Part shown: piece by piece, positions 1-64,000 of the stretch
Layout of the letters: every line of letters starts with the position of its first letter
Numbering within the stretch: the first letter of the stretch is position 1
Virus record (IMG/VR): IMGVR_UViG_3300032373_000001
Direction: 5' to 3' (one strand)
From: a virus
Taxonomy: Duplodnaviria; Caudoviricetes
Length of the DNA stretch: 64,000 bases
Position numbers and translations under genes: made by a program
Notes under the pieces: generated by a model
The model's input: the letters and a program-made list of their open reading frames with translations, nothing else
Database searches by the model: none
What the model was told of the DNA's origin: nothing

Positions 1-693
1 GTCCTTGCCTCCGGAGTACCGAACGGGGCGGGCTCGGAGGCCTGCCTTCTCAAGTCGGGCAGGCACCCCTGGGATCCATTTACCTGGGTCACGGTCTGAG
101 GTGGCCTTGGACCGATCGTGGAAACCCGTGAGCTGCTTCTGGCCGGTCTCATCCATGTCGAACGCTACATGAACCATGGCGGTGCGCGCCAGGAACCTAC
201 GAAGGAAATGGAGCTGAAGCCGGCTCAACCTCGCGGTCCCACAAGCCAGAGCAACGTCCCCTTTCGGGAGGGCCTTGGAGATACACAGGTCGAAGGCCCC
301 CTCCACCAACCACACGGACCCACCCGCCCAGATCTTCTGGAGCACAGAGGGGGCCATTCCGATGAAAGTGGGGTTGTGCTCACTGCGAGGCAAGCGGTAG
401 TCTCGAACCTTCTTCTTCTCGTCGAAGGACCAAGTCCTGTACTCCACCCCCAAAACACGGCCGGAGGGGCTCCAATAAGGTAGGGTGAGCCACCCTGCCC
501 TCCAGTCACCCCGCTCCCCATGCTGGGTCCGATACTTGCCTTCTGGGGCGGGCTCCGCCGGGGCCTGCCACAGACCCACCTGCATCTCTTCCATCAGAGA
601 GTAGGGAAGACCACGCCCCAGGACGTAGCCCTCCAAAGCCTCAGAACGGTTTGCGGCGGCCCGGAGCAGGCCAGCCTTGAGCCAGTTTTCCAT
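1..693 (-). CDS. DnaG-like primase, Toprim catalytic core (3' end runs off the window)
   Basis: Not in the ORF track. My translation from ATG 693: MENWLKAG...GYVLGRGL...SGRVLGVEYR...VWLVEGAFD...CGTARLSRLQLHFL...VAFDMDETG...GGKD. Has the Toprim EGxFD and DxDxxG motifs. An in-frame TGA at 736-738 excludes an N-terminal Zn domain. Confidence 0.8.
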   Translation of the reverse strand, partial: MENWLKAGLLRAAANRSEALEGYVLGRGLPYSLMEEMQVGLWQAPAEPAPEGKYRTQHGERGDWRAGWLTLPYWSPSGRVLGVEYRTWSFDEKKKVRDYRLPRSEHNPTFIGMAPSVLQKIWAGGSVWLVEGAFDLCISKALPKGDVALACGTARLSRLQLHFLRRFLARTAMVHVAFDMDETGQKQLTGFHDRSKATSDRDPGKWIPGVPARLEKAGLRARPVRYSGGKD

Positions 694-813
694 CAGAACG
701 GATCGGAGACCAGGATGTAAGGGGTGAAGCCCGGGTCATCGCAGAGCACCCCAAGGGGCCGCGACGCAGGATAAATCGAAAGGGCAAACCAGAGAACCCG
801 TCGTCCAACCAGC

Positions 814-1407
814 TCACGTCTCGTCGGGCTTCTCATCGTCCGGCTCCGGGTCGGGTTCCACTGCCGAGGCCAGAATCACGATGCCTCGGGAGGGGTTGTG
901 GAATGCAGCGGCCTTTACCCCTCCCGCAAAGTCGACCGTAGTGCCCAGATACCCGCGATCCTCGGGCAACAGAACGGCCCAGGTTGCCGGGACCCAGGCT
1001 TCCTCTCTCGCCGATATGGAGAGAGGAATTCCCACCAAAGGGAATTCGGAGCCGTGGATCAAGTGCCGTTCTCCAGGCACCTCATAAGACTCCAAGAAGT
1101 CCAAGGCAGACTTCAAGCCCTCTTTGGTGGGCGGGAGCACATTGCCCCACTCCTGCTCCAGAGACTTCGCCCAGATCAACTGGAGGGCATCCCGGAAGAG
1201 GAACCCCAGGGGGATTTTGCGAGGGGCAGCGCGGATCTCAGGACCGGGCATCGCCCGGTCAACCCACAAGAAGTCCCGCGAAGAGGTCACCAGGTACGGA
1301 CCATCGAGCCCTGGTGAGATGGGGATCTTCAGGATAAGCGGGCGGCGCTTGTAGGAAGGGTAGGTGATCATCTCCGTCAGAACCATGACAGAAACCTCCG
1401 CCACCAA
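814..1407 (-). CDS. hypothetical protein
   Basis: 197-aa ORF collinear with the operon; start uncertain. Confidence 0.6.
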   Translation of the reverse strand: MVAEVSVMVLTEMITYPSYKRRPLILKIPISPGLDGPYLVTSSRDFLWVDRAMPGPEIRAAPRKIPLGFLFRDALQLIWAKSLEQEWGNVLPPTKEGLKSALDFLESYEVPGERHLIHGSEFPLVGIPLSISAREEAWVPATWAVLLPEDRGYLGTTVDFAGGVKAAAFHNPSRGIVILASAVEPDPEPDDEKPDET

Positions 1408-2150
1408 GAGGGGGGGTCTTGGTGGGCCGGAAGCTGGGCGGCACGGAAGTCTTCGAGTTCCCCTTGGAGGCGGGCGAGAGCTTCTGATTTGACCTGGGCA
1501 GCCCGGCGATGCTCCTCTGCGCGAGCATCAGCTTCGCGCAGAGCCTTCTCGGAAGCGGCCAGGGCTCGCTCTTGGCTGCGAATGATGCTGTCTTTTTGAT
1601 CGGCTTGCTGCTGGATTTCTGCAGCAGCGTCCAGGTCTGCCTGGAGTCTCTCCGCCTTGGCCTGCGCAGCCTTCAGGGTGACCGCTCCTTCCAGGTAGGC
1701 CCCTTGAAGGGTCTGACGGTCTTCTGGGGTATCCGCCCAAGCCGCCACACCCCACAACTTCAAGGCAGGCTCCGCCTGTAGCATGAGGTGGCCTCGCTGG
1801 TCGTCATCATCCCCATTCGCCAAGACCCACAAGAGGGAGGCGATATCGGGAAAACGAGCAGCGAGGTCTTGCGGAGGGCGCGTCTTCAGAAACTCCCGCA
1901 GGCTCTTGCGGATCTGAGGCTCGGTCGCGCGGGGAGTATAGTCCGGGCACTCCGGGGCACGGTCATCCAAGACCGGGTCGCACTTCTGGCAGTCCAAGGC
2001 GCAGACCCGGACTGCCCCCGTACCAAAGGTCACCTCTCGGTTATTGGTACAGCTGGGGCCGGTGCGGCGGGTGAGGTTGCGGACCTCCCGCTGGATGGCC
2101 CGGTGTACTGCCTGCTTCAACTTATGAGCAACCTGACCCTTGGACCTCAT
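1377..2150 (-). CDS. hypothetical protein (Cys-rich N-terminus, coiled coil, WWRRFLSWF tail)
   Basis: ATG 2150 sits just after the stop of the upstream gene; Ala/Glu/Gln heptad region. Confidence 0.6.
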   Translation of the reverse strand: MRSKGQVAHKLKQAVHRAIQREVRNLTRRTGPSCTNNREVTFGTGAVRVCALDCQKCDPVLDDRAPECPDYTPRATEPQIRKSLREFLKTRPPQDLAARFPDIASLLWVLANGDDDDQRGHLMLQAEPALKLWGVAAWADTPEDRQTLQGAYLEGAVTLKAAQAKAERLQADLDAAAEIQQQADQKDSIIRSQERALAASEKALREADARAEEHRRAAQVKSEALARLQGELEDFRAAQLPAHQDPPSWWRRFLSWF

Positions 2151-2154
2151 GGCG

Positions 2155-2811
2155 TCACTTCTTCCTCCGAAGGGGCTTGAACACCGCCGCACCCTTCTGG
2201 GCTTGGATGCGGTAGGCAGTGTCCGCCTCTTCTACAAGAGTAGGATTGTGTGTTACCGCGAGGATGTCCAAACCCAACCGATCGCTCAGCAGCGAAAGGA
2301 ACCGGGCAACGCGGGGGATGTACTGCTCGTTGATGGCCGCCAGGCTCTCGTCCAGCAGCAAGATAGGTCGCAAACCCCTCCGCGTCAGAACTACGATGCG
2401 CAGCAAGACTGACTGGACAGTCGCCACGGCCCCACCGTAGGACTCCGTCACAGACCCTACAACCTCGACACCATTCGCCTGCTTCTGGATGGTGTCGAAT
2501 TGGACGCTGACCTTGCCCCGGTGGACCCCCACCTCCGCGCGGACGCTGATGGTCTGGTCATCGAAAATCACCCCGAGCCCCTCGGTGAGGAGGGATTCGG
2601 CCGTCTTGGCGTTGCCGACGATCTCTTGGTCCAAGAGGTTTCGGAAAAGGTCAGCGACTTTCGCCAACACCTCACTCTCCTGCGTCAAGGACGCAACCAA
2701 TTCCTCGGTTGCGTCCCGGCGTCGGACCAAAGAGTCCCGGTGATGGACCGCTTCCAAGAGGCGGGCTTCGACCCCTTGGAAGCGGTCCGAAAGGTTGTTC
2801 AGTTCTTCCAC
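2155..2811 (-). CDS. SbcC/Rad50-like ATPase, C-terminal half
   Basis: Short coil, signature-like SYGGAV, Walker B ILLLDES, H-loop AVTHN; no Walker A. Confidence 0.8.
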   Translation of the reverse strand: MEELNNLSDRFQGVEARLLEAVHHRDSLVRRRDATEELVASLTQESEVLAKVADLFRNLLDQEIVGNAKTAESLLTEGLGVIFDDQTISVRAEVGVHRGKVSVQFDTIQKQANGVEVVGSVTESYGGAVATVQSVLLRIVVLTRRGLRPILLLDESLAAINEQYIPRVARFLSLLSDRLGLDILAVTHNPTLVEEADTAYRIQAQKGAAVFKPLRRKK

Positions 2812-3971
2812 AGGATGATCGCGGTGTAGCGGTTGTCGTCCGGGAACTTGTTGCCGAACAACTCCTCCCCATCCTCACCTTCGGGAGCGTTTACCCGGAA
2901 CTCCACGTACCCGCCGCGCGCCTTCTTGTAGACGCCGAGAGAAAGGGTGTCGAGGCCAAAGGTGCTGGCGACTCCCTCCAGGTAGCGAGTGCGGATGGTG
3001 AAGTCGGTCCAGTTATCCATGTCCCCCGCGAGGACCGACTTCTCCAGAGGGTACTCATCCAGCCCGCCCGCCTCGCAAGGCATGCTGGCGTAGACCTGAC
3101 CGGAGTTGTAGCTGAAGGTGACATCGCTGTGACCCTTGGGGGCACCTGCGAGGAGGACACTGAGCGCCACTGCGAACTCTTCGCGGTCCAGAGTGAGCTG
3201 GACCGGCGGGTTCTGGTCGCTGGGGATCTTCAAATCCGGGAATTCCAGCACAGGGCGGGAGACGCCGAAGTAGCTGCCGTCCGACTTCCAGAAGGTGGTG
3301 CTGCCCCCACCGCCCACCGACAGGTCGCGGTCGCTGTTCTTGATCGTGATGGAGTCCTTGCCTCCGAGGAAGCGGGAGACCGTGTTTACATCCGAGGAGG
3401 GGATGCGGATGTCGAGCCCGGTCAGCGGCAGGTCGATCTTGAGGATCGACCTGCGGTCGCTGGCCCAGAGAACACCAGCGCGGGACTCCACCTGAGCGAT
3501 CTCCGGCTTGGTGGTGTCCTCATCGCTCATGAAGAACTTGCAGAGCGCCAGCGCCCTGTTGAGGGCAGCGCCGTCGATGGTGCCCATCTCCTCCGCCGAC
3601 GCCATCAGGTTGTCGTTGGTGGGCCACTTGGTCGGGTCCAGGGAGCGGAGCCGGATGCGGGAGTGCGGCCCCTTGCACCTCACGTCACCATTGCCCTCGT
3701 ACTCCAAAGTCAGCAGACCCTCGCCGACCGCTGCGACCCACTTCTCCAAACGCCACGCCTCCACGGTGAAGGCATCCCCGTCCTCAGCGTTGTCCACCTT
3801 CGAGATGATAGGGGCCGAAGCGAAGGTCTGGCGCGAGAAGGAGTTGACCTTGAGAACGCCGCCCGAGAGCCGGAAGAGGTAGTGGGAAGAGAGGTCTGCA
3901 TCCTTGCCCACGGCAAAGCGTACAGTGCTGATCGCGGTCTCCAGGTCTTGCTGAGCCACCTGAATCTTCAT
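2799..3971 (-). CDS. DNA polymerase sliding clamp (beta/DnaN-like)
   Basis: 390 aa. MKIQVAQQDLETAISTV start, LDPTKWP, LWASDRRSI (ATDGxRL-like) and EFPDL follow the DnaN pattern; replisome context. Confidence 0.7.
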   Translation of the reverse strand: MKIQVAQQDLETAISTVRFAVGKDADLSSHYLFRLSGGVLKVNSFSRQTFASAPIISKVDNAEDGDAFTVEAWRLEKWVAAVGEGLLTLEYEGNGDVRCKGPHSRIRLRSLDPTKWPTNDNLMASAEEMGTIDGAALNRALALCKFFMSDEDTTKPEIAQVESRAGVLWASDRRSILKIDLPLTGLDIRIPSSDVNTVSRFLGGKDSITIKNSDRDLSVGGGGSTTFWKSDGSYFGVSRPVLEFPDLKIPSDQNPPVQLTLDREEFAVALSVLLAGAPKGHSDVTFSYNSGQVYASMPCEAGGLDEYPLEKSVLAGDMDNWTDFTIRTRYLEGVASTFGLDTLSLGVYKKARGGYVEFRVNAPEGEDGEELFGNKFPDDNRYTAIILWKN

Positions 3972-4237
3972 CGGATTTTCTCCGTGTAAGGCTTGAGATC
4001 AGCTTCCAGCTGATCCAAGTCGTTGTTGAACTTTTCGACCTCAGAGGCCAACGCCTCTTCGAGGGCCTTGACCTTGGCACCCAACTCGGAGGGCTCGATG
4101 CCCATGGCCCGAATCTCATCCTCAACCGCCGCCACGTTGCGGTCAGCTGCCTCTTTCTGGCCCTGGATGCGCTGGGCCAAGGAAGAGAGTTTATCGCGGC
4201 GCTTCAGCGCCTCTTCCAACTTGTTGTCGATGTCCAT
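3968..4237 (-). CDS. small coiled-coil protein, possibly an SbcC accessory piece
   Basis: 89 aa, two helices joined by MGIEPSEL; ATGA overlap with the clamp gene. Confidence 0.7.
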   Translation of the reverse strand: MDIDNKLEEALKRRDKLSSLAQRIQGQKEAADRNVAAVEDEIRAMGIEPSELGAKVKALEEALASEVEKFNNDLDQLEADLKPYTEKIR

Positions 4238-4246
4238 ACTGTGCCC

Positions 4247-5194
4247 CTACAGGGAAAAGTCTACGAAGCCGCCCTTAGAGCCCTCTGCCTCGGGGATCTC
4301 CGAAGGGCTGGGACCTCGGGAATTGCGCCGCTTCTGCCCCAGCCGCGCTTCACACGCCGACTGGAACTTACAGTACTTGCAGGTCTTGGGGCTCGGGGTC
4401 GGCTCGAACTTTCGCTTTCGCATGCCGTTGCGGGCCTCGTTCGCCCGGACGGCAAGGCCGTGGATGTCTTCAGGATCAAACTCCACCCAGTGAACTCCCT
4501 CTTCCTCAAGGTCTTCCCCCGACTCTGGGTCTTTGGTGAGCATGCCCGCAGGGAAGCGATGCCACACGAACCCCAATTTACCGGGGAGCTCTCGGTAGGT
4601 TCGCCAATAGGTCATGGCGTGCCAGCGCAGCTTGTCGGGATTGGCCCAACGCAGCTTGTACCGGGTGGAAGTGCCTTCAAGGATGATGGCGGGGGCCTTG
4701 TCAGAGCGAAGGAGGATGTCGGCGTAAGAGCCCACAGTCAGCCACTTGTTGAGCTGACCCAAGAGGTGAACCTTGCTGCGGCTTTTCGATGTCAGGAGCC
4801 GGTGCCTCTTCATGGTCCGAACGTATCCCGCCGCCCCTTCCCTGACGACATCGAAAAGCTCTTGCGGGGAGCTTTTCGACGCTCGGACCGCGTGGGCGTT
4901 CTCGGGCTTGCGGAGGGCCTGGCGCCACTCACGCAGCGCAACCTTCTCCATGTTGGCGGTCAGCCTCTTGGGGTCCCGCCACAACTCGTTGTTGTAGAGT
5001 TGTGTCGTACAAGCGCGGATGACCTCCCCGATCAGGAGGCTCTCTCGGGGGTAAGGAGGCTCCGGGCGAGGTTTGGGCTGTCCGTAGCCTCCCCCGCAAT
5101 CTACACCATCCCATCCATAGCCCCAGAGGAACATCTGCGGGCAGTGCTCGTAGGCTTCGAAGTGTTCGAAGTAGATTGCCGAATCTCGGTCCAT
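4247..5194 (-). CDS. PD-(D/E)XK (RecB/AddB/Cas4-like) nuclease-fold protein with four Cys
   Basis: YEHCPQ at N-terminus plus CKYCKFQSAC at C-terminus (1+3 Cys, Fe-S pattern); GSYADIL...IILEGTST core. Confidence 0.7.
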   Translation of the reverse strand: MDRDSAIYFEHFEAYEHCPQMFLWGYGWDGVDCGGGYGQPKPRPEPPYPRESLLIGEVIRACTTQLYNNELWRDPKRLTANMEKVALREWRQALRKPENAHAVRASKSSPQELFDVVREGAAGYVRTMKRHRLLTSKSRSKVHLLGQLNKWLTVGSYADILLRSDKAPAIILEGTSTRYKLRWANPDKLRWHAMTYWRTYRELPGKLGFVWHRFPAGMLTKDPESGEDLEEEGVHWVEFDPEDIHGLAVRANEARNGMRKRKFEPTPSPKTCKYCKFQSACEARLGQKRRNSRGPSPSEIPEAEGSKGGFVDFSL

Positions 5195-6162
5195 TATTCC
5201 CCTGCTTCTTCGTAGTACCGAAGGGCGCGCTCGCGGACATCAACCAGCGTCTCATCGAGCTCCCGAATCTTGTCCTCGGGAGTACCCTCGGTCTGCTTCA
5301 AACCCTCCCGCAAGGAGGCTACGAAGCCGTCCATATTTACCTGACGCTCGACCTGAAGGCGGCGGCGATCCACATCAAAGACCTCAGGAGCGGCTCGAAC
5401 GGCAAGGCGGTGGGTAAGGGTCTCGATACCCTGGGGGGTGAACCGAAGGGCAACACACGCAGGTTGACGCTGCACCTCGTCTTGACTCAAGGAACCTCGG
5501 GTGAGGCTCCCCACGTTAACGAAGTGCTTCCCTTCGATGACCTCGACCCCCTGGTCCTTGTGCCAATGACCAAAGCAAAAGACGTCCGGAGCAGCATCGA
5601 GAAGGTCGTTATAGCGGACGATATCCTCCCCCTCGAACATGTTCCCGCCATGCCTTGAGGCAAGAACATGGGCGCAGCACACGAGGTAGTCCTCGTCCCT
5701 CTTCTCGAGGCTGAAGAAGCGGTCCATGTCGTAACGGTTGCCGTGGAAGGGGATGCCCACCACCCGCACCTTGACCCCACCCTCTATGAACACCACCTCG
5801 TGCTCGTCGTAGAGCCGCTTGAATATACCAGTGGAGTAGAGAACCCCCAGCGGCTGTTGCCCCAGGAACTGATAGTTCCCATACACGCAGTCGTGGTTGC
5901 CCGGAACACAGTACACAGGGAAGGGGTACGCGGTGTGGTGATCCGCTACCATCCTCAGCGTCTCGTGGGTGTTCCGGCCTGGGCTCTTGATGTGGAAGAA
6001 GTCCCCGCCGTCCAAGATGGCCGAAGCACCCTCTCGGGCGGCAAAATCCCGGACTTGCCCCAGCTTGTCGAGGACCATAGCCCGCCAGTCATCAGTACGC
6101 GAGCTGGGACCGTGGTCCGCCATATGTACGTCTGTTCGCCATACCAGCGTAACCTTGGACAT
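5194..6162 (-). CDS. SbcD/Mre11-like metallophosphoesterase nuclease
   Basis: TDVH, GGDFFH, PGNHD, AHVL, GHWH motifs. Confidence 0.85.
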   Translation of the reverse strand: MSKVTLVWRTDVHMADHGPSSRTDDWRAMVLDKLGQVRDFAAREGASAILDGGDFFHIKSPGRNTHETLRMVADHHTAYPFPVYCVPGNHDCVYGNYQFLGQQPLGVLYSTGIFKRLYDEHEVVFIEGGVKVRVVGIPFHGNRYDMDRFFSLEKRDEDYLVCCAHVLASRHGGNMFEGEDIVRYNDLLDAAPDVFCFGHWHKDQGVEVIEGKHFVNVGSLTRGSLSQDEVQRQPACVALRFTPQGIETLTHRLAVRAAPEVFDVDRRRLQVERQVNMDGFVASLREGLKQTEGTPEDKIRELDETLVDVRERALRYYEEAGE

Positions 6163-7410
6163 TTAGGGGCTCCCGAACAGGTCTAAGGCATCAAGGTCCG
6201 TAGACCTCTCAGAAGGGCCTGCCTTATTACCGTGAAGACGGGCCATCGCCAGGGGGAGATAGTCAGGGTTGAGGTCAACCCCGACATAATCGCAACCCTC
6301 AGAAAGCGCCACCATCCCCGTCGTCGCAGACCCGCTAAACGGATCCAATACCACCGGGCGGGACACCGGGGCATCGCACTTACAGGGAGGAGCCCAACCT
6401 CCGGGACAGCGCTTCTGGCCCAAGGCATTTCCCCCCGAACCGGACCCCTCCCGGACCCGCGCTCCCCCGTCCCCCCGACCCGGATCGCCCCCCACCTTCG
6501 CAGCGGTGGGGCGGAGTGCGCGGGACTGCAAAGCCCTCCCCCAAGGCTTCCCGCAAGAAGAACAGACACCCTTGGAGGAAGCACCGAGCAGGATCAAGGG
6601 GCGGACCAGCTCTGCGGGCCAGGTGGCGAAATGCGCCCCCCTGTAAGGCTTCGGGTTCACTTGAAACCCGAGCGGGTGCCCGTCGTCCGATAGAAGGACG
6701 GGCGAGTCCGCGTTCAAGACCTCCAGGGAATACTCCCAAGAGTCAGAGTTCCTCCAATTCCGCTTCCTGCCGTAACGCTGGCGGACCTCGAAGGGGTCAT
6801 AGAAGTAACGCCCCCCCGAGTCAGGGTGAGCCAGGAGGAAGACGTACTCGGTGGCCGTCGTGGGTCGGTCCAAGACCGACTCAGGCATTGGATTCCGCTT
6901 CACCCACGGAGCGGCAGACCTCAGATACCAACCGTCCTGCTGTAAGGCGAAAGCCACCCTCCAAGGGGCACCGACCAGGTCCTTCGGCTTCAACCCTTCA
7001 GGGGTCGGGGGTCGGGCCGAGTTCCGCTGACCGTTAGACCCCCTGTTGGACTGCTGCTTGAACCCCACGCGAGTACCGTGCCCCTGCCGGCCCCCCGAAG
7101 CGTAGGAATCTCCCAAGTTCAGCCAGAGAACCCCGTCCGAGCGGAGAACGCGACGAACCTCTCGGAACACCCCCACTAAAGCCTGAACGTAACCCTCCAA
7201 AGAGTCTTCCAGACCAATCTGGTCTTCGGTCGCACCGTAATCCCGCAACCCCCAATAGGGAGGGCTCGTGCTTACGAGATGCACGCTGTTCTCGGGCAAT
7301 CCGCGGAGGGTGGCACGAGCGTCTTCCCCGTAGTAGAGTTCCGCCTTCCCGCCTTGGGGGGAATAGAATACGTCAGGACTCCTCAATGGACCGCCCCGCA
7401 GGTAGGACAC
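6163..7410 (-). CDS. DNA N4-cytosine/N6-adenine methyltransferase (beta class)
   Basis: TSPPYW precedes VLDPFSGSATTG; CSSC...CKC insertion; C-terminal ALDLFG. Confidence 0.9.
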   Translation of the reverse strand: MSYLRGGPLRSPDVFYSPQGGKAELYYGEDARATLRGLPENSVHLVSTSPPYWGLRDYGATEDQIGLEDSLEGYVQALVGVFREVRRVLRSDGVLWLNLGDSYASGGRQGHGTRVGFKQQSNRGSNGQRNSARPPTPEGLKPKDLVGAPWRVAFALQQDGWYLRSAAPWVKRNPMPESVLDRPTTATEYVFLLAHPDSGGRYFYDPFEVRQRYGRKRNWRNSDSWEYSLEVLNADSPVLLSDDGHPLGFQVNPKPYRGAHFATWPAELVRPLILLGASSKGVCSSCGKPWGRALQSRALRPTAAKVGGDPGRGDGGARVREGSGSGGNALGQKRCPGGWAPPCKCDAPVSRPVVLDPFSGSATTGMVALSEGCDYVGVDLNPDYLPLAMARLHGNKAGPSERSTDLDALDLFGSP

Positions 7411-8705
7411 TCACCGCGCTCCCCCAGCAGGGTGATGACTTCGGCCTTGACTTGAGCCAGCAGAAGGTCCAGGTGCTCCCTCTTGCTACCCAACTCCCGC
7501 TGACGTTCCAAGAGGGAGGAGCGGCGGTCGAGGGAAGCAGAGAGCTTCAAGATCCCCTTCTGGATGCGCTGCCCGCGGTCCCCCGAAGGCAGGGACACCG
7601 ACTTGACCGAGGGCAACGCGCCCTGCTTCCGCAACGCCTCTTGCCTCCGACCGCTCAAGAGGCTCATCTGGCTCAGGAGCCGTACCAACGCGGGCAGCTT
7701 CGAAGGCTCCGCTACAGGAGGAGGGCAACCGGCCAAAAGCTGTTGCTTTTGGGCAGAGGTCTCATAGCGGGAACCTACTGCTCGGAGAGTCTTCCGCGAA
7801 CGGGCCAACTTGACGACAGTCCCTGACTCAGGGACTGTCGTCCGGAAGCCCCGGAACCGAGCAGAGTCCTCCGATGCTCGAACCCAGCGGCGCTGGATCT
7901 GGTCGAGGCGGTGGATATCAGTCACGCGGGCCGGGGAGAGATGAGCATGCGACGGAACACGCCCCTCAAACGCGCCCCAGTACTGGGCTTGGACTCGGGC
8001 CTCCCCCAAGCGCGCTTGGAGCGCGCGGAGCTTCTGCAGCTCCTGCTGCCTGGAGGCAAGGAAACTCCGGCAGCCCCTTAAAGAGTCGGACGCTTTTTGG
8101 AGATCCCCCAGACCCTCGAAGTACTCCAGGTCTTTGCTGAGAGTCCGCAGGTCTTTGCTGCGGACTCTCAGTTCTCCGTCCGTGGAGCGACGGTCCCTCT
8201 CGGTTAGGCGAAGGGCCTTGTTCAGCCTCCCCACCCGCTCTACGTCGCTAAGAGCCTCCGCTACGATCGCCCCCGACTTGTTCACCAGAAAGTAGTCACC
8301 CTCCTTCTGGCGGGCGATCTGGGGCCAGAGCTGTTGATTCCCTGCGGGGATGGAATCCACCCCCAAGGCAAGGACCTCTTTGGGTGCTCCGTGGCCTACA
8401 GACTCCAGCTTCACCCCGTTGAGCCAGTACTGATTGAGGGTTCCGCCCTTCTTGTGGGGCTTGGCCCAACCCTTCTCCCACTTGATGTGGGTGCCGTCGT
8501 CCAACCAGAGGTCGACGGTCAGGTGGGCGGTCCCATTACGGACCAGCGGGCCGGCAGTAGGGTTGGTGAACACCCCCCGCACGGCCCGCATCAGCGCACT
8601 CTTCCCGATGTTATTTGGGCCAGTGATGACCGTCAAACCTGAGAGGGTGACTTCCGCATCTTTGATAGATTGGAAGTTACGCACCCGAACTCGAACCGGC
8701 ATCAA
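7383..8705 (-). CDS. SbcC/Rad50-like ATPase, N-terminal half ending at the zinc hook
   Basis: VRNFQSI, Walker A GPNNIGKS, Q-loop region, long coil, terminal ECPTCGAVH. Confidence 0.85.
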   Translation of the reverse strand: MMPVRVRVRNFQSIKDAEVTLSGLTVITGPNNIGKSALMRAVRGVFTNPTAGPLVRNGTAHLTVDLWLDDGTHIKWEKGWAKPHKKGGTLNQYWLNGVKLESVGHGAPKEVLALGVDSIPAGNQQLWPQIARQKEGDYFLVNKSGAIVAEALSDVERVGRLNKALRLTERDRRSTDGELRVRSKDLRTLSKDLEYFEGLGDLQKASDSLRGCRSFLASRQQELQKLRALQARLGEARVQAQYWGAFEGRVPSHAHLSPARVTDIHRLDQIQRRWVRASEDSARFRGFRTTVPESGTVVKLARSRKTLRAVGSRYETSAQKQQLLAGCPPPVAEPSKLPALVRLLSQMSLLSGRRQEALRKQGALPSVKSVSLPSGDRGQRIQKGILKLSASLDRRSSLLERQRELGSKREHLDLLLAQVKAEVITLLGERGECPTCGAVH

Positions 8706-8741
8706 CGGCTCCTACGACGAAGATTACAGCCCTACATTACC

Positions 8742-9956
8742 CTACTTGTCGCCATCTTCGTCGAACATGCCGTCCAAGCCCTTCAGCTCCGCGCTGATCT
8801 CGTCATCCTCCTCCAGCGCCTCGTCCGAGAACTGCGCGGCGGCTCCCTGACCCAGGAGCGGTCGGACCGTATCCCGGAGAGCATCCACCAACTCCGGGTT
8901 CTCCTTGAGGTGCTTGAGGAACTTCTCAGTCCCCTGAAGCATGAGGGACTTGCCCGGAGCACCTTCCCATTTGACCCAGGAGCCGGACTGCTTGATGATG
9001 CCATGAGCCTTGGCGATCTCCAGGAAGGAGCGGACATTGTCGATGCCCTCCCCCCAGCGGATGTAGAAGATCTCCTCACGACCCTGGCTGCGGCTCATCT
9101 TGCACTTGATGGCGGTGACCTTGATGACACCACCGACCGTGCGCTCCTCGGTCTTGTGGGTCAGCTCGTTGAACTCCTTCGCCTTCTCGTTCTGGACACG
9201 ACGGAGCTCCAGGCGAACCGAACTGTAGAACTTCCAGGCGTTGCCACCCTGCGGCTTGCTCTGCTTGCCCATCCGGGCCATGGTGGCGCGGACCTGACTG
9301 ATGCCGATGACCGCAGTGCCCGTCCGGGCAATGACACCCTTGAGCTTCGGCAGCTCCTGGGACCACACCGCCTGAAGCTCGCCGACCTTGCCCTGCTCAG
9401 CCGAGTCCAAGGCATCGCGCTCGGCCAGACGACGAGGCACCGCCGCACCGACCGAGTCGAAGACGATGACATCGACGCCTGCGGTGGCATAAGCGATGGC
9501 GAACTTCACTCCGTCCTCGAGGGTCTCCGGCTGAAGCAGCTCGAAGCGGTCGGGGTCGGTGATCGGGATACCCAAGCTGGCTGCGTAGTCTGGGACGATG
9601 TCGTTCTCCCAGTCGATGTAGACAGCGGTGCCCCCTGCGGCACAAACCGCAGCACAGCACTCCAGGGCCAGCGTGGTCTTACCAGCCGACTCGTGGCCCC
9701 AGATCTGGACGACGCGACCTCGCGGAAAGCCAGGGCAAGGGGGGACGCCGAAGGAGTTGGGCTCACCGCCGATGAGGTAGTCGATCACCTCACACCCAGA
9801 AGTGAGGTGGGGGAGGCTCTGACGAAGGGCCTCCGGATCCAGCGCCACGCGGATGTCGGTGAACTTCTTCTTCAGCTTCTTTTCGAGGTAGCCGCGCGCT
9901 GCGGCCAGGGGGCTCTGCGCCCCGCTCAGGTCTTTTGAGGACTTAACGGTAGCCAT
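8742..9956 (-). CDS. recA: RecA/UvsX recombinase
   Basis: GRVVQIWGHESAGKTTLAL, VFDSVGA, GGNAWKFYSSVRLE; ATG 9956 overlaps the RuvC stop (TGATG). Confidence 0.95.
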   Translation of the reverse strand: MATVKSSKDLSGAQSPLAAARGYLEKKLKKKFTDIRVALDPEALRQSLPHLTSGCEVIDYLIGGEPNSFGVPPCPGFPRGRVVQIWGHESAGKTTLALECCAAVCAAGGTAVYIDWENDIVPDYAASLGIPITDPDRFELLQPETLEDGVKFAIAYATAGVDVIVFDSVGAAVPRRLAERDALDSAEQGKVGELQAVWSQELPKLKGVIARTGTAVIGISQVRATMARMGKQSKPQGGNAWKFYSSVRLELRRVQNEKAKEFNELTHKTEERTVGGVIKVTAIKCKMSRSQGREEIFYIRWGEGIDNVRSFLEIAKAHGIIKQSGSWVKWEGAPGKSLMLQGTEKFLKHLKENPELVDALRDTVRPLLGQGAAAQFSDEALEEDDEISAELKGLDGMFDEDGDK

Positions 9957-10606
9957 CAGGACTCCAGGTTGGACCAAAGGAAGAAACGGTCGTCTTCCCG
10001 GTAGATTGTGCCGCGCTTGACCGTCTTGCCAGCCTTCTTGCCGCGCGTAAACACCTTCACCTCAGTGAAGAACTTCCGCTCGACGGGGGAGAGGTCGGCT
10101 TGGGAGAGGGTGCCATCGTATAGCTCCCAGAACCGAGCGCTCAGTCTGGCGCAATGGTATGCGTCGGCTTCGTTGTGGTTCCAGCGGCCAGGTCCTGCAT
10201 CGACCTTGACTGCCTCGACCATGTCTTTCTTGTCCATCTTCCACCCCTTGGGGCGGTTGACGAGCTCTCTTGCGTGCGCCTTCAACTGGAGCGGGGTCCA
10301 GAAGACGACATCACATCGGGTCTGGCGGAGGGCCTCGCACGTGAACAGGAACAGGCCGTACATTCCTTCCGACCACAAGTTCCCGAAGACTGGGAACTCA
10401 ACACCCACGGCGTCGGGCCGAAGTTCTTCGACCAGCTCCACCAAGCGCTGGCGTTGCAGCATGTAGCGGGTGATGAATTCTTGCTTGGACGAGGTCTGGA
10501 ACCGACCTCGTTGCTCGCACCGCCGAGGATCTCCTCCCGGCATGGAGGTGTCGTGCAGCGCCCAACCGTAGTTGGTCAGGGAAGGGTCTACGCCCAAGAC
10601 TCTCAT
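9956..10606 (-). CDS. RuvC-like Holliday junction resolvase
   Basis: VLGVDPSLTNYGWA, VGVEFP, NHNEADA acidic catalytic pattern. Confidence 0.85.
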   Translation of the reverse strand: MRVLGVDPSLTNYGWALHDTSMPGGDPRRCEQRGRFQTSSKQEFITRYMLQRQRLVELVEELRPDAVGVEFPVFGNLWSEGMYGLFLFTCEALRQTRCDVVFWTPLQLKAHARELVNRPKGWKMDKKDMVEAVKVDAGPGRWNHNEADAYHCARLSARFWELYDGTLSQADLSPVERKFFTEVKVFTRGKKAGKTVKRGTIYREDDRFFLWSNLES

Positions 10607-10680
10607 TCAAGCACTCCAACGGAAAAGGGGCCAGGAGAACGCACCCCCTGGCCCCGGCATCCCTCGCGGGTGAGGGATGC

Positions 10681-11469
10681 TCAGATCACGCCGTCCAGCA
10701 TTCCATCGACGTCCGCAGCGATGTTCGCCGAGTTGTTGAGGGCGGTGGCGGGGTCCTTCCCATCACGCTTGGCGATGACCTCGGCCACAGTCATCTTCGT
10801 AGCCAGCTCGGCAGGAAGGCCGTCGACGATGGCCTTCACCTGGGAGAGGATCTTCCGAACGGTGGCCTTGGCCTGCGGCTTCTCGCTCGCCATGAGCGAG
10901 GCGAGAAGGTTGGCGGGGAGCTCGTCGCTCTCCTGCTCTGCGAGGAAGGTCAGCTTCTGGTACTCAGCACCGTTCTCCGGGCAGGAGAACAGCACGTCGT
11001 GCCGGCTGAGCGGGTTGCGCTTGTGGATCTTGGCGACCTGCTTGTACTTCTCGCTGTCGCCGTGGATCCACGGGAGGACCTTCCAGCCCTTGCCCTTGGA
11101 GAACTTGTTCATGTCCAGGTCGCCCTCGTCGTTGGTCGGCCAGACGACAACGACGGTTGCAATGGCAGTCTTGGGCTTGCCGAACGTGTTGAACGCCGGA
11201 CCATCGTGGAGAACGTAACCGGCCCCCTTGACGTAGTGGCGCTGGCAGCCGGTGAACCGGGGGACCGCCTTGGGGTTGAAGGTGCCGTCGGGCTGAATCA
11301 GGCCCTCTGTGGTCCAGGTAGGGTTGCCGTCATCGTCGGGCTCTCCGGGGATGCTGAACCAGGCGAAGGAGATGCGGTCCGAGCAACCGTCCTTCGCACC
11401 GTACTTCTTCTCCTTGGTTCCGACGCCCTCGTCCTCAACGCCGATTCCGAAATCCATGAAGCCGTCCAT
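10681..11469 (-). CDS. probable phage single-stranded DNA-binding protein
   Basis: AAGGAGG RBS before ATG 11469; aromatic/beta-rich core, acidic ends; lies beside RecA/RuvC. Function inferred. Confidence 0.5.
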   Translation of the reverse strand: MDGFMDFGIGVEDEGVGTKEKKYGAKDGCSDRISFAWFSIPGEPDDDGNPTWTTEGLIQPDGTFNPKAVPRFTGCQRHYVKGAGYVLHDGPAFNTFGKPKTAIATVVVVWPTNDEGDLDMNKFSKGKGWKVLPWIHGDSEKYKQVAKIHKRNPLSRHDVLFSCPENGAEYQKLTFLAEQESDELPANLLASLMASEKPQAKATVRKILSQVKAIVDGLPAELATKMTVAEVIAKRDGKDPATALNNSANIAADVDGMLDGVI

Positions 11470-11551
11470 GGCTTCCTCCTTGTGTTGTTGTGCGCCCGTG
11501 GGTGGTAGTGTTGGCGCAGAACCTATTACCCTAACCTTAGACTTGCCAAGC

Positions 11552-12523
11552 CTACGAGAACAGCCCATCAAGTGCGTTTGCGATGTTCTGTTCCTCGGCA
11601 GTCATCCCCGGCTCCTGAGTCAGGACACCGGTGAGAAGGTCATCCAAGAAATCAGCTTCTGCAGTGGAACCCTCGACAGCCTTCTTAGGCTGGGGTTCTG
11701 GCTCAGGCTCGGTTGCGACCGGGACCGGAGGCACTGACGGGACCGGAGGCACGTCTGAGACTGTAGTAGCCCCCAGATGACCGTTCTCACAGAGGGACCC
11801 GTCCGGGGTCTGGTGCTGAGGCTCACCGCAGACGCTACACAACCCCAAGTATGGGTAGGAATGCAGCGGAGGGGCTTCCTCCTGCACCTGCTCCGCCAGC
11901 ATCTCTTGCTCGACCTCTTGGACGGTCTTCCCGGTCTCTCGGGTCCGCTTGAACAGCTCCGTCAGGGACGCCGGGCTCAGGCCCGCAGCGGTTGGGTCCT
12001 CGACCTTTCGGGGGGCTGGCTTGGAGCCCCATCGCTGGCCCAGGCCAATCTGCTCTTGGCAGAGCTTGAGCTGGTCCCGCAGGCGTCCCTGAGCGTCCTT
12101 GAGGTCGGCCTTCTTGGACTTGACCGCGCTCATGATCATCACCAGATCATCTCTGGTTGAGGCCAGTCTCGACGCCAACTCAACTTGGGGGCGGAGCTGG
12201 TAGGTGGCAAGCGCTTCCTGCGTAGACTGGTTGCGGGCGGAACGGATCTCCACGTTGTTGGCATAGAGATCCATCTTCTCCAGGTCCAGGGTCAGCTCTG
12301 CCGTGCGGTGAGCTGCTTTGTACTGCTGGATGAGCGAAGAGATCTTGAGGTAGACTGCCTCGGTCTGACTCAAGAACCCGCGCGTGGCGGAGATCTTCTT
12401 GTTCAGCCTGCCGGGACCGTATCGAAGAGGGTCCGGATCAAGGAGCACCTCCATCGAGGTGAGCGCGGCATACAGCCTGTTGACCGCATCTTGAGAAACC
12501 TGGGGGAGGTCTTCAGCCTTCAT
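11552..12523 (-). CDS. coiled-coil protein, possibly a UvsY-like recombination mediator
   Basis: Long helical N-half, CxxC...C..H knuckle, Pro-rich linker, ends ALDGLFS. Confidence 0.4.
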   Translation of the reverse strand: MKAEDLPQVSQDAVNRLYAALTSMEVLLDPDPLRYGPGRLNKKISATRGFLSQTEAVYLKISSLIQQYKAAHRTAELTLDLEKMDLYANNVEIRSARNQSTQEALATYQLRPQVELASRLASTRDDLVMIMSAVKSKKADLKDAQGRLRDQLKLCQEQIGLGQRWGSKPAPRKVEDPTAAGLSPASLTELFKRTRETGKTVQEVEQEMLAEQVQEEAPPLHSYPYLGLCSVCGEPQHQTPDGSLCENGHLGATTVSDVPPVPSVPPVPVATEPEPEPQPKKAVEGSTAEADFLDDLLTGVLTQEPGMTAEEQNIANALDGLFS

Positions 12524-12529
12524 GTTTCC

Positions 12530-13189
12530 TCACAGGGCTGGGTACAGCACCCGGAAGACATCTCGAACTTGTATGACATCTTCATAAAGGTGCTCGTATA
12601 CACCTTCAGCATTACCTTCCAGATAGGCTTGGTAGACGCCCGAGCCCATGACGCCATCCTGCACGGGCAGTCCCAGGAGGCGGCAGATGGTGTCGAGCTT
12701 CTTGAGGCCAAACCCCTTGGGGTAGCCTCGGCTGGAGTCCGGCCACAGTTCCTGGGTGTCGAGGACACGCTTGTCCCAGGGCTTCTGGAGCGGGGAGCCC
12801 AGGAACTTTGCCAAGGCTGGCATCCCAGCCTTGAGCGCGCGGACCTGAAGGAAGGGGAGGTCAAAGCGCCTGATGTTGTGGCCGACGAACCAGGGGTTCC
12901 GGTAGTTCTGGACGTGCCTCCAGAACTCTTCCAGCACCAGCTTTTCCGAAGAGGGGGAACCATCGCCCCAACAGAGGACAGGATCCCCAGGCCCGACTGC
13001 GAAGCCGATCATCCAGGTGCGACCCAGTGCAGGCCAGAGACTGGTGCTGCGGCGCACCTTGCCCTGGTCCTCGACCGTCAGGTCGCTCTTCGAAGCAAGG
13101 TGCTGCCAGAGGGTATCTTCCTCCTCGGCAGGCAGCGTCTCGATGTCGAGATAGAGGACGGTATCGTTGCGGGAAGGCTTGGTGCTCAT
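12530..13189 (-). CDS. DEDD 3'-5' exonuclease (PolB-exo-like)
   Basis: YLDIET, GHNIRRFDLPFL, HLYEDV motifs. Confidence 0.8.
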   Translation of the reverse strand: MSTKPSRNDTVLYLDIETLPAEEEDTLWQHLASKSDLTVEDQGKVRRSTSLWPALGRTWMIGFAVGPGDPVLCWGDGSPSSEKLVLEEFWRHVQNYRNPWFVGHNIRRFDLPFLQVRALKAGMPALAKFLGSPLQKPWDKRVLDTQELWPDSSRGYPKGFGLKKLDTICRLLGLPVQDGVMGSGVYQAYLEGNAEGVYEHLYEDVIQVRDVFRVLYPAL

Positions 13190-13234
13190 GAGGGCCTCTA
13201 AGTCAGCTTAGAGGATACCCCCAAAGACTCAAAG

Positions 13235-13534
13235 TCACTCGAACACGGGAAATCTCGTCTCCGGGGAACCGCCCCCGGAGACGAGATTTCCCACCGCATC
13301 CTTGCGGGAACGAAAGCGAAAACCCCTCTTCTGGCTGTTGTACCACTTCCGGTCCATGCCCTGCCAGACCTTCCCGAGATTCTTGGGTCCTTGGTAGACC
13401 CAAATGATCCCGATAAGTCGGTCCGGGTCTCTCACCAGACGAACCGACTTATCGGATGCAGATTTGTCGGCCATGTTCTTCAGCTTCTCCAGCCCCCGCA
13501 GAAGCTTCTTCTCGGTGACGGAGGCCCTCTTCAC
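13235..13534 (-). CDS. small basic hypothetical protein
   Basis: 99-aa ORF filling the gap between exonuclease and helicase. Confidence 0.5.
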   Translation of the reverse strand: MKRASVTEKKLLRGLEKLKNMADKSASDKSVRLVRDPDRLIGIIWVYQGPKNLGKVWQGMDRKWYNSQKRGFRFRSRKDAVGNLVSGGGSPETRFPVFE

Positions 13535-13550
13535 CTCAAGGATAGGCCCT

Positions 13551-15986
13551 CTATACCAAGTTGGCCAGTCTCATTGACAGCCCGGAGCTCCGCTCCTGGG
13601 CCTTGTTGTTCCGGATGGCCTTCATCACCGCCGAGCGGGTGCCTACCAGGTAGACGCGCTTCTTGGCTCGGGTGATGGCCGTGTAGAACAGGTTCCGCTG
13701 AAGCTGGCGTCCGAAGGCGTCCAAGACAGGCAGTACGATGACATCGTACTCCTGACCCTGGCTCTTGTGAACAGTCTGCGCATAAGCCAGCCGAAGGACC
13801 TTGACGGCATCCGAGTACTTGTAGCGGATGACCCGGTCCGGGACGCCGGGACCTTCGAAGACCTTGACCTCGATCTCCTTGGCGCGCTTGTCGATGCGGC
13901 TGACCTTACCTACATCCCCGTTGTAGACTCGGTTGTCGTAGTCGTTCTTGATGACCATGACGCGGTCACCCTCGCGGATCACGTCGTTGCCCAGGCGAAC
14001 CTCAACAAGGCCCGACACCTGGGGATTCAGGGCTTGGCGGAGACGGTGGTTGAGGACTGTCACCCCGGAGTCCCCGCCGTGGCGGGGACTCAAGATCTGG
14101 AAGTTGGCGCGCTGGTGGTAGAGGGTCCGGGCCAGGGCCACGACCTGATCGCTGGCGTCGGTCTCATCGGGGGCCTCCTTCAGAACGAAATCCTTCTGGT
14201 CGATCTGAGGGAACTTCCCGGCGTGAACGGCGTGGGCTGCCAGGACGATGCCCGAGGTGTCTGCTTGGCGGAAGATCTTGTCCAGGTGAGTGTGCGGGAA
14301 GACCCCCGACTTCACCATGTCGCGGAGCACGTCACCGGAACCTACAGAGGGCAGCTGGTACGGGTCCCCGACGAAGAGGAAGCGGCAGTCCTCCCGCGTG
14401 GAGATCACGAGCCGATACAGCATGTAGAGGTCGAGCATCGAGCTCTCATCTACGATGACCAGCTTTGCCGGGTGAGGGTTGTCAGGACCATAACCCCACT
14501 CCTGGCTGCCCCGCGCGTTGGGGTCGCGGCCTTCAGAAGACCCAGTCACTCCAACGTAGGTGGCCTCCCGGTCCTCTTGATCCTTGCGGAAGCCCTTCGC
14601 TCCGAAAGCACGGTGAACGGTGTGGGCCTCTACCCCAGTGACGCTGGCCATGCGCTTGGCGGCGATGCCTGTGGGGGCTACAAGCAACAGGGGGATGCCT
14701 GCATCCCGCGCCACACTGACGATGGCCTTCAAGGTCGTGGTCTTGCCCGTGCCGGGAAGGCCCGTGAGGAGGCTCACCGGAGAGATCAGGGCAAGGGTCG
14801 CGGCCTTCATCTGATCCTGCGTGAGGTTGACCTTCTTGGCGCTGGCCCAGCTCTGGAGAGCAGAGCGCGCGGCAACGTCCAGCGTGCGCCCAAATCGGAC
14901 CAAGGCGGTCTCCACATGCCCGCTGGACATCGCCAACATGTCCAGCAACTCGTCTTCTTCCAGGGGCCGCTTCAGCTTCAACGCGAGGGCTTCTGCCGAC
15001 CCCACCTCGACCTTGTAGTGCCACGCATCATACAAGAGCTTGTTGCCGGGGTCTGTATCCCGGTCCACGATGAGCTGGCCGCTCTTGACCAGGGCTCCGA
15101 TGGCTTCAGCGATCTTGCGCGCTGGGGGTTGCCCCGAAGGGACCAACCGGGTGACCCGGTTGACCGCCCCGACCACAGAGCAGTACACGTTGCCTTCTCG
15201 GACCACATCCTTGACGGCGCTGAGCACTGCCCCCTGAAGGCGTCCGGGATGGTCGAGGCCGACGCCCATGCCTTGGGCCAATGCGTCTGCTTCCTTGAAC
15301 GTGATGCCAGGAACCTGGGTGATGACCCACGGGTTGCGAGTCAAGATCTCTTGAAGGTCCCCACCAAACTTCTTCCGGATCCGGCCGATCGCACGGGCGT
15401 TGAGCCCTGCCCGGATCAGGAAGGCCGCGCCGTCGATGTAGGTCCGAAGCGACTTCCAGTTGGTCAAGACGTGGGCAGCGGCGACCTCATCCATCCCCGG
15501 AGCCCCGTCGAGGTCCTCGGCTTCCAGGACCTCGAACATCGTTTTGCCCAGCTGCCGGGCATGGCGCTCCACGGCGTACCGCATCGAAGGCCCGACGCCG
15601 CGGGAAGTCAGTGCCCCCTTGACCCGCTCGTTGGTCCAGTTGTTGAGGCTGACAGGCGACCGAACGCTCTGGAGCTGCTTGCCGTATTGAGGGTGGTTGA
15701 TCCAGCGGCCCTCAAAGGTGAACCAGGTCCCCGGTTTCATCGCCATTCCGGGGAAGTCCCCCTTGACGGTCACCGGGGCAGCGGTGCTCGCGAACAGGCC
15801 CATCGGGTCGTTGGGGTCGTTGACGGGGCTGACGTCCGGGCGGATCTTTAAGATGAAGAAGTCGTCGTTGGAGTAAACCACGTTCAGCACACTTCCGCTG
15901 AACGCTTGAGTCTTACTTTTGGGCTTGGGCACCCGCATCTCCTCTTGGGTTTTTTCGCGATGGCTCCATAGGAGCGCCTGCGTCAC
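13551..15986 (-). CDS. recD2: RecD2-like SF1B DNA helicase
   Basis: N-terminal OB/HhH region, GLPGTGKTT, VDESSM, GDPYQLPSVG, FRQ, LAYAQTVHKSQGQEY, YTAITRAK. Confidence 0.95.
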   Translation of the reverse strand: MTQALLWSHREKTQEEMRVPKPKSKTQAFSGSVLNVVYSNDDFFILKIRPDVSPVNDPNDPMGLFASTAAPVTVKGDFPGMAMKPGTWFTFEGRWINHPQYGKQLQSVRSPVSLNNWTNERVKGALTSRGVGPSMRYAVERHARQLGKTMFEVLEAEDLDGAPGMDEVAAAHVLTNWKSLRTYIDGAAFLIRAGLNARAIGRIRKKFGGDLQEILTRNPWVITQVPGITFKEADALAQGMGVGLDHPGRLQGAVLSAVKDVVREGNVYCSVVGAVNRVTRLVPSGQPPARKIAEAIGALVKSGQLIVDRDTDPGNKLLYDAWHYKVEVGSAEALALKLKRPLEEDELLDMLAMSSGHVETALVRFGRTLDVAARSALQSWASAKKVNLTQDQMKAATLALISPVSLLTGLPGTGKTTTLKAIVSVARDAGIPLLLVAPTGIAAKRMASVTGVEAHTVHRAFGAKGFRKDQEDREATYVGVTGSSEGRDPNARGSQEWGYGPDNPHPAKLVIVDESSMLDLYMLYRLVISTREDCRFLFVGDPYQLPSVGSGDVLRDMVKSGVFPHTHLDKIFRQADTSGIVLAAHAVHAGKFPQIDQKDFVLKEAPDETDASDQVVALARTLYHQRANFQILSPRHGGDSGVTVLNHRLRQALNPQVSGLVEVRLGNDVIREGDRVMVIKNDYDNRVYNGDVGKVSRIDKRAKEIEVKVFEGPGVPDRVIRYKYSDAVKVLRLAYAQTVHKSQGQEYDVIVLPVLDAFGRQLQRNLFYTAITRAKKRVYLVGTRSAVMKAIRNNKAQERSSGLSMRLANLV

Positions 15987-16074
15987 GAGGTCGTACTTAC
16001 CGGCAAAGGAAGCGGGGAGTAGTCCATCGGACTACTCCCCGGCCAGTGCTTGTAATCCCGCCTTGCGGGGCGGA

Positions 16075-17526
16075 TTACTTGTCTTGTTTCTTCTGCTCCA
16101 GGTAGCGGTGCGCGATGCGCTCTGCTGCCCGGTGGCCCCGGTAGTTGGGGTCGATCAGGTGCTGGTCGCTGACCGCCCGATCGAAGGTCTCGCCGAAGTC
16201 CCGCTTCATACGCAGGTGGCGCTGCTCCTGCTCGCGCTCCAACCGAAGCTGCTTGCGGAGCTTCTTGAATCCGGGAACCTTCTTGAGACGGCGCAGGGCC
16301 TTCTCCATCTGGTCGTCGAACACGTCCTGGTCCCAGTCCATGACGTCACGGCGGGTGGGCCCGCGATAGGGCTCCGGACCCTCACCCGCAGGGTAGATGG
16401 GGCCGACTTGGCCGGTCCCACCCGGCCCCGGACGGCGCTGGCTCTCGGTGAGGAACTCCATCAGGTCCTGACGCCCCATGATGAGGCCCGCGATCTCGGA
16501 GCTGCGGAGGGCATCCTCCATCCTCGGCTTGACACCCTTCCGCCACTCGGTGTTGAACAGGACTTCCTTCTTGCGGAGAGCCTCGGAGTCGTTCGGGTCC
16601 AGGTCCAGTTGGCCGCTGCGGATCAGCATCTTCACCGCAGCGCGGGCGTTCAGCGCGACTTGACCGTTCCGGGAGAACTTGAGGAGGGAGGGGTCCTGAC
16701 GAACGAGGTCCCAGATCAACTTCTGGGTCCTCCCGGTCATCCGAGGACGGACCGCAGCGTCCACCAACGCAGCAACCTCCGGGTCCTTGTAGAGGAACTC
16801 CGTGAGCTGTTGCCAGTTGGCGTCTTCGAGGCTGCGAGGGTCAGCCACAGTCTCCTGAACCGAAAGGCCCTCGCCGACTGGGATGTCCAGCGGCATCATG
16901 AAGACCTCTTCCTTGGGCGCGGAGCGGGCCACGTCCATGCCGAACTGTCGGCCCGACTTCTGGGCGATGGCGTTGAGCCCTCCCAGGGTGGGGGCCTTCT
17001 TGGCCCGCGTTCCCAGCCAGTCGAAGACGCCTCGCCGGTTGAGCTTCGACAGCGGGGTGCCCGTGAGGGGGCTGTATCCCAGGAGAAGGCTCGAAGCGAC
17101 GTCCGCCGGCATCAGACCGCGAACAGCATCCTGACCTTGAAAGGCTCCTCGGATACCCTTCAGGAAGCTCGCGAAGACCCCCTGGTTCTTCATGCTGATG
17201 AACTTCCGGACCTCGCTGGCGCTCATCCCCCTCTCGACCATCATGACCTCAAGGAGGCGATTGGGGGTGCCATCCTTGAGGGCCTGCTGAAGCCGGGAGA
17301 AGGTGTATCGGGGCTTCTTGCTGAGGGTGTTGGAAGGTTCCCCAGTCAGGCCCTCAAGGTAGCTCGCGCGGGCGAACAGGTCGAGGTCGAGACTGGCCCG
17401 ACGGTACAGGGACGCCTGAACCCCCCTCACCGGGTCAAAGCTGGCCTCAGCGGAGGCCAGCTTCCGGCGGGAGTCGAATTGGGGCAGGGCCTTGAGGATG
17501 AAGTTGGCGACCAAAACGCGGTTCAT
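16075..17526 (-). CDS. hypothetical protein with a sigma70 region-3-like segment
   Basis: 483 aa from ATG 17526; PLDIPVGEGLSVQETVADP resembles sigma region 3.2; ends AAERIAHRYLEQKKQDK. Confidence 0.55.
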   Translation of the reverse strand: MNRVLVANFILKALPQFDSRRKLASAEASFDPVRGVQASLYRRASLDLDLFARASYLEGLTGEPSNTLSKKPRYTFSRLQQALKDGTPNRLLEVMMVERGMSASEVRKFISMKNQGVFASFLKGIRGAFQGQDAVRGLMPADVASSLLLGYSPLTGTPLSKLNRRGVFDWLGTRAKKAPTLGGLNAIAQKSGRQFGMDVARSAPKEEVFMMPLDIPVGEGLSVQETVADPRSLEDANWQQLTEFLYKDPEVAALVDAAVRPRMTGRTQKLIWDLVRQDPSLLKFSRNGQVALNARAAVKMLIRSGQLDLDPNDSEALRKKEVLFNTEWRKGVKPRMEDALRSSEIAGLIMGRQDLMEFLTESQRRPGPGGTGQVGPIYPAGEGPEPYRGPTRRDVMDWDQDVFDDQMEKALRRLKKVPGFKKLRKQLRLEREQEQRHLRMKRDFGETFDRAVSDQHLIDPNYRGHRAAERIAHRYLEQKKQDK

Positions 17527-17545
17527 GTGTGGCTCCGTGGGCTCG

Positions 17546-17561
17546 CTACGGATATCCGTAG
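17546..17561. promoter_or_regulatory. perfect 16-bp palindrome (operator-like)
   Basis: CTACGGATATCCGTAG in the divergent intergenic region. Confidence 0.45.
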
Positions 17562-17628
17562 ATAAGCTGCTGATTGAACACCCGAAAACCCTGGCTCTGA
17601 GCGAATCGATGAATTTTCCCACGATTTC

Positions 17629-17656
17629 TGATTTCCTGATCGCTCGCGTGCCGTAA
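17629..17656 (+). promoter_or_regulatory. class-1 promoter motif
   Basis: Exact TGATTTC-N15-CCGTAA upstream of 17796. Confidence 0.75.
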
Positions 17657-17795
17657 TGATTTTGTGGCGTGACCCGTACTCGGTTCGCTGACCGGGTCAG
17701 CCACACGGAGCCCCACCCGCAACGGGAACACTCTCGCTCCGTTCTTCCCACAACGTGACACCAGCCCCCTCCTGAGGGGAAAGGTTTAAAACCAG

Positions 17796-19445
17796 ATGAA
17801 GCTCCAGCTCACCGAAGCTCAGGCATGCGCGTTCGCCGACGACTCAGGCGTGCCCGCCCTCCTCCCGGCTGACCTCACGAAGGCTTTCACACAGCGCTGC
17901 GCAGTCCGCGTTCTGGCAGCTTTCTGTGCGGGCGGGCACGACACCATCACCCGCCGCGACATCATGGGAACCCTGGTTGCCGCCGGATTCCCCGCCAAGC
18001 AGAACCCCAACGGCAAGGTGGTCCGAGGCAAGCTGGGCATCCCCGGCGTCCCCTTCGGCGGCTCCGACTGGGTCGGCGACGTGATGAAGAAGCACTGCTC
18101 GCCCAGCGACCGCCGCAGCTACTGGGACATCACCGGAAAGGTGGAGGTTCCCTCCGAGCCCGAACCTCAGGCAGCCATGGAAGAGGCGTCGGCGGATGAG
18201 GTGATGGCAGCCTTTGCCCTCCTCGACCAGCCCAGCCCGGCCTACCGGGAGCCGCCGACCGCCCAGGAGCAGGACGCCTTCGAGCAGCTGTTCGACCAGG
18301 GCACCCCGCTGCCGTCCGCCGCTGGGGCCAGCGTGCCCTCCCTGACCGGCGACATCGCCTCCCCGACCACCACCCAGGACTACCTGAACCTGCTGGTGGC
18401 GGAGGAGTCCCTCGCTGCGATGGCCGCCATGCCCATCATCACCCCGGCAGCGCGGGCCATCCTGACCTCGACCCTCAAGCAGGTCCGGACGGCACTGCCC
18501 TCCGAAGACCTCGTCAGCGAGTGGGTCACCGACATGCCGCTGGCGGAACTCAAGCGGCGGGTCGCCAAGGGCGAGACGCTCACCTCAATCTGGTTCGAGA
18601 TGGAGATCCGCTACGGAGCGCTCCAGCAGAAGGCAGTCACCCTGATGCGGAAGACCTTCACCATCGAGAACGAGGAAGACCTCGAAGGGGACTTCCGGCT
18701 GGCTCTGGCGAAGTGGTCGGTCTGCGAGCCCCGCAAGAACCTCAGCCCCGGCGGCACCCCCCAGGACCAGTGGAAGGCGGGAGGTTACTGCGACAAGTTC
18801 ATCCTGCAGGGCCAGCCCCCCACCCTCAACAAGCTGATCTACTGGCTGAAGCACAAGGTCACCAGCCGCCTCCAGCGGGAGGGGCAGATCCCGGAACTGC
18901 GGCAGGCCAAGGGCGTCCGCACCCAGCTGGAGCTGACCGAGATCAACGTGAGCGGGGACGCTGGGTTCATGCACCCCGACGCACTGCTCGGCGACCCCAA
19001 CTCCCCCCGAGCGGTCTGGGTCGGTGACATCGAAGACGGCACCCGCCGTCAGGAGTTCGTCGCCCCGGAGAACACCCGCAGCAGCGACTCCCCCCTGGAA
19101 GAGGGGGAGGTCGATGCCCTCATCATCGCCATGAAGATGGCCGGGGTCGAGTGCGCTGAGGCGGTAGTCACCGGCATCCAAGAAGGCAACACCACCGCCG
19201 ATACCCAGGTGGCGCTCCAGGCCGTGGCGGTGCTGGTGGCCAACTCCACCGCCGTCCTGCGGCTGGTGGTCGAAGAGCCCTACAGCACCACCGAAGACCT
19301 CTCCGGAGAGGTCGAGATGGCCCCCGACCAGCTGGCCCTGGCCCTGGACTTCCTCCGGGTCAAGGGCTACCTTGAGGCGCAGGGGGCCTGCTACATCGCC
19401 AGCGATGCGGGTCGGGCAGCGGATCAGATCCAGCTGGTCGCCTGA
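17796..19445 (+). CDS. putative sigma-like/HTH transcription protein
   Basis: 549 aa. EEDLEGDFRLALAKW and KLIYWLKHKVTSRLQR weakly resemble sigma regions 2.2/2.4; C-terminal wHTH-like; N-domain shared with 52171..53139. CDS certain, function weak. Confidence 0.45.
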   Translation: MKLQLTEAQACAFADDSGVPALLPADLTKAFTQRCAVRVLAAFCAGGHDTITRRDIMGTLVAAGFPAKQNPNGKVVRGKLGIPGVPFGGSDWVGDVMKKHCSPSDRRSYWDITGKVEVPSEPEPQAAMEEASADEVMAAFALLDQPSPAYREPPTAQEQDAFEQLFDQGTPLPSAAGASVPSLTGDIASPTTTQDYLNLLVAEESLAAMAAMPIITPAARAILTSTLKQVRTALPSEDLVSEWVTDMPLAELKRRVAKGETLTSIWFEMEIRYGALQQKAVTLMRKTFTIENEEDLEGDFRLALAKWSVCEPRKNLSPGGTPQDQWKAGGYCDKFILQGQPPTLNKLIYWLKHKVTSRLQREGQIPELRQAKGVRTQLELTEINVSGDAGFMHPDALLGDPNSPRAVWVGDIEDGTRRQEFVAPENTRSSDSPLEEGEVDALIIAMKMAGVECAEAVVTGIQEGNTTADTQVALQAVAVLVANSTAVLRLVVEEPYSTTEDLSGEVEMAPDQLALALDFLRVKGYLEAQGACYIASDAGRAADQIQLVA

Positions 19446-19485
19446 CCCCTTGTAGGGTGGCAACCCACCCCCCGACTTCGAACCG

Positions 19486-19518
19486 AATCCCCCAGCCGTC
19501 ACGGCTGGGGGATTTTTT
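19486..19518 (+). terminator. Rho-independent terminator
   Basis: AATCCCCCAGCCGT/ACGGCTGGGGGATT hairpin followed by a T run. Confidence 0.85.
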
Positions 19519-19787
19519 GATTCTGCGTTCGACCCCCACCCTGCAAGGGGTTCCCTCTGTAATGCCCCCAGGAAACGCCTCCTTGGCGTTTCCCTTCCGG
19601 GGCCCATCGGGTATAGGGTGGACGGGCCTCTCTATTTCCCGAAGGGAAGGGAGAGTGTCCTCGGGCCTCCAGCGGGGTTGACGGTTGCTCCAAACCATCT
19701 TCGCTCAGTCTGTAGGGTGCCGAGGCAGGGGAAACCCTGGTGGCAAGGAACTCCACCGCCCACCCTCAATGAGAGTGATCGGCCTCA

Positions 19788-20543
19788 TTGAGCAAAACGG
19801 GAACTAACCAAGGCTCCACCCAAGTGAACCCCGCAGAACAACTCACTCCCCACTACTCCCGACGCCGCGCAGCGGCGAGCGGACGAGTGGGAGTGCTGCC
19901 AGGCTCATGGGTGTCGGGGCTGTCTTGTCAAGGGTGCCCTCCGACCCTCCCTACGCCGTCAGGCGTAGGGAACCAGCTCAAGGTGTTGAGCCGGTCGGAG
20001 ATAAACAGGCCCCCGGCAGGACGTCTTGTCTTCCTGACCGCCGAATCCCAGGAGTCCCCTGCTCTTGCCCCCCTGGCCGAAGGCCAAGCGGCAGTGAGCA
20101 GGTGGATGGATGCCGGAGCCCTCGGAAGAGGGGAATACATTCTTGTTGATTCTGATTCCAACCCTTCAGGGGAAGGAATTGGGTATCAAGAAGAATTGGT
20201 TCAAGGTTTATGCATGGAAGATACCGACTCTAACAACAAGAACCAGATCCTTACTAAGAAGCCTACATCCAAGAACCCTACAACCAATACCAAGAAGCTG
20301 AGTGAGCATAAGCATCTGAGCCCTAAGCAGAACAACAAGAACCCTAAGAAGACAACCAACAAGAAGCTGAACAAGAGTCTGAGTCGTGAGATACTTGCAG
20401 CGATTGAAGTCAGTCGAGAGAGAACTGCTCTGAGTCCGAGAACTGCTCTGAGTCCTGAGAGTGAGAAGAATCTGAGAAGAGATTCTGTCTGTGTCTGGAA
20501 GAAGAGTTCCAGCTACCTGAGTCTTGGAGGGCTTCCAAGATGA
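19788..20543 (+). CDS. doubtful ORF across the A-rich repeat region (K/N/T/S-rich C-half)
   Basis: TTG start, atypical composition, but ATGA overlap with the next gene. Confidence 0.35.
   Translation: MSKTGTNQGSTQVNPAEQLTPHYSRRRAAASGRVGVLPGSWVSGLSCQGCPPTLPTPSGVGNQLKVLSRSEINRPPAGRLVFLTAESQESPALAPLAEGQAAVSRWMDAGALGRGEYILVDSDSNPSGEGIGYQEELVQGLCMEDTDSNNKNQILTKKPTSKNPTTNTKKLSEHKHLSPKQNNKNPKKTTNKKLNKSLSREILAAIEVSRERTALSPRTALSPESEKNLRRDSVCVWKKSSSYLSLGGLPR
20420..20455 (+). repeat. 18-bp tandem direct repeat x2
   Basis: GAGAACTGCTCTGAGTCC at 20420-20437 and 20438-20455. Confidence 0.9.
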
Positions 20544-21079
20544 ACAAGAAGAGATCGAACAACCTTGCCCCCTATCGGACTGCCTTGGAGCTTAGTCGGG
20601 ACTGTAGCGTCCCCTTGATGCTCCTGGTTGAAGGCTATGCAGAGGTTCTGTTCCCCGAAGGGGACAAGAGGTCTGCACCGAGCAAGTGGGTGAAGATCCA
20701 ACAAGTGGGAACCAAGACCGGGGAGCCAGGCTCCTACCAAGCTGTGCCAATCTACATTCTGGCTGAGCAATGGAATCGAGTCTTCGTGCCCTTGTTGAAT
20801 GAGAATGGGTCTCGTCCAGCTACTTGGAGAGGGATCCTACCTGGACTGAACAATAGGGATGTCCAGCTATTGGACTCCATTGTAGGTCCAGGAGGGTCGG
20901 TGCCTTCTGGCTTCGCCGAAGGCGACCTGATCGGGCAGAGTGCTCTGCCGACAGAGAGTCTGGGTCTGCTATACGGCTGTGACCAGTCGATCTTGGATCG
21001 AACTACGGGCAAGACAGTGGACTACTTGAGCCAAGTCACTGCCTTGATCTACAACCAAGCAACCAGCCAGGGCTATTAG
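20540..21079 (+). CDS. hypothetical protein (lower-GC codon usage)
   Basis: 179 aa, GGAGG RBS. Confidence 0.6.
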   Translation: MNKKRSNNLAPYRTALELSRDCSVPLMLLVEGYAEVLFPEGDKRSAPSKWVKIQQVGTKTGEPGSYQAVPIYILAEQWNRVFVPLLNENGSRPATWRGILPGLNNRDVQLLDSIVGPGGSVPSGFAEGDLIGQSALPTESLGLLYGCDQSILDRTTGKTVDYLSQVTALIYNQATSQGY

Positions 21080-21191
21080 GTCTCCCAGCAAGGGGGTCCC
21101 CCCAACTACCGAGCTTGATGTGTGCCCTGCCCACGAAGTGGGCAAAAGCAAGTCACCTTCGGGGGTAGGGCATTCCAAGGAGGAGAGACCC

Positions 21192-21416
21192 ATGAGCCAA
21201 GACGACAACCAAAAGCCACGCAAGCGGCCACCCCCTCCCAGGAGGAAAGTCGAACGGCAGAAGGTGTGGATGCGCTGCCGCGCAAAACACGGGTGCGATG
21301 GTAACTACGCTTGGAAGGGGTTGGAGTTCCGTCTCAATGAAGGCGGCAAGGCTCTCCGCTATCAGTGCGACCTCTGCAAGGGAAGCTGGCACGTGACGAT
21401 TGGCGGGGCCTTCTGA
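21192..21416 (+). CDS. small Zn-ribbon protein
   Basis: GGAGGAG RBS; CRAKHGC...YQCDLCKGSW. Confidence 0.7.
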   Translation: MSQDDNQKPRKRPPPPRRKVERQKVWMRCRAKHGCDGNYAWKGLEFRLNEGGKALRYQCDLCKGSWHVTIGGAF

Positions 21417-21473
21417 GCCCCTGCCCGCTACCAGGTAAGTTTGGGTCGTTCTACGACCTGGAGTCCTTGATAG

Positions 21474-22118
21474 ATGAGCCTGCTTTTCCATGGCCCCCTG
21501 GCGCGAGACGCAGCAGTGGCCGAAGGCCAGAAGCTGGGTCGGCCGCAAGACCCGCTTGGCGACAAAGGACTCAAGATCGCTGACAGTCGGGCCATCGCCA
21601 AGATGGCCCTCCTGCCGGGAATCGGAGACCACCCCCCTTCCTTGGTGGTGGGTCCGCTGGACTCGGCAACGCCCGAAGCGGCCGATGCCCTCCTCAAGAC
21701 GATCGAGGAAATCTCCAACAAGCCCCTCCAGCTCATCTTTTGGGCCAATGACATCCGAGGGGTCATCAAGACGATCCGGTCTCGATGCTTCACCCGATGG
21801 TGCCCCGCGCCCCTCAGTGGGCGCGGCTACCAAGACCCCCTGGCCCACCTAAAGGGACACGCCAACTCTTTGATGAGGGCTGCCCTGGAAGGCGACGTAG
21901 GTCGCCTTCTGTCCTCCTTGGAGGAGGCTGGGGCGGCTACCCCCTCGGTGGTGTTTAAGGGGGTGGAGGACCTTGCTGGGAGCTTAGATGGGGCCTCTGC
22001 CCTGCGGGCAGTGAAGCTCTGGGAGCGGATCCGTAAGTCTCGCGTCTTGCATCCCCGTGCCAACCTGGGGCCGGTCAGCTATGCGGCTGTCCTCCTGCCT
22101 TTTGAGGAGGACGCATGA
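21474..22118 (+). CDS. clamp-loader delta'-like subunit (HolB-like, shortened)
   Basis: LDSATPEAADALLKTIEE and TIRSRC (SRC motif); no Walker A. Confidence 0.8.
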   Translation: MSLLFHGPLARDAAVAEGQKLGRPQDPLGDKGLKIADSRAIAKMALLPGIGDHPPSLVVGPLDSATPEAADALLKTIEEISNKPLQLIFWANDIRGVIKTIRSRCFTRWCPAPLSGRGYQDPLAHLKGHANSLMRAALEGDVGRLLSSLEEAGAATPSVVFKGVEDLAGSLDGASALRAVKLWERIRKSRVLHPRANLGPVSYAAVLLPFEEDA

Positions 22119-23146
22119 TCAGCTGGCGCAACCCGCCTCCGGTGTTCGTGGTCGGAGGGAACCTCCACTTCTTGATCGCCAGGTTTCGAGAGCAGTCCAG
22201 CATCGCAGCGAAGGCTGCGGGCTTCCAGATTCAGCGGGCGTCTTCCCAGGAGGAGGTGTTCGACGCTCTGGACTTCGCAGCCAGTTTTGGGGAAAAGACC
22301 TTGGTCTACCTGCCCCTGAAGGAGATAGACGTCGAGCTGCTCCAGCACGTCCAAGAAGAGGCCGGAGGTAGCTTCTGCCTGATCTGCCACACGGATCAGC
22401 CCCTCACTTCTTCCAAGATCAAGAAGGGCCAGAAAGCGGTCTTGGAGGAGCTGCATGCGAGCCTCCAGGTCTCCTTCGTGAACCCCACGTCCAAGAAGGA
22501 CCTCGAAGCCTTCGCTACGCGGTTCCTGAAGGTAGAGGTCGAACAGCTCATGGGCTGGACCCCCGAGAAGAAGAGGGCGGAGGGCGAAGTCATCCCTAAG
22601 CGACTCCTCGCTGCTGCCGTCAAGGCCGTGGGGACCGACGTAGGGCGGCTGAGCTTCGAGGCCCGCAAGTTCTGTGCCCTGGCCCGCAGTCAGGGGGCTT
22701 CGAAGATCGTCCCTGCTCACATCACTGCGGTTGCAAGAGGCTCCGGGGAGATCAACCTGGACCCCTTGCGCACAGCCCTCCGCACCAAGGATGTCAAGAA
22801 GTGCGCTGCTGCGCTCTACAAGATCCGCATCCAGGCCGGCAAGCAACCTCCCACGCTCCTCCTACTGCGAGGCAAGGGCTCTCCTCCAGACCTCAGCATG
22901 AGGTGGCTGCGTGCTGCTGCTTTGGGCAAGAACACTGCCCCGACGGAGCTGGCCTCAAGGTTAGGGATTCCTCGGTGGATCCTGGATCGAGACATCTTGC
23001 CCGCGTTGAGGAAGTGGTCGGCCGAAGACCTGAAAAAATTAATTCGGAACCTTAGCCGGGCCGATTCCGGGGTAGGGCGAGGAGACCCATCCCCATGGGT
23101 GATGCTCGAAGCAGCATTGCTGATCGGCTGCTCCGGTAGCGCCTAA
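22115..23146 (+). CDS. clamp-loader delta-like subunit (HolA-like)
   Basis: PPVFVVGGNLHFL start, VGTDVGRLSFEARKF, C-terminal helical collar; ATGA-coupled to delta'. Confidence 0.65.
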   Translation: MISWRNPPPVFVVGGNLHFLIARFREQSSIAAKAAGFQIQRASSQEEVFDALDFAASFGEKTLVYLPLKEIDVELLQHVQEEAGGSFCLICHTDQPLTSSKIKKGQKAVLEELHASLQVSFVNPTSKKDLEAFATRFLKVEVEQLMGWTPEKKRAEGEVIPKRLLAAAVKAVGTDVGRLSFEARKFCALARSQGASKIVPAHITAVARGSGEINLDPLRTALRTKDVKKCAAALYKIRIQAGKQPPTLLLLRGKGSPPDLSMRWLRAAALGKNTAPTELASRLGIPRWILDRDILPALRKWSAEDLKKLIRNLSRADSGVGRGDPSPWVMLEAALLIGCSGSA

Positions 23147-23233
23147 ATACCCCACCCCTACTTGCCGCCTGGGATCAACGACAGTGAAGATCGCCCCCGG
23201 CAAGAAACACCACACGCCCCAACGGAGACCTGG

Positions 23234-25504
23234 ATGAGCCTCTCCCCTTCGCAGCTTACGGTCCTTCCCGCCCCGCTGCAGACCCTGGAAGGACCGGAGC
23301 GGAAGCGCTCGGTGTTCCCCAACGCCCTGAGCCAGTTCGTCTACACCCGCACCTACCCTCGCTGGAAGGAAGATGAGGGACGCCGCGAACGCTACGAAGA
23401 GTCGGTCTCCCGCTACGTGGGCTTCCTCCGCGAGGAGCGTGAGGTCCCCGAGGATGTCTTGAACGACATCAAGATTGGCATGCTGGACATGGGCGTGCTC
23501 CCCAGCATGCGGGCCTTCTGGTCAGCAGGCGAGGGTGCACGCCGCGACAACACGATGTTCTACAACTGCAGCTTCATCCCGCTGGACTCGCTCCCGAGCT
23601 TCAGTGAGCTGCTGTACATCCTGATGATGGGCACCGGCGTCGGCTACTCGGTTGAGTCCCGCTTCGTGAACAACCTCCCAGTCGTCGCTTACCAGAACGG
23701 CAAGGTGGTCCGGTACCAGATCCCCGACAGCACCGAGGGGTGGCAGGATTCCCTCCTCGACTGCCTGAAGTATCTGTTCCAGGGGTTCGATGTTGATTTC
23801 GATTACTCCCTCATCAGGCTGGCGGGTGCTCGGTGCAAGACCAAGGGCGGGCGGGCCAGCGGGCCGGATCCGCTCCGCAACCTGCTCGACTTCGTCCGGA
23901 AGACTCTCAAGGGTGCTCAGGGCCGCAAGCTGACCGACGAAGAGGTCAGCGACATCGCATGCATGATCGGGGAGATCGTGATGGCAGGGGGCGTCCGTAG
24001 GTCGGCCCTCATCTGCTTCTGCGACCCTGAGTCGGACCTGATGCGTCACTACAAGAAGTTCCCCACCTGCAAGGAGTGCGGGTTCAGCTGGGCCACCCAT
24101 CTCAGCCGCCATGCCGACACCGGCGAGGCGGACCATGCCGAGAGCCACCTCAGGAAGGAGCACGGCATGACCGAGGCAGAGTACCTCGCCAAGCACGGCA
24201 AGGACTCCTACCTCGGATTCCCGGCCCTCCGGTTCATGGCCAACATCTCCAGCTTCTGGAGCGGCAAGCCCTCCGAAGAGGAGTTCTGGGTCGAGTGGAC
24301 CGCACTCCGCAACTCTGGTTCGGGCGAGCGCGGTTTCTACACGGTGCCTCCCAAGAAGCGGGCAGAGCGCCGAGGCGAGCTTCGCTCCAACCCCTGCGGC
24401 GAAATTCTGCTGCGCTTCGCAGAGAGCACCGACCCCTGGACCGGTGAGGGCGGCGGCGGGCAATTCTGCAATTTGAGCGCTGCTGTCATGCGCTCCCACG
24501 ACACCCGCGCGACCTTTGCCCGGAAGATCCGTACTGCCACCTGGATCGGCGTCATCCAGTCCACGTTCACTTACTTCCCGCGCCTGCGACCGGCCTGGAA
24601 GCAGCACTGCGATGAGGACCGCTTGATCGGGGTGGACATCACGGGCCACTGCGATAACCCTGCCCTGAGCAACGACCCCGAGGCGATGCTCTACTTCAAC
24701 CAGGTCGCCCGCGAGACTGCTGCCGAAGCCGCTGCCCACTTCGGCATCCCGGTCCCGGCAAGCATCACCTGCGGCAAGCCCAGCGGCAACTCCTCGCAAC
24801 TGGTCGACTGCGCCAGTGGCTTTCATACCCGCTATGCCCCCTTCTACCTTCGGCGCGTCCGCGTTGCGTCCACCGACCCGCTCTTGCAACTGATCCGCGA
24901 TGAGGGTGTCCCGGTCCACAAGGACAACAAGTACCAGAACACCCCCGACGCTGAGTGCCCCACCTGGGTAGCCGAGTTCCCGGTCAAGTCCCCGGAGGGT
25001 GCGATCACCCGCAGCGATGAGACGGCGCTGGGTCAGCTCAATCGCTATCTCCACATCATGCGCACCTACATCGGCGACCGGGGCCACAACCAGTCGGCCA
25101 CGGTGTACGTCCGCGATGAAGAGTGGGATGCCGTCGGTGAGTGGTTGTACTACCACTGGGAAGAGGTCACCGGCCTGAGTTTCCTGCCCTACTCCGGTGG
25201 CAAGTACCGGCTGGCACCCTACGAAGAAATCACCGAGGACGAGTACAACCGCCTGATGGAGACCTTCCCCTCCATCGACTGGGACGCGCTCCAGTACTAC
25301 GAGACCGAGGACATGGGCACGGGCGCGAAGGAGCTGGCCTGCGTTGGCGGGGCATGCGAGATCGACTTCAGCAAGGATGAGATGGAGCAGTTCGGCAAGG
25401 AAGAGGAGGCAGAGAAGAAGCCTTCCTTCGACAGCATCCCCTTCTGCGCCAGCCAAGGCAGCTGCACCTTCGACTGCAACCAGTGCCTGGGCCGCGACGA
25501 CTGA
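23234..25504 (+). CDS. nrdJ: class II (adenosylcobalamin-dependent) ribonucleotide reductase
   Basis: FVYTRTY, YNCSF, GGVRRSALI, SNPCGEI, CNLS, KPSGNSSQL, C-terminal ELACVGGACEI. Confidence 0.92.
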   Translation: MSLSPSQLTVLPAPLQTLEGPERKRSVFPNALSQFVYTRTYPRWKEDEGRRERYEESVSRYVGFLREEREVPEDVLNDIKIGMLDMGVLPSMRAFWSAGEGARRDNTMFYNCSFIPLDSLPSFSELLYILMMGTGVGYSVESRFVNNLPVVAYQNGKVVRYQIPDSTEGWQDSLLDCLKYLFQGFDVDFDYSLIRLAGARCKTKGGRASGPDPLRNLLDFVRKTLKGAQGRKLTDEEVSDIACMIGEIVMAGGVRRSALICFCDPESDLMRHYKKFPTCKECGFSWATHLSRHADTGEADHAESHLRKEHGMTEAEYLAKHGKDSYLGFPALRFMANISSFWSGKPSEEEFWVEWTALRNSGSGERGFYTVPPKKRAERRGELRSNPCGEILLRFAESTDPWTGEGGGGQFCNLSAAVMRSHDTRATFARKIRTATWIGVIQSTFTYFPRLRPAWKQHCDEDRLIGVDITGHCDNPALSNDPEAMLYFNQVARETAAEAAAHFGIPVPASITCGKPSGNSSQLVDCASGFHTRYAPFYLRRVRVASTDPLLQLIRDEGVPVHKDNKYQNTPDAECPTWVAEFPVKSPEGAITRSDETALGQLNRYLHIMRTYIGDRGHNQSATVYVRDEEWDAVGEWLYYHWEEVTGLSFLPYSGGKYRLAPYEEITEDEYNRLMETFPSIDWDALQYYETEDMGTGAKELACVGGACEIDFSKDEMEQFGKEEEAEKKPSFDSIPFCASQGSCTFDCNQCLGRDD

Positions 25505-25523
25505 CGGGGTCCTTTTCGTGGTC

Positions 25524-25551
25524 AAAGAGGGGGCCATAGGCCCCCTCTTTT
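25524..25551. terminator. bidirectional-looking terminator
   Basis: AAAGAGGGGGCC-ATA-GGCCCCCTCTTTT. Confidence 0.8.
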
Positions 25552-25687
25552 AATTCTACCTTCCCCGCTTCGGGGGTATGGTTCAGTTGAGGACCGTACC
25601 GCCCTCTGAATAGGAGAGCGAGGCCCGCTGAAGCTCATTCAGCTGCACCTTCCACCAGGAAGCGACCCCCGGCCCTCAAGTCGCGAG

Positions 25688-27361
25688 ATGTACGAACATA
25701 GCACAGGAAGGTGCAGCGTGAGTAAGAGCGTGAAGATGGTCGCCGTGATCGGCGACGAAGAGGTCGTGGTCGGTCGGTGCCACCCAGGCCAAGCGAGGAT
25801 CCTCCGTCAGGCGGGCATGGCCGACTGGAAGAAGAACCGACTGCTCTTGAAGAGCGCCCCTGGTGCGGATGCGGTACAGGACATCGAGAAGATCCTGGGC
25901 CTGGATTCCAACCTTGAGCGGCAGAAGATGCTCAAGGACCAGGCCCTCAAGAAGGTTCTCGGGGAGAACCTGGACGAGTCCTGGACTCCCGACCGCTGGA
26001 GGCAAGCGGGTCCGTTCGGAAAGGCCGATGACCTCAGCAGCAAGTGGACGGAGTCCCTGAAGGACATCCTCGGGAATGCGGACGCAGAGGAGGTCATCGA
26101 CGTCTTCTCGGGGGCAGCGCGGCGCCAGCTTGGTCCCACTCATCGCTGTGACACTCTCCTCGCGTGGGGGATGCGCTGCCTGGAGCTCCGTGCGGCAGGT
26201 CACGACCTGTATGCCTACGATGACCCGAGGAGGCTGGCCCTGGGCTTCGTGGACGCCAGCGATGGGAACACCTGCTACGAGTTCTCGGTCCGTCGCCTGA
26301 GATCGACCCCCGACAGCGTCTTTGAGACGCTGGGGACCACCCGGAAGCAGCTTGCCTCCATAGAGGGGCGCTTGGAGTTCATCCGGGGAGGCAAGGTTCC
26401 TGAGTTCGAAGAACCTACGGACGAAGAGTGTGAGCAGCTCCAGGATATCTTCCACAGAGGGGTTGGGCACCGACTCCGCAAGTTCCAAGATAAGGAGTAT
26501 CTGGACGAGATCATGCCCTCCACCGCCGAGACGGTCCGTGCTGCGTTGGGGCTCAAGTCGCGGGCGGATCAGCTCATCGCGTGGACTCACGTCGTCCAAG
26601 AGCAGCTGGGGAAGAGGACGGTCTCCCAAGAGGTGTTCCTCCAAGATTTCTTCCAGGAGTGCCGCCGGTCAGGCCACACTACGGAGATGCTCCTTGAGGC
26701 AGTGGCGTTTGCCCTTCAGGGTCGTCCGGTCTTGATCCGTGCCCACGCCTACACGCAGAGTGTTGCTGTAGTCCGGAGGGGCCTGGAAATGATCCGGCAG
26801 GTCAACCCGGCATGGGAAGGCTTCTTCGAAGAGTGGCGTCCTGAGAAGGCAGGGATGAAGCCTGGCGGAATGGCTCCTCGGGTCTTCTGGGACAAGCAAC
26901 ACACCGGCGCTTCCGGGGATCCTCTGAACAGCCATGCGGGTCTGCGCTTCCGCGCTACGCGCAGCAACCCCAGCGAGGCCATTCGCGATTTCCGTTCCTA
27001 CTTGGCGGGGCTGAGGGGTCCGAACTACACCTCGGTTCCCTCAAGCGGGAACCCGGACCTCACCCTCGAAGAGGTGCAAGAGGTCTTCGTGCAAGGTCCT
27101 AATGAGGACGACCACTACCTCCGAATGTGTCACGCACTGGTCCACCTGAGCCAAGGCGGAGTGGTCTGGTTCTTCTCTCTGGGGTCGCACCAGCTGCGAT
27201 TGCTCTATCCGCTGCGGAAACAGGCCATCCGCATGGGACTCCCGCTGGAGATCTACGGCGGAGAGTCGGCCCCCGACAAGGACCTGAGCAAGATCCGAGT
27301 CTGGAGGACAGAAGAGCCCGCGGAAGGCATCCTGTTCCTGGACCACCCCTTCGAGGAATGA
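25688..27361 (+). CDS. hypothetical protein
   Basis: 557-aa ORF with typical codon bias; no motif recognised. Confidence 0.75.
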   Translation: MYEHSTGRCSVSKSVKMVAVIGDEEVVVGRCHPGQARILRQAGMADWKKNRLLLKSAPGADAVQDIEKILGLDSNLERQKMLKDQALKKVLGENLDESWTPDRWRQAGPFGKADDLSSKWTESLKDILGNADAEEVIDVFSGAARRQLGPTHRCDTLLAWGMRCLELRAAGHDLYAYDDPRRLALGFVDASDGNTCYEFSVRRLRSTPDSVFETLGTTRKQLASIEGRLEFIRGGKVPEFEEPTDEECEQLQDIFHRGVGHRLRKFQDKEYLDEIMPSTAETVRAALGLKSRADQLIAWTHVVQEQLGKRTVSQEVFLQDFFQECRRSGHTTEMLLEAVAFALQGRPVLIRAHAYTQSVAVVRRGLEMIRQVNPAWEGFFEEWRPEKAGMKPGGMAPRVFWDKQHTGASGDPLNSHAGLRFRATRSNPSEAIRDFRSYLAGLRGPNYTSVPSSGNPDLTLEEVQEVFVQGPNEDDHYLRMCHALVHLSQGGVVWFFSLGSHQLRLLYPLRKQAIRMGLPLEIYGGESAPDKDLSKIRVWRTEEPAEGILFLDHPFEE

Positions 27362-27376
27362 CGGTAGAGCAGGCTC

Positions 27377-27730
27377 ATGAAAGAAGTGAACCTGCTGATC
27401 CGAGTACTCCTGAATGAGCAGGGGGCGGTGAAAAGCTCGCACCGCCCCCTCACCTCTCAAGACGCCGAGGAAGCCAAGACCTGGCCCAGCGGCGGCTTGG
27501 TGCACCTGAGCCAAGCCCTGTTCGTGGAGGCCCTGCGTCGGGATGCGTACCTCATGGTGGTCTCGATGCTGAGCCAGGGGACGAAGCACGAAGACCTGAC
27601 GCCTCAGCAGGTAGCGGAGACTGTTCGGGTCCACTGGATGGAGCAGCTGGGCCGCTTCGGGGAGCAGGCGGCAGTCGAGGCTTTACAGAATACTTCTCCT
27701 ATCGAGGAGCCCGGGCAAGGAGGTTCCTGA
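27377..27730 (+). CDS. hypothetical protein
   Basis: 117 aa, coupled to the next gene. Confidence 0.7.
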   Translation: MKEVNLLIRVLLNEQGAVKSSHRPLTSQDAEEAKTWPSGGLVHLSQALFVEALRRDAYLMVVSMLSQGTKHEDLTPQQVAETVRVHWMEQLGRFGEQAAVEALQNTSPIEEPGQGGS

Positions 27731-28215
27731 TGAAAAAGCTCTCTTCGCTCACCCGCCTCAAGCTCCTGAAGATGGCCCAGGCCATGCCCAAGGGCGACGA
27801 GACCCGTCGCGCCATCCTCAGCGCACTCAAGAAGGTCGTCCCCCAGCGCGACAAGACTGCGTCTGGGAAGCTGAGGGGCAAGATCACCTTGATCATCAAC
27901 GGTCGGTACTCGAATATTGCCCGCGTCCGCAACTTCGACATGAAAGACTGGCCCAAGTTCGTCGAGATGATGAACGACGCCTATATGTGGTTCGACTCCA
28001 ACGACATCGACTCGATCGACCGGGAGGTTCAGGAACTGAAGGATCAGATCAAGGAGCTCGAGAAGCAAAAGGCAGGCGGCAAGAAGTACGTGGACTTCTT
28101 CAAGAAGTGGCGCCTCGACCCCACAGACTTCCTGGGCGGTATCGACATTCAGGGTGAGGACTCCGAAGGCACCCTCTGGGAAGAAGAGATGGGCGACTGG
28201 TACAAGCAGGCCTGA
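27730..28215 (+). CDS. hypothetical protein
   Basis: 161 aa, AGGAGG RBS; basic N-terminus, acidic C-terminus. Confidence 0.75.
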   Translation: MKKLSSLTRLKLLKMAQAMPKGDETRRAILSALKKVVPQRDKTASGKLRGKITLIINGRYSNIARVRNFDMKDWPKFVEMMNDAYMWFDSNDIDSIDREVQELKDQIKELEKQKAGGKKYVDFFKKWRLDPTDFLGGIDIQGEDSEGTLWEEEMGDWYKQA

Positions 28216-28218
28216 GCC

Positions 28219-29382
28219 CTATTCGACTCCGAAGTCGTCCATGAAAGAAGCATCCTTGGCCTGTTCGCTGAGGTGCTTCTTTTTGCGGTATGCGTGCTGC
28301 TCTTGGGGCGAGCGATGCTTGGCCCGCCACTTCTGGTACTTGGCGAACTCCTCCTCCTGAGTGCCCGCTCCCGCCAGGTCTTCTCGGAGATACATGACGA
28401 GCGAGATGCGCTCGTAGTTCTCTTCGCCTTCCACTGCGGGCTCGATCGGGGTGTTGCCGTGGAAGTGGTGCGCGACATCCATCCCGACGAAGTCCCCCTG
28501 CCGGCAGTCGAAGGCCACCCGGAACTGGGGGAAGACTGTGTAGCCGCCCTTGTAGGTGTGCTCCCCAGCTTCCAGGACACTGAAGTTTTCCAGCCCCGCC
28601 TTGAAGTCCCCCGCGTCCTGGTGACAGGCGGTCTGGAAGTTCTTGTTGACGGTGATGGTCGAGTACACGGTGCCCGGAACAACCCACTCCCGCTTGTCGA
28701 GCTCGTGCTGCTCCACGAATTCCCGCTGGGTCTGGTAGCGGTCGGGGTGTAGCTCTTCGAAGAGCTCGGTGCACCGTCGGAGGAACGGCCACGCCTGCTT
28801 GAACTTGTCCCAGTTGTCGCGGGTGTATGCGGTCTTGCGGACGTAGGGGTTCCGGGCGGTCGGGGGGAAGAAGCCTGCAATTCCGCCCATGGTCATGTTG
28901 GCTTCGACTGTGTCGGAGATGAGCCCATCCTTGGTGACGTACTTGGCGCGAGTGCCGTCGCCCACAGGGATGACACGTGCAACGTCTCGACCGAAGCGGG
29001 TGGGGTCCACCTTGCCTCCGGCCACCCCCCGGTTCTTGGAAGGGCGGGCAGCCCCCTTCAGCCCGATATAGGCCCCCTCACACTCTTCCGGAGTGAAGAC
29101 CCCCTTGCGGAAGACCAGAAACAACCGCTCGGCCAACCCCTCTTCCTCGGTCTTCTCGTCGCCGAACATGTCGAACACGCTCTCTTGGTGCGGCGCGTAG
29201 ACGTTGGTGTCGCCGTTGACCAGGACCTCGAAGGAGTCCACGTCGATGAACTCTGCCTTGAGCTTGGCGGTCTCCTCGTCTGTGAGGAAGCCCTCTCCCG
29301 TCAGTTCTACGCAGAGGACCCCGTCCTCTCGGGTCCACTCGTACCAGACCAGTCCGTTGCTCTCTTTCCGCTGTTTGTCCAC
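28219..29382 (-). CDS. TET/JBP-family 2OG-Fe(II) DNA dioxygenase
   Basis: YSTITVNKNFQTACHQDAGD (HxD), FHGNTP (distal His), ERISLVMYLRE (2OG Arg); AGGAGG RBS before GTG 29382. Confidence 0.9.
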   Translation of the reverse strand: MDKQRKESNGLVWYEWTREDGVLCVELTGEGFLTDEETAKLKAEFIDVDSFEVLVNGDTNVYAPHQESVFDMFGDEKTEEEGLAERLFLVFRKGVFTPEECEGAYIGLKGAARPSKNRGVAGGKVDPTRFGRDVARVIPVGDGTRAKYVTKDGLISDTVEANMTMGGIAGFFPPTARNPYVRKTAYTRDNWDKFKQAWPFLRRCTELFEELHPDRYQTQREFVEQHELDKREWVVPGTVYSTITVNKNFQTACHQDAGDFKAGLENFSVLEAGEHTYKGGYTVFPQFRVAFDCRQGDFVGMDVAHHFHGNTPIEPAVEGEENYERISLVMYLREDLAGAGTQEEEFAKYQKWRAKHRSPQEQHAYRKKKHLSEQAKDASFMDDFGVE

Positions 29383-29415
29383 CCAGCACCTCCTGTTCAC
29401 TCGACTAAAAACGAA

Positions 29416-29449
29416 GCCGACCCCTCTACTTACCGTGAGAGGGGTCGGC
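29416..29449 (-). terminator. terminator-like hairpin between amidoligase and TET/JBP
   Basis: 12-bp stem GCCGACCCCTCT/AGAGGGGTCGGC, followed on the minus strand by TTCGTTTTT. Confidence 0.65.
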
Positions 29450-29473
29450 AGGCCACAACCTTAATGTTCGAGG

Positions 29474-30496
29474 TTACCCGCCGAACATGTCGAAGGCGTC
29501 GTCGGGTCGGGGGGCGATTTCCACGGGCTTGCCTTGGATGCGTCGGAGGTGCGGGAAGATGTCCTTGGAGGAGACCCCAGCGATGTCCTCGATGTCGATC
29601 AGCTCTCGCAGCTGGTTGTGGCGCGCTGCCACAACCTTGCGCGGGTTCTTGTCGAAGTTGGTCCACTGGTAGAGCTGCTCGGTCTCGAACTCGTAAGGTT
29701 CGAACTCCGGGAATTTGAACGGGCCTTCCTCTCGGAGGAACAACTCCGGGGACTTCTGCTCAGCGCTCAAGGCATGCCTCAAGAAGGCGCGGCACCAGCG
29801 GATGGCGGAGAGCATCTCGTCCATGTTCAGGGTGCCAGGGAAATGGCGGAACTCGATGGTCTCGGTCTCTTCCCACATCTGGCGGAGGTTGATGCCGGCA
29901 CGTGGGCTGAAGTACCACATGCGACCCTTCTCGGTCGCCGGTGCGTGCTCCTCGTAGAAGCCTTGGGTGGTCGTGGCTGCGAGCATCGCCGCAACTCGTT
30001 TCTTGGGCATCTTGTACTGGTGGGACTTGTGCCGCCTCTTTTCCCGCTTCCGTTCCCACTCATACACCTCGGGAGGCAGGCTGGGGTCCGTCTTGGGGAT
30101 GCGTTCCACGATGCTGAAGGCGTCTTGCTGGTGCTGGTCGATGTACCGCAGCAACCTCTTGCAGCCCTCCAGGTCGTCCTTCAGCCCCGGAACCCGCACG
30201 TGGATGTGAAGGTTGGAGCGGTAGTTGACGATGGGTGCAGGACCCCCCTTCGGGAGGGCAGCGTTGATTCGAGCGATGTGCTCGACCTGCTGTTCCGGGG
30301 TGGAGGTCGGCCTCGTGTTGATCTCACCCCCGTACCGATACAGCTTGCCGACAGGGTCGTTGGCGATGCCCGTTGAAGAAACGCAGGTGTTGTCCTTGTC
30401 GTTCCACTGAGCGCCGTCGGGAAGCTCAGCGAAGCGGAAGCAGTTGCCGTACTCCAGCTCTGCACCGTAGGTGAAGCTGTCTACATCGTATTTCAT
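29474..30496 (-). CDS. putative amidoligase (COOH-NH2 ligase, Amidoligase_2-like)
   Basis: Real start ATG 30496 (ATGA overlap); YGAELEY, GGEINTRP, SNLHIHV, RAGINL, ETIEFRHF. Confidence 0.8.
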   Translation of the reverse strand: MKYDVDSFTYGAELEYGNCFRFAELPDGAQWNDKDNTCVSSTGIANDPVGKLYRYGGEINTRPTSTPEQQVEHIARINAALPKGGPAPIVNYRSNLHIHVRVPGLKDDLEGCKRLLRYIDQHQQDAFSIVERIPKTDPSLPPEVYEWERKREKRRHKSHQYKMPKKRVAAMLAATTTQGFYEEHAPATEKGRMWYFSPRAGINLRQMWEETETIEFRHFPGTLNMDEMLSAIRWCRAFLRHALSAEQKSPELFLREEGPFKFPEFEPYEFETEQLYQWTNFDKNPRKVVAARHNQLRELIDIEDIAGVSSKDIFPHLRRIQGKPVEIAPRPDDAFDMFGG

Positions 30497-31203
30497 GGGG
30501 TCGGGGAAGCCTTGGGCTGGAGGTCCTGTTGGGACTGAGGAGAGCCGACGCTCAGCAGGCTGAGGACCCTGGCTCCGGGGGTGAGCTGCGTCTTGTAGTG
30601 CATCTTGAGCTGCATGGGGTCGTTCTCGACTCCTGACCTCAACGCGATGTCCCGCGTTGAAGTGATCAGTTGACCGTTGTTTACCTTGGTGAGGTAAAGG
30701 GGGCGCTTGCCGTTGCGGTAGGCGATCATCGTCCGGTTGGCGTGAAGCTCTACCGCCGCGATGCTGGAGTCCAGCCAATCCTGGAACGGGTTGCCTCGCT
30801 TCCGAAGGAGGAGTTCTGTGTCGTTCTTGGTCTCGCAGGCGACCCCGTAGAGACCCTCCCAGTTCTCGGGGAGCTCCTGGGAGATGACCCCGTTGTGGAC
30901 CAGCGCGGTGTCCTCAGTAGAGAGCGGCTGGTTGTACTCCAGGTCGCTGGTCGAGTACCTGCAGTGGCCGAGGAGGTACAGGTTCCCGTCTTCGTTGAGG
31001 TACTGCGAGGGGTCCTGGAGGTGACGCTCAACGAAGACCTCAGCGGGAACAGGTTCCTTGATCGTGTGCAGGTTCCCCCCTTGGAGCCATGTCATGCCCG
31101 TGGCATGCTTGCCACGGATTTGGCTCTGAAGGAACACTTCTACCAGCAGGTCAAGCTCTGCCGGCTTGGGGGCCGCGAAGTATGCCCCGATTACTCCACA
31201 CAT
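30493..31203 (-). CDS. class II (Ntn) glutamine amidotransferase
   Basis: MCGVIG (N-terminal Cys), GHCRYSTS, HNGVI, NDTE. Confidence 0.9.
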   Translation of the reverse strand: MCGVIGAYFAAPKPAELDLLVEVFLQSQIRGKHATGMTWLQGGNLHTIKEPVPAEVFVERHLQDPSQYLNEDGNLYLLGHCRYSTSDLEYNQPLSTEDTALVHNGVISQELPENWEGLYGVACETKNDTELLLRKRGNPFQDWLDSSIAAVELHANRTMIAYRNGKRPLYLTKVNNGQLITSTRDIALRSGVENDPMQLKMHYKTQLTPGARVLSLLSVGSPQSQQDLQPKASPTP

Positions 31204-32681
31204 CACTCACCCCCAAAGAGGTCGAACACATCATCGCGGGTGTCGGCCTTGATCGTATCGCCTTTGAACATCCACCCCATCCGGGCAAACTTCCCTGAGT
31301 CCAGGAAGGTGTAGCCTGCGGGATTGATGCCGGTGCGGTGCGTCAGCCGGTAGTCCAGCTGCTCAGTGCGGGACTGCCAGAGCACGTCCCAGTCGATCCC
31401 ATGCCAGCCGTCGCCCTCGCACCGTTGAATCTCCCCCGCCTGCCGGTCCAGATAGTATCCGAGGTAGCGACTGTGCTTCGGTCGCCAGATCTTCTTGAAC
31501 GAGCAGAGGCACGTCTCCATGCTGAAGAAGTCGGCGTCCTTCTTCAGGCGGGGGAAGCGGGCGTGCACCTCTGCCAAGATGGAGGCCCCCTCCTCTTCCA
31601 GCCGCTGGTACTCTCCCGCAGTCAGCTTAGTGTCGACCTCGGACTCCCGCCCCAGTGCCCAGAGCAGTCCGTTCCGGTGAGAGCGGCTGCCGCTGTAGTC
31701 CTTCAACATGAGGGAGGTGGCTTCCACCGGAACACCTGCCGTGTGCTTCAGGTGCTGGAGGAAGAACCACGTAGAATAGCGACCAAACTTGTAGAGCCCG
31801 CTGAGCTGCCCCCACAGGTTCTCGAAGGTTTCTTCCTCGGTCTCCCCGTAGAACTGAGCGAAGCGGTCGTGCTGGAGCCCGTTGCCCACCCACTCAGCAT
31901 AGCTGGCGTACATGGCCGGCAGGTGACCCTTGTTCCATTTGGTGTCGGTCTGGTAGCGGAGCCTGGAGTAGTTGGCATTGTTCCAGAGCGTCAGCCGGTC
32001 GTGCGTTGCCAGCTCGAAGTCGGGGAACTCGTTGATGATGATCCAGCTCGTCGGGAGGTAGTAGGTGTTCCCGTACAGCCAGCTCAGCCACAGTCTCTGT
32101 TCCGAGTTGTGCTCGTACCGCTCGTGGAGGTAGTTGGTCATCCACAGGGCCGGGTCACAGTCCCGGAATTGAAGGGACCATGCATACCACCGGATGAAGG
32201 CTTCCCTCCGGTTCTCCGTAAGCCTGTAGTCCCCTGGGGGAGGGGCATGGGTAGGCAGGCCGCATCGGAACAGGCGCATGGCGGAGCGGATCTGGTCGAC
32301 CACTCGCTTGTGGTCCTTGGTACCCTTGGAGTAGTTGGGGTCCGGAATCCGCGTCTCACCGATGAGGTCGCTGACCCGAACAGACTTCCCGAAGACCTCG
32401 TCGCCGAACTGCTCTCGCAGCCGACGCTCGTTGCCGTTGTCCATGTAGAAGATGACGTCGGCCCAGTCGATGAGGTCTTGGCGGACGGCGGTGGACCGGA
32501 TGCCCAGACCATCCAGGCCCCGGCTCCTCAAGGCTGTGCGCATCTTCTTCGTGGTCCGGACCCCGTCCTTGCCTTTGAGGGCAGCGGAGCGGATGTCCCA
32601 GTGAGGCTCCATTGCTTGGAGCATGATGTGCCCGGCCGGGGAACGGTTGATGTTCCCGTGGCACAAAAACAAGACGCGCAC
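31203..32681 (-). CDS. LMW-PTP-like phosphatase fused to an amino-acid:DNA transferase (aGPT-Pplase-like)
   Basis: N-terminal about 140 aa: LFLCHGNINRS...IPDPNY. C-terminal part: RDCDPAL, KFGRYSTWFF, METCLCSFKK, YLGYY, matching my recollection of clade-2 aGPT-Pplase. Confidence 0.72.
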   Translation of the reverse strand: MRVLFLCHGNINRSPAGHIMLQAMEPHWDIRSAALKGKDGVRTTKKMRTALRSRGLDGLGIRSTAVRQDLIDWADVIFYMDNGNERRLREQFGDEVFGKSVRVSDLIGETRIPDPNYSKGTKDHKRVVDQIRSAMRLFRCGLPTHAPPPGDYRLTENRREAFIRWYAWSLQFRDCDPALWMTNYLHERYEHNSEQRLWLSWLYGNTYYLPTSWIIINEFPDFELATHDRLTLWNNANYSRLRYQTDTKWNKGHLPAMYASYAEWVGNGLQHDRFAQFYGETEEETFENLWGQLSGLYKFGRYSTWFFLQHLKHTAGVPVEATSLMLKDYSGSRSHRNGLLWALGRESEVDTKLTAGEYQRLEEEGASILAEVHARFPRLKKDADFFSMETCLCSFKKIWRPKHSRYLGYYLDRQAGEIQRCEGDGWHGIDWDVLWQSRTEQLDYRLTHRTGINPAGYTFLDSGKFARMGWMFKGDTIKADTRDDVFDLFGGE

Positions 32682-32690
32682 GGGCGCCTC

Positions 32691-33308
32691 CTACTCGAAG
32701 GAGTGGATGAAGTCCAGGATCTGCTGTGCCACCTCGGATGGGGTGACGCCCTCCACCGTGATGTTGAGCAGTCGGTTCTCTTCGTCCGTCGGATCGCCCC
32801 CGTCGCCGAACATGTCGAAGAGGGAGTTGTCCTGGGGCAGGAAGCGGTCAGCGAAGCGTCGGGCCTTGCTGACGCGCCCCTTGAGCCAAGTGGGGTTTTG
32901 GTCGCTGCCCCGCTCCTTGCGGCGCGCATCCATCACTTCGTCGCTGGCCCCCAGGTGAGCGCAGAGCACCTTGACGCCTCGGTCTTCCAGGAACTTCTTC
33001 GCATTGGCGTGACTGAAGCGGTCGCCGTCGAACACCGTGTACTTGTAGGTGGCGTCGGGGAGGATCTCCTCCTCCCAGTGCTCCACGCAGGGGACCCAGC
33101 CATCGTTGGGGACCGTGTCTGCGCCGTCGAAGGTTCCGGTCCCGTAGTGGCCTGCGAACACGTAGGGGCCTCCATTCTGAAGGCACCACTTGATCTTCTT
33201 GGTCTCGTCGTGGGTGAAGTTGGTGTAGTCCTTCCCGAGGATGATACGGGCGGTGGTTGTTTTGCCGACGCCTGGAGGGCCGACGAGGAACAGCGCGATG
33301 TGGGCCAT
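32691..33308 (-). CDS. P-loop kinase of the 5hmU-DNA kinase type
   Basis: GPPGVGKTT, GHYGTGTFDGADT, FDGDRF, RRKERGSDQNPTWLKGRVSK; adjacent to the transferase. Confidence 0.75.
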   Translation of the reverse strand: MAHIALFLVGPPGVGKTTTARIILGKDYTNFTHDETKKIKWCLQNGGPYVFAGHYGTGTFDGADTVPNDGWVPCVEHWEEEILPDATYKYTVFDGDRFSHANAKKFLEDRGVKVLCAHLGASDEVMDARRKERGSDQNPTWLKGRVSKARRFADRFLPQDNSLFDMFGDGGDPTDEENRLLNITVEGVTPSEVAQQILDFIHSFE

Positions 33309-33311
33309 TTT

Positions 33312-33854
33312 CTATCCTTCCTGGGCGATCTTTACGAGCCAAGGATACAGGTTCTTGTGGTTGGGTTCGGCGTAGAGGAAGCCCCTCCCGCCTGCGTCGT
33401 GGAACTCTCGGGTGTTCCGGTCGTAGTCATCCACGAGGTAGCTCTCGGGGGTCGCGTAGAACTGCTTCTGGCGAGAGGTCGCTACGCAGTTGAACCTCCG
33501 CAGCGCTTTCAGGTCGATCAAGTCCCCGTAGTGTTTGCGGAGGAACTCTACCTTCCCGGCGTGAGCCGCCTCTCCCATGTCCCCATCGTAGGAGCCCAGC
33601 GAGGTGAGGATCTCCACGTTCCAGCCGTTCTCGTGAGCTGCCTCCATCAGGACCTTCCAGTCCTTCAGGTGGAGGGGTGCGGCTTCGCTGAAGAACTTCC
33701 TCTTGCCTACCGTCTTCCACGCCTTCACGTAGTGGGCGTGCTTTTCTCGGTCGGGGAGATGGCCGTAGGAGCCAGGCTCCCATCCGAGGAGCTGATCGCA
33801 TCGTCCGACGAAGTCCACGAGGACCCCGTCCATGTCAAGGTACAAGGTCTTCAT
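33312..33854 (-). CDS. HAD 5'(3')-deoxyribonucleotidase (NT5C-like)
   Basis: YLDMDGVLVDF, ILTS, LVDDYDRN. Confidence 0.85.
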   Translation of the reverse strand: MKTLYLDMDGVLVDFVGRCDQLLGWEPGSYGHLPDREKHAHYVKAWKTVGKRKFFSEAAPLHLKDWKVLMEAAHENGWNVEILTSLGSYDGDMGEAAHAGKVEFLRKHYGDLIDLKALRRFNCVATSRQKQFYATPESYLVDDYDRNTREFHDAGGRGFLYAEPNHKNLYPWLVKIAQEG

Positions 33855-33861
33855 AGGCTTG

Positions 33862-34098
33862 TTACTCCGTGTCGACGGTCAACTGGGTCTCGACCCAGCA
33901 GGTCGCGCCGCAGCTCAGGGGGTTGCCTGGACGGTACACTACCCTGGCGACCTCTTTTCCCGAAGAGTCTCGGAGGATGGCGGTGGAGGCACGGCGATTG
34001 CGGCTGTAGTCCTTCACCGTCAAGGGGGCTTCTTGCTCTCCGCACTTCTTGTTGCGCTTGATGATGTGCTGATTGACGTGGATGCGCGTGGTCTTCAA
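33862..34098 (-). CDS. conserved-looking small phage protein
   Basis: TTG start; KTTRIHVNQHIIKRN...VVYRPGNPLSCGATCWVET. Confidence 0.7.
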   Translation of the reverse strand: MKTTRIHVNQHIIKRNKKCGEQEAPLTVKDYSRNRRASTAILRDSSGKEVARVVYRPGNPLSCGATCWVETQLTVDTE

Positions 34099-34352
34099 GG
34101 CTCGTTCCCCAAGGTCAGCCCCGCCTTCCGCCGCTTCTCGTTGTAGTGGGCGTTCTTGTTGCTGCACCGCCGGGAGCAGTACTTGCTCTTCTGGCGGCTT
34201 GGCTTGTGACAATCCATCCAGGAGCACTCTTTGGCTCCTGGATGGATTGTACCGCTTGCGGGCTTCTTGGTGTTGGTCGGGCCTCGCATTCCCATCAGGA
34301 ATTCCGCGATGGATGCCATGCGCTTGAGGTCTTCTTGGGTCGTGTCTGCCAT
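34095..34352 (-). CDS. small four-Cys Zn-binding protein
   Basis: AGGAGG RBS; CSWMDC...YCSRRCSNK. Confidence 0.7.
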   Translation of the reverse strand: MADTTQEDLKRMASIAEFLMGMRGPTNTKKPASGTIHPGAKECSWMDCHKPSRQKSKYCSRRCSNKNAHYNEKRRKAGLTLGNEP

Positions 34353-34392
34353 TGGCGTAGGAATTCCTCCTGAGTGAAGGCAGTGACCCTTA

Positions 34393-34896
34393 TTACCGGC
34401 CCCGGTTCTTCCTCTTCTTGCCGTTGATGCGGGTGTCTTCGTCGGCTTGTTGGATGTCGACATCCAACCCGGTGACTTGGGACCGTAAAGATTTGCCTAC
34501 CCGGACATCCACCCCGCCGACTTCGGAGTCAATCAGCTCCCCCACCTCGATGCCCAGGCCGAAGATCTTGCAGTTGGTGGCCTTAGCGATCTTGATGTCA
34601 GTGCCCGTGATGGTCTGGTCTCGAACCACTCCGAATTCCTGCCCTCGGAACAGCGATCCGAATCCCGTCTTCTTTCTCGCAGGCTCCTTTGGCGGAGGCT
34701 TCTGCCAGCCCGCTGCTGGCTTCGAGTGGTCGTAGGGCTCGAAGGTGTAGCCTGTGGTCCCGCACCCGCAGACCATCATAGACCACCCATTCTCCAGCGC
34801 CTGGGTTCCCCACTGCGGTGCAGGTCCCCGATTACAACGGGAACACTCTACAGCCTGCTTGAAGTCCACGGGGTGTTCGATCTTGGTCGGGTTCAT
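34393..34896 (-). CDS. hypothetical protein (CxxC...CxC)
   Basis: GGAGG RBS before ATG 34896. Confidence 0.65.
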   Translation of the reverse strand: MNPTKIEHPVDFKQAVECSRCNRGPAPQWGTQALENGWSMMVCGCGTTGYTFEPYDHSKPAAGWQKPPPKEPARKKTGFGSLFRGQEFGVVRDQTITGTDIKIAKATNCKIFGLGIEVGELIDSEVGGVDVRVGKSLRSQVTGLDVDIQQADEDTRINGKKRKNRGR

Positions 34897-34920
34897 GGAT
34901 CCTCCGACCAAGATTACGTC

Positions 34921-35331
34921 CTACTCCCAAGTTCCTTTCATGAAGTCGTACAGCATGTTGAAGTGGGCCAGCCCCTCGCGCATCCAGAGGTGAAGCCGGA
35001 ACCACTCATTGGAGGAGCGCAGGAGGAAGGCTGCCTGATCCCGTGTGGGGAAGGCGGCGAACCCGTAACGGTTCGGGTTCGCGCAGACGATCGCGAGCGC
35101 CCGGTACAGCGCATCCCCGAGATCGATGTCTCCGGGGATGTACTCCAGTCCTTGCATCCAGGGGGAACCTGCGGGCTTGCACGGCAGCCGGGTCCCCAGA
35201 ATCTTGCACTCTGGGTAGAAGGTCAGGTCCCCCTGAAGGAGTGCGGGGTAGTTTGGGTCCCCGGCAGCGGCCGGGATTTCAAGGAAGTACGGGTTAAATT
35301 GCATCAGACTCTTCAGCAGAGGGTTCTTCAC
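34921..35331 (-). CDS. hypothetical protein
   Basis: 136-aa ORF, collinear. Confidence 0.6.
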   Translation of the reverse strand: MKNPLLKSLMQFNPYFLEIPAAAGDPNYPALLQGDLTFYPECKILGTRLPCKPAGSPWMQGLEYIPGDIDLGDALYRALAIVCANPNRYGFAAFPTRDQAAFLLRSSNEWFRLHLWMREGLAHFNMLYDFMKGTWE

Positions 35332-35728
35332 GCACCCTGCCGCGAGCTGCTGCCAGGGCGCGCTCGTACTTACTATCCGCCTCAGCTCGCTCTGACTCGT
35401 ACCTCTTGTGGAGCCGCGCCTCCCACATTTCCAATCCCTTGGAAGTGAGATAGTAGCGGTCCTCTTCCCTCGTGCGAGAAGCCATTGCCCGAGGGTTCAG
35501 ATTCCCTCGCATGTAGGCTTCTTGGTAGATGTAGCGCATGCCTCCGATGCCCGTTGAGGCTCCCATCAAAGGGTGCGCGGTCACCTTGACGCGCACCCTC
35601 ACGATCAGGCCGTGCTTGATCAAGGAAGGCACCGTGCGGCCCAGGAGGTAGCCGTACATCTTGCCGCCTTCGGCAGCAGTCTTCATGGCTTCCCACTGCT
35701 GGGACGTGAGTCGGGGCTTCTTGGGCAT
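35294..35728 (-). CDS. winged-helix-like protein
   Basis: LTSQQWEAM...TVPSLIKHGLI...YYLTSKG. Confidence 0.55.
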   Translation of the reverse strand: MPKKPRLTSQQWEAMKTAAEGGKMYGYLLGRTVPSLIKHGLIVRVRVKVTAHPLMGASTGIGGMRYIYQEAYMRGNLNPRAMASRTREEDRYYLTSKGLEMWEARLHKRYESERAEADSKYERALAAARGRVREEPSAEESDAI

Positions 35729-35731
35729 GGC

Positions 35732-36007
35732 CTACCTCTGGGTGTTTTCGTCCGCGCGGAGGATGTCTTGCAAGTATTTCTTGTGGACTGCTGCCGCCTC
35801 CGCAGCAGCTTGCTCTTCCCGCTGCTCGGTGTATACCTGTAGTCCGTTTGGAGTCAGGGCAAGCCGCCCTTCACCAGGGGTGACCACCAGACCCTTCTTC
35901 ATCAGGCGTTCGATTGCGCCTGCGTAGAGGTGGGCCTTGGGACCGCCGCGAGGAGCCTCGCCCCAGGCAGCGACCCAGCTGAGGATATGGTGCTCAGTCT
36001 CCCTCAC
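35732..36007 (-). CDS. winged-helix-like protein
   Basis: TEHHIL...AIERLMKKGLV...LALTPNG. Confidence 0.55.
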   Translation of the reverse strand: MRETEHHILSWVAAWGEAPRGGPKAHLYAGAIERLMKKGLVVTPGEGRLALTPNGLQVYTEQREEQAAAEAAAVHKKYLQDILRADENTQR

Positions 36008-37581
36008 TTGAGGCCCATACGCCTCAGGGCATCCTGGCGGCTGAAGAACCCATAGCCGTCGATCTTCTCAATCAGCTGGCGGAGAGCTTCTCGTGCCTGA
36101 GCCTCGTACTCGAAGTTGGCACCGTGCGCGTTGGCCCGAAGCTCGATGATGTACACCGCATCGCGTAGCCCCGCTTGACCCGCCAGCTCGACCTGAGTCC
36201 CCATCGGCAGGCAGAGCATCGCCAGGCCCTTCAGGCCGTTGTTGTGGAACCAGAGGTAATGCTCGCGGCTCTTCTGCATCGCCTGAGTCAGCAGCGACTT
36301 CCCCCGCTCGCTCATACAGGGATAGCTGGGGTGGATGCGGAAGGAATCGCCCTTCCCCCACAGGATGCTCATGACCCAAGGGAACGCCGTTCGGTGACGG
36401 TGCCAGTCACGAGCAACCGCGAGGCTACACCGGAAGGTGATGTCTACGTCCGCAAGGTGGTTGTAGTAGGGGTCCAGGTAGGACCGGGCACCGACCTCAC
36501 GGTCGGGGACGCTGCCTGGGATGTGGTCCCGCTTGGCGTGGAGCTTGACTCGGACCTCGGACCCCGGAGTCCCCAAGAGCTTGAAGTCCCAGTTGTACTG
36601 GCTGGGACGAGCGGCTTCTCCGAAGCCGTCGCTCTGGTCGATGACGGCTTCTCGGAGGCCCATTCCCTTGAGTCCCGGCAGGGCCTGCTGGTACAGCTCG
36701 TGGGCGCGCTGCCAAGTGTCGAGGGACCCCGCCTCCTGGAGGAGTCTGGCGCGGTTGGCTCCCTCCTTGATGATGCGGGACCGCTCGCGCAGGTCGCCGG
36801 TGTGGGCGCAGCCCGTAGCGAAGGTGCCGGGGATTGCCCATCGAGCACGGTCCAGGGCAGGGCGGAACGGCTCCTTGTCCTTGATGCCAAACTTGGCCCG
36901 GTTCTCGGCGTCCTTGAAGTGTTCCCTCCACCAGCTGACCTCCGCATCGAAGACCTCGAACCACAGTCCGTGGATCTCCTTCAGCTGGGGCCAGACCTCC
37001 CAAGTCTCGCGGGAGGTCTCATCGGCGATAAGCACCCCCGGATCTTGGGGGTTGAGCGGGTTGTGGACGCGCTTCACGTCCCGTTCCTGGCTCTTCAAGT
37101 AGTAGCACTCGCGGGCCATGGGCCAGTCCTTCCTGCGGACTGCCCTCGTCGAGAACTCCTGCCCCGAGCACAGAGGGCTGTCGAACAGCTGGTATGCCGC
37201 GAGCCAGGAGATGCCCTCTGTGAAGCATGCCGGGGAGCCGGTCAGTTCCATGATCGAGCTGTGGCCGTAGTGCTGGACGAACTTGGCGAAGAACTCCCCC
37301 ACCTTTGGGTGAATGGGATACTGCGTCAATGCATCTTCTGCCAGGCCCCGCCAATCGACGGTCTCTGGGGCGATCTCTTCGAGATTGTCCCTCAATGTTT
37401 CTTGGACGGCCTCGACCACCTCAGCGTAGCGGGCACGGATGCCTCCGACCGGCATGCGGGAAGACATCGCCGCAAACATGGCTCGAACTTCGGGTGTGAG
37501 ACGGTGGTCCAGCCAGTAGAAGCCTTCGCCCATGGGGTGCTGCGAAGCGGACCGGCTTGCGTGGAGGTATTTGAACGTCAT
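36004..37581 (-). CDS. thyX: flavin-dependent thymidylate synthase, tandem two-domain ThyX-like form
   Basis: YGHSSIME, QEFSTR, DRARWAIP (domain 1); ARDWHRHR, LPMG, IIELR (domain 2). Start may be ATG 37533. Confidence 0.7.
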   Translation of the reverse strand: MTFKYLHASRSASQHPMGEGFYWLDHRLTPEVRAMFAAMSSRMPVGGIRARYAEVVEAVQETLRDNLEEIAPETVDWRGLAEDALTQYPIHPKVGEFFAKFVQHYGHSSIMELTGSPACFTEGISWLAAYQLFDSPLCSGQEFSTRAVRRKDWPMARECYYLKSQERDVKRVHNPLNPQDPGVLIADETSRETWEVWPQLKEIHGLWFEVFDAEVSWWREHFKDAENRAKFGIKDKEPFRPALDRARWAIPGTFATGCAHTGDLRERSRIIKEGANRARLLQEAGSLDTWQRAHELYQQALPGLKGMGLREAVIDQSDGFGEAARPSQYNWDFKLLGTPGSEVRVKLHAKRDHIPGSVPDREVGARSYLDPYYNHLADVDITFRCSLAVARDWHRHRTAFPWVMSILWGKGDSFRIHPSYPCMSERGKSLLTQAMQKSREHYLWFHNNGLKGLAMLCLPMGTQVELAGQAGLRDAVYIIELRANAHGANFEYEAQAREALRQLIEKIDGYGFFSRQDALRRMGLK

Positions 37582-37657
37582 GCGGGGGACTCCTTTTGAG
37601 GTCCTTTTTACCCGATGGACTGCCTATCAACCTGTCGAGGTCAGCAGGAGGAATTCG

Positions 37658-38689
37658 ATGCTGTCCATCCAAGCCCGTGCGTGGCGTGTATTGGCCCGTT
37701 TCCGCCAGAAGAATGCGGGTCCCCTCACAGACGTAAGCAAGCTCCGCCACCAAGCGGTGTTCCTCATGGGAGCCGGAGGCTCGGGCAAGGGTTATGTCTC
37801 CCATCGCTGGTTGAAGTACATGCCAGGGATCGGTGCCGCAGGTGCCTCTCGCAAGGAGTGGGGCGAGCGTGCCCTGCAAGAGATGAGCGAGCAGATGCGC
37901 GGCCTCTCCAACATGAGCTTCGAGAAGGCAAAGGCTGCCCTGGAGAAGAAGGGCATCCGTATCGAGCTGGTCGAAGGCGGGCGTGCCTCACTCCCCTTTC
38001 GCCTCTACACCTACGACAGCAGGGGCCAAGAGCACTTGGTGGCCCCTGCTCGCTGGGAAGAAGATCTCCCTCCTCAGATCTACGAAGAGGTCCAAGGACT
38101 GAAGGAGGTCGTCTTCGGCACCCCGGTCCATGAGCTTCCTTCCTACTGGAGACAGGTGAACCCTGACATCTACAAGGAGGAACTGGCCGGGTACATGGAG
38201 AGTCAGCCTGGGTATGTCCACGAGATGTCCTCGGAGATGTCTAAGGCATACTTCGAGGCGGCTTTGGAGACCGGTGACCCCCTCTTCGTCGACGGGACCG
38301 GCAGTAACCTCCGGAAGATGAATGCCCAGATCCAGGCGGCGAAGGCCGCTGGTTACAGGGTCTCGTTGGTCTTCGTGTTCGTGCCTCTCGCGGTGAACCA
38401 GATCCGAAACGCCACTCGCGCGCGTAAGGTCAACCCGATGGAGGTCACCCGTCAGTGGAAGCTGATCTCCAAGAACTACGCTGCCCTGCGGAACGTCGCC
38501 GACAAAGCCACTGTCGTCATCAACCGGAACGACCCTTCGGACCGCAAGAAGTACATCCAGAACGCGGACTTCATCAACGAGTTTATCCGCCGAGGGACGC
38601 GCGGCCAGTACGATGACCTGTACGCGCTGGTCGCAGCTCAGAGCCCCAACGAGTTGAGGGACTGGGGCGCGTTGCTCAAGGGGGAGTGA
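37658..38689 (+). CDS. zeta-toxin-like P-loop kinase
   Basis: AGGAGG RBS; FLMGAGGSGKG, VNPDIYKE, LFVDGTG, GYRVSLVFV...RNATRARKV. Confidence 0.7.
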   Translation: MLSIQARAWRVLARFRQKNAGPLTDVSKLRHQAVFLMGAGGSGKGYVSHRWLKYMPGIGAAGASRKEWGERALQEMSEQMRGLSNMSFEKAKAALEKKGIRIELVEGGRASLPFRLYTYDSRGQEHLVAPARWEEDLPPQIYEEVQGLKEVVFGTPVHELPSYWRQVNPDIYKEELAGYMESQPGYVHEMSSEMSKAYFEAALETGDPLFVDGTGSNLRKMNAQIQAAKAAGYRVSLVFVFVPLAVNQIRNATRARKVNPMEVTRQWKLISKNYAALRNVADKATVVINRNDPSDRKKYIQNADFINEFIRRGTRGQYDDLYALVAAQSPNELRDWGALLKGE

Positions 38690-38921
38690 GCCCTTCGTAC
38701 AAATCCGTAGGGTAGAGGGCTCCCGGCCGCTCCTCGACGCCGGTCTCCCGTATCAATCCCGGGAGGAGCAGGTCTACCTGCTCCTCGAAGTCATCGGGCA
38801 GCCCGGCAGCCTCGCGCACTGCTTCCCTGGCCGCATCCCTGAGCTGCCCGATGACCTCTTCCGTTAGGCTCAGCGGGTCCGCCCGCAGGCACAATTCGTC
38901 AGTCAGGATTTCGACGAGCAT
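38676..38921 (-). CDS. small acidic hypothetical protein
   Basis: 81 aa, AGGAG RBS. Confidence 0.6.
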   Translation of the reverse strand: MLVEILTDELCLRADPLSLTEEVIGQLRDAAREAVREAAGLPDDFEEQVDLLLPGLIRETGVEERPGALYPTDLYEGLTPP

Positions 38922-39107
38922 CTCCTTCCTCCGAGAATTGCTGTTCGTTCTGGCAGGCGTTTTATTACCACCGCTCGGTGGGGTCGCTCTGGAGTCGCTC
39001 CAGCTGCGGCCTCCACAACCGGCCTTCTGTACGCGACCCCGCTTCTCGTCGAGCTCCCAGTAGAAGCCGAACTGGCGGCCCTTGTGCGTGATGATGCTAC
39101 CGGGCAG

Positions 39108-39983
39108 TCACTCTTCGTCAGGGATGACTTCACCGAACCCACGGCAGATCTTGGAGGGACCCGCAAGGATCTCCCCGCAGGGGTTCGGCTGGTTCCTCAC
39201 CCGGTAGTTCTTGAGCCGTCCAAACTCTTCTTCCGCCTTCTTGTCGATGGCCTCCGCCTCGCTCGCGTACAACGGGGGGGACCTGACCGCCCACGCGGTG
39301 AGGAACCTGTTGAGGTCGCAGTCCGGGAACCTCGTGAGCACGCTCTGTCGGAAGAGGTCAAGTAGCTCGGCACGCATGCTGTCGTTGCCTGCTGCGTAGA
39401 GCCATGTGAGTCGGGCCTGTGCATCCCCGCCCCCCAGGTAGGGGCCACCGTAGGAATCGGTCAGGGCGTAGTCTTCTCGGCCCGTGTCGTAGAAGATACT
39501 GGGAGTCATGCCCCCGTTCGTGCCGTGCAGCCAGGGCCTGTAGTCCTTGTTGAGCTTGAACGGGTTGGTGCCCCTCGGAGTGGTTCGGCCGAACATCAGT
39601 GGCCACTCTCGGAACATGTCCACACCCACGTCGTAGAGGAGGATGCGGCCCATGGTGCTGTCGTACAGATACCATCCCCGCACGTCATCCACAGGGAACT
39701 TGCGGTCCATCCTCTTGTAGAAGCGGTCGAGGAACGCTTTGCCCTTAGAAGTCAGAGTGTAGGTGATGGTCAGCAGGGTCTCCCGCCCCTGGTTCTCTCG
39801 CGTCCGTTCCTCTCTCAGCAGTCGCTCCTGCACATACTCGACGGGCTCGGGTTCCTTCTTAGCGGGGGTCACCCCTCCGTAGAGGTAGTTCCGCCCCTGG
39901 GGGGCGAGCTTGTGTTTCTGCACCGGAGTTTGAACGTAGCCCTGCAGGCCCGCCACGTCCCAAGTGTACCAGTCTTCTCGCAC
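39108..39983 (-). CDS. hypothetical protein
   Basis: 291-aa ORF. Confidence 0.7.
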   Translation of the reverse strand: MREDWYTWDVAGLQGYVQTPVQKHKLAPQGRNYLYGGVTPAKKEPEPVEYVQERLLREERTRENQGRETLLTITYTLTSKGKAFLDRFYKRMDRKFPVDDVRGWYLYDSTMGRILLYDVGVDMFREWPLMFGRTTPRGTNPFKLNKDYRPWLHGTNGGMTPSIFYDTGREDYALTDSYGGPYLGGGDAQARLTWLYAAGNDSMRAELLDLFRQSVLTRFPDCDLNRFLTAWAVRSPPLYASEAEAIDKKAEEEFGRLKNYRVRNQPNPCGEILAGPSKICRGFGEVIPDEE

Positions 39984-39998
39984 GGTTTCTCCAATTAG

Positions 39999-40034
39999 AA
40001 AAGTCCCCCAGAGCAGGACCTCTGGGGGACTTTT
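39999..40034. terminator. bidirectional-looking terminator
   Basis: AAAAGTCCCCCAGAG/CTCTGGGGGACTTTT, 15-bp inverted repeat. Confidence 0.85.
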
Positions 40035-40050
40035 ACGGGGCGGGCAGGTC

Positions 40051-40734
40051 TCAGACCAATCGCTTCTTCTCCAGCTGCTGGTCGGCCAAGTAGGCTTCCT
40101 TGTACCGCTGGTCCTTGCTGGTCTTCTGGACGATGACGTAGGTGGTCAGGATGCCTCCGGCGACTGCCAACACCACCAAGAGGATGACGATTTTGGCCTT
40201 GCCGCTGTCCTTGCTGTCGCCGCCGAAGAAGTTGCCGAGGTTGCTCATGATGCCGGGGGCTTCTCGCAGGAAGCTGGCGGTGTTGTGGACCTGAGCGAAG
40301 GTGTTCCAGCCAGTCACGGCGTAGTCTCCGAAGTTGGCCTCCCCGCGTGCTCGCCGCATCGCCAGCTGCCGCCAGCTCTGGACCGTGATGGCCAGGCCGC
40401 TGCCGAGGATGGGCAGGATGATGACCATGTACCCCAGCTCGAAGAACGCCTGGAGTGAGGCGGGGTCCAGGATCATGCCCGTCAGGGTCTCCCCCTCGCT
40501 GGCGAAGACCTGCATTGGGGTGGCCGAGGCGATCAGGCCCAGCACCAGCAGGTAGCACCAGGTGAAGCCGCTGGCACTCATCACCGCACCCATCCAGGTC
40601 ATGAAGTGGGCCGCGCCTCCTTTGGCTTTGGATGCGTCCCAGACCTTGCCTACGCTGACGGCGTTGAACCAGCTGATGGCGAAATTGAGAATGAACACGA
40701 GGTAGATCACGGAGGTCTCCTTGGGAGGGGTCAA
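40051..40734 (-). CDS. integral membrane protein (about 4 TM)
   Basis: Four hydrophobic segments; start possibly slightly downstream. Confidence 0.8.
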   Translation of the reverse strand: MTPPKETSVIYLVFILNFAISWFNAVSVGKVWDASKAKGGAAHFMTWMGAVMSASGFTWCYLLVLGLIASATPMQVFASEGETLTGMILDPASLQAFFELGYMVIILPILGSGLAITVQSWRQLAMRRARGEANFGDYAVTGWNTFAQVHNTASFLREAPGIMSNLGNFFGGDSKDSGKAKIVILLVVLAVAGGILTTYVIVQKTSKDQRYKEAYLADQQLEKKRLV

Positions 40735-40777
40735 TTCCCCCTTACGGCTCCCAGAGCCGGAATATTTCTCGAACGTG

Positions 40778-40804
40778 AAAGGCCCCCCGGTGTGGGGGGC
40801 CTTT
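40778..40804. terminator. terminator
   Basis: AAAGGCCCCCC-GGTGT-GGGGGGCCTTT. Confidence 0.75.
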
Positions 40805-41118
40805 GTTCAGGGGGTCCGTTGAGATCAGGCAGGAACTGAGTCCGTCCCCAAGTCCCCTTCGGTCTCGGGCTGGTTGCGGAAGATGTAGGCTTCCAGACCC
40901 CCACTCGAAATCCTTTTGGGGTTTCCTGCCCTTATGTGGGCCGTCCCCCGGTGGATTTCCGCCGCGCTTCCTTGACGGCCTGGATTGCGCGGTCGAGGAC
41001 CTCTCTCAGTTCTCCCAGCCCACATTCCAGCTCAACCAAAGCTGCTGCGGAGTCCGCCCCCCATCCTGCGCGAGTCGTTCGAACAGCTGTTCCAGGATCG
41101 TCTGCTGAAGGGTCCCCG

Positions 41119-41427
41119 TCATGTGCAGCTGACAGCGGATCGCAGCGCTGGCCTCTTGGTTGAGGGGGTAGCCGCCCCGTCGAGCCCGACCAGCTGTCGG
41201 ATCTGGCGGACCCGAGGCATCACCACTTCGAGGGTCTCGCCCGCCTCGACGTTGAGCCAATAGCGGATGGCTTCCGCACCCTCCGGGGGAGTCTTCGCTC
41301 GGAGAATTTCTCGGACGTCGAAGGCGATGGCAGGGTCCGGGAACTCGTGGTTGCCGGGGTCTTCCCACCCCACCTTCAGGTAGAGGTGCAGGCAGTCTTC
41401 GTCGGTCAGGTTGTCGATGTCGATCAT
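41119..41427 (-). CDS. hypothetical protein
   Basis: 102 aa, ATGA-coupled. Confidence 0.65.
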   Translation of the reverse strand: MIDIDNLTDEDCLHLYLKVGWEDPGNHEFPDPAIAFDVREILRAKTPPEGAEAIRYWLNVEAGETLEVVMPRVRQIRQLVGLDGAATPSTKRPALRSAVSCT

Positions 41428-41798
41428 GTTGCCCTCAACGGTCGCATGGGGATGGAGTGGATCAGGATCTCACTGAGGTTGTGGGGGTCCTCACAGTCGA
41501 GGTTCTCGCAGCGCAATTCCCCCAGCGGCGGGTCGGACTCCCAACAATCCCAGTCGGCCATGTCTTCGGGGTCTGGGGGGTGCTCCAGGTGCTCCCGGAC
41601 GATGGAGTTTCGCCGGGATTCGCGGGGGACCCATATGCGGATGGAGTCGACCAAGAGCTGTTCGCATTCGGAACACATGACGGGGACGTCCGCCCCTTCC
41701 ATGACCCCCAAGAGCCGCTCTTCGATCAAGGCTTCCCGCACAGACTTCTTAGCCGTCCGGAGAGCTTCCTCGGCTACCTTCTTGAGGGGTCGGTCCAT
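41424..41798 (-). CDS. hypothetical protein (CxxC...CxxxxC)
   Basis: 124 aa, GGAGG RBS. Confidence 0.65.
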   Translation of the reverse strand: MDRPLKKVAEEALRTAKKSVREALIEERLLGVMEGADVPVMCSECEQLLVDSIRIWVPRESRRNSIVREHLEHPPDPEDMADWDCWESDPPLGELRCENLDCEDPHNLSEILIHSIPMRPLRAT

Positions 41799-41810
41799 CG
41801 ATGGCCTCCT

Positions 41811-42017
41811 TCATCTTCGTCGAGCCTTGTAGGCCAGGAGCCGCCAGGCATCCTGGCACCCCAGCTGGTTACTGACGGCCAAGGCTTCCCCCAAGCACTC
41901 CGGCAGCGGGCCTCTGTTCTCCACCCAGGCCATGAGGGCTGCCCCTTTCTTTTCTCCGAGAGCTTCCACGACGGAGTTGAGCTGGCCCGTCGTGGAGTCC
42001 TGACGCTGCCACATCAT
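41811..42017 (-). CDS. small hypothetical protein
   Basis: ATGA overlap with the upstream gene. Confidence 0.55.
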   Translation of the reverse strand: MMWQRQDSTTGQLNSVVEALGEKKGAALMAWVENRGPLPECLGEALAVSNQLGCQDAWRLLAYKARRR

Positions 42018-42835
42018 TCCCCCCAAGCCTCATCTTCCCAGTCGTATCGACGACGGGAGAACCGGCGGTACAGAGGTTCCGGCTCCGTCTTGGTCGGCAG
42101 GCGGAGGTAGTCTCTGTTAGGCCTCAGGTCAGCTTCGGGGACCAGGGCCAGCGCCTCGAACGGAGCAGCGACGTCGGCCCAGTATGCCAGGAGTTCTTCG
42201 GGTCGCGTTTCGAAGATGTTCGGTCCGAATAAGAATCCCCCGCCGTTTCCGGGGCGGAAGAAGCCTGAGTCCTGCCGCACCCGGTGGATCAGTCGCCTAA
42301 TCTCGGTGTGCTTCACCTCGTAGCCTTGGCCTACAAGGACGTTCCGGACAGCGGTGGGGTGGTTGAACAGGAACTTCCACTGCCCCAGGAGCAGCGAGAG
42401 GTGCGACCACAAGGCATCCTTCTGGGCCTCTCGGCCCTCGGGCAGCTGGTACTCCAGGGCGCGTCGGTCCTGGGTCTGGGTCCAGTGCCAGAAGCGGCGG
42501 GAAGAGATGAGGGGCATCACTCCCTTGGCCCAAGGCTGGGGCATGTGCATCCGGTCCAGGTCGCTGTGTATCTTCCAGTAGAAGGAGGCCGGGTCTCCGC
42601 TTCGGCTCTTCTGGTAACGGAGAACGCTGGCCGTCTTGCAGATGCCGATGCCCACCGACGACCACTCAGGCTCACCCTTCGGACGCCGCCGCCGCTCTTC
42701 GTGGAGTCGCTCGTTGAGCCCGAAACCCCGTCCCCCCTCAGGTCGGACGACGCGGAAGCTGCAGCTTCCATCCCCGCACATCTCCAGGCAGATGCCGTCC
42801 TTGTTGATGGTCGTGCGTCGGTGGGTGTCGGCCAT
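42014..42835 (-). CDS. hypothetical protein
   Basis: 273 aa, AGGAG RBS. Confidence 0.7.
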   Translation of the reverse strand: MADTHRRTTINKDGICLEMCGDGSCSFRVVRPEGGRGFGLNERLHEERRRRPKGEPEWSSVGIGICKTASVLRYQKSRSGDPASFYWKIHSDLDRMHMPQPWAKGVMPLISSRRFWHWTQTQDRRALEYQLPEGREAQKDALWSHLSLLLGQWKFLFNHPTAVRNVLVGQGYEVKHTEIRRLIHRVRQDSGFFRPGNGGGFLFGPNIFETRPEELLAYWADVAAPFEALALVPEADLRPNRDYLRLPTKTEPEPLYRRFSRRRYDWEDEAWGE

Positions 42836-42872
42836 GTCGGCTCCTCTCGGGTCAGGGGTCCATTACGGGCAT

Positions 42873-42903
42873 GCGAAGGGACGGCAACAAGCCGTCCCTT
42901 CGC
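42873..42903 (-). terminator. terminator-like hairpin
   Basis: 13-bp stem GCGAAGGGACGGC/GCCGTCCCTTCGC. Confidence 0.65.
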
Positions 42904-42928
42904 TCCCTTGTGGAATTCAGAAATTAGT

Positions 42929-43183
42929 TCACTCTTCGTACCCCCCCTCCAAATGAGAGGAGATGATGGCTCCGGCCTTGTCGTATTCGTCGGTGAACGT
43001 CGGGTGGGTGTAGCGGACCCAGAAGGCGATGGAAGAGGGGTCTGGCACAAACCCCTCTTTGAGGAGTGACCTGTAGCAGGCGTCGGCCCACTCCTGGATC
43101 TGCGGTGTGGACGGGAAGGCCCCGTTCTCCCCCGAGGGGAACGGGGTTGGAGGATGACCTGCGGGCACGATGAGCTTGAACAT
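42929..43183 (-). CDS. small hypothetical protein
   Basis: 84-aa ORF. Confidence 0.6.
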   Translation of the reverse strand: MFKLIVPAGHPPTPFPSGENGAFPSTPQIQEWADACYRSLLKEGFVPDPSSIAFWVRYTHPTFTDEYDKAGAIISSHLEGGYEE

Positions 43184-43202
43184 GCCCGCAGATTACCCGT
43201 CT

Positions 43203-43565
43203 TCAGGGCAATCCGTTGTGCTTCAGCTGGTGCCGGGTCCACTCCACGCGGCACCAGCGGAGGTCACCGTCGTCTCTCCAGCAGATGACCGGGTACTTCC
43301 GGCGAGACAGGTCCCAGCCGATGATCCTGTGAACCTTCCCGTCGCAGTAGAACTCTCGCAGATACCACGAGGAGTCACCCCCCTTGAGGAGGGCACCTCG
43401 ATGAAACTCCGAGGGAGCCTCCTCGCCCTCGGCGAAGAACTGGAACTGCACCGTGAGGGTTCCGCTCTCATGGCGACTAAAGAGTTCCCGGACCTCGTAG
43501 CCGAAGGAGCTGGCGATGGCCTGCATGGCGCTCCGGGCGACCGTGGCAAGACCCTCCCAGTTCAC
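43203..43565 (-). CDS. hypothetical protein
   Basis: 120 aa, GTGA-coupled. Confidence 0.65.
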   Translation of the reverse strand: MNWEGLATVARSAMQAIASSFGYEVRELFSRHESGTLTVQFQFFAEGEEAPSEFHRGALLKGGDSSWYLREFYCDGKVHRIIGWDLSRRKYPVICWRDDGDLRWCRVEWTRHQLKHNGLP

Positions 43566-43726
43566 GGCAGGACCACGGCGAGGGCATACTCCGGGTTGCT
43601 GAGGAGGTCCTGGGCGATCATGGCGAACAGGAAGAGGTATGCCATCATGAGGATGCCGAAGGGGTAGTTCTGCTTCTCTTTGTCCAGGACGGTCTCCTGC
43701 GGGAAGGTGGTGGCCGTCGTCTTCAT
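43562..43726 (-). CDS. small membrane protein (54 aa)
   Basis: Hand-translated: MKTTATTF...PFGILMMAYLFLFAMIA...; overlaps the next start. Confidence 0.55.
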   Translation of the reverse strand: MKTTATTFPQETVLDKEKQNYPFGILMMAYLFLFAMIAQDLLSNPEYALAVVLP

Positions 43727-43727
43727 G

Positions 43728-43940
43728 TCAAGCCTCGCGGTGGGGGTTGTGCTCGTCGCTGTTGTGCTCGCGGACCAGGTCTCGCGCCCATTTCTTCAGT
43801 GCCGGCGGGAGCTCCCCATACTCGGGGAGCCTGGTGAAGTTCTCTCCGTTGAAGCCCGATGAGACGACCGTGCCGAAGAGGTCAGCCAGCCGGGGGTCCT
43901 TGATGCAGTGGTTCTCGTCGATGTAGTATCCGTAGCCCAT
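43728..43940 (-). CDS. small hypothetical protein
   Basis: ATG 43940 (MGYGYYIDENHC...). Confidence 0.6.
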   Translation of the reverse strand: MGYGYYIDENHCIKDPRLADLFGTVVSSGFNGENFTRLPEYGELPPALKKWARDLVREHNSDEHNPHREA

Positions 43941-43944
43941 GAGG

Positions 43945-44280
43945 TCACCCCTTGCGGCGGTTGAAGAATGGGGGGATGCGGCCAGCCGTGATGCTCCGCG
44001 CGACGTTCTTGGCGGCGGTGGTGGCCATCTCGGCGAAGTCGGCGAAGTCGACATCCCAGCGGAAGGTGTTGACTTCATCACCTTCGTTCGGGTCCAGGCG
44101 CACGAATTCGATGCGCAGGCCGGTTGCCTCAGCGATGACCTCGACGAAGTCGTTCTTTCTCCCGCTCGGGAGGAGCATGTCGGAGTTGATGACCGTGAAG
44201 TTCTGGGCGGGGGAACCGTCGCTGAAGGGTGCTGCCACCACGTCAGACATGTTCTCCGGGCCGATGACAAAACCGCTCAT
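43945..44280 (-). CDS. hypothetical protein
   Basis: 111 aa. Confidence 0.7.
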   Translation of the reverse strand: MSGFVIGPENMSDVVAAPFSDGSPAQNFTVINSDMLLPSGRKNDFVEVIAEATGLRIEFVRLDPNEGDEVNTFRWDVDFADFAEMATTAAKNVARSITAGRIPPFFNRRKG

Positions 44281-44283
44281 GGC

Positions 44284-44583
44284 TCACTCCTCGCCGGTGT
44301 AGGGTGCGTAGCAGATGATGACCTCGTCATAGGTCACGGTCCCCTCGCCGACCTTCAGGTCCGAGGGGTGCTTCTTGACCCAGCTGGTCTTCTCGTTGAG
44401 CTGCTTCCAGTCCTGGCCGATGCGGGCCACGCCGGACTTGACCGCCTCGAAGTTCTCGGCCTGCTCCGGGGTGGGGTCAGCCCAGTCGCTGGAGGCGAAC
44501 TGGATGCCGCTGTGCTGGTCATCGACGCCCATCCAGGACAGTGCGCCGCTGATGTCGTAGGTGTCGAACGCGCGAAGGGTCAT
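44284..44583 (-). CDS. hypothetical protein
   Basis: GGAG RBS before ATG 44583, downstream of the promoter. Confidence 0.7.
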   Translation of the reverse strand: MTLRAFDTYDISGALSWMGVDDQHSGIQFASSDWADPTPEQAENFEAVKSGVARIGQDWKQLNEKTSWVKKHPSDLKVGEGTVTYDEVIICYAPYTGEE

Positions 44584-44615
44584 GGTAGGCTCCATGGGAG
44601 GGGGATTCACAGTCG

Positions 44616-44643
44616 TTACGGGCAAAAGCAGAATCAGAAATCA
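44616..44643 (-). promoter_or_regulatory. class-1 promoter motif
   Basis: Exact TGATTTC-N15-CCGTAA. Confidence 0.75.
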
Positions 44644-44680
44644 ATGGGGGGCAGGGCAGAAAATCCCCGCCCCCGGAGGC

Positions 44681-45211
44681 TCAGGTCAGGCCCATCAGCT
44701 GGGCGCAGTCGGGGCCGATGCCCCGGTCGACCGACGAGGGCACGGTCAGGGCACGACCGCAGCGAGCACAGTGCCCGTGGTGCAGCACCCGGATGGTGTG
44801 CAGGCGGTCGTGCTGCGCCGCGCCGATGGTCCAGGTGAGAACGACCTCGCTGAGGTGTTTCTTCTGGACTTCCACCTTGCTCTTGCTGCTGGGGCGGTAG
44901 GTGCCATCTTCGCCGAGGGTGCCGACGAACTGGTAGTCGCCCGAGTGGGGCGAGTTGTCCCCACCGACGAGCACGTCGACCATGTGGCGGTCGAAGCCCT
45001 TCGGCTTGCGCGTGCGGAAGGTCACCCGCGTGCCGGTCTTGTCGTTGACGATGGTGAAGACGGCCTTCTTGCCGGGTTTTTTCTTGATCCAGGGCTTGTA
45101 CGCCTTCTGGGACTCGGGGGGGGCGGTCATGTACGCGAGGACCGCGTTGGCGGCCAGCTCGCCAGCGTTGAAGTCGAACTGAACGATCTCGACAGCGTTT
45201 TCGGTGTTCAC
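44681..45211 (-). CDS. DUF6011-like Zn-finger protein
   Basis: C-terminal HCARCGRALTVPSSVDRGIGPDC. Confidence 0.75.
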   Translation of the reverse strand: MNTENAVEIVQFDFNAGELAANAVLAYMTAPPESQKAYKPWIKKKPGKKAVFTIVNDKTGTRVTFRTRKPKGFDRHMVDVLVGGDNSPHSGDYQFVGTLGEDGTYRPSSKSKVEVQKKHLSEVVLTWTIGAAQHDRLHTIRVLHHGHCARCGRALTVPSSVDRGIGPDCAQLMGLT

Positions 45212-45281
45212 AGCAGCTCCTTGCGCGCTCAGCGCGGCGGGATTGGCGGTTAATGCGGCATCTCAGCCGCTCTCATCGTCA

Positions 45282-45309
45282 TTACGGTCAAAATCGACGG
45301 CGGAAATCA
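45282..45309 (-). promoter_or_regulatory. class-1 promoter motif (divergent pair, leftward)
   Basis: Exact motif. Confidence 0.75.
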
Positions 45310-45384
45310 AACGGCCACCCCAAAATCGCCAAATTTGCGGCGATGGCGTATCCGCCGCAATTCTGCTGAATTTCAACCGCTGGC

Positions 45385-45412
45385 TGATTTCCGTCGTTGA
45401 ATTCTCCCGTAA
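45385..45412 (+). promoter_or_regulatory. class-1 promoter motif (divergent pair, rightward)
   Basis: Exact motif, followed by TGTGGGTGA. Confidence 0.75.
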
Positions 45413-45444
45413 TGTGGGTGACCCCCTCCTCTCGGAGCTTAACG

Positions 45445-45909
45445 ATGACCCTCTTGCCCACTCCCTACGGAATCAACGTCGTTGACGTTGAGCGTCCTGG
45501 CGTGACGTACCTGCGGAACGTGAAGTGCGAGGACGAGGCCGAGATCAACGGCCTCCTGTTCGTTCGCTTGAGCGACACCGAGACGCTCGTCCAGAACGTG
45601 TTCTCGGCTCCTGAGTACATGCGCGACCCGATCGTCATGCCCCGCCAGGACGCGATCCGCCTCTTCCGCGACACTCTCAAGAGCGGCTATGGCCGCATCG
45701 GCAGCGTGCGGGACCTCCGCAAGGTCCTGCCTCTGTTCTTCTTCCCGGACGTCGAGGGCGCGTACTCGGATGCGGTCCGGCGCCTTCGTCAGCGGGATGG
45801 CGGCATCCCCAACCACAACACGCGGCGGCAGCTGCGCTCCCACCTCCGCACCTGGGAGTCAGGCCAGCGCAGCGGCGCGGAGATCATCCCCGTCCTCCGG
45901 AGATTCTGA
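45445..45909 (+). CDS. hypothetical protein
   Basis: GGAG RBS before ATG 45445. Confidence 0.7.
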   Translation: MTLLPTPYGINVVDVERPGVTYLRNVKCEDEAEINGLLFVRLSDTETLVQNVFSAPEYMRDPIVMPRQDAIRLFRDTLKSGYGRIGSVRDLRKVLPLFFFPDVEGAYSDAVRRLRQRDGGIPNHNTRRQLRSHLRTWESGQRSGAEIIPVLRRF

Positions 45910-45960
45910 GTCCCCGGCCCCCCGACCCCTGACTGTTCGTAACGACCCCCGGAGACCTCA

Positions 45961-46302
45961 ATGAAGACCCTGACTGTCGAAGTCACCCGCGAAATCACCA
46001 TCAAAATTCGCCGGTTCGACAAGAATGACTGGCGGTTCTACTCCAGCTGCCCCCCGTTCGGCGACGGCAGCGCCCCGTTCCTCGCTGAGGTCGAGGACGT
46101 CGGTACAGTCCTCGCCGACAAGTCAGGCTTGTTCTTCGAGCTGCTGGACCCCGGAGCCCTCAACGGCGTCACCCAGTACGGCTACAACATGACCCTCAAC
46201 CCCTCCGAGGCAGAGCACGCGGTGGAGATCTTCGCGCAGTTTGTCGCGCAGGGTCAGCGCCCTGAGTCCTTCTTCGGGACCCCCCGAAGGACCATCACCT
46301 AA
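45961..46302 (+). CDS. hypothetical protein
   Basis: 113 aa, GGAG RBS. Confidence 0.7.
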   Translation: MKTLTVEVTREITIKIRRFDKNDWRFYSSCPPFGDGSAPFLAEVEDVGTVLADKSGLFFELLDPGALNGVTQYGYNMTLNPSEAEHAVEIFAQFVAQGQRPESFFGTPRRTIT

Positions 46303-46356
46303 GACATTCCCCGTACGAGGCTTTGAGCGCCGCGTGCTGTCCCCGCTGAAGGGGCG

Positions 46357-46794
46357 TTGGCGCTCAAAGCCTCTCACCGCTATTCAGTACACCACCGCCT
46401 TGGGAGCACTGTGAACACCGTCTGGCAAACCGCAACCGTCGTTGGGTCCCTCGTTGACCCCGCCCAGCACCAGGGAGAACTGTCCCCCATCCTGGGCACC
46501 TTCCCGGACGACCGGCCCCTCCACGAGACCTGGCTGGCTCGCTACAAGAACGGGCAGGGACGGCCCGTCAACCAGCGGCTGAACCTCTATCTCTTCATGG
46601 AAGAGGGCAACCCTGTGTGGGTCCTCGGTGTCCGCCTCACCTGCCTCGACCAGCGCGGGGACCAGGGGATGAGCCGGAGCTATTTCGAAGTCCGGGATAC
46701 CTTCAACCTCTTCCGGAAGCTGACCTACAAGACCTGTTTCCGGGATATCCACCCGCGCCTGACCCACTTCCTGTACCGCACGGAGGTCGCGTGA
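46357..46794 (+). CDS. hypothetical protein
   Basis: 145-aa ORF, start uncertain. Confidence 0.6.
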   Translation: MALKASHRYSVHHRLGSTVNTVWQTATVVGSLVDPAQHQGELSPILGTFPDDRPLHETWLARYKNGQGRPVNQRLNLYLFMEEGNPVWVLGVRLTCLDQRGDQGMSRSYFEVRDTFNLFRKLTYKTCFRDIHPRLTHFLYRTEVA

Positions 46795-46924
46795 CCCTCT
46801 TCGAGACCCTGGCTTCCCTGCAAGACTGGCAGATTATGACCCTCGGGAGCGGGGCTCTGGTCCGGCCCCGCTCCCCCTGTATGGTCTGGGGGTTCCAGCA
46901 CTTGCCCGACCGTAAGCAAGACTG

Positions 46925-47104
46925 ATGATCGCACTCACCACCACCAACCTCCTCCTCTGCACCGTCGGTGCCGGAGTCAGCCTCGGTGCTGCCGTCACCC
47001 AGATCGTTATCGGTCGCCGGGGAGGCCCGTTCTACCTCACGGGCTACCTGGCTTCGGTCTTCGGTGCCCTCCTCTTCGCCCTCCTCGCTTTTGGAGCAAC
47101 CTGA
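46925..47104 (+). CDS. small two-TM membrane protein (59 aa)
   Basis: Hand-translated: MIALTTTNLLLCTVGAGVSLGAAV...LASVFGALLFALLAFGAT; TGATG overlap with the next gene. Confidence 0.6.
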   Translation: MIALTTTNLLLCTVGAGVSLGAAVTQIVIGRRGGPFYLTGYLASVFGALLFALLAFGAT

Positions 47105-47427
47105 TGGGCAACAAGAACGACGATGCCAGCAGCACCCTCGCTCAGTGGAGCGATGCCATCGCCTTGACGGGCCGGGAATCTGCAACCAAGACCGCACGGG
47201 GTCGGGAGGTGCGAGAAGCGCTCGAAGCCCGAACCCCGCTCAGCGAGAACGCGAAAGCGCTGATGCACGCGGTCTTCGACCACCACAGCGAGATGGAGAA
47301 CCTGCGCTGGCACGGCGTCGCGGAAGGGGCGGAAGAAGCCGTCTTCCAGCGCCTGACCCAGGCGCGCATCCTCCTCAACGAGCTGGCTGACCTCTCCGCA
47401 GCCCTCCTCAACACTGACGCCGAGTAG
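47104..47427 (+). CDS. hypothetical helical protein
   Basis: 107 aa. Confidence 0.7.
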   Translation: MGNKNDDASSTLAQWSDAIALTGRESATKTARGREVREALEARTPLSENAKALMHAVFDHHSEMENLRWHGVAEGAEEAVFQRLTQARILLNELADLSAALLNTDAE

Positions 47428-47436
47428 GACACCGCT

Positions 47437-47970
47437 ATGATCCACGACTACGACGTGGAAGATCACCTCCACTTCCTCAGCAAGACGGAGTTCGAGGACC
47501 TCTGCGACAAGCTCCAGGAGAACCCTCGCAGCTACAGCCGCCAGCGGGGACTGGTCTGCGACTACGACGAGCGCCTGATCGCCTATATCCTGGTCTCCCA
47601 GCGGGGAGGTTTCGCGGCAGTCATGGGTGGCTTCTCCCCCTCCCAGAAGGCGCGCCTCCTGAAGCGCTTCGAGCACTGGGCGGTCGCCTTCGACCGCCTC
47701 CCCGAGTATGTGGAGGAATGTGACCTGGCCTTGGCCATCCTGGGGATCCTCCCGCTCGACAAGGAGCCGACCATCTACGACATCCCCCTGACGATGGCCC
47801 CTTGGTTCGAGGACCTGGACCACCTCATCCGGTTCCACAACGAGGCTGTGGACCGTTGGACCGCCCGCTGCCCCCAAATCCGGAGTGGGGGGCATCTCCA
47901 CCCTGCAACCCACCCCCATTGGGCACAAGAAGGCGTGTTCACTCCTGAGGACTTGCTCCGCCACTTCTGA
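47437..47970 (+). CDS. hypothetical protein
   Basis: 177 aa. Confidence 0.7.
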   Translation: MIHDYDVEDHLHFLSKTEFEDLCDKLQENPRSYSRQRGLVCDYDERLIAYILVSQRGGFAAVMGGFSPSQKARLLKRFEHWAVAFDRLPEYVEECDLALAILGILPLDKEPTIYDIPLTMAPWFEDLDHLIRFHNEAVDRWTARCPQIRSGGHLHPATHPHWAQEGVFTPEDLLRHF

Positions 47971-47993
47971 TCGGGTGCCCCGTAAGGGGGGGT

Positions 47994-49001
47994 ATGCATT
48001 TGACCTCTCTTCAAGCCGTTCCGCTCCGCTACCGGGAGATGCTCTGCAACCAAGAGCCGGGATATCTCCGCACAGCCGCCCATGAGAAAGTCATGAGGAT
48101 GCTGTTCCCCTCCACCTTCGAGAAGGCAGAGAGCGCCGACTACCGTCCGGACTCCCCCCAGTATGCTCGCATTCGTGCCGAGATGCGCGACTGCTTGATC
48201 CTGCTGGAGGGGGTTCGCCAGTTTTACATGCGCGGCGGCAAGATCTATGAGTACGATGAAGCGGATGCCACCAAGGTGATGAACCACTTCATCGAGCCTC
48301 GCGCCTTTGAGCTGGCCCCGCCACCCAGTCCCCTCTACATCCGCAACGGGGACTTCGGTGCACTCCTCTTCGGCTTCTGCCGCCGTAACGGGGAGCTCGG
48401 CTTCGCTGTGGGCCTCGAAGGGGAGGCTGGGTGGAGCTGGGGCATGTTCGCCGTGGTTCCTGGAGCACCCTTGCATCACCTGACTTGGTGCAGTGAGGGT
48501 GCTTCTGCTTTGATTCGCACGGTCTTCAAGCAGACCGCCATGTCCTTTCTGTACTTGTACTATCCGCTGCAGCAGGAGGTCATCGACTTTTACGTCCCCA
48601 AGAAGCGGAAGAAGAAGGTCCGCAGCGGCCGTCATGCCAAGCGGTTGAGGGCCTTCCACACGCAGCCCCGCAAGGTGGTCCGGGTGGACTTTGGCCGCTT
48701 GGCCACCATCAAGCGGAAGCCCTTCCCTGGCACCAAGCCGCCTTCAAAGAAGAACCCCTCGGGGGGAGGGGGGAGTGCCGCTTTCCGGGGCAGTTACTTC
48801 GTCGGCCCACACTACAAAGACGTCTGGGTCACTGAGGAGAACCTGACGGAAGATGAGAAGCAGACTGCTTCCGACATCAAGGAAGGGAAGCGGAACAACT
48901 ACCTCTACAAGGTTAAACGGCTGGCCAACAGAGAAGGCTACCACGTGGGGGAGTACTTCACATCCACCGCTCAAGTGCGCCCTGCGGACAAGCTGCTCTG
49001 A
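47994..49001 (+). CDS. hypothetical protein with a basic C-terminal region
   Basis: 335 aa; PKKRKKKVR and YFVGPHYKDVW. Confidence 0.7.
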   Translation: MHLTSLQAVPLRYREMLCNQEPGYLRTAAHEKVMRMLFPSTFEKAESADYRPDSPQYARIRAEMRDCLILLEGVRQFYMRGGKIYEYDEADATKVMNHFIEPRAFELAPPPSPLYIRNGDFGALLFGFCRRNGELGFAVGLEGEAGWSWGMFAVVPGAPLHHLTWCSEGASALIRTVFKQTAMSFLYLYYPLQQEVIDFYVPKKRKKKVRSGRHAKRLRAFHTQPRKVVRVDFGRLATIKRKPFPGTKPPSKKNPSGGGGSAAFRGSYFVGPHYKDVWVTEENLTEDEKQTASDIKEGKRNNYLYKVKRLANREGYHVGEYFTSTAQVRPADKLL

Positions 49002-49026
49002 TTTCGGGGCCTTGGTCCCCCCGTAA
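48999..49026 (+). promoter_or_regulatory. class-1 promoter motif
   Basis: Exact motif; its TGA doubles as the upstream stop codon. Confidence 0.7.
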
Positions 49027-49054
49027 CTCAAGTGCCCCCTGCTGGAGTCTGACC

Positions 49055-49342
49055 ATGGACCCGTTGACCGCTGCCTATTCGACCGACGAGCTGACCTGGG
49101 ATGGTCAGCTGCGGCTGTTCACCTCGTCGGGCAGCAAGCTCCGGTGGCAGCCTGGACCCGAAGGCTTCATCGGGCCGGATGAGATCGTCTTGACCAACCC
49201 GGCCACCGGCGAGTCCTGCACGTTCAACCTGACGCGCCGCTACCGCTACCCCGACAACAACGACATCTTCCGCTACGAGTACGTCTCGGAGGGCAAGCAC
49301 CACTTCGACGGCGTGCTCCGAATTTACATCCGCAACGCCTGA
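49055..49342 (+). CDS. small beta-rich protein (paralog of 63613..63849)
   Basis: W...R.F...S.L...P..IVL....TGE...F pattern. Confidence 0.7.
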   Translation: MDPLTAAYSTDELTWDGQLRLFTSSGSKLRWQPGPEGFIGPDEIVLTNPATGESCTFNLTRRYRYPDNNDIFRYEYVSEGKHHFDGVLRIYIRNA

Positions 49343-49406
49343 ATGTAAGTGGGGGAGTGGCGTCCCCCACGCCACTCCCCCTGGCCCCAACCCCAAGGAG
49401 CCCTCG

Positions 49407-49739
49407 ATGCCTGAACAGTACCCCCCACCGGAAGAGCCCGGTGGGGATTTCTTCAACTTCCAGTACTGGGCCGCGAAGTCAGACCAAGAGGGCATGCCTC
49501 AGGAGGCGGCGGTCTTCGACTGGGGCGGTGCTCTTTACATCCCGCTGCGTCCAGGCAAGCAACTCGACTACGGGGATGAGGTCTACGCCTTCGGGCTGAG
49601 GACTCGACGCGGGGAGTGGGTGGTCCGCATCCGCAAGGCAGGGGCCGTCACGATGCACAGGATTCCGGAAGACCCTGGAAGTGGGATCCGGGTCCCCCTG
49701 TGGCTTGCCGTTGAGCGGTTGTGGGGGTCTCTGCCGTAG
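49407..49739 (+). CDS. hypothetical protein
   Basis: AAGGAG RBS. Confidence 0.7.
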   Translation: MPEQYPPPEEPGGDFFNFQYWAAKSDQEGMPQEAAVFDWGGALYIPLRPGKQLDYGDEVYAFGLRTRRGEWVVRIRKAGAVTMHRIPEDPGSGIRVPLWLAVERLWGSLP

Positions 49740-49741
49740 GC

Positions 49742-50440
49742 TCAGAGGTATTCGTGGGTCCCCTCGCGGCAGAGCTTGATGTAGACCCCCTGCAGGGCAG
49801 CCTTCTCTATCGCCAAGTGGATCCTCCGGGCAATGAGCTTGCCTCGCTGAGGATAGCCCCACTTGTACGAGACGGTGAGGTAGAGGTACTTCTCGTCTCC
49901 GCTTACCTCCCCGCTGATGCCCAGCCCCCAGTAATCCAGGATCTGAAGGTCTTCCAGCCACTCCGGGTAGTTGGCATCCTCCTGGGCAGAGATGCCAGTG
50001 AGCCATCGGTCCTTCCACTCTTGCCGCTTCAAGTAGAGTACCGTGTACTCTACGCTCACTTCTGCAGAGGTTCCGGCAGCGTGGTCGAAGATGTGCCCTA
50101 CAGTCCATTCGTGCAGACCTTCGCAGTCAACGCTGTGTCCGTATCTGGCCGTTGCAAGGTCTGGGTCGTAGCTGGTGCGTGCCCGGAACTGAACCGACTG
50201 CCCCTCAGTCTTCTTGAGCACCGCTGGGCAGTACGGCGGTCGTGGGATCCCAGCTTCCCGCAGGGGGATGCGAAGGGTCCCAGTGCTGTAGCGGTCTCTC
50301 CGCCGCTTCTTGCTGAGCAGCCACCGCTCTACGGTGCGCCGGTTCAACGGTAGAACCGGCGCAAGATGCCCGGCGGAGGTCCCTTCAGCAGTCGGAGGTC
50401 CGCGCCACTCCCCTCGACAGGGAAGCGCAAGTATGCCCAC
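49742..50440 (-). CDS. hypothetical protein
   Basis: 232-aa ORF, start uncertain. Confidence 0.55.
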   Translation of the reverse strand: MGILALPCRGEWRGPPTAEGTSAGHLAPVLPLNRRTVERWLLSKKRRRDRYSTGTLRIPLREAGIPRPPYCPAVLKKTEGQSVQFRARTSYDPDLATARYGHSVDCEGLHEWTVGHIFDHAAGTSAEVSVEYTVLYLKRQEWKDRWLTGISAQEDANYPEWLEDLQILDYWGLGISGEVSGDEKYLYLTVSYKWGYPQRGKLIARRIHLAIEKAALQGVYIKLCREGTHEYL

Positions 50441-50483
50441 CCCCGCTGCCGGATTCCCTTCTTCAAGGAATGCGCCCGGAGAC

Positions 50484-50729
50484 TCACGCGATCCTCCCTC
50501 TCAGGCTCCCCCGCTTCTTGCGGGGTCGGATGAGGTCTTCCAGTCCATGCGCTGCCAGGACCTCTCGGGTCTCCGGGGCAACAGGTCCGGGGATCTGCTT
50601 CCAGTATCCCTGCAAGACCTGTTTCAGGTCGCTGAGGTCATCCAGCACCCGCGAGCGGAGGGGCCCGCTCATGTTCTTGGCTCGTGCCTGGAGTGCATCA
50701 GCCGCTGCTCGAATCTGGTCTTGGCTCAC
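50484..50729 (-). CDS. small hypothetical protein
   Basis: GTG 50729 overlaps the upstream stop (GTGA). Confidence 0.6.
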   Translation of the reverse strand: MSQDQIRAAADALQARAKNMSGPLRSRVLDDLSDLKQVLQGYWKQIPGPVAPETREVLAAHGLEDLIRPRKKRGSLRGRIA

Positions 50730-51289
50730 GAGTCCTGAACCATGCAGGACTTCTTGAAGGGGACGGGGAAGCAGGGGCCCTTCCGCAGGTCGAATCGGAG
50801 CCCCTCCCCTTCGGGAACCACGCCCACGATCCGGTCGGAGTTGCGCACCCACACCGGAGCACCCAACGGGCCTTCGCTGTCGGGGCACGAAGACTCAACG
50901 ACCACCAGGGCCAGCCGGTTGCTGCGAGCGTACTCCTTCATCGAAGGCAGCACCAGACCCCACTGAGCCTGCGCCTGCTGGTGGCGGGTCATGCGACGCT
51001 CTGGGGTGCCCGAGACATCGGCCTTGGAGGGGGCGCAGAGGACCTGAACCTCGCCGTTGGTGACGGCGATGCTGCGAGAGATGCCAGCGAGGTCTGCAGG
51101 CGAGTGGACTGCAACCTTTGTCAAGTCGATTGAGTAGACGTCGGAGGGCAGCCGGCAGAACATCGTGTAAACCCGCTGCAGGGTCTCGTTGCCCCCAGCC
51201 ACTCGGACCAGCAACAGCTCGCCGGAGTGGATCCCTCCGCCCAACAGTCGGTCCAACGGGGCATGCTCGGTGGTGTAGATTCGGCTCAT
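50726..51289 (-). CDS. degenerate RecA/DnaB/KaiC-fold protein (no intact Walker A)
   Basis: TTEHAPLDRLLGGGIHSGELLLV then AGGNET instead of GxGKT; MKEYARSNRLALVVV; NSDRIVGV. Confidence 0.6.
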   Translation of the reverse strand: MSRIYTTEHAPLDRLLGGGIHSGELLLVRVAGGNETLQRVYTMFCRLPSDVYSIDLTKVAVHSPADLAGISRSIAVTNGEVQVLCAPSKADVSGTPERRMTRHQQAQAQWGLVLPSMKEYARSNRLALVVVESSCPDSEGPLGAPVWVRNSDRIVGVVPEGEGLRFDLRKGPCFPVPFKKSCMVQDS

Positions 51290-51427
51290 CTTCTTCCCTC
51301 CGGCAGCGCTTACCTGCCGCTCAGTATTGGGGGTTGGATTTTGACTTTCAAAATTGGTGCGGACTACATGCGCAGAATAGCGGGGTGGGGACCCCACCCC
51401 GCCGGTTTCCGGTCGGTTCTGGAAGGG

Positions 51428-51628
51428 CTACTGGGAACCAGCCCTTCGAGCGTTGCTCTGTGCCCATTTCCACAAGAGCACCTTCTGAAGCCCCGTCATC
51501 TGGTTGTAGACTTGGAATGCCTTCCTGGGGCTCCAGAGGCGCTCCACGAGCCCTTGGCAGTACAGGTCCGAGGTCTCAGGTACGGCAGTATCCGGGGATG
51601 CGCGGGGGCAGGGATTGATGGGGTTCAC
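51428..51628 (-). CDS. small hypothetical protein
   Basis: 66 aa. Confidence 0.45.
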   Translation of the reverse strand: MNPINPCPRASPDTAVPETSDLYCQGLVERLWSPRKAFQVYNQMTGLQKVLLWKWAQSNARRAGSQ

Positions 51629-51683
51629 GGTGCGTCTCCGAGAGGTGTTTAATGTAGGTTACCTCTCGCCAGGGGTCCGCGAA

Positions 51684-52169
51684 TCACTTCTTGGTCCGGA
51701 ATCCCACGCGGGGGGTGGCCGAAGAAGAGAGGGCCTCGAACACCACCTCTTGGTCGGGGTGTTCCAGAATCCCCTTGAGCCCTTCCGGTTGGACCAGCCA
51801 GGTGACCTTCTTGCGGAACACGGTGGGGAAGTCGTCCCCCAGCGCGGACTGGACCGCGTCCATGTCCGCCCCGCGCTTCACCCGATAGGCGGGCTTAACG
51901 AACGTGACGGTGATCCTGCCCGTCGGAGTAGAGTATTCCACCTGACCGCCATTCAGCGCCTGCTCAGGTTGCTTCTCCGCTGCGTCTTCGCGCAGACGGG
52001 TCTTGATGTCCTCCTTGTACATCTTGGCGGCGTCTTCGAGCCTTGTCAGGGCCAGGGCCAGGGCCACTTCATCCTCCAGCCCTGCCTCCTCGCCCTTGGC
52101 TTCCACCTCTTCGATTCGCTGGAGCAGGGCGGTTGCGCCGTCCCGCAAGCTGTCGGTCACCGGGCTCAT
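51684..52169 (-). CDS. hypothetical protein (helix + beta; Gam/Gp157-like shape)
   Basis: Acidic helical N-half, GRITVTF, ends TPRVGF; family guess only. Confidence 0.55.
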   Translation of the reverse strand: MSPVTDSLRDGATALLQRIEEVEAKGEEAGLEDEVALALALTRLEDAAKMYKEDIKTRLREDAAEKQPEQALNGGQVEYSTPTGRITVTFVKPAYRVKRGADMDAVQSALGDDFPTVFRKKVTWLVQPEGLKGILEHPDQEVVFEALSSSATPRVGFRTKK

Positions 52170-52170
52170 C

Positions 52171-53139
52171 TCACGACCCCTTCGCGGCGCAGGCCAAGTG
52201 CAGGGAACCCTTCGTGGGGATCAGGATTGCCTTCTCCCCCGACCGGATCTGCTTGCGGCAAGTGCTGCAGAGCAGGTCCGTCGGAGCCTTGATCAAGCGA
52301 CCTCCGTGGAGGTCGCTCCCCAGGGCGGGGCCGTCTTCCTGGTGGTCGTCTTGGGTCGGGGCCTGAGCCGGAGCGGATGGCGTCGGGGTCGACGGCTGGC
52401 CCACCTGCGAGCGGGCAGCGCGGACCTCTTCGTCCCAGGTGAGGTCCAGCTGGCTGGCCAGCTGGACGAGGCGCTGCTGGCCCCTGCGAGCGCACCACTG
52501 CGCCAGCGGGCACGTACCGCACGCCTCGTCTTTGTTGGAGAACCAACCGAAGCACTGCGTCTTCTGTGCGGTGGCCTGCCGCACCAGCGGGTCCCCGTAT
52601 GCTCCGACGTCGCTGCTGGCCTCGGCGAGCGCCGTGGGGTCGGCGCTCGCCTTGCCGATGTTCACGACCTCAACCTCCTCCGGCAGCGGAGCGGGAGGAC
52701 CGGCCGGTGCGGGCGAGGGCATGGAGGGCTTCTTAGTGTTCTGGGTGGTGTTCTGGAGCGGGTGGTGCCCCGGAACTCGGGGGCTCAGGGGCACCGTCGC
52801 GCCTCGGAGGCTATAGTACCCCCGCTTCTTCTTGCCGTCGCCGTCCTTCCAGGGGAACGTCTCTGGGTTGGTTGCGTGGATGGTGGCCTCTTCGAACCCC
52901 CAGAAGTGTTCGTTTGAGATTCCATCGGTCTTCCCAAGCGGCCAACCCAGGTGGTTGCACACCGAACGTGCGTCCTTGCGGGTGAACGGGCTCCACCCGT
53001 ATGCCTTGAACTGCTTGATGACCTGCCGCCAGGTCGTCCGGTAGTTGGTCGGGGTGTTGAGGTCCACAGCCGGGCAACCGGCCTCCTTCACGCGGTCCAC
53101 GAAGAAGGCGATCTGGGCCTGGGTGAGCTGAATTTTCAT
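52171..53139 (-). CDS. multi-domain Zn-finger protein
   Basis: N-domain shared with 17796; CFG...CGTCPLAQWC; C-terminal CSTCRKQIRSGE...GSLHLAC. Confidence 0.75.
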   Translation of the reverse strand: MKIQLTQAQIAFFVDRVKEAGCPAVDLNTPTNYRTTWRQVIKQFKAYGWSPFTRKDARSVCNHLGWPLGKTDGISNEHFWGFEEATIHATNPETFPWKDGDGKKKRGYYSLRGATVPLSPRVPGHHPLQNTTQNTKKPSMPSPAPAGPPAPLPEEVEVVNIGKASADPTALAEASSDVGAYGDPLVRQATAQKTQCFGWFSNKDEACGTCPLAQWCARRGQQRLVQLASQLDLTWDEEVRAARSQVGQPSTPTPSAPAQAPTQDDHQEDGPALGSDLHGGRLIKAPTDLLCSTCRKQIRSGEKAILIPTKGSLHLACAAKGS

Positions 53140-53209
53140 GCGGGATGCTCCTTATCGTGCGCGCGCAGCGCGGCGGATGTAGAGTTGGGGTGGCTCGGGG
53201 CCACTGTCA

Positions 53210-53237
53210 TTACGGTCAAAATCTACGGCGGAAATCA
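53210..53237 (-). promoter_or_regulatory. class-1 promoter motif
   Basis: Exact motif. Confidence 0.75.
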
Positions 53238-53260
53238 ACCCGCCATAGAAATTATAGAAT

Positions 53261-53638
53261 TCACGGGGATGCCGCAGGGTCGGAGGTCAACTGAAAGGAC
53301 ATCCACACTGCTTCGGCGGTGACGGCCATTCGGTTGATCAGTGCCCTGCTGACCTCGTTCCGCCGGATCGAGTAGATCTGCGCGTCGAGCCATCTCTCGT
53401 CGGGGCGGGACCCCACCACCTTGAACACCACCCGACCGGGGATGCTCCCTCCAGTCGGCAAGGTGAAGTTCTTCTCGATGACCACCGTCAGGCGGGCGGG
53501 CTTCATGTTGCAGTTGCAGTTTTCCCCTGGGATGGCAGGCCCGGAGAATGCGAAGGCATGGGCATCCTGCTGAAGGGCCTGGAACTCAGACCATCCCAGC
53601 CCCCGGAAGTACTGCGCCACCTCTGTTGCGGTGTGCAC
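53261..53638 (-). CDS. hypothetical protein
   Basis: 125 aa. Confidence 0.65.
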   Translation of the reverse strand: MHTATEVAQYFRGLGWSEFQALQQDAHAFAFSGPAIPGENCNCNMKPARLTVVIEKNFTLPTGGSIPGRVVFKVVGSRPDERWLDAQIYSIRRNEVSRALINRMAVTAEAVWMSFQLTSDPAASP

Positions 53639-53641
53639 GGC

Positions 53642-55153
53642 TCACCCCCAGCTGAAGTTCTTCTTGGTGCTGGCGTTCTTCGGGAAGATCAAGCCCAGCA
53701 GGACCTCTACCAGCGCGGGAGCCAGCTCCGAGATGTCGCTCACCGAGACGTGAGCGTTGGGGAACTGGGTCTTGACCGCCGAAGCCCCATCACCGATTCC
53801 CACGCCGATGACGTGGATTCCGGCTTCTTCCGCGAGACGAATCTGGCGCCTGACCACCGCCGGGCAGTTGGGCTCCCCGTCCGTCAGGACGCAGATGACC
53901 CTGTGGTTCTCGGTGCGCTCCTGAAGCTCAAGCAGGGCCATCTGGATGCCATCGCTCAAGGGGGTGCCCCCCGCAGCCCGCAGGGTGGGGATCCGCTCCT
54001 GGGCTACGCCCATGTCCTCTCCCCAGTCCTTGAAGATGTCGATGTGGACGGGGTAGTAGCGGTGGGCGTTGGGTGCCGCGTCCTGGCCGTGGTATCCGGA
54101 ACGGTTGTCGCGCGGCCCGATGATCAGGGTGGGGCAGCCCAGTGGGGTGAGGGCATCACCCAGTGCGAACGCGCCCAGCGCGGCGTTCCGGGTGAGGAAC
54201 TGCATGGACCCGCTCTGGTCCATCACCAGAGCGGCGCTGAGGGTTACATCCGGTCGCTGCACGTTTCGCCAGTCCGGGCGCGTGGGACGCCGGTTGGCCT
54301 TGATCTCGGTCATGGTGTGAACCAAGCGGCGACTGCTCAGCCCCCGGCCGCGACGGACCCCGTGGACCTGCTGGCGGACCCGCGCCTGCAACAGTTTGTT
54401 CCGCAGCTTTGCCTTGATGGCGGCAGCGGCTGCCCGCGCCTGGTTCCGGAGTGCGCGGCCGATCTCGGGGGACGCTTTCCCGGCCAAAGCCATGGTGTCG
54501 GTGGTGGGGAACGGGCTGCGCCACAGCTTCTCACCGTACCGCACGGTCCCTTGCTCGGCAGCCGCTGCCGCCTCGACGGCACCCTCCAAGGCGCTGTTGT
54601 TGTCCTTGAGGCCGTCTTCCTCCCCGTTCTCCCACCCTTCCATCAGCTTCTCGGCCAAGGTCTTGGCTTCGTTGGGGTCGTGTCCGCCAGCGCTGTGGTC
54701 GTCGATGTCCTTGTCAGGGAGGCCATCCTCCTCCGGGGAAGAGGAGGATGAGTCCTGGCAGTCGCCGTCGCTCTCCCCCTCGTCGTCTCCCTCGGTGTTT
54801 TGGGGCTCCCCGTCGCTGGGGTCTCCGTCGCCACCGCCAGACGCGGAGGGGTCTGCGTCTTCGTCAGTTTCGCCACCTTCCCCGTTGCCGTCGGAGGACT
54901 CCTCTCCCTCCTCTCCGTCTTGGCTGTCGTCCCCGGAGTCGCTCCCCGAAGACTCCTCGCCTTCTTCCCCGTCGGAGGAATCGCCGTTCCCGTCCTCCTC
55001 ATCGGAGTCCTGGTCATCAGCGTCGTCGCCGGAGCCCTGGCCCTGCTCGTCTTCGCTGTCGGAGGGCTCCTCGTTCTCGCCTTCGGAGCCCTCACCGGAC
55101 GAGTCTTCGTCGTCCTTCCAGCGGGTGACTTCGGTGTTCAGTGCCACGATCAT
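53642..55153 (-). CDS. VWA (MIDAS) domain protein with long acidic N-terminus, CobT-like
   Basis: VMDQSGSM, GGTPLS, VLTDGEPN, VIGVGIG; long D/E/S/G-rich tract. Confidence 0.85.
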   Translation of the reverse strand: MIVALNTEVTRWKDDEDSSGEGSEGENEEPSDSEDEQGQGSGDDADDQDSDEEDGNGDSSDGEEGEESSGSDSGDDSQDGEEGEESSDGNGEGGETDEDADPSASGGGDGDPSDGEPQNTEGDDEGESDGDCQDSSSSSPEEDGLPDKDIDDHSAGGHDPNEAKTLAEKLMEGWENGEEDGLKDNNSALEGAVEAAAAAEQGTVRYGEKLWRSPFPTTDTMALAGKASPEIGRALRNQARAAAAAIKAKLRNKLLQARVRQQVHGVRRGRGLSSRRLVHTMTEIKANRRPTRPDWRNVQRPDVTLSAALVMDQSGSMQFLTRNAALGAFALGDALTPLGCPTLIIGPRDNRSGYHGQDAAPNAHRYYPVHIDIFKDWGEDMGVAQERIPTLRAAGGTPLSDGIQMALLELQERTENHRVICVLTDGEPNCPAVVRRQIRLAEEAGIHVIGVGIGDGASAVKTQFPNAHVSVSDISELAPALVEVLLGLIFPKNASTKKNFSWG

Positions 55154-55182
55154 GGCTCATCTCCAATGCGGGTTCGTAGACG

Positions 55183-55210
55183 TTACGGCAAGGTGGCAGC
55201 GCGGAAATCA
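55183..55210 (-). promoter_or_regulatory. class-1 promoter motif
   Basis: Exact motif. Confidence 0.75.
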
Positions 55211-55663
55211 ACCGATTGAATCTTCCTCGGTCAACCGGAAAACGGCGATCAACCGGCGGGCCGCGTCGTGGTCGCGCGTGTGGATGTTGGGACCGTCTTG
55301 CACGGTTTCTTCGGGGGTCTGGGGCTGCGTTAGGTCCCACAGCATCGCACGGATCGAGCGCAGCTGTTCGCGGGCATCCCCCAGGTCTTGGAGCATCTGG
55401 ACGGTGTCGACGGTCCCTACCCCAGCAGAGCTCTTGAGCCCTCGCAGCGCCTGGGTCATCCATCCCGTTCCGCCCAGCAGCGTATTGAGCCGCTTGAGCA
55501 GAAGCTCTGCGGAGTTGTCTACAAGCAAGGGGATGCCGCTTTCTGCGATCGTCTGGTACGCCCGCACGCGGTTGAGGAGGTTCAACTCCCCGCCGTTGAG
55601 TTCGGCGTTGTGGGTCGCTTCTTCCCACCCATCCCACGGGTTGGGGTTTTCGGTCTGGCTCAT
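55208..55663 (-). CDS. hypothetical helical protein
   Basis: AGGAGG RBS. Confidence 0.7.
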   Translation of the reverse strand: MSQTENPNPWDGWEEATHNAELNGGELNLLNRVRAYQTIAESGIPLLVDNSAELLLKRLNTLLGGTGWMTQALRGLKSSAGVGTVDTVQMLQDLGDAREQLRSIRAMLWDLTQPQTPEETVQDGPNIHTRDHDAARRLIAVFRLTEEDSIG

Positions 55664-55695
55664 CTCTGACCTCCTCCTTTGTCGGGTCGCCTCCG

Positions 55696-55723
55696 TTACG
55701 GGGAGACGACAGGGCGGAAATCA
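55696..55723 (-). promoter_or_regulatory. class-1 promoter motif (divergent pair, leftward)
   Basis: Exact motif. Confidence 0.75.
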
Positions 55724-55743
55724 ACGAAAATTTGCCCGCTGAC

Positions 55744-55771
55744 TGATTTCGCGGCGTGAGTTTTGCCGTAA
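55744..55771 (+). promoter_or_regulatory. class-1 promoter motif (divergent pair, rightward)
   Basis: Exact motif. Confidence 0.75.
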
Positions 55772-55804
55772 CGGAGGCGAACCTCCTCCTCTTGGGGCTA
55801 ATCG

Positions 55805-56053
55805 ATGAACTCATACCTCGACAGCGCCTTCCAGGCCCTCCTCGCTGGCGATAGCGAGACCGCCCTTCTCGCCCTCGCGAGTGCGCTCCAGCAGCGCGAC
55901 GGCGTGCATGGGAACACGGAGGTCGAAACGGTCCTCCCGGCCACCCAGCAGCTGCGTAACGACCAGCTGGCGGTTGTCTTGCGCGGCGAGGACGATGACG
56001 GCATTTCCACGAGCTACGCGCTCGTGCTCACCCTCACCCACGTGGAGAGCTGA
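55805..56053 (+). CDS. small hypothetical protein
   Basis: 82 aa. Confidence 0.6.
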   Translation: MNSYLDSAFQALLAGDSETALLALASALQQRDGVHGNTEVETVLPATQQLRNDQLAVVLRGEDDDGISTSYALVLTLTHVES

Positions 56054-56054
56054 G

Positions 56055-56264
56055 ATGCCCACTACATCGTCCCTCACGAAAGCGCTGCCGAACCCCCAGC
56101 GGTTCGGCCTCCGCCGCTGCCTGCAAATCTTCGGCCAGTGGTGTCCGGGGTCCGAGAACAAGACCCTGTTCTCGGGTGATGTGGTCATGGGAGCCGACGG
56201 TGACCTCTACATCTTCGCCGGGCGAAAAGACGGCGAAAACCTCCTCGACCCCTACGACGGCTGA
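56055..56264 (+). CDS. small hypothetical protein
   Basis: ATG 56055 follows the upstream stop. Confidence 0.6.
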   Translation: MPTTSSLTKALPNPQRFGLRRCLQIFGQWCPGSENKTLFSGDVVMGADGDLYIFAGRKDGENLLDPYDG

Positions 56265-56280
56265 AATTTCTATGGTGGGT

Positions 56281-56308
56281 TGATTTCCTCCCGCCATGCC
56301 CCCCGTAA
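56281..56308 (+). promoter_or_regulatory. class-1 promoter motif
   Basis: Exact motif. Confidence 0.75.
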
Positions 56309-56337
56309 CGCTGATGACCCCACACGGAGAATCCTCC

Positions 56338-57531
56338 ATGGCTACCGTCCTCAAACTCGAAGATCACCGCGTCGGTTGTGCGGAGTGCGACTACCGCAGC
56401 CACAACCTTGCCCCCCACCTCATGGAGGCCCACAACATGAGCGTCGCCCAGTACCAGTCCGCCCACGCTGGGGCGGGCGTTGTCAGCGCAAAGCTGGCCG
56501 ATGCCTACCACAAGCAGGCCCCGACCCGCAAGCCCGCTCCGCGCGAGGTGAAGACCCTCTTCGTGAATTTCATGGGGTTCAGCGTCCAGGTGGACCTCGG
56601 AGTGCAGCCGGGAGCGTGCCTCCCGGCTCCTGGCGGCTGGCGTTGGCCTACCAAGGGCAAGGCAAAGGAAGCGGTCGAGCGCGGCCTGATGGCCCTCATC
56701 CGCCGCCGTCCTTTCCTGTACTGGGGCATGCCCGGTACGGGCAAGGACGCGCTCATCCACCAGTACAGCGCGATGTCCCGGACCCCGGCTGTCATGATCA
56801 GCTTCCGTCCCGGTGAGGACATCGCGCCGATGTTCTACACCCGGAGCATCGACGCGAGCGGCACCGGATGGGAGTACGGTGAGGTCTGGAAGGCTCTTGT
56901 CGACGGTGTCCTCTGCGAAGACGGTGTCCGCCGCGCACCTCTCCTGCTCCTCAGTGACGTCGACCGGGCGGACCAAGAGCAGGCCGAGTGGTTCCGCCTG
57001 TTGACCGACAGCATCTCCAAGCGCATCAAGGGGCCTGATGGCGCTACCTACCCCCTGTTCACCGACGAGTTCGGCAACTCCCCCTTCTTCGTCTGCACCG
57101 CCAACAGCTGCGGTTCGGGGGACAGCCGGGGTCGGATGGCTTCGGCGCGGGTCATGGACGGCTCCATCCTGGACCGCCTGGGTCGGGGCATCCGCGCCCA
57201 CTACCTCCACACGGACGACGAAATCGCCACCTTCGCCGGCATCTTTCCCGACATCCACGCAAGTCACCCCCAGATGATCCCCCAGCTGGTCAAGGCGGTG
57301 GGTGCGGTGCGGCAGGCCATCGAGGCCGAAGAGGTCTACGCGGAATTCACCTTCCGGGGCGTCTACGACGTGCTCTGCGAGGTGGAGGACCTCATGTTCT
57401 TCAAGAAGAGCAAGGACGGTTCCAAGCTGCTCAAGGCCGGTCTCCAGGCGTGGCTGGGCAAGCAGGAAGGTGACACCGCAGCGGAGGCTCGGCGGCTGAT
57501 GGACCCCCACATCAAGGGTGGCACCATCTGA
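56338..57531 (+). CDS. MoxR/CbbQ/CobS-like AAA+ ATPase with an N-terminal C2H2 finger
   Basis: WGMPGTGKD, LLLSDVDRA, CTANS, ILDRL; N-terminal CAEC...HLMEAHNMSVAQY. Confidence 0.85.
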   Translation: MATVLKLEDHRVGCAECDYRSHNLAPHLMEAHNMSVAQYQSAHAGAGVVSAKLADAYHKQAPTRKPAPREVKTLFVNFMGFSVQVDLGVQPGACLPAPGGWRWPTKGKAKEAVERGLMALIRRRPFLYWGMPGTGKDALIHQYSAMSRTPAVMISFRPGEDIAPMFYTRSIDASGTGWEYGEVWKALVDGVLCEDGVRRAPLLLLSDVDRADQEQAEWFRLLTDSISKRIKGPDGATYPLFTDEFGNSPFFVCTANSCGSGDSRGRMASARVMDGSILDRLGRGIRAHYLHTDDEIATFAGIFPDIHASHPQMIPQLVKAVGAVRQAIEAEEVYAEFTFRGVYDVLCEVEDLMFFKKSKDGSKLLKAGLQAWLGKQEGDTAAEARRLMDPHIKGGTI

Positions 57532-57613
57532 GTCGCCACCCCGCCCAGAAGGGGCTCCTCAGAGCCCTGCTTTTGACTCTACCTCTACTCACCCCCGCAC
57601 CAAGGAGCTATCC

Positions 57614-57775
57614 ATGCGAGCCTACGGATTCAAGCCCAAGACCAGCAAGGACGAGGACCGCCCGCGTGACTGGACCAGTCGTCGCGTCAAGAAGGCCCTC
57701 AACCGGCTGCGCGAGCTGAGCAACCGCCGTACTCGTTCCCGTACCCGCCGCGACCTTCGGGGTCAGTGCCGCTGA
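57614..57775 (+). CDS. small Arg-rich protein
   Basis: AAGGAG RBS; 53 aa. Confidence 0.6.
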   Translation: MRAYGFKPKTSKDEDRPRDWTSRRVKKALNRLRELSNRRTRSRTRRDLRGQCR

Positions 57776-57813
57776 TCGGCGGACGATTAACTTTCGGCAA
57801 GCCGAGGATACCC

Positions 57814-58263
57814 ATGAGCAAAGACATTCACCTGAGCTGGGAGCGCTACATGGAGGCACTCGTCCGCATTCGCGGTCGCATCGCCGGGGGCATCAAGGTC
57901 CGCGAGAGCGCGGAGGCCGAGTGTAGCGTGGGGTTCTGCTCCAACATCAAGGTACAGTGGCCCGACCCCCAGGACTACCTCTGGCCCGACCAACCCGACC
58001 GAGTGGTGCCGAAGTACCGTGACGTGGGCCAGGTATGCCCGTTGGACCGCGCCTCACAGACCCCCCTCAGCGAGCACAAGCTGTACCCTTCGGGATGCTA
58101 CTACAGCTGCGAGTTCTTCAACCCGGAGCGCACGGGATGGCTCCCGCCTCGACCGGGGAAAAAGAAGAAGCGGCCAGTCTACCGACAGCTCACCCGCGAG
58201 CGGGTTCTCGCGCTTTACGATGAGCAAATTCGACGCGCCGCCGAATTTTGCGGTTGGGGTTGA
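57814..58263 (+). CDS. Cys-rich hypothetical protein
   Basis: CSVGFC, CPLD, CYYSCEFF. Confidence 0.65.
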   Translation: MSKDIHLSWERYMEALVRIRGRIAGGIKVRESAEAECSVGFCSNIKVQWPDPQDYLWPDQPDRVVPKYRDVGQVCPLDRASQTPLSEHKLYPSGCYYSCEFFNPERTGWLPPRPGKKKKRPVYRQLTRERVLALYDEQIRRAAEFCGWG

Positions 58264-58288
58264 TTTCGGGCGGAGATGGTGCCCGTAA
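58261..58288 (+). promoter_or_regulatory. class-1 promoter motif
   Basis: Exact motif plus CGAGGGTGA. Confidence 0.75.
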
Positions 58289-58318
58289 CGAGGGTGAGCC
58301 CCAACCAAGGAGCCTCTT

Positions 58319-58660
58319 GTGAGCATCATGAAATTCGCCCCCTTCGGACGCCCCCCGACACCTGAGTTGATCGCTTGGGCCCTGGAGGGTCTCGGCAGCG
58401 CCATCCGCGCCATGGGCCTCCAGCGAGTCGAAGTGGCCGTGGCGGTCGCGGACGACCCGTCCGAGGATCAGATCGAGGCGATGGGGAAGCTCCACGGCCA
58501 CTTTGGTGGGCAGTTCGAGCTGGGCGACTACAACTACGAGTTCGTCGCCCGCGTCTTCGAGACCCTCGGCCTCAGCGCCAAGAGCGACAACCTCTCCGAC
58601 GGGGAGCCCCAGCGGTCCACCATCACAGCCCGCATCGACGGCCCCGCCACCTTCTCGTAG
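58319..58660 (+). CDS. hypothetical protein
   Basis: AAGGAG RBS. Confidence 0.7.
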   Translation: MSIMKFAPFGRPPTPELIAWALEGLGSAIRAMGLQRVEVAVAVADDPSEDQIEAMGKLHGHFGGQFELGDYNYEFVARVFETLGLSAKSDNLSDGEPQRSTITARIDGPATFS

Positions 58661-58669
58661 GGGCTTCTC

Positions 58670-59041
58670 ATGAAGTACAAAGGCCATGAGTGGAAACTCA
58701 ACCGCAACTACTGGTGGCGTCCTTTTGACGCCACACGGGACGACCCAGAGGGCAAGATGGAGGGCATCGGCCCCAACTACTGTGTCATCGTCCGCATGGA
58801 AGGGTGTGTCGTGGAGGGCACCGGGTGCATCTCCGGTACGCTGACACGGAGTCAGCCTGCGATCGGGATCGGAGGTTGGTTCGCCACCAACCAGCTGTAC
58901 GGCAAGGCCGTCGCTCACCGGCGAAGCCCTCTGACCGTCGACGGCATCACCTACTCGGAGCACTGGGCCCGTCGGGTGTACCTCGTGTACGACGGCTGGG
59001 TCTACACCCGAACCCACCGCATGATCCAGAAGCCTGGATAA
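58670..59041 (+). CDS. hypothetical protein
   Basis: 123 aa. Confidence 0.7.
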   Translation: MKYKGHEWKLNRNYWWRPFDATRDDPEGKMEGIGPNYCVIVRMEGCVVEGTGCISGTLTRSQPAIGIGGWFATNQLYGKAVAHRRSPLTVDGITYSEHWARRVYLVYDGWVYTRTHRMIQKPG

Positions 59042-59053
59042 ATTGGGACTCGT

Positions 59054-59081
59054 GGATTTCTGCGGCGGTCCCCTCCCGTAA
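59054..59081 (+). promoter_or_regulatory. class-1 promoter variant
   Basis: GGATTTC-N15-CCGTAA (one mismatch), upstream of the structured RNA. Confidence 0.6.
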
Positions 59082-59087
59082 AGTTTG

Positions 59088-59343
59088 TGTGCGCTGAGGA
59101 AGTCGGGGGTTCAACTCCCCCCTCCCCCTCCCCCTTCTGGGGGACAGGGCAGATTCCCCCAGAAGGGGGAGGTCCGGTGAACCTCAGTGAGTGCTGGCAG
59201 GCCACGTTCCTTTTGCCTGCCCGACGCCGATAGGTTCGGCTACCTACCCCCGTGAACGGTTTGACGGTGAGGGGGTGGGGAAGACAGGTCCTGTCCGACA
59301 GTGGTGTCGGGGAAGCGTGCGGGTTCGACTCCCGCCGGGACCT
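59088..59343 (+). ncRNA. structured non-coding RNA ending in an anticodon-armless tRNA-like domain (copy 1; core 59287-59342)
   Basis: Acceptor GGTCCTG/CGGGACC; D-like arm CCGAC-AGTGGT-GTCGG; linker GGAAGCGT; T-arm GCGGG-TTCGACT-CCCGC. Outer boundaries approximate. Confidence 0.7.
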
Positions 59344-59367
59344 TTTCCCACCTAATAGGAGACTCTC

Positions 59368-59637
59368 ATGCTCCTCCGAGCACTCCACGGAACGCCCGGC
59401 CAATGTAACCGGAGCCTCCGCCTTGCGACGATGCTTGGCCTTCGCGAGCGGTTCCTGCTCCGGGGGTTGTGGAGCCAGGCCCCCGAGCAGGCCGTCGAGC
59501 TCGTCTTGTCCCTGGCCCCAGACCACCCCAAGACGGCGCATCTTAGGGAGACCCTCGCCCGCGCCGAGCAGGGAAACTTCGAGGCCGAGGAATCCCTGCG
59601 GGTCGAGTGGGGTCTGTACTGGACCTCCGAAGAATAG
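59368..59637 (+). CDS. small hypothetical protein
   Basis: AGGAG RBS. Confidence 0.65.
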   Translation: MLLRALHGTPGQCNRSLRLATMLGLRERFLLRGLWSQAPEQAVELVLSLAPDHPKTAHLRETLARAEQGNFEAEESLRVEWGLYWTSEE

Positions 59638-59656
59638 AGGATTTTGTCTCGACGGT

Positions 59657-59684
59657 TGATTTCGAGCGTGAATTTTGCCCGTAA
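59657..59684 (+). promoter_or_regulatory. class-1 promoter motif
   Basis: Exact motif plus TGAGGGTGA. Confidence 0.8.
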
Positions 59685-59725
59685 TGAGGGTGATTCTGCA
59701 CCTCACCAACCCGCCGGAGTACGCC

Positions 59726-60109
59726 ATGACTGCCCTCGCCGCCACCGAGACCATCGACAAGCCCCTCACCTCCACCCAGCGCGAGGTCCTGGCCGCCCTC
59801 TCCTTCTGCTTCAAGGCGGACGCCTTCGGCCGGGTCGACTCGAACAAGACGTTCAGCCGCATCAAGACCCTGTACTCCCGGGACAAGGGCACCTACGAGC
59901 ACTGCTTCGCGGTCGCCTGCCCCACGCGGACGATGAACGTGCTCCTCCGCGACGGCTGGATCGAGAAGGTCCCCCAGATCCCCGGCTACTACCGCGGGAA
60001 CGACTATCGCCTCAGCGCGAAGGCGCTGGCCACCGTCGCCCCCGACAGCCAGTGCGACGCAGCCAAGCTGTGGCGCTCCTGCGCGGCAGCGCGCGGCTAC
60101 GACATCTGA
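59726..60109 (+). CDS. winged-helix-like protein
   Basis: LTSTQREVL...TMNVLLRDGWI...YRLSAKA. Confidence 0.6.
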   Translation: MTALAATETIDKPLTSTQREVLAALSFCFKADAFGRVDSNKTFSRIKTLYSRDKGTYEHCFAVACPTRTMNVLLRDGWIEKVPQIPGYYRGNDYRLSAKALATVAPDSQCDAAKLWRSCAAARGYDI

Positions 60110-60122
60110 TCGGATACTGCCC

Positions 60123-60150
60123 ACCCCCTCCCGCTGCGGGAGGGGGTTTT
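60123..60150 (+). terminator. terminator
   Basis: ACCCCCTCCCGC/GCGGGAGGGGGT followed by TTT. Confidence 0.75.
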
Positions 60151-60169
60151 CGCAATTTGGCTCGACGGT

Positions 60170-60197
60170 TGATTTCGGGGGCTGGATTTTGCCGTAA
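60170..60197 (+). promoter_or_regulatory. class-1 promoter motif
   Basis: Exact motif plus TGAGGGTGA. Confidence 0.8.
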
Positions 60198-60229
60198 TGA
60201 GGGTGAACCTGTAATCTAAGGATCCTGCC

Positions 60230-60523
60230 ATGACCGAACTTGAAGGTCAGGTTTTGGTGCTGATGCGCCATTACCACACACACATTCCCGGCATGCGCGC
60301 CGTGCCCCGCGAGTTGGCACGGGACCCCGATGCCTACGTGGGGCACGACGGCCGGGAGGTTCACTGGGGTGAGTCCCTGACCGATCCCTCCGGCCTTATT
60401 GACGCCCCCGAGCCCGCCGTCCGCGCAGCCCTGGATGCTCTTGTTGCTCAGGGTTGGGTCACTAAGGCCATGCGCGGAGGTTCCCCCACCGGAGGTTACG
60501 CCTACCAGGAGAAGTCCCGATGA
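60230..60523 (+). CDS. winged-helix-like protein
   Basis: TELEGQVL...AVRAALDALVAQGWV...GY. Confidence 0.6.
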   Translation: MTELEGQVLVLMRHYHTHIPGMRAVPRELARDPDAYVGHDGREVHWGESLTDPSGLIDAPEPAVRAALDALVAQGWVTKAMRGGSPTGGYAYQEKSR

Positions 60524-61020
60524 CAGTGCAGCGGCCAAGCAAGCCTTCCCCCGCCCCCTCCCGCGCGCTGCTGGAACGCCTCCTTGCCCGGTTGCAGGGC
60601 GTGCGTGCCGGCTTTGTTTCGTCGCACGCCCGCGCCCAGATGGAACGCGACCCGGACCTGGAGATGATCCTGGGCGCGGGAGAGACCTGGCTCCCCGGAG
60701 AAGTGCGCGTGCTCCAGGCCCACGGACCAAACGGGCACTGCCACTGGAACGTCAGCAGGATGTTCCAGCGTGGGGAGATCGACGCCATCGTCCTCGGCTA
60801 TGCCTACACCTACTTGGATGGCTGGCACCAGCACACCTGGGGGTTGAACAAAGGGCCGGTCGATGAGGTCGTTGAGACGACCTCCGGCAACGCCAGCGCG
60901 ACCGTATACTTCGGCGCAGAGTTGATGGAAGATGCCAGCTTCCACTTCGCGGAATGGTGCCACCGCAACGCGCCGGGTCAGGGGAGGGTCCGAAGGGTAC
61001 GCGGGCGGGGCGAAATTTGA
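60520..61020 (+). CDS. hypothetical protein
   Basis: ATGA-coupled; CHWN, GYAY, WHQHTW. Confidence 0.7.
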   Translation: MTVQRPSKPSPAPSRALLERLLARLQGVRAGFVSSHARAQMERDPDLEMILGAGETWLPGEVRVLQAHGPNGHCHWNVSRMFQRGEIDAIVLGYAYTYLDGWHQHTWGLNKGPVDEVVETTSGNASATVYFGAELMEDASFHFAEWCHRNAPGQGRVRRVRGRGEI

Positions 61021-61037
61021 AAAGCATCGCCCCTGGT

Positions 61038-61065
61038 TGATTTCCGCTGACCGCCCAGCCCGTAA
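61038..61065 (+). promoter_or_regulatory. class-1 promoter motif
   Basis: Exact motif. Confidence 0.75.
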
Positions 61066-61105
61066 CGACTACGCACCCACCACCCCACAACATCGGAGCC
61101 TTTTC

Positions 61106-61504
61106 ATGACCGTCGTAGCCATGACCAAGTCCCGCGCCTCCCAGATCAACGCCGACATCGAGGAAGCCCTCAAGCAGGTTGCCGCCAAGCACGCCCTCCA
61201 GTTCCGGACGGAGGGTGGTGTCGTTTTCGACACCCGCGCCAACACCCTCCGGGGCAAGTGGAAGATGACCGGCATCGTTCTGGAAGGCCAGAACACAGGC
61301 AAGCCCTCCGACTTCGACTCCAACGCCAGTCGGGTCGGGGCAAGCCCCGACTGGTGGGGTCAGAAGATCGTCAGCCGGGGCTCGCTCCTGACCGTAGTGG
61401 ACATCAAGCCCCGGAACTCCAAGTACCCCATCATCTGCCAGCACGGCGTCAACGGCCGAAGCTACAAGTTGTCCGTCGACCGGGTCCGCCGCCTGCTGTC
61501 CTGA
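61106..61504 (+). CDS. hypothetical protein
   Basis: GGAG RBS before ATG 61106. Confidence 0.7.
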   Translation: MTVVAMTKSRASQINADIEEALKQVAAKHALQFRTEGGVVFDTRANTLRGKWKMTGIVLEGQNTGKPSDFDSNASRVGASPDWWGQKIVSRGSLLTVVDIKPRNSKYPIICQHGVNGRSYKLSVDRVRRLLS

Positions 61505-61513
61505 CGGCTTCCC

Positions 61514-61550
61514 TCTCCCGGTGTCTCCGGACACCGGGAGATCTGTTTTT
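61514..61550 (+). terminator. terminator
   Basis: TCTCCCGGTGTC-TCCG-GACACCGGGAGA followed by TCTGTTTTT. Confidence 0.8.
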
Positions 61551-61579
61551 GCTTTCTGCTTCTACTCTCGGAGAGTTAA

Positions 61580-61834
61580 ATGCCTGACTTCCTCAAGGAC
61601 CTCGCTGGTATCCTCGGCGACGATGTCGACCTGGGTGCTGTGCCGGTTGTGTCAGAGCGGCTCCAAGAGCGGGCACTGGACCTCGCCCGCTCCTTCGAAA
61701 ACCTCTCCTGCCTCCCGGTGGCAGAGCAAGACAACCCTGCGGCGTGGAACGACCTCTACGCCGAGATCTCTTCCCTCCGCCATGCAGCCTTGAGTGCAGG
61801 GCTCGGGGAATTCTTCGACTGGCTCAACGACTAA
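61580..61834 (+). CDS. small acidic protein
   Basis: 84 aa. Confidence 0.7.
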   Translation: MPDFLKDLAGILGDDVDLGAVPVVSERLQERALDLARSFENLSCLPVAEQDNPAAWNDLYAEISSLRHAALSAGLGEFFDWLND

Positions 61835-61845
61835 AGGGAGTCCTC

Positions 61846-62205
61846 ATGACGAACCGTGTTCGCGTAAACCTCTTCTCCAGCGACCTCGGCAACGCCTCGA
61901 ACGGTGGGGTCTCGGCACGCTTCAAGAAGTTCGCCCTCTACCGAGAGCACCCCTCGGAGGAGCAGGTCCAGGAAGATCTCGCTGCCGGCGTCTGCCCGCT
62001 GCTGGTGGTGCACCGTCCCAACCCCGACGTGTATCCGCCCTACGCCCGCCCCGTTCTCGACCAGGGTGGCATCGGCCCCATGTACGGAGGCTGCATCGTT
62101 CATGCCTCCGACAGCCGCTACAAGGATGTGGTCGGCAGCTTCCACCCGCTGAAGCTGCACGACCGCTGGGAGTCCCAAGCCCTCTACAACCGCCTCTGCA
62201 ACTGA
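61846..62205 (+). CDS. conserved-looking hypothetical protein
   Basis: SNGGVS...MYGG...SDSRY...LHDRWE. Confidence 0.7.
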   Translation: MTNRVRVNLFSSDLGNASNGGVSARFKKFALYREHPSEEQVQEDLAAGVCPLLVVHRPNPDVYPPYARPVLDQGGIGPMYGGCIVHASDSRYKDVVGSFHPLKLHDRWESQALYNRLCN

Positions 62206-62216
62206 AGGAGCCCGCT

Positions 62217-63002
62217 ATGAACCCTATCCGCCGAGCCTTCTATTGGTTCACCTCCAAGCACGGTCCTCGCGAGGGAGCCCTGGTCCTCCGGGACCGCAGC
62301 GTCGTCCCCCTCAACTTCACCGACCCGAACGATCGCGCGAAGGTCGGCGTCAACGAGTCCCAGGCCATCGCCCTGGCGGTCCTCGTCCCCAAGACCGGCG
62401 AGTGGGACTGCAAGATGCAGGCAGCGGTGGGCACCGTGAGCCGCACCGTCGCGGGGAACGGGACCACAGCAGCAGAAGCCATCGAGGACGTCTTCGAGAA
62501 GGCCAACGCCTGGAGGGCTGAGGAGACAGCCCTCCAGGCGGACCCTGTTGCACTCCTGGAGCGAGCACTCAAGGGCCACAACTGGTACAGCCACTTCTCG
62601 GATGACCACCGCACCTACGTCGCGGGGCGCCAGTCCGGGGAAGAGATCGACACCTTGGTGGGCGAGGTCCCCGCTGACGTGGCGTTCCGCCTCTGGACCC
62701 AGCACGCCCCGGATGATGTGTTCTTCCCGGCCTCCCGTGCCCCTGCGCTCCGCAACGCGGTGACCCAGGATGATGTCCCTGACGGCGACATCCACGTTAT
62801 TCGCAAGCTGCCTCTGTGCCGCAGCACCGAGTACGAGGCGTGGAACCCGAGCGGCGCTCTCACCCGCGTGGACGAGCTGGTGACCCTTCCCGGCTGGGGC
62901 CAGTACGATCCCACCATGTTCGCACTCGTCTACGACACTGAGGACCTCGCGGAGGGCGGGGACAAGATGCCGGTCTGGGTCCCGGTTGAGCTGGGGGCTT
63001 GA
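62217..63002 (+). CDS. hypothetical protein
   Basis: AAGGAG RBS before ATG 62217. Confidence 0.7.
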   Translation: MNPIRRAFYWFTSKHGPREGALVLRDRSVVPLNFTDPNDRAKVGVNESQAIALAVLVPKTGEWDCKMQAAVGTVSRTVAGNGTTAAEAIEDVFEKANAWRAEETALQADPVALLERALKGHNWYSHFSDDHRTYVAGRQSGEEIDTLVGEVPADVAFRLWTQHAPDDVFFPASRAPALRNAVTQDDVPDGDIHVIRKLPLCRSTEYEAWNPSGALTRVDELVTLPGWGQYDPTMFALVYDTEDLAEGGDKMPVWVPVELGA

Positions 63003-63041
63003 CCGCACCGTAAGTCGAAGTGTCCGAAGGGAAACCAATTT

Positions 63042-63197
63042 GAAGGAGGCGGCCATGAAGTGAGCACGTGAATCCGTGTGGGAAAACTGTTGTGCCCGAT
63101 AGCCCCCGTGAACGCGAGACGGTGAGGGGGCTGGGATAGGGTCCTGTCCGGTGGAAGGTGCCGGGGAAGTGCGTGGGTTCGAACCCCACCAGGGCTC
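63042..63197 (+). ncRNA. structured non-coding RNA, anticodon-armless tRNA-like domain (copy 2; core 63140-63196)
   Basis: Acceptor GGTCCTG/CAGGGCT; arm CCGGT-GGAAGGT-GCCGG; linker GGAAGTGC; T-arm GTGGG-TTCGAAC-CCCAC. Confidence 0.7.
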
Positions 63198-63214
63198 ATC
63201 GAAGAGGAGAAGCC

Positions 63215-63475
63215 GTGGCCGTGGTTGATGACATACCTACTCTGACCCTGTATCGCTACTGCGACGACATCCGAGATGCGGATGCGTGGCAACAGCGCAT
63301 CCAGTCGGTCGCGGGCAGCCGCGTGGAACGCGATCACGATTTCATCTACGTGAGGGTGCCGACCTACCTGCTCGGAGAGGCTCAGCGGGAATTGGGGGAG
63401 GACGGCATCGGGTTCGCGGGTGATGGGCGGATTTACCCCCTCGCCACCGAAGAGGACTACTCCCCTCGGGAGTAG
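63215..63475 (+). CDS. small hypothetical protein
   Basis: GAGGAG RBS before GTG 63215. Confidence 0.65.
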   Translation: MAVVDDIPTLTLYRYCDDIRDADAWQQRIQSVAGSRVERDHDFIYVRVPTYLLGEAQRELGEDGIGFAGDGRIYPLATEEDYSPRE

Positions 63476-63492
63476 TCCCCCTGCCTGCCGCG

Positions 63493-63519
63493 ACCCCGCC
63501 CCTTCCAGGGCGGGGTTTT
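63493..63519 (+). terminator. terminator
   Basis: ACCCCGCCC/GGGCGGGGT followed by TTT. Confidence 0.7.
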
Positions 63520-63539
63520 CGGGATTTTGGGCCCGCGGT

Positions 63540-63567
63540 TGATTTCCGTCGTTGAATTCGCCCGTAA
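63540..63567 (+). promoter_or_regulatory. class-1 promoter motif
   Basis: Exact motif plus TGAGGGTGA. Confidence 0.8.
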
Positions 63568-63612
63568 TGAGGGTGAACCCCCACCCGCGCCCCGGCGCGG
63601 AGGAGCGAATCG

Positions 63613-63849
63613 ATGCTGAACACCCAGAACATGGCCTGGAACCCGACTACGCGCACCCTCAGCGCGGAGGCCAGCACGCTGGGCCTCGTGCGCGGTCGCC
63701 CGCTGCCCGCCAACCCGGTCGTCCTCTCCCACCACACGGGCGAGATCCGCCAGTTCACCTTCGCCCGCAACGACATGACCCCGGACGCAGAAATTGCCGG
63801 CTGGTGGTTCCGCAGCGGCGACCTCAACCTCCTCCTCATCAACGACTGA
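63613..63849 (+). CDS. small beta-rich protein (paralog of 49055..49342)
   Basis: GGAGGAG RBS. Confidence 0.7.
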   Translation: MLNTQNMAWNPTTRTLSAEASTLGLVRGRPLPANPVVLSHHTGEIRQFTFARNDMTPDAEIAGWWFRSGDLNLLLIND

Positions 63850-63858
63850 AAGCGGCCC

Positions 63859-63887
63859 AAAAGGGCTGACCGGCGGTCAGCCCTTTT
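63859..63887. terminator. terminator
   Basis: AAAAGGGCTGACC-GGC-GGTCAGCCCTTTT. Confidence 0.85.
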
Positions 63888-63913
63888 ATTTCCGCCCCTG
63901 ATTGTGCCCGTAA
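63886..63913 (+). promoter_or_regulatory. class-1 promoter variant overlapping the terminator tail
   Basis: TTATTTC-N15-CCGTAA (one mismatch). Confidence 0.6.
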
Positions 63914-63936
63914 CAACCACGTCAAGGAGAGCACCA

Positions 63937-64000
63937 ATGTTCGTGAACCTCACCCCACACACAATCAACCTCATTGACGGTGAAGCCACCACCACCATCC
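63937..64000 (+). CDS. hypothetical protein, N-terminus only
   Basis: AAGGAG RBS; MFVNLTPHTINLIDGE... Confidence 0.65.
   Translation, partial: MFVNLTPHTINLIDGEATTTI

What the first reader, a model, noticed from the sequence alone, without database searches (positions are those of the whole stretch)
6172..32822. Shared [FL]-D-[ML]-F-G peptide in five DNA-modifying enzymes: candidate clamp-docking motif
Seen: VFDMFG in a TET/JBP loop (29161-29178), AFDMFG at the amidoligase C-terminus (29480-29497), VFDLFG at the transferase C-terminus (31212-31229), LFDMFG near the kinase C-terminus (32805-32822) and ALDLFG at the MTase C-terminus (6172-6189). These are five unrelated folds; each motif sits in a tail or insert after acidic/polar residues. 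GATase and NT5C, which need not touch DNA, lack it. Known: short hydrophobic motifs (beta-clamp QL[SD]LF, T4 gp45-binding LDFL[FL]) tether enzymes to sliding clamps. Inference: the modification pathway docks on one hub, most plausibly the phage clamp (2799..3971), coupling modification to the fork. The motif also ties the separately terminated TET/JBP gene to the pathway. I know of no description of this for hypermodification enzymes.
Basis: partly seen in the sequence, partly recalled or inferred. Interest (0 to 1): 0.88.

Follow-up and report, generated by a model that had tools for sequence, protein, structure and literature searches.

The report
Clamp-docking tags on phage DNA-modifying enzymes
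Five unrelated DNA-modifying enzymes of this large uncultured phage carry the same short peptide, which most likely hooks them onto the phage's own ring-shaped DNA sliding clamp so that chemical modification of the DNA follows replication.

Summary
All five [FL]-D-[ML]-F-G peptides are in frame on the minus strand at the stated coordinates. They are the only matches in all six frames (expected 0.05; Poisson P 4e-9).

The gene at 2799-3971 is a DnaN/beta-type clamp (model pLDDT 92; Foldseek E 5e-22 to bacterial beta clamps). A co-fold puts the transferase tail in the cleft between clamp domains II and III (ipSAE 0.62, best control 0.00).

The motif is conserved in relatives:
- 6 of 7 methylase orthologs end in [VI]FDLF (five continue with G).
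- 31 of 36 close TET relatives keep it in the same loop.
- Two other phages carry it on the kinase, transferase and TET; one of them has a beta-type clamp on the same contig and also tags a methylase, the other also tags its amidoligase.

The same gene cassette in T4-like phages, which have gp45-type clamps, carries a different tail instead. That tail, [ST/G]LExF[F], matches the tail of those phages' own family-B polymerase, which aligns with the T4 gp43 tail SLDFLFG. The tag therefore changes with clamp type.

Limits: there is no binding experiment, this phage's polymerase was not found, and the host clamp is not excluded. I found no publication describing this. This scan has noted the same idea on other genomes.

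The parts
2799..3971 (-). Phage-encoded beta/DnaN-type sliding clamp (390 aa), the proposed docking hub
   Evidence: It matches phrog_947, DNA polymerase processivity factor, at E 2e-24. That profile also matches 13 of 14 cellular control genomes. Some homologs are named DNA pol III sliding clamp beta by JGI. The AF2 model has pLDDT 92.1 and pTM 0.88. Foldseek top hits are M. tuberculosis and E. coli DnaN at E 5e-22, TM 0.75-0.84.
6163..7410 (-). N6/N4 DNA methyltransferase; C-terminal tag ALDLFG at 6172-6189, followed by SP and the stop
   Evidence: Pfam PF01555 at E 2.5e-33. Position. Six of 7 non-redundant orthologs in beta-clamp phages end in [VI]FDLF (G follows in five, P in one), behind variable acidic linkers.
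28219..29400 (-). TET/JBP-type (5mYOX) dioxygenase. Internal tag VFDMFG at 29161-29178 (aa 75-80). A second conserved C-terminal peptide, SFMDDFGVE, lies at 28222-28248.
   Evidence: Pfam PF12851 at E 5e-20. The tag lies in a variable, acidic segment after the conserved VYAP (alignment A2). Of 36 cluster representatives at 52-74% identity, 31 keep [VILA][FL]D[ML]F at this spot and the other 5 have close variants.
29474..30496 (-). Amidoligase (340 aa); C-terminal tag AFDMFG at 29480-29497, followed by G and the stop
   Evidence: Pfam PF12224 at E 6e-5. The start ATG overlaps the GATase stop. Orthologs in T4-like phages stop about 17 residues earlier and have no tag. The L120 ortholog (57% identity) ends in VLAMFSGG.
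30493..31206 (-). Glutamine amidotransferase, untagged
   Evidence: Pfam GATase_6 and GATase_7. No motif in this protein or in about 30 orthologs.
31203..32681 (-). LMW phosphatase fused to an amino acid:DNA transferase (AADT/ADDT); C-terminal tag VFDLFG at 31212-31229, followed by GE and the stop
   Evidence: Pfam PF01451 plus PF18724. The tail was co-folded with the clamp. Of its 120 nearest homologs, 119 end in GLExF-type tails and only this protein ends in VFDLFGGE. The fused ortholog in L120 ends in IFSMFGV.
32691..33308 (-). P-loop DNA kinase (5-hmdU kinase family); tag LFDMFG at 32805-32822 inside an acidic insert of about 24 aa
   Evidence: Pfam PF18751 at E 2e-5. The insert is absent from orthologs in T4-like phages. 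It is present with the motif in L120 (LFDMFG) and L121 (MFDMFG).
33312..33854 (-). 5'-deoxyribonucleotidase-like protein, untagged
   Evidence: phrog_2643 at E 2e-24. No motif.
29406..29446 (-). Terminator-like GC-rich hairpin plus U-run between the amidoligase and the TET gene
   Evidence: RNA fold of the intergenic stretch gives -40.8 kcal/mol, z -2.9. The simple consensus scan did not list it.
22115..23146 (+). Probable clamp-loader delta-like subunit
   Evidence: It is 39% identical to the L121 protein that hits PF21694, DNA_pol3_delta_C. A DnaX-like loader (PF13177) lies just left of the window at L008 7436-8782.

Best explanation
The peptide phi-[FL]-D-[ML]-F-(G) is a short linear clamp-binding motif of the bacterial beta-clamp type. 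It sits on disordered C-terminal tails (methylase, amidoligase, transferase) or in acidic surface inserts (TET, kinase). It inserts its hydrophobic residues into the cleft between domains II and III of the phage's own DnaN-like clamp, the site that polymerases and repair enzymes use in bacteria.

Clamps left on newly made DNA would therefore concentrate the thymine-hypermodification enzymes (oxidation, then phosphorylation, then amino-acid transfer, then amide ligation) and the methylase on fresh, unmodified DNA. This couples a post-replicative pathway to the fork.

The tag is portable. The same cassette in T4-like phages carries the gp45-type tail of their polymerase instead.

Shown here: motif presence, enrichment, conservation, the clamp fold, and the switch of tail with clamp type. 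Inferred: actual binding, which clamp is bound (phage or host), and the effect on modification.
For: 1. The five hits are far beyond chance and occur only in DNA-modifying enzymes.

2. The clamp is beta-type.

3. Co-fold of the clamp dimer with transferase residues 458-492: ipSAE 0.62, 0.59 and 0.62 against a best control of 0.00. The three runs share 60-79% of contacts; partner pLDDT is 44-48. The tool reports that its mark was reached by 58 of 80 solved complexes and 2 of 110 mismatched pairs, and that these counts hold only roughly here. Peptide contacts are R482-F486 and L488-G491, which covers the motif. Clamp contacts are 155, 171, 173-176, 245-249, 350, 352-353, 355, 385 and 387. Eight of these positions are invariant or at least 90% conserved in 52 clamp homologs (T171, R173, R174, A175, P245, L247, V385, V387). 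By position they correspond to the E. coli subsite I/II residues listed in PMC11139829.

4. Conservation with variable flanks: methylase orthologs; the TET loop in 31 of 36 relatives; L120 kinase, transferase, amidoligase and TET.

5. L121, which lies on the same 57.7-kb contig as the beta-clamp locus L047, has the motif on its kinase, its TET and its methylase (LLNLF), and on a different AADT clade with only 24% identity (ILDMF). The last is an independent acquisition.

6. In about 30 T4-like contigs, TET, AADT, GNAT and TAGT enzymes end like the family-B polymerase (SLEDFFG). That polymerase aligns end to end with T4 gp43, whose tail is SLDFLFG. Two of those contigs encode gp45-type clamps (phrog_223, E 3e-72 and 1e-59).

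7. Within the beta-clamp lineage, 24 of 1299 ORFs have the motif in their last 20 residues, against 1.1 in shuffles. They fall into only four families.

8. The sequence fits the published clamp-binding motif definition, Q-phi-x-[LM]-[FL], with its noted preference for Asp at position 3 and its location in tails or loops (PMC11139829; PMC9690074).
Against: - There is no binding measurement.
- The co-fold may score from memory of solved beta-clamp/peptide complexes. It used my own alignment and a clamp dimer, which differs from the tool's calibration.
- The motif lacks the Gln at position 1 that contributes strongly to affinity in bacterial ligands.
- The replicative polymerase of this phage was not found in the window or in the flanks I could fetch, up to 10 kb on either side. 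The expected positive control is therefore missing.
- The one experimentally studied precedent, T4 alpha-glucosyltransferase with gp45, was not reproduced in a recent study. That study used C-terminally His-tagged enzymes.
- The TET model was too poor (pLDDT 44.6) to show that its motif is exposed.
Confidence: 0.75

Rival explanations
1. The tag is a clamp-binding motif, but its target is the host's DnaN clamp rather than, or as well as, the phage-encoded clamp.
For: [quoted passage not shown] Phages such as Mu are reported to use the host clamp (titles).
Against: The phage encodes its own clamp and loader. The cleft residues contacted in the model are conserved within the phage clamp family. 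The tags lack Gln and usually carry a residue pattern (V/I at position 1, G/S/A after the Phe) that recurs across this phage lineage, which suggests tuning to the lineage's own clamp. In the T4-like lineage the tail copies the phage polymerase's tail.
Confidence: 0.12
2. The tag docks on a different shared hub of the replication or recombination module, for example the gp32-like SSB, the RecA-like recombinase or the polymerase. This would resemble the way the acidic, aromatic tails of T7 gp2.5 and gp4 bind T7 polymerase.
For: The tags follow acidic linkers. Several other proteins of the module have their own conserved C-terminal peptides: the SSB-like protein (DVDDLLDDVL), the PDDEXK nuclease (GFVDLSL) and the RecA-like protein (LDAIFDE). 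More than one docking code is therefore in play.
Against: The tag matches the clamp-binding consensus rather than SSB-tail patterns. The co-fold places it in the canonical clamp cleft, with zero-scoring controls. In T4-like relatives the equivalent tail is homologous to the gp43 tail, whose partner is the clamp (PMC9690074).
Confidence: 0.08
3. The tag assembles the pathway enzymes with each other into a metabolon through a cassette-encoded adaptor, independent of replication.
For: Four of the five tagged genes are adjacent in one cassette.
Against: The methylase lies 22 kb away, inside the replication and recombination module. Its orthologs keep the tag in phages where no cassette lies within 10 kb of the clamp. 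A metallopeptidase family and phrog_1123 proteins of the same lineage carry it too. No candidate adaptor is conserved across the window, L120 and L121.
Confidence: 0.04
4. The match is a coincidence of composition or codon bias, or a DNA-level repeat, with no function at the protein level.
For: Three copies share 15 identical nucleotides. The genome is GC-rich with strong codon bias.
Against: Five are observed against 0.05 expected, with no hit in the other reading frames. Two copies are spelled differently at the DNA level. The motif is conserved at the same positions in orthologs of 50-74% identity from genomes of 50-62% GC.
Confidence: 0.01

Closest known systems
Bacterial beta-clamp-binding motifs (QL[SD]LF; Q-phi-x-[LM]-[FL]) of Pol II, Pol III alpha, Pol IV, Pol V, Hda, MutS/MutL and the delta subunit
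   Same: A five-residue hydrophobic core with [LM]-F at positions 4-5, Asp at position 3, placement in C-terminal tails or internal loops, and a beta-type clamp as partner. The predicted binding site is the domain II/III cleft.
   Different: There is no Gln at position 1 (A, V or L instead, as in the delta subunit's AMSLF). Position 2 is Phe in four of the five copies. The core is followed by G here and by G, S or A in relatives. The clients are DNA base-modifying enzymes; 'methyltransferase' does not occur in the text of the 2024 review PMC11139829. The clamp is phage-encoded and only 15-18% identical to bacterial DnaN.
C-terminal gp45-binding epitopes of T4/RB69 gp43, gp33 and gp55 (SLDFLFG / LDFL type)
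   Same: The logic is the same: a short C-terminal hydrophobic peptide shared by the polymerase and other clamp clients. The orthologous cassette in T4-like metagenomic phages carries exactly this kind of tail on TET, AADT, GNAT and TAGT enzymes.
   Different: The window's phage has a dimeric beta-type clamp, not a trimeric gp45-type clamp, and its tag has a different sequence pattern. In the window, only the TET C-terminus (SFMDDFGVE) still aligns with the gp45-type tail.
DNMT1 PIP-box binding to PCNA, which couples eukaryotic maintenance methylation to replication
   Same: A DNA-modifying enzyme is tethered to the sliding clamp so that new DNA is modified promptly (PMC9690074).
   Different: The motif class differs (Qxx[IL]xxFF), as do the clamp and the domain of life. 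In the window a whole multi-step pathway is tagged, not a single enzyme.
Reported T4 alpha-glucosyltransferase interaction with gp45
   Same: It is the only earlier proposal I found that a phage DNA-hypermodifying enzyme rides the phage clamp.
   Different: That interaction was not reproduced in vitro or in vivo in the 2025/2026 study (10.64898/2025.12.06.692756, also PMC13216743), which used C-terminally tagged enzymes. The passages I read mention no shared motif or pathway-wide tag.
Phage 5mYOX (TET/JBP) thymine-dioxygenase pathways with GATase, P-loop kinase and AADT (PMC13229309)
   Same: The enzyme set and the post-replicative chemistry are the same. That paper notes a C-terminal extension of some 5mYOXs that is needed for activity but is not explained by ParB binding.
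   Different: That paper does not discuss clamp docking. It calls the rationale for post-replicative hypermodification a mystery.

Membership tests
Beta-clamp-binding motif (CBM) | Pentapeptide with Leu or Met at position 4 and Phe or Leu at position 5 | tested here: met
   All five copies have [ML]-F. The definition is from PMC11139829.
Beta-clamp-binding motif (CBM) | Gln at position 1 | tested here: not met
   Position 1 is V, A, V, L or A. The review names the delta subunit (AMSLF) as the only natural ligand without Gln and says Gln is important but not necessary for binding.
Beta-clamp-binding motif (CBM) | Aliphatic residue at position 2 | tested here: inconclusive
   Position 2 is Phe in four copies and Leu in the methylase. 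Relatives alternate F and L at this position. Phe is hydrophobic but not aliphatic.
Beta-clamp-binding motif (CBM) | Located in a disordered tail or an exposed loop | tested here: met
   Three copies lie within 1-2 residues of the C-terminus, behind acidic or polar linkers that vary among orthologs. The kinase and TET copies lie in lineage-specific acidic inserts. The TET structure model was too poor to add support.
Beta-clamp-binding motif (CBM) | A beta-type clamp is available as partner | tested here: met
   Clamp fold confirmed. A clamp-loader gene lies nearby.
Beta-clamp-binding motif (CBM) | Binds the hydrophobic cleft between clamp domains II and III | tested here: inconclusive
   The co-fold supports this (ipSAE 0.62 against best control 0.00; 58 of 80 solved complexes and 2 of 110 mismatched pairs reached the tool's mark). 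It is a model, not a measurement, and may reflect memory of solved complexes.
Beta-clamp-binding motif (CBM) | Measured affinity that is lost on mutating the hydrophobic residues | not testable with these tools
   Needs FP, ITC or SPR with purified clamp and peptides.
T4-type gp45-binding C-terminal epitope | [ST]LDFL[FY]-like peptide at the extreme C-terminus, shared with the phage's family-B polymerase, with a gp45-type clamp present | tested here: not met
   The window has a beta-type clamp, no gp45-type clamp and no family-B polymerase. The feature is met in the T4-like relatives L001-L032.
PIP box (PCNA-interacting peptide) | Qxx[ILM]xx[FY][FY] | tested here: not met
   The sequences do not fit this pattern. 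Pattern from PMC9690074.

The most novel reading that the evidence does not exclude
Phage DNA hypermodification is organised as a tool-belt on the sliding clamp. Each enzyme that must touch DNA carries a portable docking peptide, and when a modification cassette moves between phage lineages the peptide is rewritten to match the recipient's clamp: a gp45-type tail [ST/G]LExFF or a beta-type tag phi-F-D-[LM]-F. If so, the tail could be used to predict which enzymes of an unknown pathway act on DNA and which clamp a phage uses. It would also explain how post-replicative pathways modify newly replicated DNA promptly.
Probability: 0.6. Interest if true: 0.85.

Novelty: new variant of a known kind. 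Interest (0 to 1): 0.78.

Why it matters
Post-replicative hypermodification must reach new phage DNA before host nucleases do. The literature I read calls the rationale for this route a mystery (PMC13229309).

A clamp-docking tag on each DNA-acting enzyme gives a concrete, testable mechanism for coupling modification to replication. It extends the list of clamp clients to base-modifying enzymes in bacterial viruses, a parallel to DNMT1 and PCNA.

It also offers a practical rule. The tag marks which enzymes of an uncharacterised pathway work on DNA; here the amidoligase is tagged but the GATase and the nucleotidase are not. And it shows that such tags are exchanged when cassettes move between phages with different clamps. 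For people who express these enzymes heterologously, missing clamp partners could explain weak activity.

Tried and rejected
- A near-identical DNA search of the phage collection found nothing, and no whole genome is held for the window.
- A single-sequence clamp search of IMG/VR found no relatives. The alignment-based metagenome scan worked instead.
- I looked for this phage's replicative polymerase or ligase as an in-genome positive control. None appeared among the window's larger ORFs by Pfam or PHROGs. None appeared in the gene lists up to 10 kb either side or in earlier notes on this genome. The 219-aa PolB-exonuclease-like protein (12530-13189) stands alone. Its 323-aa neighbour has no recognisable fold, and the next gene looks like a gp32-type SSB.
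- The genome search does not hold the metagenome contigs, so polymerases of relatives could not be sought that way.
- The AF2 model of the TET protein from an 11-row alignment was poor (pLDDT 44.6), so it says nothing about loop exposure.
- The DNA-repeat explanation is rejected: two copies are spelled differently, and the peptide is conserved across genomes of different GC content.
- The metabolon-adaptor idea is rejected because the tag occurs on proteins outside the cassette and in phages where no cassette lies near the clamp.
- The simple terminator scan did not list the hairpin between the amidoligase and TET. Folding that stretch shows it.
Full report
**1. The observation**

The window has 62.5% GC, and the finding's genes are all on the minus strand. 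The five hexapeptides translate exactly as reported.

Pfam assigns the carriers to five unrelated families:
- an N6_N4 DNA methylase (6163-7410);
- a Tet_JBP dioxygenase (28219-29400);
- an Amidoligase_2 protein (29474-30496);
- an LMWPc phosphatase fused to an ADDT amino acid:DNA transferase (31203-32681);
- a P-loop nucleotide kinase3 (32691-33308).

In the methylase, amidoligase and transferase the peptide lies one or two residues from the stop codon. In the kinase it follows the kinase domain (aa 163-168 of 205). In the TET protein it is at aa 75-80, ahead of the catalytic domain. The GATase and the 5'-nucleotidase-like protein in the same cluster have no copy.

Among about 20,100 residues of 95 called proteins, 0.054 matches are expected and 5 are seen. 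No shuffle out of 5000 reached 5, Poisson P is 3.6e-9, and the five are the only matches in all six frames. The pattern was chosen after the fact, but the excess is too large for that to matter. Two copies use different codons at the Leu, Phe and Gly positions, so the shared unit is the peptide and not a DNA repeat.

**2. The proposed hub is a beta-type clamp**

- The 390-aa product of 2799-3971 has no Pfam hit, but it matches phrog_947 (DNA polymerase processivity factor) at E 2e-24. That profile also matches the genomes of 13 of 14 cellular control organisms.
- It has more than 130 metagenomic homologs at 40-50% identity. JGI names some of them DNA pol III sliding clamp beta.
- A model built from 52 of these homologs has pLDDT 92.1 and pTM 0.88.
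- Its best PDB matches are the DnaN clamps of M. tuberculosis and E. coli (E 5e-22, TM 0.75-0.84, 15-18% identity).
- A DnaX-like loader lies just left of the window, and a delta-like subunit is at 22115-23146.

**3. Direct test by co-folding**

I co-folded the clamp (two copies, with its alignment) with the last 35 residues of the transferase.

- Scores were ipSAE 0.62, 0.59 and 0.62, against 0.00 for all three controls. The runs share 60-79% of contacts, and the partner's pLDDT is 44-48.
- The tool reports that its mark was reached by 58 of 80 solved complexes and 2 of 110 mismatched pairs. It warns that these counts hold only roughly here, because I used my own alignment and a clamp dimer.
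- The confident contacts on the peptide are R482-F486 and L488-G491, which is the tag itself.
- The contacts on the clamp are 155, 171, 173-176, 245-249, 350, 352-353, 355, 385 and 387.
- T171, R173, R174, A175, P245, L247, V385 and V387 are invariant or at least 90% conserved across the clamp family.
- By position these residues correspond to the E. coli cleft residues: L155, T172, G174-L177, P242, R246, V247, V360 and M362 for subsite I, and neighbours for subsite II (PMC11139829). I did not superpose the structures.
- The pass may reflect the model's memory of solved clamp/peptide complexes. It shows likeness, not binding.

**4. Conservation in the phage's own lineage**

A scan with the clamp alignment returned 78 metagenome loci, and I fetched one more relative.

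- Six of 7 non-redundant methylase orthologs (47-52% identity) end in [VI]FDLF, followed by G in five and P in one. The linkers before it vary in length and sequence.
- Over 1299 ORFs of these loci, 24 have phi-[FLEQ]-[DE]-[LM]-F in their last 20 residues, against 1.1 in shuffles (maximum 4). They belong to only four families: the methylase, a PhageMetallopep family (consensus SPVE[ED]MFG) and two forms of phrog_1123 small proteins.

The closest relative of the hypermodification cassette is L120, with 49-71% identity. It keeps the tag at each homologous place:
- kinase insert LFDMFG;
- fused transferase end IFSMFGV;
- amidoligase end VLAMFSGG;
- TET loop VFDMFS;
- the GATase is again untagged.

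L121 lies on the same 57.7-kb contig (JACCDO012236765.1) as the beta-clamp locus L047. It shares RNR (67%), a delta-like subunit, TET (66%) and kinase (74%) with the window. It has the tag at four places:
- kinase MFDMFG;
- TET loop VLDFF;
- a methylase ending in LLNLF;
- an AADT of a different clade (24% identity) ending in ILDMF.

Among 36 cluster representatives of the TET clade at 52-74% identity, 31 have [VILA][FL]D[ML]F in the same loop. The other five have close variants.

**5. The tail changes with the clamp**

About 30 IMG/VR contigs of 29-49% GC carry the same TET, GATase, amidoligase, phosphatase, AADT and kinase genes at up to 67% identity.

- There the TET and AADT proteins end in [ST/G]LE[EDS]F[FLM]. 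So do a GNAT acetyltransferase or a TET-associated glycosyltransferase where present.
- The GATase, amidoligase, phosphatase and kinase on those contigs have no such tail.
- Every family-B polymerase seen on those contigs ends in SLEDFFG or a near variant. It aligns end to end with T4 gp43, whose tail ASLDFLFG is the corresponding segment. The LDFL-type peptide is the known gp45-binding epitope (PMC9690074).
- Two of these contigs encode gp45-type clamps (phrog_223, E 3e-72 and 1e-59), and none has a phrog_947 clamp.
- Of the 120 nearest AADT homologs, 119 end in GLExF-type tails. Only the window's protein ends in VFDLFGGE.
- More distant AADT representatives end in other hydrophobic peptides, including a canonical QLTLF.
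- The window's TET still ends in SFMDDFGVE, which aligns with SLEEFFG of the T4-like orthologs. Its new tag sits in a variable acidic loop.
- The kinase and the amidoligase gained an insert and a tail that their T4-like orthologs lack.

The simplest reading is that the cassette moved between phage lineages and its docking peptides were rewritten to suit the resident clamp.

**6. Mechanism, and what is inferred**

Established knowledge:
- Beta-clamp clients bind one cleft through short motifs, Q-phi-x-[LM]-[FL], located in tails or loops (PMC11139829).
- T4 clients bind gp45 through C-terminal LDFL-type peptides.
- DNMT1 uses PCNA in the same way (PMC9690074).
- Phage 5mYOX, kinase and AADT pathways act on DNA after replication (PMC13229309).

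Inferred here:
- The tags tether the methylase and four pathway enzymes to clamps on newly replicated DNA.
- Tagged enzymes are the ones that act on DNA. This includes the amidoligase but not its glutaminase partner or the nucleotidase.
- The target is the phage clamp rather than the host's.

The missing Gln at position 1 is a real departure from the bacterial consensus.

**7. Novelty**

Seven full-text searches found no paper describing clamp-binding tags on phage hypermodification enzymes or phage methylases. The nearest precedent is the disputed T4 alpha-glucosyltransferase interaction with gp45.

This scan's own earlier notes report the same idea on other genomes: T4-like phages, another beta-clamp phage with a PLF tail, and a DpdA enzyme. 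They also report it for this same stretch read in another window. Those are unchecked AI notes and I did not use them as evidence. My loci L001-L032 reproduce the T4-like case independently.

**8. Limits**

- No experiment was done.
- The polymerase of this phage was not located.
- The host is unknown.
- The co-fold differs from the tool's calibration.
- The TET loop's exposure rests on alignment only, because the TET model failed.

Noticed in passing
window 4250-4282 (C-terminus of the PD-(D/E)XK nuclease 4247-5194, minus strand): The Cas4-like nuclease ends in GFVDFSL. About 45 orthologs in beta-clamp phages end in G-F-[VAST]-D-[LF]-[ST]-L behind a basic stretch, and one distant ortholog ends in GVFDLSFD. 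This could be a second, hexamer-type clamp motif or a tag for another partner.
   Followed up: partly
L008 5298-5909 (about 0.6 kb left of the window start): A PhageMetallopep protein next to the clamp loader ends in SSVFDLTLD. About 20 orthologs carry SPVE[ED]MFG or a close variant near the C-terminus. A clamp-tethered metalloprotease would recall eukaryotic SPRTN with its PIP box; that comparison is from my own knowledge.
   Followed up: partly
window 8745-8789 (C-terminus of the RecA/UvsX-like protein 8742-9977, minus strand): The tail contains LDGMFDEDG. Several orthologs have LDAIFDE or FEGIFDDD at the same place, and others have different acidic tails.
   Followed up: no
window 10681-11469 (minus strand): A 262-aa protein without Pfam or PHROG hits resembles gp32-type SSB clusters in the ESM Atlas. 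It ends in an acidic, hydrophobic tail DVDGMLDGVI, conserved as DVDDLLDDVL in relatives. This is a typical SSB-type client-recruiting tail.
   Followed up: partly
window 28222-28248 (TET C-terminus) and proteins P0392-P0427: Besides the loop tag, the TET clade of the beta-clamp lineage keeps a C-terminal D-[AE]-[DE]-F-M-x-[ED]-F-G. It aligns with the gp45-type SLEEFFG of T4-like orthologs. Its partner in a beta-clamp phage is unexplained.
   Followed up: partly
window 31203-32681; L120 6554-8017: The LMW phosphatase and the AADT are one fused protein in the window and in L120. They are two adjacent genes in about 25 T4-like contigs.
   Followed up: partly
L071 4396-4920 and L074 2042-2566: A 174-aa phrog_1123 protein of unknown function carries SLFDLFGA at residue 14. 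The L071 copy also ends in FLDLFGE; no C-terminal match was detected in the L074 copy. The 139-aa forms in L061 and L065 carry only the C-terminal copy.
   Followed up: no
window 16075-17751 (minus strand): A 558-aa protein with no family hit has an internal SLDLDLFA at about aa 121-128. Whether the peptide is a tag is unknown.
   Followed up: no
proteins P0241-P0390 (AADT representatives): Across distant AADT clades the C-termini end in assorted short hydrophobic peptides, such as QLTLF, DLF, ELF, EFFG and IFDILG. Lineage-specific docking tails may therefore be a general feature of this enzyme family.
   Followed up: partly
window 37532-38689 (plus strand): A 385-aa protein has a Zeta-toxin/AAA_33 kinase-like domain (PF06414, E 2.7e-11).
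   Followed up: no
window 2155-2811 and 7383-8705 (minus strand): An SbcC/Rad50-like N-terminal ATPase (7383-8705) and a separate 218-aa ATPase (phrog_15167) flank the methylase, the Mre11-like gene, the nuclease and the clamp. I did not test that.
   Followed up: no

Follow-up and report, generated by a model that had tools for sequence, protein, structure and literature searches.

A Conserved Bipartite Motif Predicted to Act as a Promoter Class for Small ORFan Genes in an Uncultured Large Phage

Distribution of Motif Sites

We analyzed a window of 64,000 nucleotides from an uncultured phage whose genome exceeds 500 kb. The window contains UvsX-like recombinase, clamp-loader and clamp-type genes, together with a 28-base bipartite signal composed of TGATTTC, 15 variable bases and CCGTAA. 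Our motif scan of the window recovered all 15 exact copies of the original prediction at the same coordinates and on the same strands, and its two one-mismatch variants were also present at 59054(+) (GGATTTC) and 63886(+) (TTATTTC). The IMG/VR contig Ga0316204_10000685 joins the end of the window through a 127-nt overlap that is bridged by an independent assembly, and it contributes 8 exact and 3 variant copies. The genome-wide scan proposed as a check was run over 179 kb, that is, the window plus this adjoining 115-kb contig, out of a genome with about 347 kb more, and gave 27 sites in total. Of these, 17 directly precede gene starts in the window and 10 do so on the adjoining contig. All sites except one (26/27) fall within a single block of 33 kb, whose roughly 60 genes are mostly small ORFans and are arranged in units of 1–7.

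A single copy, the exact one at 17629..17656(+), falls within the replication module; this predicted promoter has a 139-nt leader to a 549-aa ORFan gene (17796-19445, +). It is divergent from a 483-aa gene (16075-17526, −). An exact copy at 44616..44643(−) follows a GC-rich hairpin and a T run, and 32 nt separate it from the ATG of a 99-aa gene (44284-44583, −).

The two back-to-back pairs that had been described are real. The first is formed by exact copies at 45282..45309(−), with a 70-nt leader to a 176-aa gene (44681-45211, −), and at 45385..45412(+), which heads a unit of about 7 genes and is 32 nt before a 154-aa gene (45445-45909, +). The second pair is tight and is formed by exact copies at 55696..55723(−), 32 nt before a 151-aa gene (55208-55663, −), and at 55744..55771(+), 33 nt before an 82-aa gene (55805-56053, +) that was called by an external pipeline too. 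The TGATTTC words of the tight pair are 20 nt apart, and an AAAATTT tract is common to both.

Exact copies were also located at 48999..49026(+), 28 nt before a 95-aa gene (49055-49342, +); at 53210..53237(−), with a 70-nt leader to a 322-aa gene (52171-53139, −); and at 55183..55210(−), 29 nt before a 503-aa von Willebrand A domain gene (53642-55153, −). The 70-nt leaders at 45282(−) and 53210(−) share a GC-rich box. Two other exact copies lie at 56281..56308(+), 29 nt before a gene of 397 aa that weakly matches AAA_5 (56338-57531, +), and at 58261..58288(+), 30 nt before a 113-aa gene (58319-58660, +).

The GGATTTC variant at 59054..59081(+) is followed by about 286 nt without a called gene, in which T-arm-like hairpins occur together with a tRNA-like fold (59287-59342) that scores below threshold. 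The next called gene encodes 89 aa (59368-59637, +). Exact copies then occur at 59657..59684(+), 41 nt before a 127-aa gene (59726-60109, +); at 60170..60197(+), 32 nt before a 97-aa gene (60230-60523, +) and preceded by a strong hairpin (−23.8 kcal/mol) and a T run; at 61038..61065(+), 40 nt before a 132-aa gene (61106-61504, +), where the site heads a 5-gene unit; and at 63540..63567(+), 45 nt before a 78-aa gene (63613-63849, +) and preceded by a hairpin (−24.4 kcal/mol) and TTTT. The TTATTTC variant at 63886..63913(+) is followed 23 nt later by the start, at 63937, of a 104-aa gene that crosses the window end into the adjoining contig. At this site, the preceding hairpin and the T-rich −35 half resemble an intrinsic terminator.

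Conservation of the Motif and Its Relation to Genes

We compared the motif counts with 100 dinucleotide-preserving shuffles of the window. The mean number of exact matches in the shuffles was 0.00, and 18 matches with at most two mismatches were observed against 0.39 expected. The lone extra two-mismatch match, 25205(−), is antisense inside the ribonucleotide reductase gene and probably arose by chance. The spacer had been claimed to be constant at 15 nt, and the 179 kb bear this out: there were 23 matches with a spacer of 15 and none with spacers of 12–14 or 16–19, and exactly 15 nt separate the two blocks at 27 of 27 sites. This fixed distance is about two helical turns, as in sigma-70-family bipartite promoters. 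The spacer sequence had been called variable; it does differ among copies, but it is non-random, and many copies have GATTTTG directly 5' of CCGTAA.

Thirteen positions are invariant across 23 copies, and CGTA is present at 25 of the 27 sites. In the 179 kb, 23 of 34 TGATTTC words belong to the full motif. No 6-mer is more enriched before genes than CCGTAA (39 genes versus 4.1 expected).

Every copy lies at a gene boundary and, at all 27 sites, is co-oriented with the next gene, as the original prediction had held for its own copies; where the gene strand flips, the promoter strand flips too. At most sites CCGTAA is 23–50 nt from the start codon, with the RBS in between. At 48999 and 58261, the upstream gene uses the TGA of the motif as its stop codon. 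Terminator-like hairpins and T runs stand directly 5' of several sites. The first downstream genes are almost all without a family, with 3 weak Pfam matches among 24.

The motif is private to this phage. Among 241 million metagenome records and IMG/VR, more than one copy was carried solely by contigs of this phage. Outside a core of about 60 nt, the flanks are not repeated between sites. The motif is absent from the syntenic divergent region in two short contigs of the sampled relatives, which therefore give no comparative support.

Extended Consensus and Predicted Promoter Function

Alignment of the sites gave an extended consensus that consists, in order, of an A/T tract, TTGATTTC, CCGTAA and then a G. 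The A/T tract is about 47–53 nt before the predicted start, and the A/T fraction is 0.70–0.78 at −15 to −12 before TGATTTC versus 0.38 in the background. The G, which is the predicted start, was found 8 nt after CCGTAA at 26 of 27 sites; it is preceded by T at 19 of 27 and followed by A at 19 of 27. A search for RNA sequencing runs that contain the region found none.

These features strongly support the reading of the motif as a dedicated promoter class for the block of small ORFan genes. We infer promoter function because the two-block geometry is fixed, the sites are co-oriented with their genes, and the distance to the RBS and start codon is short and constant. The terminator hairpins upstream, the A/T tract at the UP-element position and the near-invariant G lead to the same reading.

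In the proposed mechanism, a bacterial-type (host core) RNA polymerase would read the sites through a sigma. The −35 element would be TTGATTTC and the −10 element CCGTAA, and the spacer would be 15 nt long, or 17 nt when measured from TTGATT. The conserved G, 8 nt past CCGTAA, is the predicted transcription start and would leave leaders of about 16–43 nt before the RBS, and the A/T tract would sit at the position of alpha-subunit UP elements. The 26 copies in the 33-kb block would each head a unit of 1–7 genes insulated by hairpin terminators. This layout is that of a phage early or host-takeover region, and the genes may be expressed early. The remaining copy would drive the 549-aa ORFan in the replication module.

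Sigma Factors, Polymerases and Host Genomes

In the 179 kb, we found neither a complete sigma gene nor a sigma gene autoregulated through the motif. Sigma70_r2, r4_2 and r4 had no match in the adjoining 115-kb contig and none among the 88 window proteins. About 5 kb before the window lies the gene for a protein of 200 aa that contains two Sigma70_r4 stretches (E 2.3e-11). This gene heads the structural genes, a position suggestive of late function.

We also found no RNA polymerase gene in the 179 kb; there was no polymerase family among the window proteins and no beta-like polymerase domain in the adjoining contig. PF00940 (T7-like) had no match in the adjoining contig, but control genomes gave none either. 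Jumbo phages with T4-like replication genes have been described that are without RNA polymerase genes yet encode sigma factors (PMC7824862).

The motif had been suggested to point to the host. The host search did not sustain this suggestion: in 185,579 species genomes the extended motif gave 76 single matches, and none of the genomes had two. In 401 alphaproteobacterial genomes, the core motif had 19 matches versus 7 for a control pattern, with a maximum of 2 per genome. Neither search found a host regulon with the motif.

We favor sigma-dependent promoters of the host core polymerase. Because the sequence is near-invariant, the −10 is of the CGTA type and no host regulon was found, the sigma specificity is probably a dedicated, non-housekeeping one; in our judgment this sigma is most likely phage-encoded. 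We put the probability of this reading at about 0.55. If the genes are immediate-early, a phage sigma would need to be injected or to be synthesized beforehand from other promoters, and neither was seen.

Comparison with ECF Promoters

An AAC in the −35 is typical of most ECF groups. ECF-type sigmas are not known to have the region needed to recognize TGn. The partial TGn and the UP-like features of the phage sites fit group 1–3 sigmas better than ECF sigmas. The motif had been likened to ECF promoters, and the likeness holds for CGTA, which is an ECF-type −10; neither the −35 half nor the spacing agrees with ECF11. Comparison with ECF consensus sets, as had been proposed, showed that the closest published promoter is that of ECF11 RpoE-ChrR, which is TGATCC-N16-CGTA for Pseudomonas syringae PSPTO_1043 (PMC5507510) and TGATCC(N15)GCGTA in Rhodobacter sphaeroides (PMC5036791). 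As in the phage, two blocks are about two helical turns apart, TGAT opens the −35 half, CGTA is in the −10 half, and the sites stay near the consensus. However, the phage −35 is TGATTTC, with 4 of 6 bases matched, TGATCC occurs at 0 of 27 sites, and the TGAT-aligned spacing to CGTA is 17 versus 16. The phage −10 is also longer (CCGTAA) and is accompanied by the upstream A/T tract and the conserved start region. There is no cognate sigma/anti-sigma pair near the phage sites, and the genes that would be driven are phage ORFans, not a stress regulon.

ECF-type promoters in general have CGTA −10 elements and adhere closely to their consensus (PMC5758882). The promoters of Bacillus subtilis sigma-W and related ECF sigmas (tGAAAC ... 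CGTA; PMC5758882) resemble the phage sites in the CGTA −10, the T-rich sequence by the −35 and the tight consensus. However, the AAC core of the −35 is missing in the phage, and the spacing and flanking elements differ.

It is possible, but in our view unlikely, that a host alternative sigma such as an ECF11 RpoE-ChrR-like or other stress sigma reads the promoters. The phage would then exploit a sigma already present in light-exposed mat bacteria, and no phage factor would be needed at time zero. This reading draws on the TGAT and CGTA common to the motif and the ECF11 consensus, on the presence of RpoE-ChrR in proteobacteria, and on the ribonucleotide reductase, whose best phage matches are roseobacter phages (about 40% identity). 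However, the lack of TGATCC and the spacing that is one base off argue against it. ECF sigmas are normally kept inactive by anti-sigmas and are a poor basis for early expression. It is also opposed by the host search, in which no species genome had at least two extended-motif matches and no alphaproteobacterial genome exceeded two core matches.

Comparison with Housekeeping and Other Known Promoters

The motif had been distinguished from TTGACA/TATAAT promoters, and we agree: at a threshold of at least 10/12 matches, 0 sigma-70-consensus promoters were found in the 179 kb versus 1.4 expected. Between 44 and 64 kb, 3 were found versus 1.7 expected. Housekeeping sigmas need A at −11 and T at −7 of the −10, whereas in the canonical register these two positions of CCGTAA are C and A, respectively. 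The geometry also fits the canonical layout of a −35, a 17-nt spacer and a −10, with the A/T tract upstream and a partial TGn: at 21 of 27 sites TTGATT is a 4/6 match to TTGACA, and 17 nt separate it from the −10.

That the host housekeeping sigma reads the promoters is rather improbable. This would involve an unusual −10 preference of the host lineage, or a phage protein that takes over the −35, as MotA and AsiA do in T4; the candidate would be the sigma-region-4 protein encoded by the phage. Besides the TTGATT match, the 17-nt spacer and the A/T tract at the UP position, this reading is favored by a TG one base before CCGTAA at roughly 40% of sites. A second element without a −35, GGTAA or CGTAA, precedes about 45 other genes, and such a common −10 with upstream parts that differ by class recalls the early and middle promoters of T4. 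However, CCGTAA lacks both needed bases, the 13 invariant positions in 23 copies are tighter than is usual for housekeeping promoters, and the suggested late role of the sigma-region-4 gene does not fit.

T4 and SPO1 early promoters fit the host housekeeping consensus. The phage block resembles the T4 early and SPO1 host-takeover regions in its dense, strong and similar promoters and its terminators before small genes of unknown function, in its position adjoining replication genes, and in the presence of distinct promoter classes for other gene sets. However, the phage consensus fits no housekeeping sigma. Sigma-28 (FliA) promoters have the form TAAA-N15-GCCGATAA, and they share the 15-nt spacer and a CCG..TAA −10 half with the motif; the phage −10 is one base shorter (CCGTAA versus CCGATAA), and the −35 half is unrelated. 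The SPO1 cascade is summarized in PMC13401047. The promoters of the Synechocystis group-3 sigma SigF have TAGGC at −32 and GGTAA at −12 (PMC2532724). GGTAA matches the second phage element, and GTAA is shared with CCGTAA; however, the −10 of the main class is CCGTAA rather than GGTAA, and the phage has no TAGGC at −32. Nothing links the phage to cyanobacteria.

Injected Factors, Phage Polymerases and Non-Promoter Readings

It would be quite speculative to propose a private early-promoter code in which the capsid carries a phage sigma or a sigma-region-4 "appropriator" that is injected along with the DNA. If this were true, the host core polymerase could start at TGATTTC-N15-CCGTAA without a host sigma. 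Recognition might need the hypermodified thymidines of the phage, which would be concentrated in the T-rich −35 half, and second and third promoter classes with the common GTAA core would take over later.

A phage RNA polymerase that works without sigma, single-subunit or phiKZ-like multisubunit and possibly packaged in the virion, is very improbable. The highly uniform sites and conserved start region do recall T7-type promoters, and huge phages sometimes carry their own polymerases (PMC7598289). However, two blocks with 15 variable bases between them are unlike the contiguous promoters of single-subunit enzymes; no contiguous block of about 18–23 nt runs across the start, since the 15-nt spacer varies. 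The lack of a polymerase family among the window proteins and of a beta-like polymerase domain in the adjoining contig also argues against it.

Equally improbable is a non-promoter role, whether as an operator for a phage DNA-binding protein, as a site of recombination or a junction between cassettes, or within a terminator module: each site has three GATTT-like words (one upstream, one in the −35 half and one in the spacer), terminator hairpins overlap several of the sites, and the ORFan block could be assembled from mobile cassettes, but the unrepeated flanks speak against it, and it would hardly explain the strict co-orientation, the constant RBS and start distance, the divergent pairs at strand switches or the conserved purine at the expected start.

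Copy Number and Genome Setting of the Motif

We scanned the window for the probable class-1 promoter motif TGATTTC-N15-CCGTAA, in which TGATTTC would be the −35 half and CCGTAA the −10 half. The original prediction listed 15 exact copies, and our scan recovered every one of them at its position and on its strand; dinucleotide-preserving shuffles gave 0. When mismatches were allowed, the two claimed variants were also present, at 59054 (GGATTTC) and 63886 (TTATTTC). One extra match with two mismatches was found at 25205, inside the ribonucleotide reductase gene and on the opposite strand, and was taken as chance. Because the G+C content of the window is 62.5%, the T-rich TGATTTC half is conspicuous.

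In a pattern scan of IMG/VR, a single contig carried the motif more than once: IMGVR_UViG_3300032373_000002, contig Ga0316204_10000685 (115,448 bp, CheckV completeness 22%). Read as the reverse complement, positions 63874–64000 of the window are identical to L043:15322–15448, the last 127 bases of this contig (L043 is the stretch that contains its end). Furthermore, the independently assembled Logan contig SRR9045884_28792 (137,957 bp) spans the junction with 100% identity across 20,315 bases. Because of this overlap and this bridging assembly, the end of the window continues into IMGVR_UViG_3300032373_000002. The two contigs are thus parts of a single genome that the source assembly split. 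Its size would exceed 500 kb, which agrees with the CheckV figure.

The joined 179 kb contain 23 exact and four one-mismatch sites, and 23 of the 34 TGATTTC words in them are part of the motif. The claim of a fixed 15-nt spacer was borne out here, as all other lengths from 12 to 19 gave zero matches. The sites are concentrated in a block of small ORFans at 44.6–77.2 kb (joined coordinates), which holds 26 of them; the remaining one, 17629, lies in the replication module, in the divergent gap between the genes of a 483-aa and a 549-aa protein. Contigs of three DNA runs represented the identical phage, with no variants. The same runs yielded contigs in which promoter-like 40-mers have other flanks, absent from the 179 kb, and this hints at more copies elsewhere in the genome.

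The gene content of the window is that of phage DNA. Replication and nucleotide genes occupy 1–44 kb, among them those for a RecD-like helicase, a class II ribonucleotide reductase, a UvsX/RecA-like recombinase, clamp-loader and clamp-type proteins, DNA methylases, and nucleases. This region also includes a thymidine/cytosine hypermodification cluster (28219–37581), with minus-strand genes for a Tet/JBP oxygenase (28219–29382), a 492-aa fusion of a low-molecular-weight phosphatase and an amino-acid:DNA transferase/aGPT-pyrophosphorylase-like domain (31203–32681), and a 525-aa protein with a ThyX-like domain at its C-terminus (36004–37581). The DNA in the virion probably carries modified bases, also in its promoters. 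Searches with the nucleotide sequence and with the VWA protein, the 503-aa von Willebrand A product encoded downstream of site 55183(−), found no close relative in 50,697 deposited phage records, and the VWA protein and the 483-aa family retrieved no relative from IMG/VR. The motif is absent from two short contigs that come from distant relatives and are syntenic with the phage around the 483-aa gene.

Relation of the Sites to Genes

All 27 sites aim at the next gene, as had been claimed for the copies in the window. At most sites, the end of CCGTAA lies 23–50 nt before a start codon that has a GGAG-type ribosome site. Longer distances were found at four sites (60, 70, 70, and 90 nt), at 17629 (139 nt), and at 59054 (about 286 nt). 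The promoter strand flips exactly where the gene strand flips: two minus-strand sites serve the genes at 44284–45211, two plus-strand sites those at 45445–49739, and three minus-strand sites those at 49742–55663, and the sites are on the plus strand from 55744 onward. Both of the predicted back-to-back pairs are genuine.

The 26 sites of the block serve about 60 genes (median 113 aa), arranged in units of one to seven genes. A Pfam scan of 24 first genes detected a domain above noise in only one (DUF6011), and eight of the 24 matched PHROG families of unknown function. We infer "early" timing only from the kind of genes that are driven; a look-up of RNA runs for 54500–64000 returned none.

Knowledge of huge phages comes almost entirely from metagenomes, and hardly any of their gene-expression programmes has been mapped. 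A sharp promoter class makes it possible to delimit a likely early or host-takeover gene set from sequence alone, which here comprises about 60 ORFans and would extend to others elsewhere in the genome. Class-1 sites also define transcription units and are useful for the annotation of huge phages.

The two promoters with minus-strand leaders of 70 nt (45212–45281 and 53140–53209) have nearly identical cores. Each leader contains a GC-rich self-complementary box (CCGCCGCGCTG[A/C]GCGCGCA) directly before the ribosome site. This box may act as an operator or form a hairpin in the leader; the proteins encoded downstream are unrelated to each other.

Downstream of the variant 59054, the stretch 59082–59367 has no called gene and may be a promoter-driven non-coding RNA. 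It contains a T-arm-like hairpin at 59102–59121 (a sub-threshold match that resembles a tmRNA 3′ end), a long hairpin at 59127–59172, and a tRNA-like acceptor/T-arm fold at 59287–59342 (mascRNA model, 24.3 bits against a cut-off of 42.5 bits). Rfam scans at gathering thresholds and tRNA scans of the window returned nothing.

Structure of the Probable Promoter Signal

The conserved signal exceeds 28 nt. An A/T tract (GAATTTT) is located 11–17 nt before TGATTTC, where the A/T fraction is 0.70–0.78 against a background of 0.38. Because G and then T usually stand just before TGATTTC, the −35 half reads TTGATTTC. GATTTTG is frequent in the spacer; through it, about 40% of the sites have a TG one base ahead of CCGTAA. 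CCGTAA is followed by Y-G-A-n-G-G-T-G-A-n-C-C, of which the eighth-position G is present in 26 of the 27 sites. With TTGATT as the −35 hexamer, the spacer would have the canonical 17 nt, the conserved G would fall at the expected transcription start, and the A/T tract would come to lie at about −47 to −53, a position typical of UP elements.

GC-rich hairpins with T runs directly precede several sites, including 60170, 63540, 64315, 65585, and 69410 (joined coordinates; −21 to −33 kcal/mol at these five), and at some sites the T-rich −35 half is the terminator tail as well. Taken together, these features suggest the anatomy of promoter–terminator cassettes that would be used by a multisubunit polymerase of the bacterial type together with a sigma factor. 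This anatomy lends good support to the reading of the motif as a promoter, to which we assign a probability of about 0.85.

Comparison with Known Promoters

It is likely that the specificity of the motif is not that of a housekeeping sigma. Housekeeping sigmas require A at −11 and T at −7, and CCGTAA has neither. The motif had been described as unlike TTGACA/TATAAT. Sigma-70-consensus sites are not enriched in 44–64 kb (3 vs. 1.7 expected), and none with at least 10 of 12 matches occurs in the 179 kb.

A resemblance to ECF promoters had also been proposed. Our literature search found no promoter consensus that contains both TGATTTC and CCGTAA. The nearest published one is that of RpoE-ChrR (ECF11), which is TGATCC-N16-CGTA in Pseudomonas syringae (PMC5507510) and TGATCC(N15)GCGTA in Rhodobacter sphaeroides (PMC5036791). 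TGAT and CGTA are common to this consensus and the phage motif; however, the phage −35 half is one base longer and never TGATCC. Bacillus sigma-W promoters use CGTA too, and ECF promoters are typically near consensus, with spacers of 14–17 nt (PMC5758882). The comparison is thus fair for the −10 half, since CGTA is common to ECF11 and sigma-W promoters, but the motif did not fall into any known ECF group. Conserved phage promoters that serve an alternative sigma are already well known as a kind of element, and the motif is not surprising in itself. A contiguous promoter of the T7 type is excluded by the variable spacer.

Host Scans

It had been suggested that the motif may point to the host. 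We used an extended motif, the core plus YG-N4-TG, to scan 185,579 species genomes; the scan gave 76 single matches and no genome with two, in a design that misses any host regulon having just the two core blocks. The 76 matches are consistent with chance, for which about 100 or more were roughly estimated. Among 241 million metagenome records, more than one match to the extended motif was found solely in the phage's own contig. The core motif occurred at most twice per genome in 401 alphaproteobacterial genomes (19 matches vs. 7 for a control pattern). No host was indicated by any of these scans.

Search for the Reading Factor

Neither the 88 window proteins nor the 115-kb contig gave a match to Sigma70 region 2 or region 4 or to a beta-like polymerase domain. 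About 4.4–5.0 kb before the window start, we found a 200-aa protein with two Sigma70_r4 stretches (E 2.3e-11, a match that passes the curated cut-off). The start of this protein is overlapped by a second one of 266 aa, which carries a weak motif of the KOW (NusG/Spt5-like) type. The pair is encoded on the opposite strand at L226:14960–16356, in the stretch upstream of the window, about 3.6–5.0 kb before it. The 200-aa protein shows that the phage encodes sigma-type DNA-reading modules. Jumbo phages with T4-like replication genes have been described as having genes for sigma factors but none for polymerases (PMC7824862). We prefer a phage-encoded class-1 sigma to one that is host-encoded or injected. 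A phage-encoded factor would form with its promoter a compact, orthogonal sigma–promoter pair. The KOW and Sigma70_r4 genes are located at a structural-gene boundary, and CGGTAG-N5-CTAT stands before the next gene.

The two proteins that flank site 17629 were rejected as sigmas: neither had a Pfam, PHROG, or PDB sequence match, and atlas look-ups were weak. A single partial homologue was found for the 549-aa protein. The family of the 483-aa protein (gene at 16075–17526, minus strand) comprises about 42 metagenome clusters (42 homologues), and its model is confident (pLDDT 80.5) and helical, with no Foldseek match and none in PDB. Its sole structural resemblance, to a sigma-H fragment over residues 247–351 (Z 4.6), is within noise. 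Two short related contigs repeat the divergent pairing of the 483-aa homologue with another gene, and one of the two has clamp-loader and reductase genes near this homologue. The divergent gap that contains 17629 also has a 16-bp perfect palindrome, CTACGGATATCCGTAG, at 17535–17570, immediately upstream of the 483-aa gene; both of its arms include CCGTAG, which differs from CCGTAA by a single base.

A Second Promoter-Like Element

CCGTAA was the top enriched 6-mer upstream of genes (39 genes vs. 4.1 expected), and the GGTAA-type 6-mers GGGTAA, CGGTAA, and GGTAAT were enriched 5- to 7-fold. We found (C/G)GTAA, that is, GGTAA or CGTAA, in the absence of TGATTTC, 15–65 nt before the start codon of about 45 other genes in window positions 1–44000 and the joined contig. 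These genes include much of the replication module; examples of the element are found in 8703–8741, 11470–11551, 15933–16074, 21417–21473, and 29383–29473. It looks like a separate promoter class with a common GTAA core. Because about 45 genes have GGTAA or CGTAA without TGATTTC, class 1 would be one of at least two promoter classes built on this core. In Synechocystis, SigF promoters have GGTAA as their −12 element (PMC2532724). A −10-like core common to the classes, combined with class-specific upstream parts, recalls the temporal cascade of T4.

Follow-up and report, generated by a model that had tools for sequence, protein, structure and literature searches.

A phage gene cassette for the probable conversion of thymine within DNA to a bulky, amide-bearing base

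In kinetoplastids, the TET/JBP-family enzymes JBP1/2 hydroxylate thymine in DNA, and the resulting 5-hydroxymethyluracil (5hmU) is then decorated to give base J. Phage T-dioxygenases also make 5hmU after replication, and those of clade C1 have been tied to a glutamine amidotransferase (GATase), a P-loop kinase and an amino acid:DNA transferase (AADT) (PMC13229309). The ParB-dependent cassettes of this clade have the arrangement ParB-TET-GATase-(amidoligase)-GNAT-AADT-kinase (O'Toole et al. 2026, PMC13229309), which we also found in two loci (L017 and L034); assays in E. coli reportedly detected no activity for ParB-less members of the clade (PMC13229309). Cassettes in which TET replaces the hydroxymethylase, with amidoligase and amidotransferase partners that had no assigned function, have been described as well (PMC8989533). 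A preliminary description of the present DNA guessed that similar neighbourhoods had been predicted before, and indeed the TET-kinase-AADT idea stands in both of these papers; the cassette is therefore not categorically new. What goes beyond the literature searchable here is that AADT and GATase travel together, and that the DNA-acting enzymes share a putative clamp-binding tag. Most likely, the large phage that carries this cassette uses it to convert thymine within its DNA to a bulky base that bears an amide.

Layout of the cassette and the proposed pathway

The cassette lies in a 64-kb stretch of DNA (the window) and consists of the following features:

28219-33854, minus strand: six-gene cassette, all genes co-oriented
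33312..33854, minus strand: HAD-superfamily phosphatase, NT5C-like, 180 aa (PHROG 2643 at 2e-24; DMDGV motif)
32691..33308, minus strand: P-loop kinase, 205 aa, candidate 5hmU-DNA kinase (Ploopntkinase3; Walker A GPPGVGKT)
31203..32681, minus strand: LMW-phosphatase::AADT (LMWPc::ADDT) fusion, 492 aa (LMWPc 51.9 bits, ADDT 83.1 bits)
30493..31203, minus strand: stand-alone class-II (Ntn) glutamine amidotransferase, 236 aa (GATase_6/7, 39.7 bits)
29474..30496, minus strand: ATP-dependent carboxylate-amine ligase (amidoligase), GS/YbdK fold, 340 aa (Amidoligase_2)
29407..29449, minus strand: terminator-like hairpin and U-run between amidoligase and TET (dG -34.1 kcal/mol, z -4.75)
28219..29382, minus strand: TET/JBP-family Fe(II)/2OG dioxygenase, 387 aa (Tet_JBP 71.8 bits)

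The block described in the preliminary reading is real: all six genes are present, with Pfam and PHROG support and intact catalytic motifs. Their tight spacing also holds: the end of the AADT gene overlaps the beginning of the GATase gene, an ATGA contains both the stop of the GATase and the start of the amidoligase, and the remaining intergenic gaps in the cassette are 3-9 nt. The LMWPc-ADDT-GATase-amidoligase-TET set occurs again in a 69%-identical relative (L007), where LMWPc and AADT are encoded by separate genes, and because the identical set recurs, the cassette is not a chance grouping.

The individual assignments differ in strength. For the HAD gene, the Pfam NT5C match reaches only 15 bits, under the cut-off, and its homologues adjoin the kinase in three relatives (L001, L002 and L009). 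The kinase falls slightly short of its Ploopntkinase3 cut-off (24.6 vs 27 bits) and is 64-74% identical to those beside AADT and TET in L001, L002 and L005-L007. In the fusion protein, residues 1-145 form the LMW phosphatase domain, which matches PDB LMW-PTPs (E 7e-9), and residues 151-450 the AADT domain; the CX5RS motif (CHGNINRS) and the DP loop are both there. The GATase, translationally coupled to the genes on both sides, has an N-terminal MCG together with RYST, HNG and NDTE, the equivalents of Cys1, R82, N104-G105 and D128. The amidoligase scores 23.5 bits, above its cut-off of 22, and its AF2 model (pLDDT 93.8, with residues 333-340 disordered) matches the carboxylate-amine ligase YbdK at Z 10.9 and glutamine synthetases at Z about 9.5; the family comprises 329 clusters, some fused to GATase, LMWPc, TAGT or kinase. 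We place the amidoligase start at ATG 30496 and rejected that of a longer TTG ORF. The dioxygenase, predicted to make 5hmU from thymine, retains the H254-x-D256, H308 and R325 that are invariant among its homologues; it probably starts at GTG 29382, with AGGAGG just before, and carries an N-terminal extension of about 180 aa.

Based on homology and synteny, we infer the chemical steps and their substrates as follows. Thymine would enter DNA in the normal way and be oxidized there to 5hmU by the TET/JBP dioxygenase, after which the P-loop kinase would form 5-phosphomethyl-U. The AADT domain would then displace the phosphate, with glutamine-derived ammonia released by the GATase as the most probable nucleophile, to give 5-aminomethyl-U, whose amine the ATP-dependent amidoligase would acylate with a carboxylate, producing a side chain attached through an amide. 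A guess at the acyl donor is glutamate, as it is a by-product of the GATase reaction and the substrate that enzymes of this fold usually take. The LMW phosphatase domain probably strips phosphate from unreacted or intermediate sites. As a whole, this reading of a post-replicative thymine hypermodification cassette, with a GATase-fed AADT, acylation by the amidoligase and tethering to the sliding clamp, is one that we favor with moderate confidence.

A shared peptide and the phage beta clamp

A [FL]D[LM]FG tag is common to the kinase, AADT, amidoligase and TET of the cassette and to an N6/N4 methyltransferase (MTase) elsewhere in the window, which also encodes a candidate docking partner:

32805-32819, minus strand: tag SLFDMFGD, internal in the kinase
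31212-31226, minus strand: tag DVFDLFGGE, C-terminal in the LMWPc::AADT fusion
29480-29494, minus strand: tag DAFDMFGG, in the disordered C-terminus of the amidoligase
29161-29175, minus strand: tag SVFDMFGD, in the N-terminal extension of TET
6163..7410, minus strand: N6/N4 DNA methyltransferase (N6_N4_Mtase E 2.5e-33), ending LDALDLFGSP, tag at 6172-6186
2799..3971, minus strand: phage-encoded bacterial-type beta sliding clamp, 390 aa, proposed docking hub (AF2 and Foldseek)

The exact FD[LM]FG occurs four times in the six frames of the window, always in cassette enzymes; a looser pattern, picked after seeing the data, is found in 5 of 7 modification enzymes vs 2 of 69 other proteins. In relatives the tag is kept at protein termini or linkers, its position in TET being conserved in homologues down to 45% identity, and the L005 cassette includes an MTase whose tail is similar. 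The tagged set would comprise the four cassette enzymes that must touch DNA, plus the methyltransferase. Neither the GATase nor the HAD enzyme bears the tag, and for this reason the latter probably works on soluble nucleotides or another small substrate. Among ParB-type cassettes, the tag is absent from all 35 AADTs, 38 kinases and 3 amidoligases. ParB lies upstream of each of the 70 short TETs having upstream sequence vs none of the 15 long TETs; the two kinds, long TETs with the tag and short TETs partnered by ParB, exclude each other.

Although the clamp protein has no Pfam match, its AF2 model (pLDDT 91) aligns with DnaN clamps at Foldseek TM 0.77-0.83 (E about 1e-21), which confirms the fold. 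Modeling of the clamp with the AADT tail predicts docking of the tag in the canonical pocket of the clamp that the phage itself encodes, with V485, F486, L488 and F489 contacting clamp residues 171-176, 245-249 and 385-387. The complex scored an ipSAE of 0.71, which may be inflated by the model's memory of solved clamp-peptide complexes, vs 0.00 for the best control; of 80 solved complexes 58 attain the ipSAE mark, as do 2 of 110 mismatched pairs. At least 55% of contacts are shared among the three runs, with a partner pLDDT of at least 40 (under 50 in one run). If the tag docks as predicted, modification would follow the replication fork, and in the long-TET lineage the tag would take the place that ParB has with the short phage T-dioxygenases.

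It is possible, though on the doubtful side, that the peptide is real but binds another hub (a scaffold, the enzymes themselves or SSB) or serves as a degradation or packaging signal. The canonical glutamine is missing from the tag, TET has a second conserved motif (a C-terminal FMDDFG), and the docking support is a prediction that may mirror remembered complexes. On the other hand, the tag is confined to the long-TET/no-ParB lineage, and a clamp homologue is present in the window and in L010, the sole long-TET relative record where one was detectable (none was found in three other, incomplete long-TET records or in the ParB-type genome searched). The hydrophobic tag positions fall in the canonical pocket of the model, and the tag lies in disordered protein ends, like other clamp-binding peptides; furthermore, the T4 alpha-glucosyltransferase binds the gp45 clamp (PMC13216743).

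Ammonia use and the origin of 5hmU

To our knowledge, no AADT uses ammonia. The distribution of the GATase nevertheless points to the AADT as its user. Among 86 TET loci, GATase is present in 37 and amidoligase in 7; 33 of the 37 have neither an amidoligase nor any other ATP-dependent ligase, and the common GATase form, GATase-GNAT-AADT-kinase, thus offers no such ligase as an acceptor of ammonia. One AADT subtype accompanies GATase in all but about two of the 37 loci. The window AADT shares 49-60% identity with AADTs of GATase loci in which the TETs reach only 33-40%, but only 20-30% with AADTs of close TET relatives without GATase, and its best 32 matches are all in GATase loci. On the AADT tree, the GATase label requires 2 changes vs a shuffled mean of 15, with 0 of 500 shuffles as low. 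These data show that the AADT subtype and GATase are co-inherited as one module, independently of TET and kinase phylogeny.

That the GATase travels with the transferase suggests an order of steps different from the one originally proposed, in which the AADT adds an amino acid, the amidoligase activates its carboxylate and GATase-derived ammonia yields a carboxamide-capped side chain. The parts of that proposal that stand, by homology, synteny and publications, are TET/JBP oxidation of thymine, phosphorylation of 5hmU and substitution by the AADT; its order, aminoacylation and then amidation, is not supported as written and now appears unlikely. Its attraction is that characterized AADTs take glycine, serine or diamines (PMC8989533, PMC13458397), so that amino acids are established substrates, and that enzymes of the GS/YbdK fold typically join a carboxylate, once activated, to an amine or ammonia. 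The ATGA that links the GATase and amidoligase genes and a natural GATase::amidoligase fusion (P0371) likewise fit ammonia going to the amidoligase. However, beyond the scarcity of ligases in GATase loci, amidoligase homologues also occur without GATase, beside an aspartate decarboxylase (L003 and L006), so ammonia is not their fixed partner. Co-inheritance of AADT and GATase, together with the few amidoligases, thus favors amination of 5-phosphomethyl-U followed by N-acylation.

As for the source of 5hmU, the preliminary description noted a ThyX nearby, and such a gene is present:

36004..37581, minus strand: ThyX-like flavin-dependent thymidylate synthase, 525 aa, with a long N-terminal part (Thy1 E 3e-13 across residues 380-505; RHR motif)

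That a hydroxymethylase elsewhere supplies 5hmdU before replication, or that TET acts on 5mC from an unseen methyltransferase, is very improbable. The 64 kb of the window belong to a genome that could be as large as about 411 kb, the size of the largest contigs with an identical clamp protein, and the NT5C-like nucleotidase could help deplete dTMP, as in 5hmU phages. However, ThyX would supply dTMP and, together with dCMP deaminase in relatives, indicates that thymine is synthesized and not excluded. Synteny of TET with kinase and AADT holds in all long-TET relatives examined except L011 and L012, where TET occurs by itself. Among nearly all window ORFs of at least 100 aa, Pfam scans found no ThyA-type hydroxymethylase, C5-MTase, glycosyltransferase or ParB, bearing out the reported absence of the first three; seven related loci have no other 5hmU or 5mC source within 10 kb, and five related viral records have no ThyA or C5-MTase homologue. 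One of these is 100% complete and carries TET, GATase, amidoligase, AADT and kinase with ParB and GNAT, without LMWPc or HAD. The earlier statement that characterized phage TETs act on 5mC is out of date, as phage T-dioxygenases have been demonstrated experimentally (PMC13229309).

Most improbable is oxidation of thymine to 5-carboxy-U and its conversion by amidoligase and GATase to 5-carboxamido-U, with kinase and AADT as a separate branch: ligase plus GATase is the standard route from carboxylate to amide, and phage T-dioxygenases support iterative oxidation (PMC13229309), but six of the seven amidoligase loci also have kinase and AADT (the seventh match, L033, is weak and about 9 kb from TET), amidoligase is never paired with TET alone in these seven, and GATase follows the AADT subtype, not the TET subtype.

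Comparison with known systems

The proposed entry step resembles that of kinetoplastid JBP1/2, in which a TET/JBP-family enzyme hydroxylates thymine in DNA before later decoration; base J, however, is glucosylated without a phosphorylation step, and JBP1 targets itself by a J-binding domain rather than a clamp tag. The bacterial beta-clamp-binding motif QL[SD]LF, found in Pol III alpha (as QADMF), Pol IV, MutS and Hda, is likewise a five-residue hydrophobic-acidic-hydrophobic-aromatic peptide of disordered termini and linkers, with the same predicted pocket between clamp domains II and III. The tag described here differs in lacking the first-position glutamine, in a conserved glycine after the phenylalanine and in having base-modifying enzymes as its clients.

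With the clade C1 cassettes the locus would share TET/JBP oxidation of thymine in DNA, and it shares a matching AADT subtype (49-60% identity), the GATase and, in some, the amidoligase. It differs in having no ParB or GNAT, in its HAD gene, in the LMWPc fused to AADT, in the 180-aa tagged extension of TET, in a kinase only about 25% identical, and in tagged enzymes alongside a phage-encoded beta clamp.

As in ViI, M6 and PaMx11 (Lee et al. 2018; Lee et al. 2021, PMC8989533), a 5hmU-DNA kinase would act before an AADT replaces the phosphate, and the PaMx11 product, N-acylated 5-aminomethyl-U (5-AcNmdU), is close to the product class proposed here (PMC8989533). In those phages 5hmU enters at replication via a dUMP hydroxymethylase, the amine comes from glycine and an FAD enzyme, and a GNAT acylates it, whereas here thymine would be oxidized in DNA, the amine would probably come from glutamine via the GATase, and an ATP-dependent ligase would acylate it. 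Finally, the predicted tethering has a precedent in the T4 alpha-glucosyltransferase on gp45 (Sommer 2004, cited in PMC13216743), a clamp-tethered phage DNA-modifying enzyme; that case is a single enzyme on a PCNA-like trimeric clamp, whereas here four or five tagged enzymes of one pathway would share a phage-encoded, bacterial-type dimeric beta clamp.

Genes of the predicted modification cassette

A pathway that would hypermodify thymine after replication had been proposed at 28219-33854, and Pfam and PHROG scans bear out the six-gene block, which is filled by co-oriented minus-strand genes with high third-position GC:

33854-33312, minus strand: HAD/NT5C-like phosphatase (PHROG 2643 at 2e-24; Pfam NT5C 15 bits, cut-off 24.8; motif DMDGV)
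33308-32691, minus strand: P-loop kinase, candidate 5hmU-DNA kinase (Ploopntkinase3, PF18751, 24.6 bits, cut-off 27, E 2e-5; Walker A GPPGVGKT)
32681-31203, minus strand: LMWPc::AADT fusion (LMWPc, PF01451, 51.9 bits; ADDT, PF18724, 83.1 bits, cut-off 26.2, residues 182-401)
31203-30493, minus strand: class-II (Ntn) GATase (GATase_6 39.7 bits, cut-off 27)
30496-29474, minus strand: Amidoligase_2 protein (23.5 bits, cut-off 22, marginal)
29382-28219, minus strand: Tet_JBP dioxygenase, TET (PF12851 71.8 bits, cut-off 34.9, residues 182-340)

The catalytic motifs are intact (DMDGV; Walker A; CX5RS and the DP loop; Cys1/RYST/HNG/NDTE; HxD/H/R). In the TET, the iron triad (H254, D256, H308) and the 2OG-binding R325 are invariant across 25 homologues. 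The LMWPc domain carries a CX5RS P-loop, CHGNINRS, at residues 7-14 and the DP loop IPDPNY, and matches LMW-PTPs in the PDB at E 7e-9. Its fusion partner, the AADT, matched 383 phage records by tblastn, ViI-like Salmonella phages among them, and the fusion gene lies 9 nt from the kinase gene. The GATase starts at ATG 31203, which yields the required N-terminal Cys: the protein begins MCGVIG, with Cys1 as nucleophile, and together with RYST, HNG and NDTE the glutamine-site residues are all there. The amidoligase assignment, marginal by profile, is upheld by its AF2 model (pLDDT 93.8), which has a GS/GCL/YbdK-type fold; the structural matches are only to glutamine synthetase, glutamate-cysteine ligase, YbdK and PafA-type ligases (best match 1tt4, Z 10.9, rmsd 4.7 Å over 230 residues), and homologues of the family reach E 8e-11 on the Amidoligase_2 profile. 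A phmmer search of the PDB returned nothing useful for the amidoligase, TET, GATase or the phage's beta clamp, a TET match to a channelrhodopsin being spurious.

The start codon of the amidoligase gene, ATG 30496, shares an ATGA with the stop codon of the GATase gene, and the TET probably starts at GTG 29382, with AGGAGG ahead of it. RNA folding revealed a strong hairpin and U-run in the gap between the amidoligase and TET genes; a terminator scan with a loop limit of 3-8 nt did not detect it, probably because the loop, as read from the sequence, has 10 nt.

Pfam scans of nearly all ORFs of at least 100 aa in the window recovered an N6/N4 methyltransferase and a ThyX-like gene near the cassette and, in agreement with the preliminary description, no ThyA homologue, C5-methyltransferase or glycosyltransferase. 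Neither a ThyA-family gene nor a C5-methyltransferase was found in five related viral records, one of which is a 100%-complete 53.8-kb genome with TET, GATase, amidoligase, AADT and kinase. The lack of a C5-methyltransferase in the window and related records, together with linkage to 5hmU-processing genes, points indirectly to T rather than 5mC as the predicted TET substrate. ThyX here and dCMP deaminase in relatives indicate that T is made rather than excluded. The ThyX-like protein (36004-37581, minus strand, 525 aa) is covered by the Thy1 profile only at 380-505, leaving an N-terminal part of ~380 aa beyond the profile, and the start of its gene overlaps by ~50 nt a zeta-toxin/AAA_33-like kinase gene on the opposite strand (37532-38689, plus strand, 385 aa).

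The cassette is real, coherent and of a published kind. The central idea, oxidation of T in DNA followed by kinase and AADT steps, is sound, although it is not new. Lee et al. (PMC8989533) reported contigs from metaviromes that encode TET_JBP beside a 5hmU-DNA kinase and AADT and have no dUMP hydroxymethylase; they inferred T oxidation within DNA for these contigs and listed the function of the amidoligase and amidotransferase partners as unknown. O'Toole et al. (PMC13229309) showed that phage TET/JBP-family enzymes oxidise T in DNA post-replication, defined ParB-dependent and ParB-independent subclasses, and found clade C1 consistently associated with GATases, P-loop kinases and AADTs; the earlier view of 5mC as the only substrate of characterised phage TETs is therefore out of date. 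Beyond the published kind, we propose two refinements: that the AADT and GATase form an amination module, and that tethering to the clamp is the alternative to ParB.

Cassette variants and the proposed use of glutamine-derived ammonia

No cultured phage is close, and megablast of the cassette against cultured phages gave no match; TET homologues (45-70% identity) were found in metagenomes on large contigs. Six relatives (L001-L003 and L005-L007) keep a core of kinase, AADT and TET at the same genomic position, with the intervening tailoring genes swapped. These are a PIG-L deacetylase, glycosyltransferase, methyltransferase and inositol-phosphate synthase in L001 and L002; an aspartate decarboxylase, amidoligase-like protein and PLP enzyme in L003 and L006; and an N6/N4 methyltransferase in L005. 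L007 has the window's own set (LMWPc, ADDT, GATase, amidoligase), with LMWPc as a separate gene. The amidoligase-like protein that accompanies the decarboxylase and PLP enzyme (L003, 12718-15016; L006, 3777-6923) has no GATase beside it, and this combination suggests beta-alanine or a similar amine as its substrate in those phages.

An IMG/VR scan with a single sequence found no match, and an alignment-based scan added 80 loci, for 86 TET loci in total. Among these, kinase occurs in 53, AADT in 51, GATase in 37, amidoligase in seven and LMWPc in two; kinase and AADT occur together in ~50 of the 86. The common small-phage form is ParB-TET-GATase-GNAT-AADT-kinase, with a variant that has an amidoligase after the GATase.

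The history of the AADT differs from that of its neighbors. The TET and kinase of the window share 59-74% identity with their counterparts in close relatives, whereas for the AADT the figure is only 20-30%, with the exception of L007 (62%); against ParB-type cassettes the AADT reaches 49-60% and the TET only 33-40%. All 32 of the best AADT matches lie in GATase-bearing loci. In a maximum-likelihood tree of the AADTs, those linked to a GATase fall into two well-supported clades, and the GATase label requires two changes, compared with a mean of 15 for shuffled labels (0 of 500 shuffles as low). From the tree and the best-match pattern, AADT subtype and GATase move as one module, a co-inheritance suggesting that ammonia, not an amino acid, is the AADT donor.

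The preliminary description had the AADT attach an amino acid, which the amidoligase would then amidate with ammonia from the GATase. A natural GATase::amidoligase fusion in an L034-type cassette favors that order, as does the overlap of the two genes in the window; at 33 of the 37 GATase loci, no ATP-dependent ligase was found as an ammonia acceptor, and we judge the order to be the less likely one, though with an appreciable chance. In the simplest reading, the AADT-GATase pair would convert 5-phosphomethyl-U to 5-aminomethyl-U with glutamine-derived ammonia, and the amine would then be capped by an acylating enzyme, the ATP-dependent amidoligase here and a GNAT in most phages. Both annotated ligase-less GATase cassettes (L017 and L034) encode a GNAT acyltransferase. 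The product class, acylated 5-aminomethyl-U, has a precedent in the 5-acetylaminomethyl-U of PaMx11, which is reached by a different route (PMC8989533). The cassettes of L017 (124-4385) and L034 (9334-14439), both small phages with a T7-like primase-helicase and the ParB-TET-GATase-GNAT-AADT-kinase arrangement, would yield that same base by a glutamine-dependent route unlike PaMx11's. For the carboxylate ligated by the amidoligase, our guess is glutamate, attractive because the GATase releases it and because enzymes of the amidoligase fold usually take it as substrate. Glutamine would in effect be split: the AADT and GATase would place its ammonia on the C5-methylene, and the resulting amine would then be ligated to an acyl group, possibly glutamate.

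The LMWPc domain is fused to the AADT in the window and to amidoligases elsewhere, once also with a TET-associated glycosyltransferase, and would therefore be an integral step of the pathway; its substrate is possibly unreacted 5-phosphomethyl-U or a phosphorylated intermediate. Amidoligase homologues are repeatedly fused to LMW phosphatase (in the set P0244, P0250, P0266, P0269, P0319, P0278 and P0258), with single cases of amidoligase::LMWPc::TAGT, of TAGT::amidoligase and of an AAA_33 kinase joined to the ligase. Ligase and phosphatase may together make up a general unit for DNA tailoring.

Glutamine-dependent amination by AADT and GATase followed by ATP-dependent N-acylation gives the amidotransferase and amidoligase a testable candidate role. 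Hypermodified thymine protects phage DNA against both restriction and CRISPR nucleases, and its pathways are a source of enzymes for DNA-labelling tools.

ParB, a shared tag and the phage beta clamp

Four exact occurrences of the peptide FD[LM]FG are found across all six frames of the 64-kb window: near the kinase C-terminus, at the AADT and amidoligase C-termini, and in the N-terminal extension of the TET. The N6/N4 methyltransferase (6163-7410, minus strand) shares the tag of the cassette enzymes, its C-terminus reading LDALDLFGSP, and in L005 a tagged methyltransferase lies within the cassette, between kinase and AADT. The GATase and HAD protein of the window have no tag. A looser pattern, chosen post hoc, occurs in five of the seven modification enzymes versus 2 of 69 other proteins (p = 2e-5). 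The tag is located in a disordered tail, its position is kept in TET homologues down to 45% identity, and in related loci it stands at the termini of kinases, AADTs, amidoligases, methyltransferases and other tailoring enzymes. A general property of the amidoligase fold was rejected as its origin, a loose pattern being present in only 7 of 125 family tails. Elsewhere in the window, a protein of 558 aa that neither Pfam nor PHROG matches (16075-17751, minus strand), beside a RecD2-like helicase, has an internal LDLDLFA at residue 123 and may be another clamp client.

Tag and ParB exclude each other. Pfam detected no ParB_N in the window. Short TETs (about 300-330 aa) with upstream sequence have a ParB-like gene ahead in 70 of 70 cases and long TETs (386-471 aa) in 0 of 15, most of the latter being tagged in the N-terminal extension. 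In ParB-type cassettes the tag is found in 0 of 35 AADTs, 0 of 38 kinases and 0 of 3 amidoligases, and these tagless AADTs are the closest relatives of the window's. At the TET C-terminus (28219-28260, minus strand), a further motif, [DE]F[ML]x[DEK]FG, here SFMDDFGVE, is conserved among long TETs and may be a second docking site, since ParB-dependent TETs reportedly need a C-terminal extension for activity.

The candidate partner is the ORF at 2799-3971 (minus strand), which gave no Pfam hit and no PDB sequence hit. Structural comparison of its AF2 model (pLDDT 91) gave DnaN matches with TM 0.77-0.83 and E about 1e-21, so that the protein is predicted to adopt the three-domain fold of a bacterial beta clamp. 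A homologue is present in a 266-kb long-TET record and was not found in the complete ParB-type genome. The clamp protein recurs unchanged (P0122) on contigs up to 410,989 bp, so a very large phage is the probable source of the window; among the homologues, some carry labels that place them in Planctomycetaceae bins.

A model of the clamp with AADT residues 451-492 scored 0.71 against 0.00 for the best control, a mark that 58 of 80 solved complexes attained, compared with 2 of 110 mismatched pairs; across runs, contact agreement was at least 55% and partner pLDDT at least 40. V485, F486, L488 and F489 are predicted to enter a pocket formed by clamp residues 171-176, 245-249 and 385-387. By its likeness to known clamp-peptide complexes, the model predicts docking of the tag in the expected domain II/III pocket.

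ParB is itself a DNA-sliding clamp, and we therefore propose that beta-clamp docking stands in for ParB in the long-TET lineage. The dioxygenase, kinase, ammonia-using AADT, amidoligase and methyltransferase would dock through the shared tag on the phage's own beta clamp. The inactivity of ParB-less clade C1 enzymes in E. coli (PMC13229309) might reflect a need for their own clamp. The joint reading, in which the whole line is clamp-docked by the tag in place of ParB and makes an uncharacterised base by splitting glutamine, is a tentative one that we put forward as possible rather than probable. The mutual exclusion of tag and ParB suggests a general way in which phages couple base modification to the replication fork.

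A T4-type gp45 clamp was considered as the hub because the RB69 polymerase ends in LFDMFDF, and was dropped because the phage clamp is of the bacterial beta type. The sole precedent that we found for a clamp-bound DNA-modifying enzyme is the T4 alpha-glucosyltransferase, which binds the gp45 clamp (PMC13216743).
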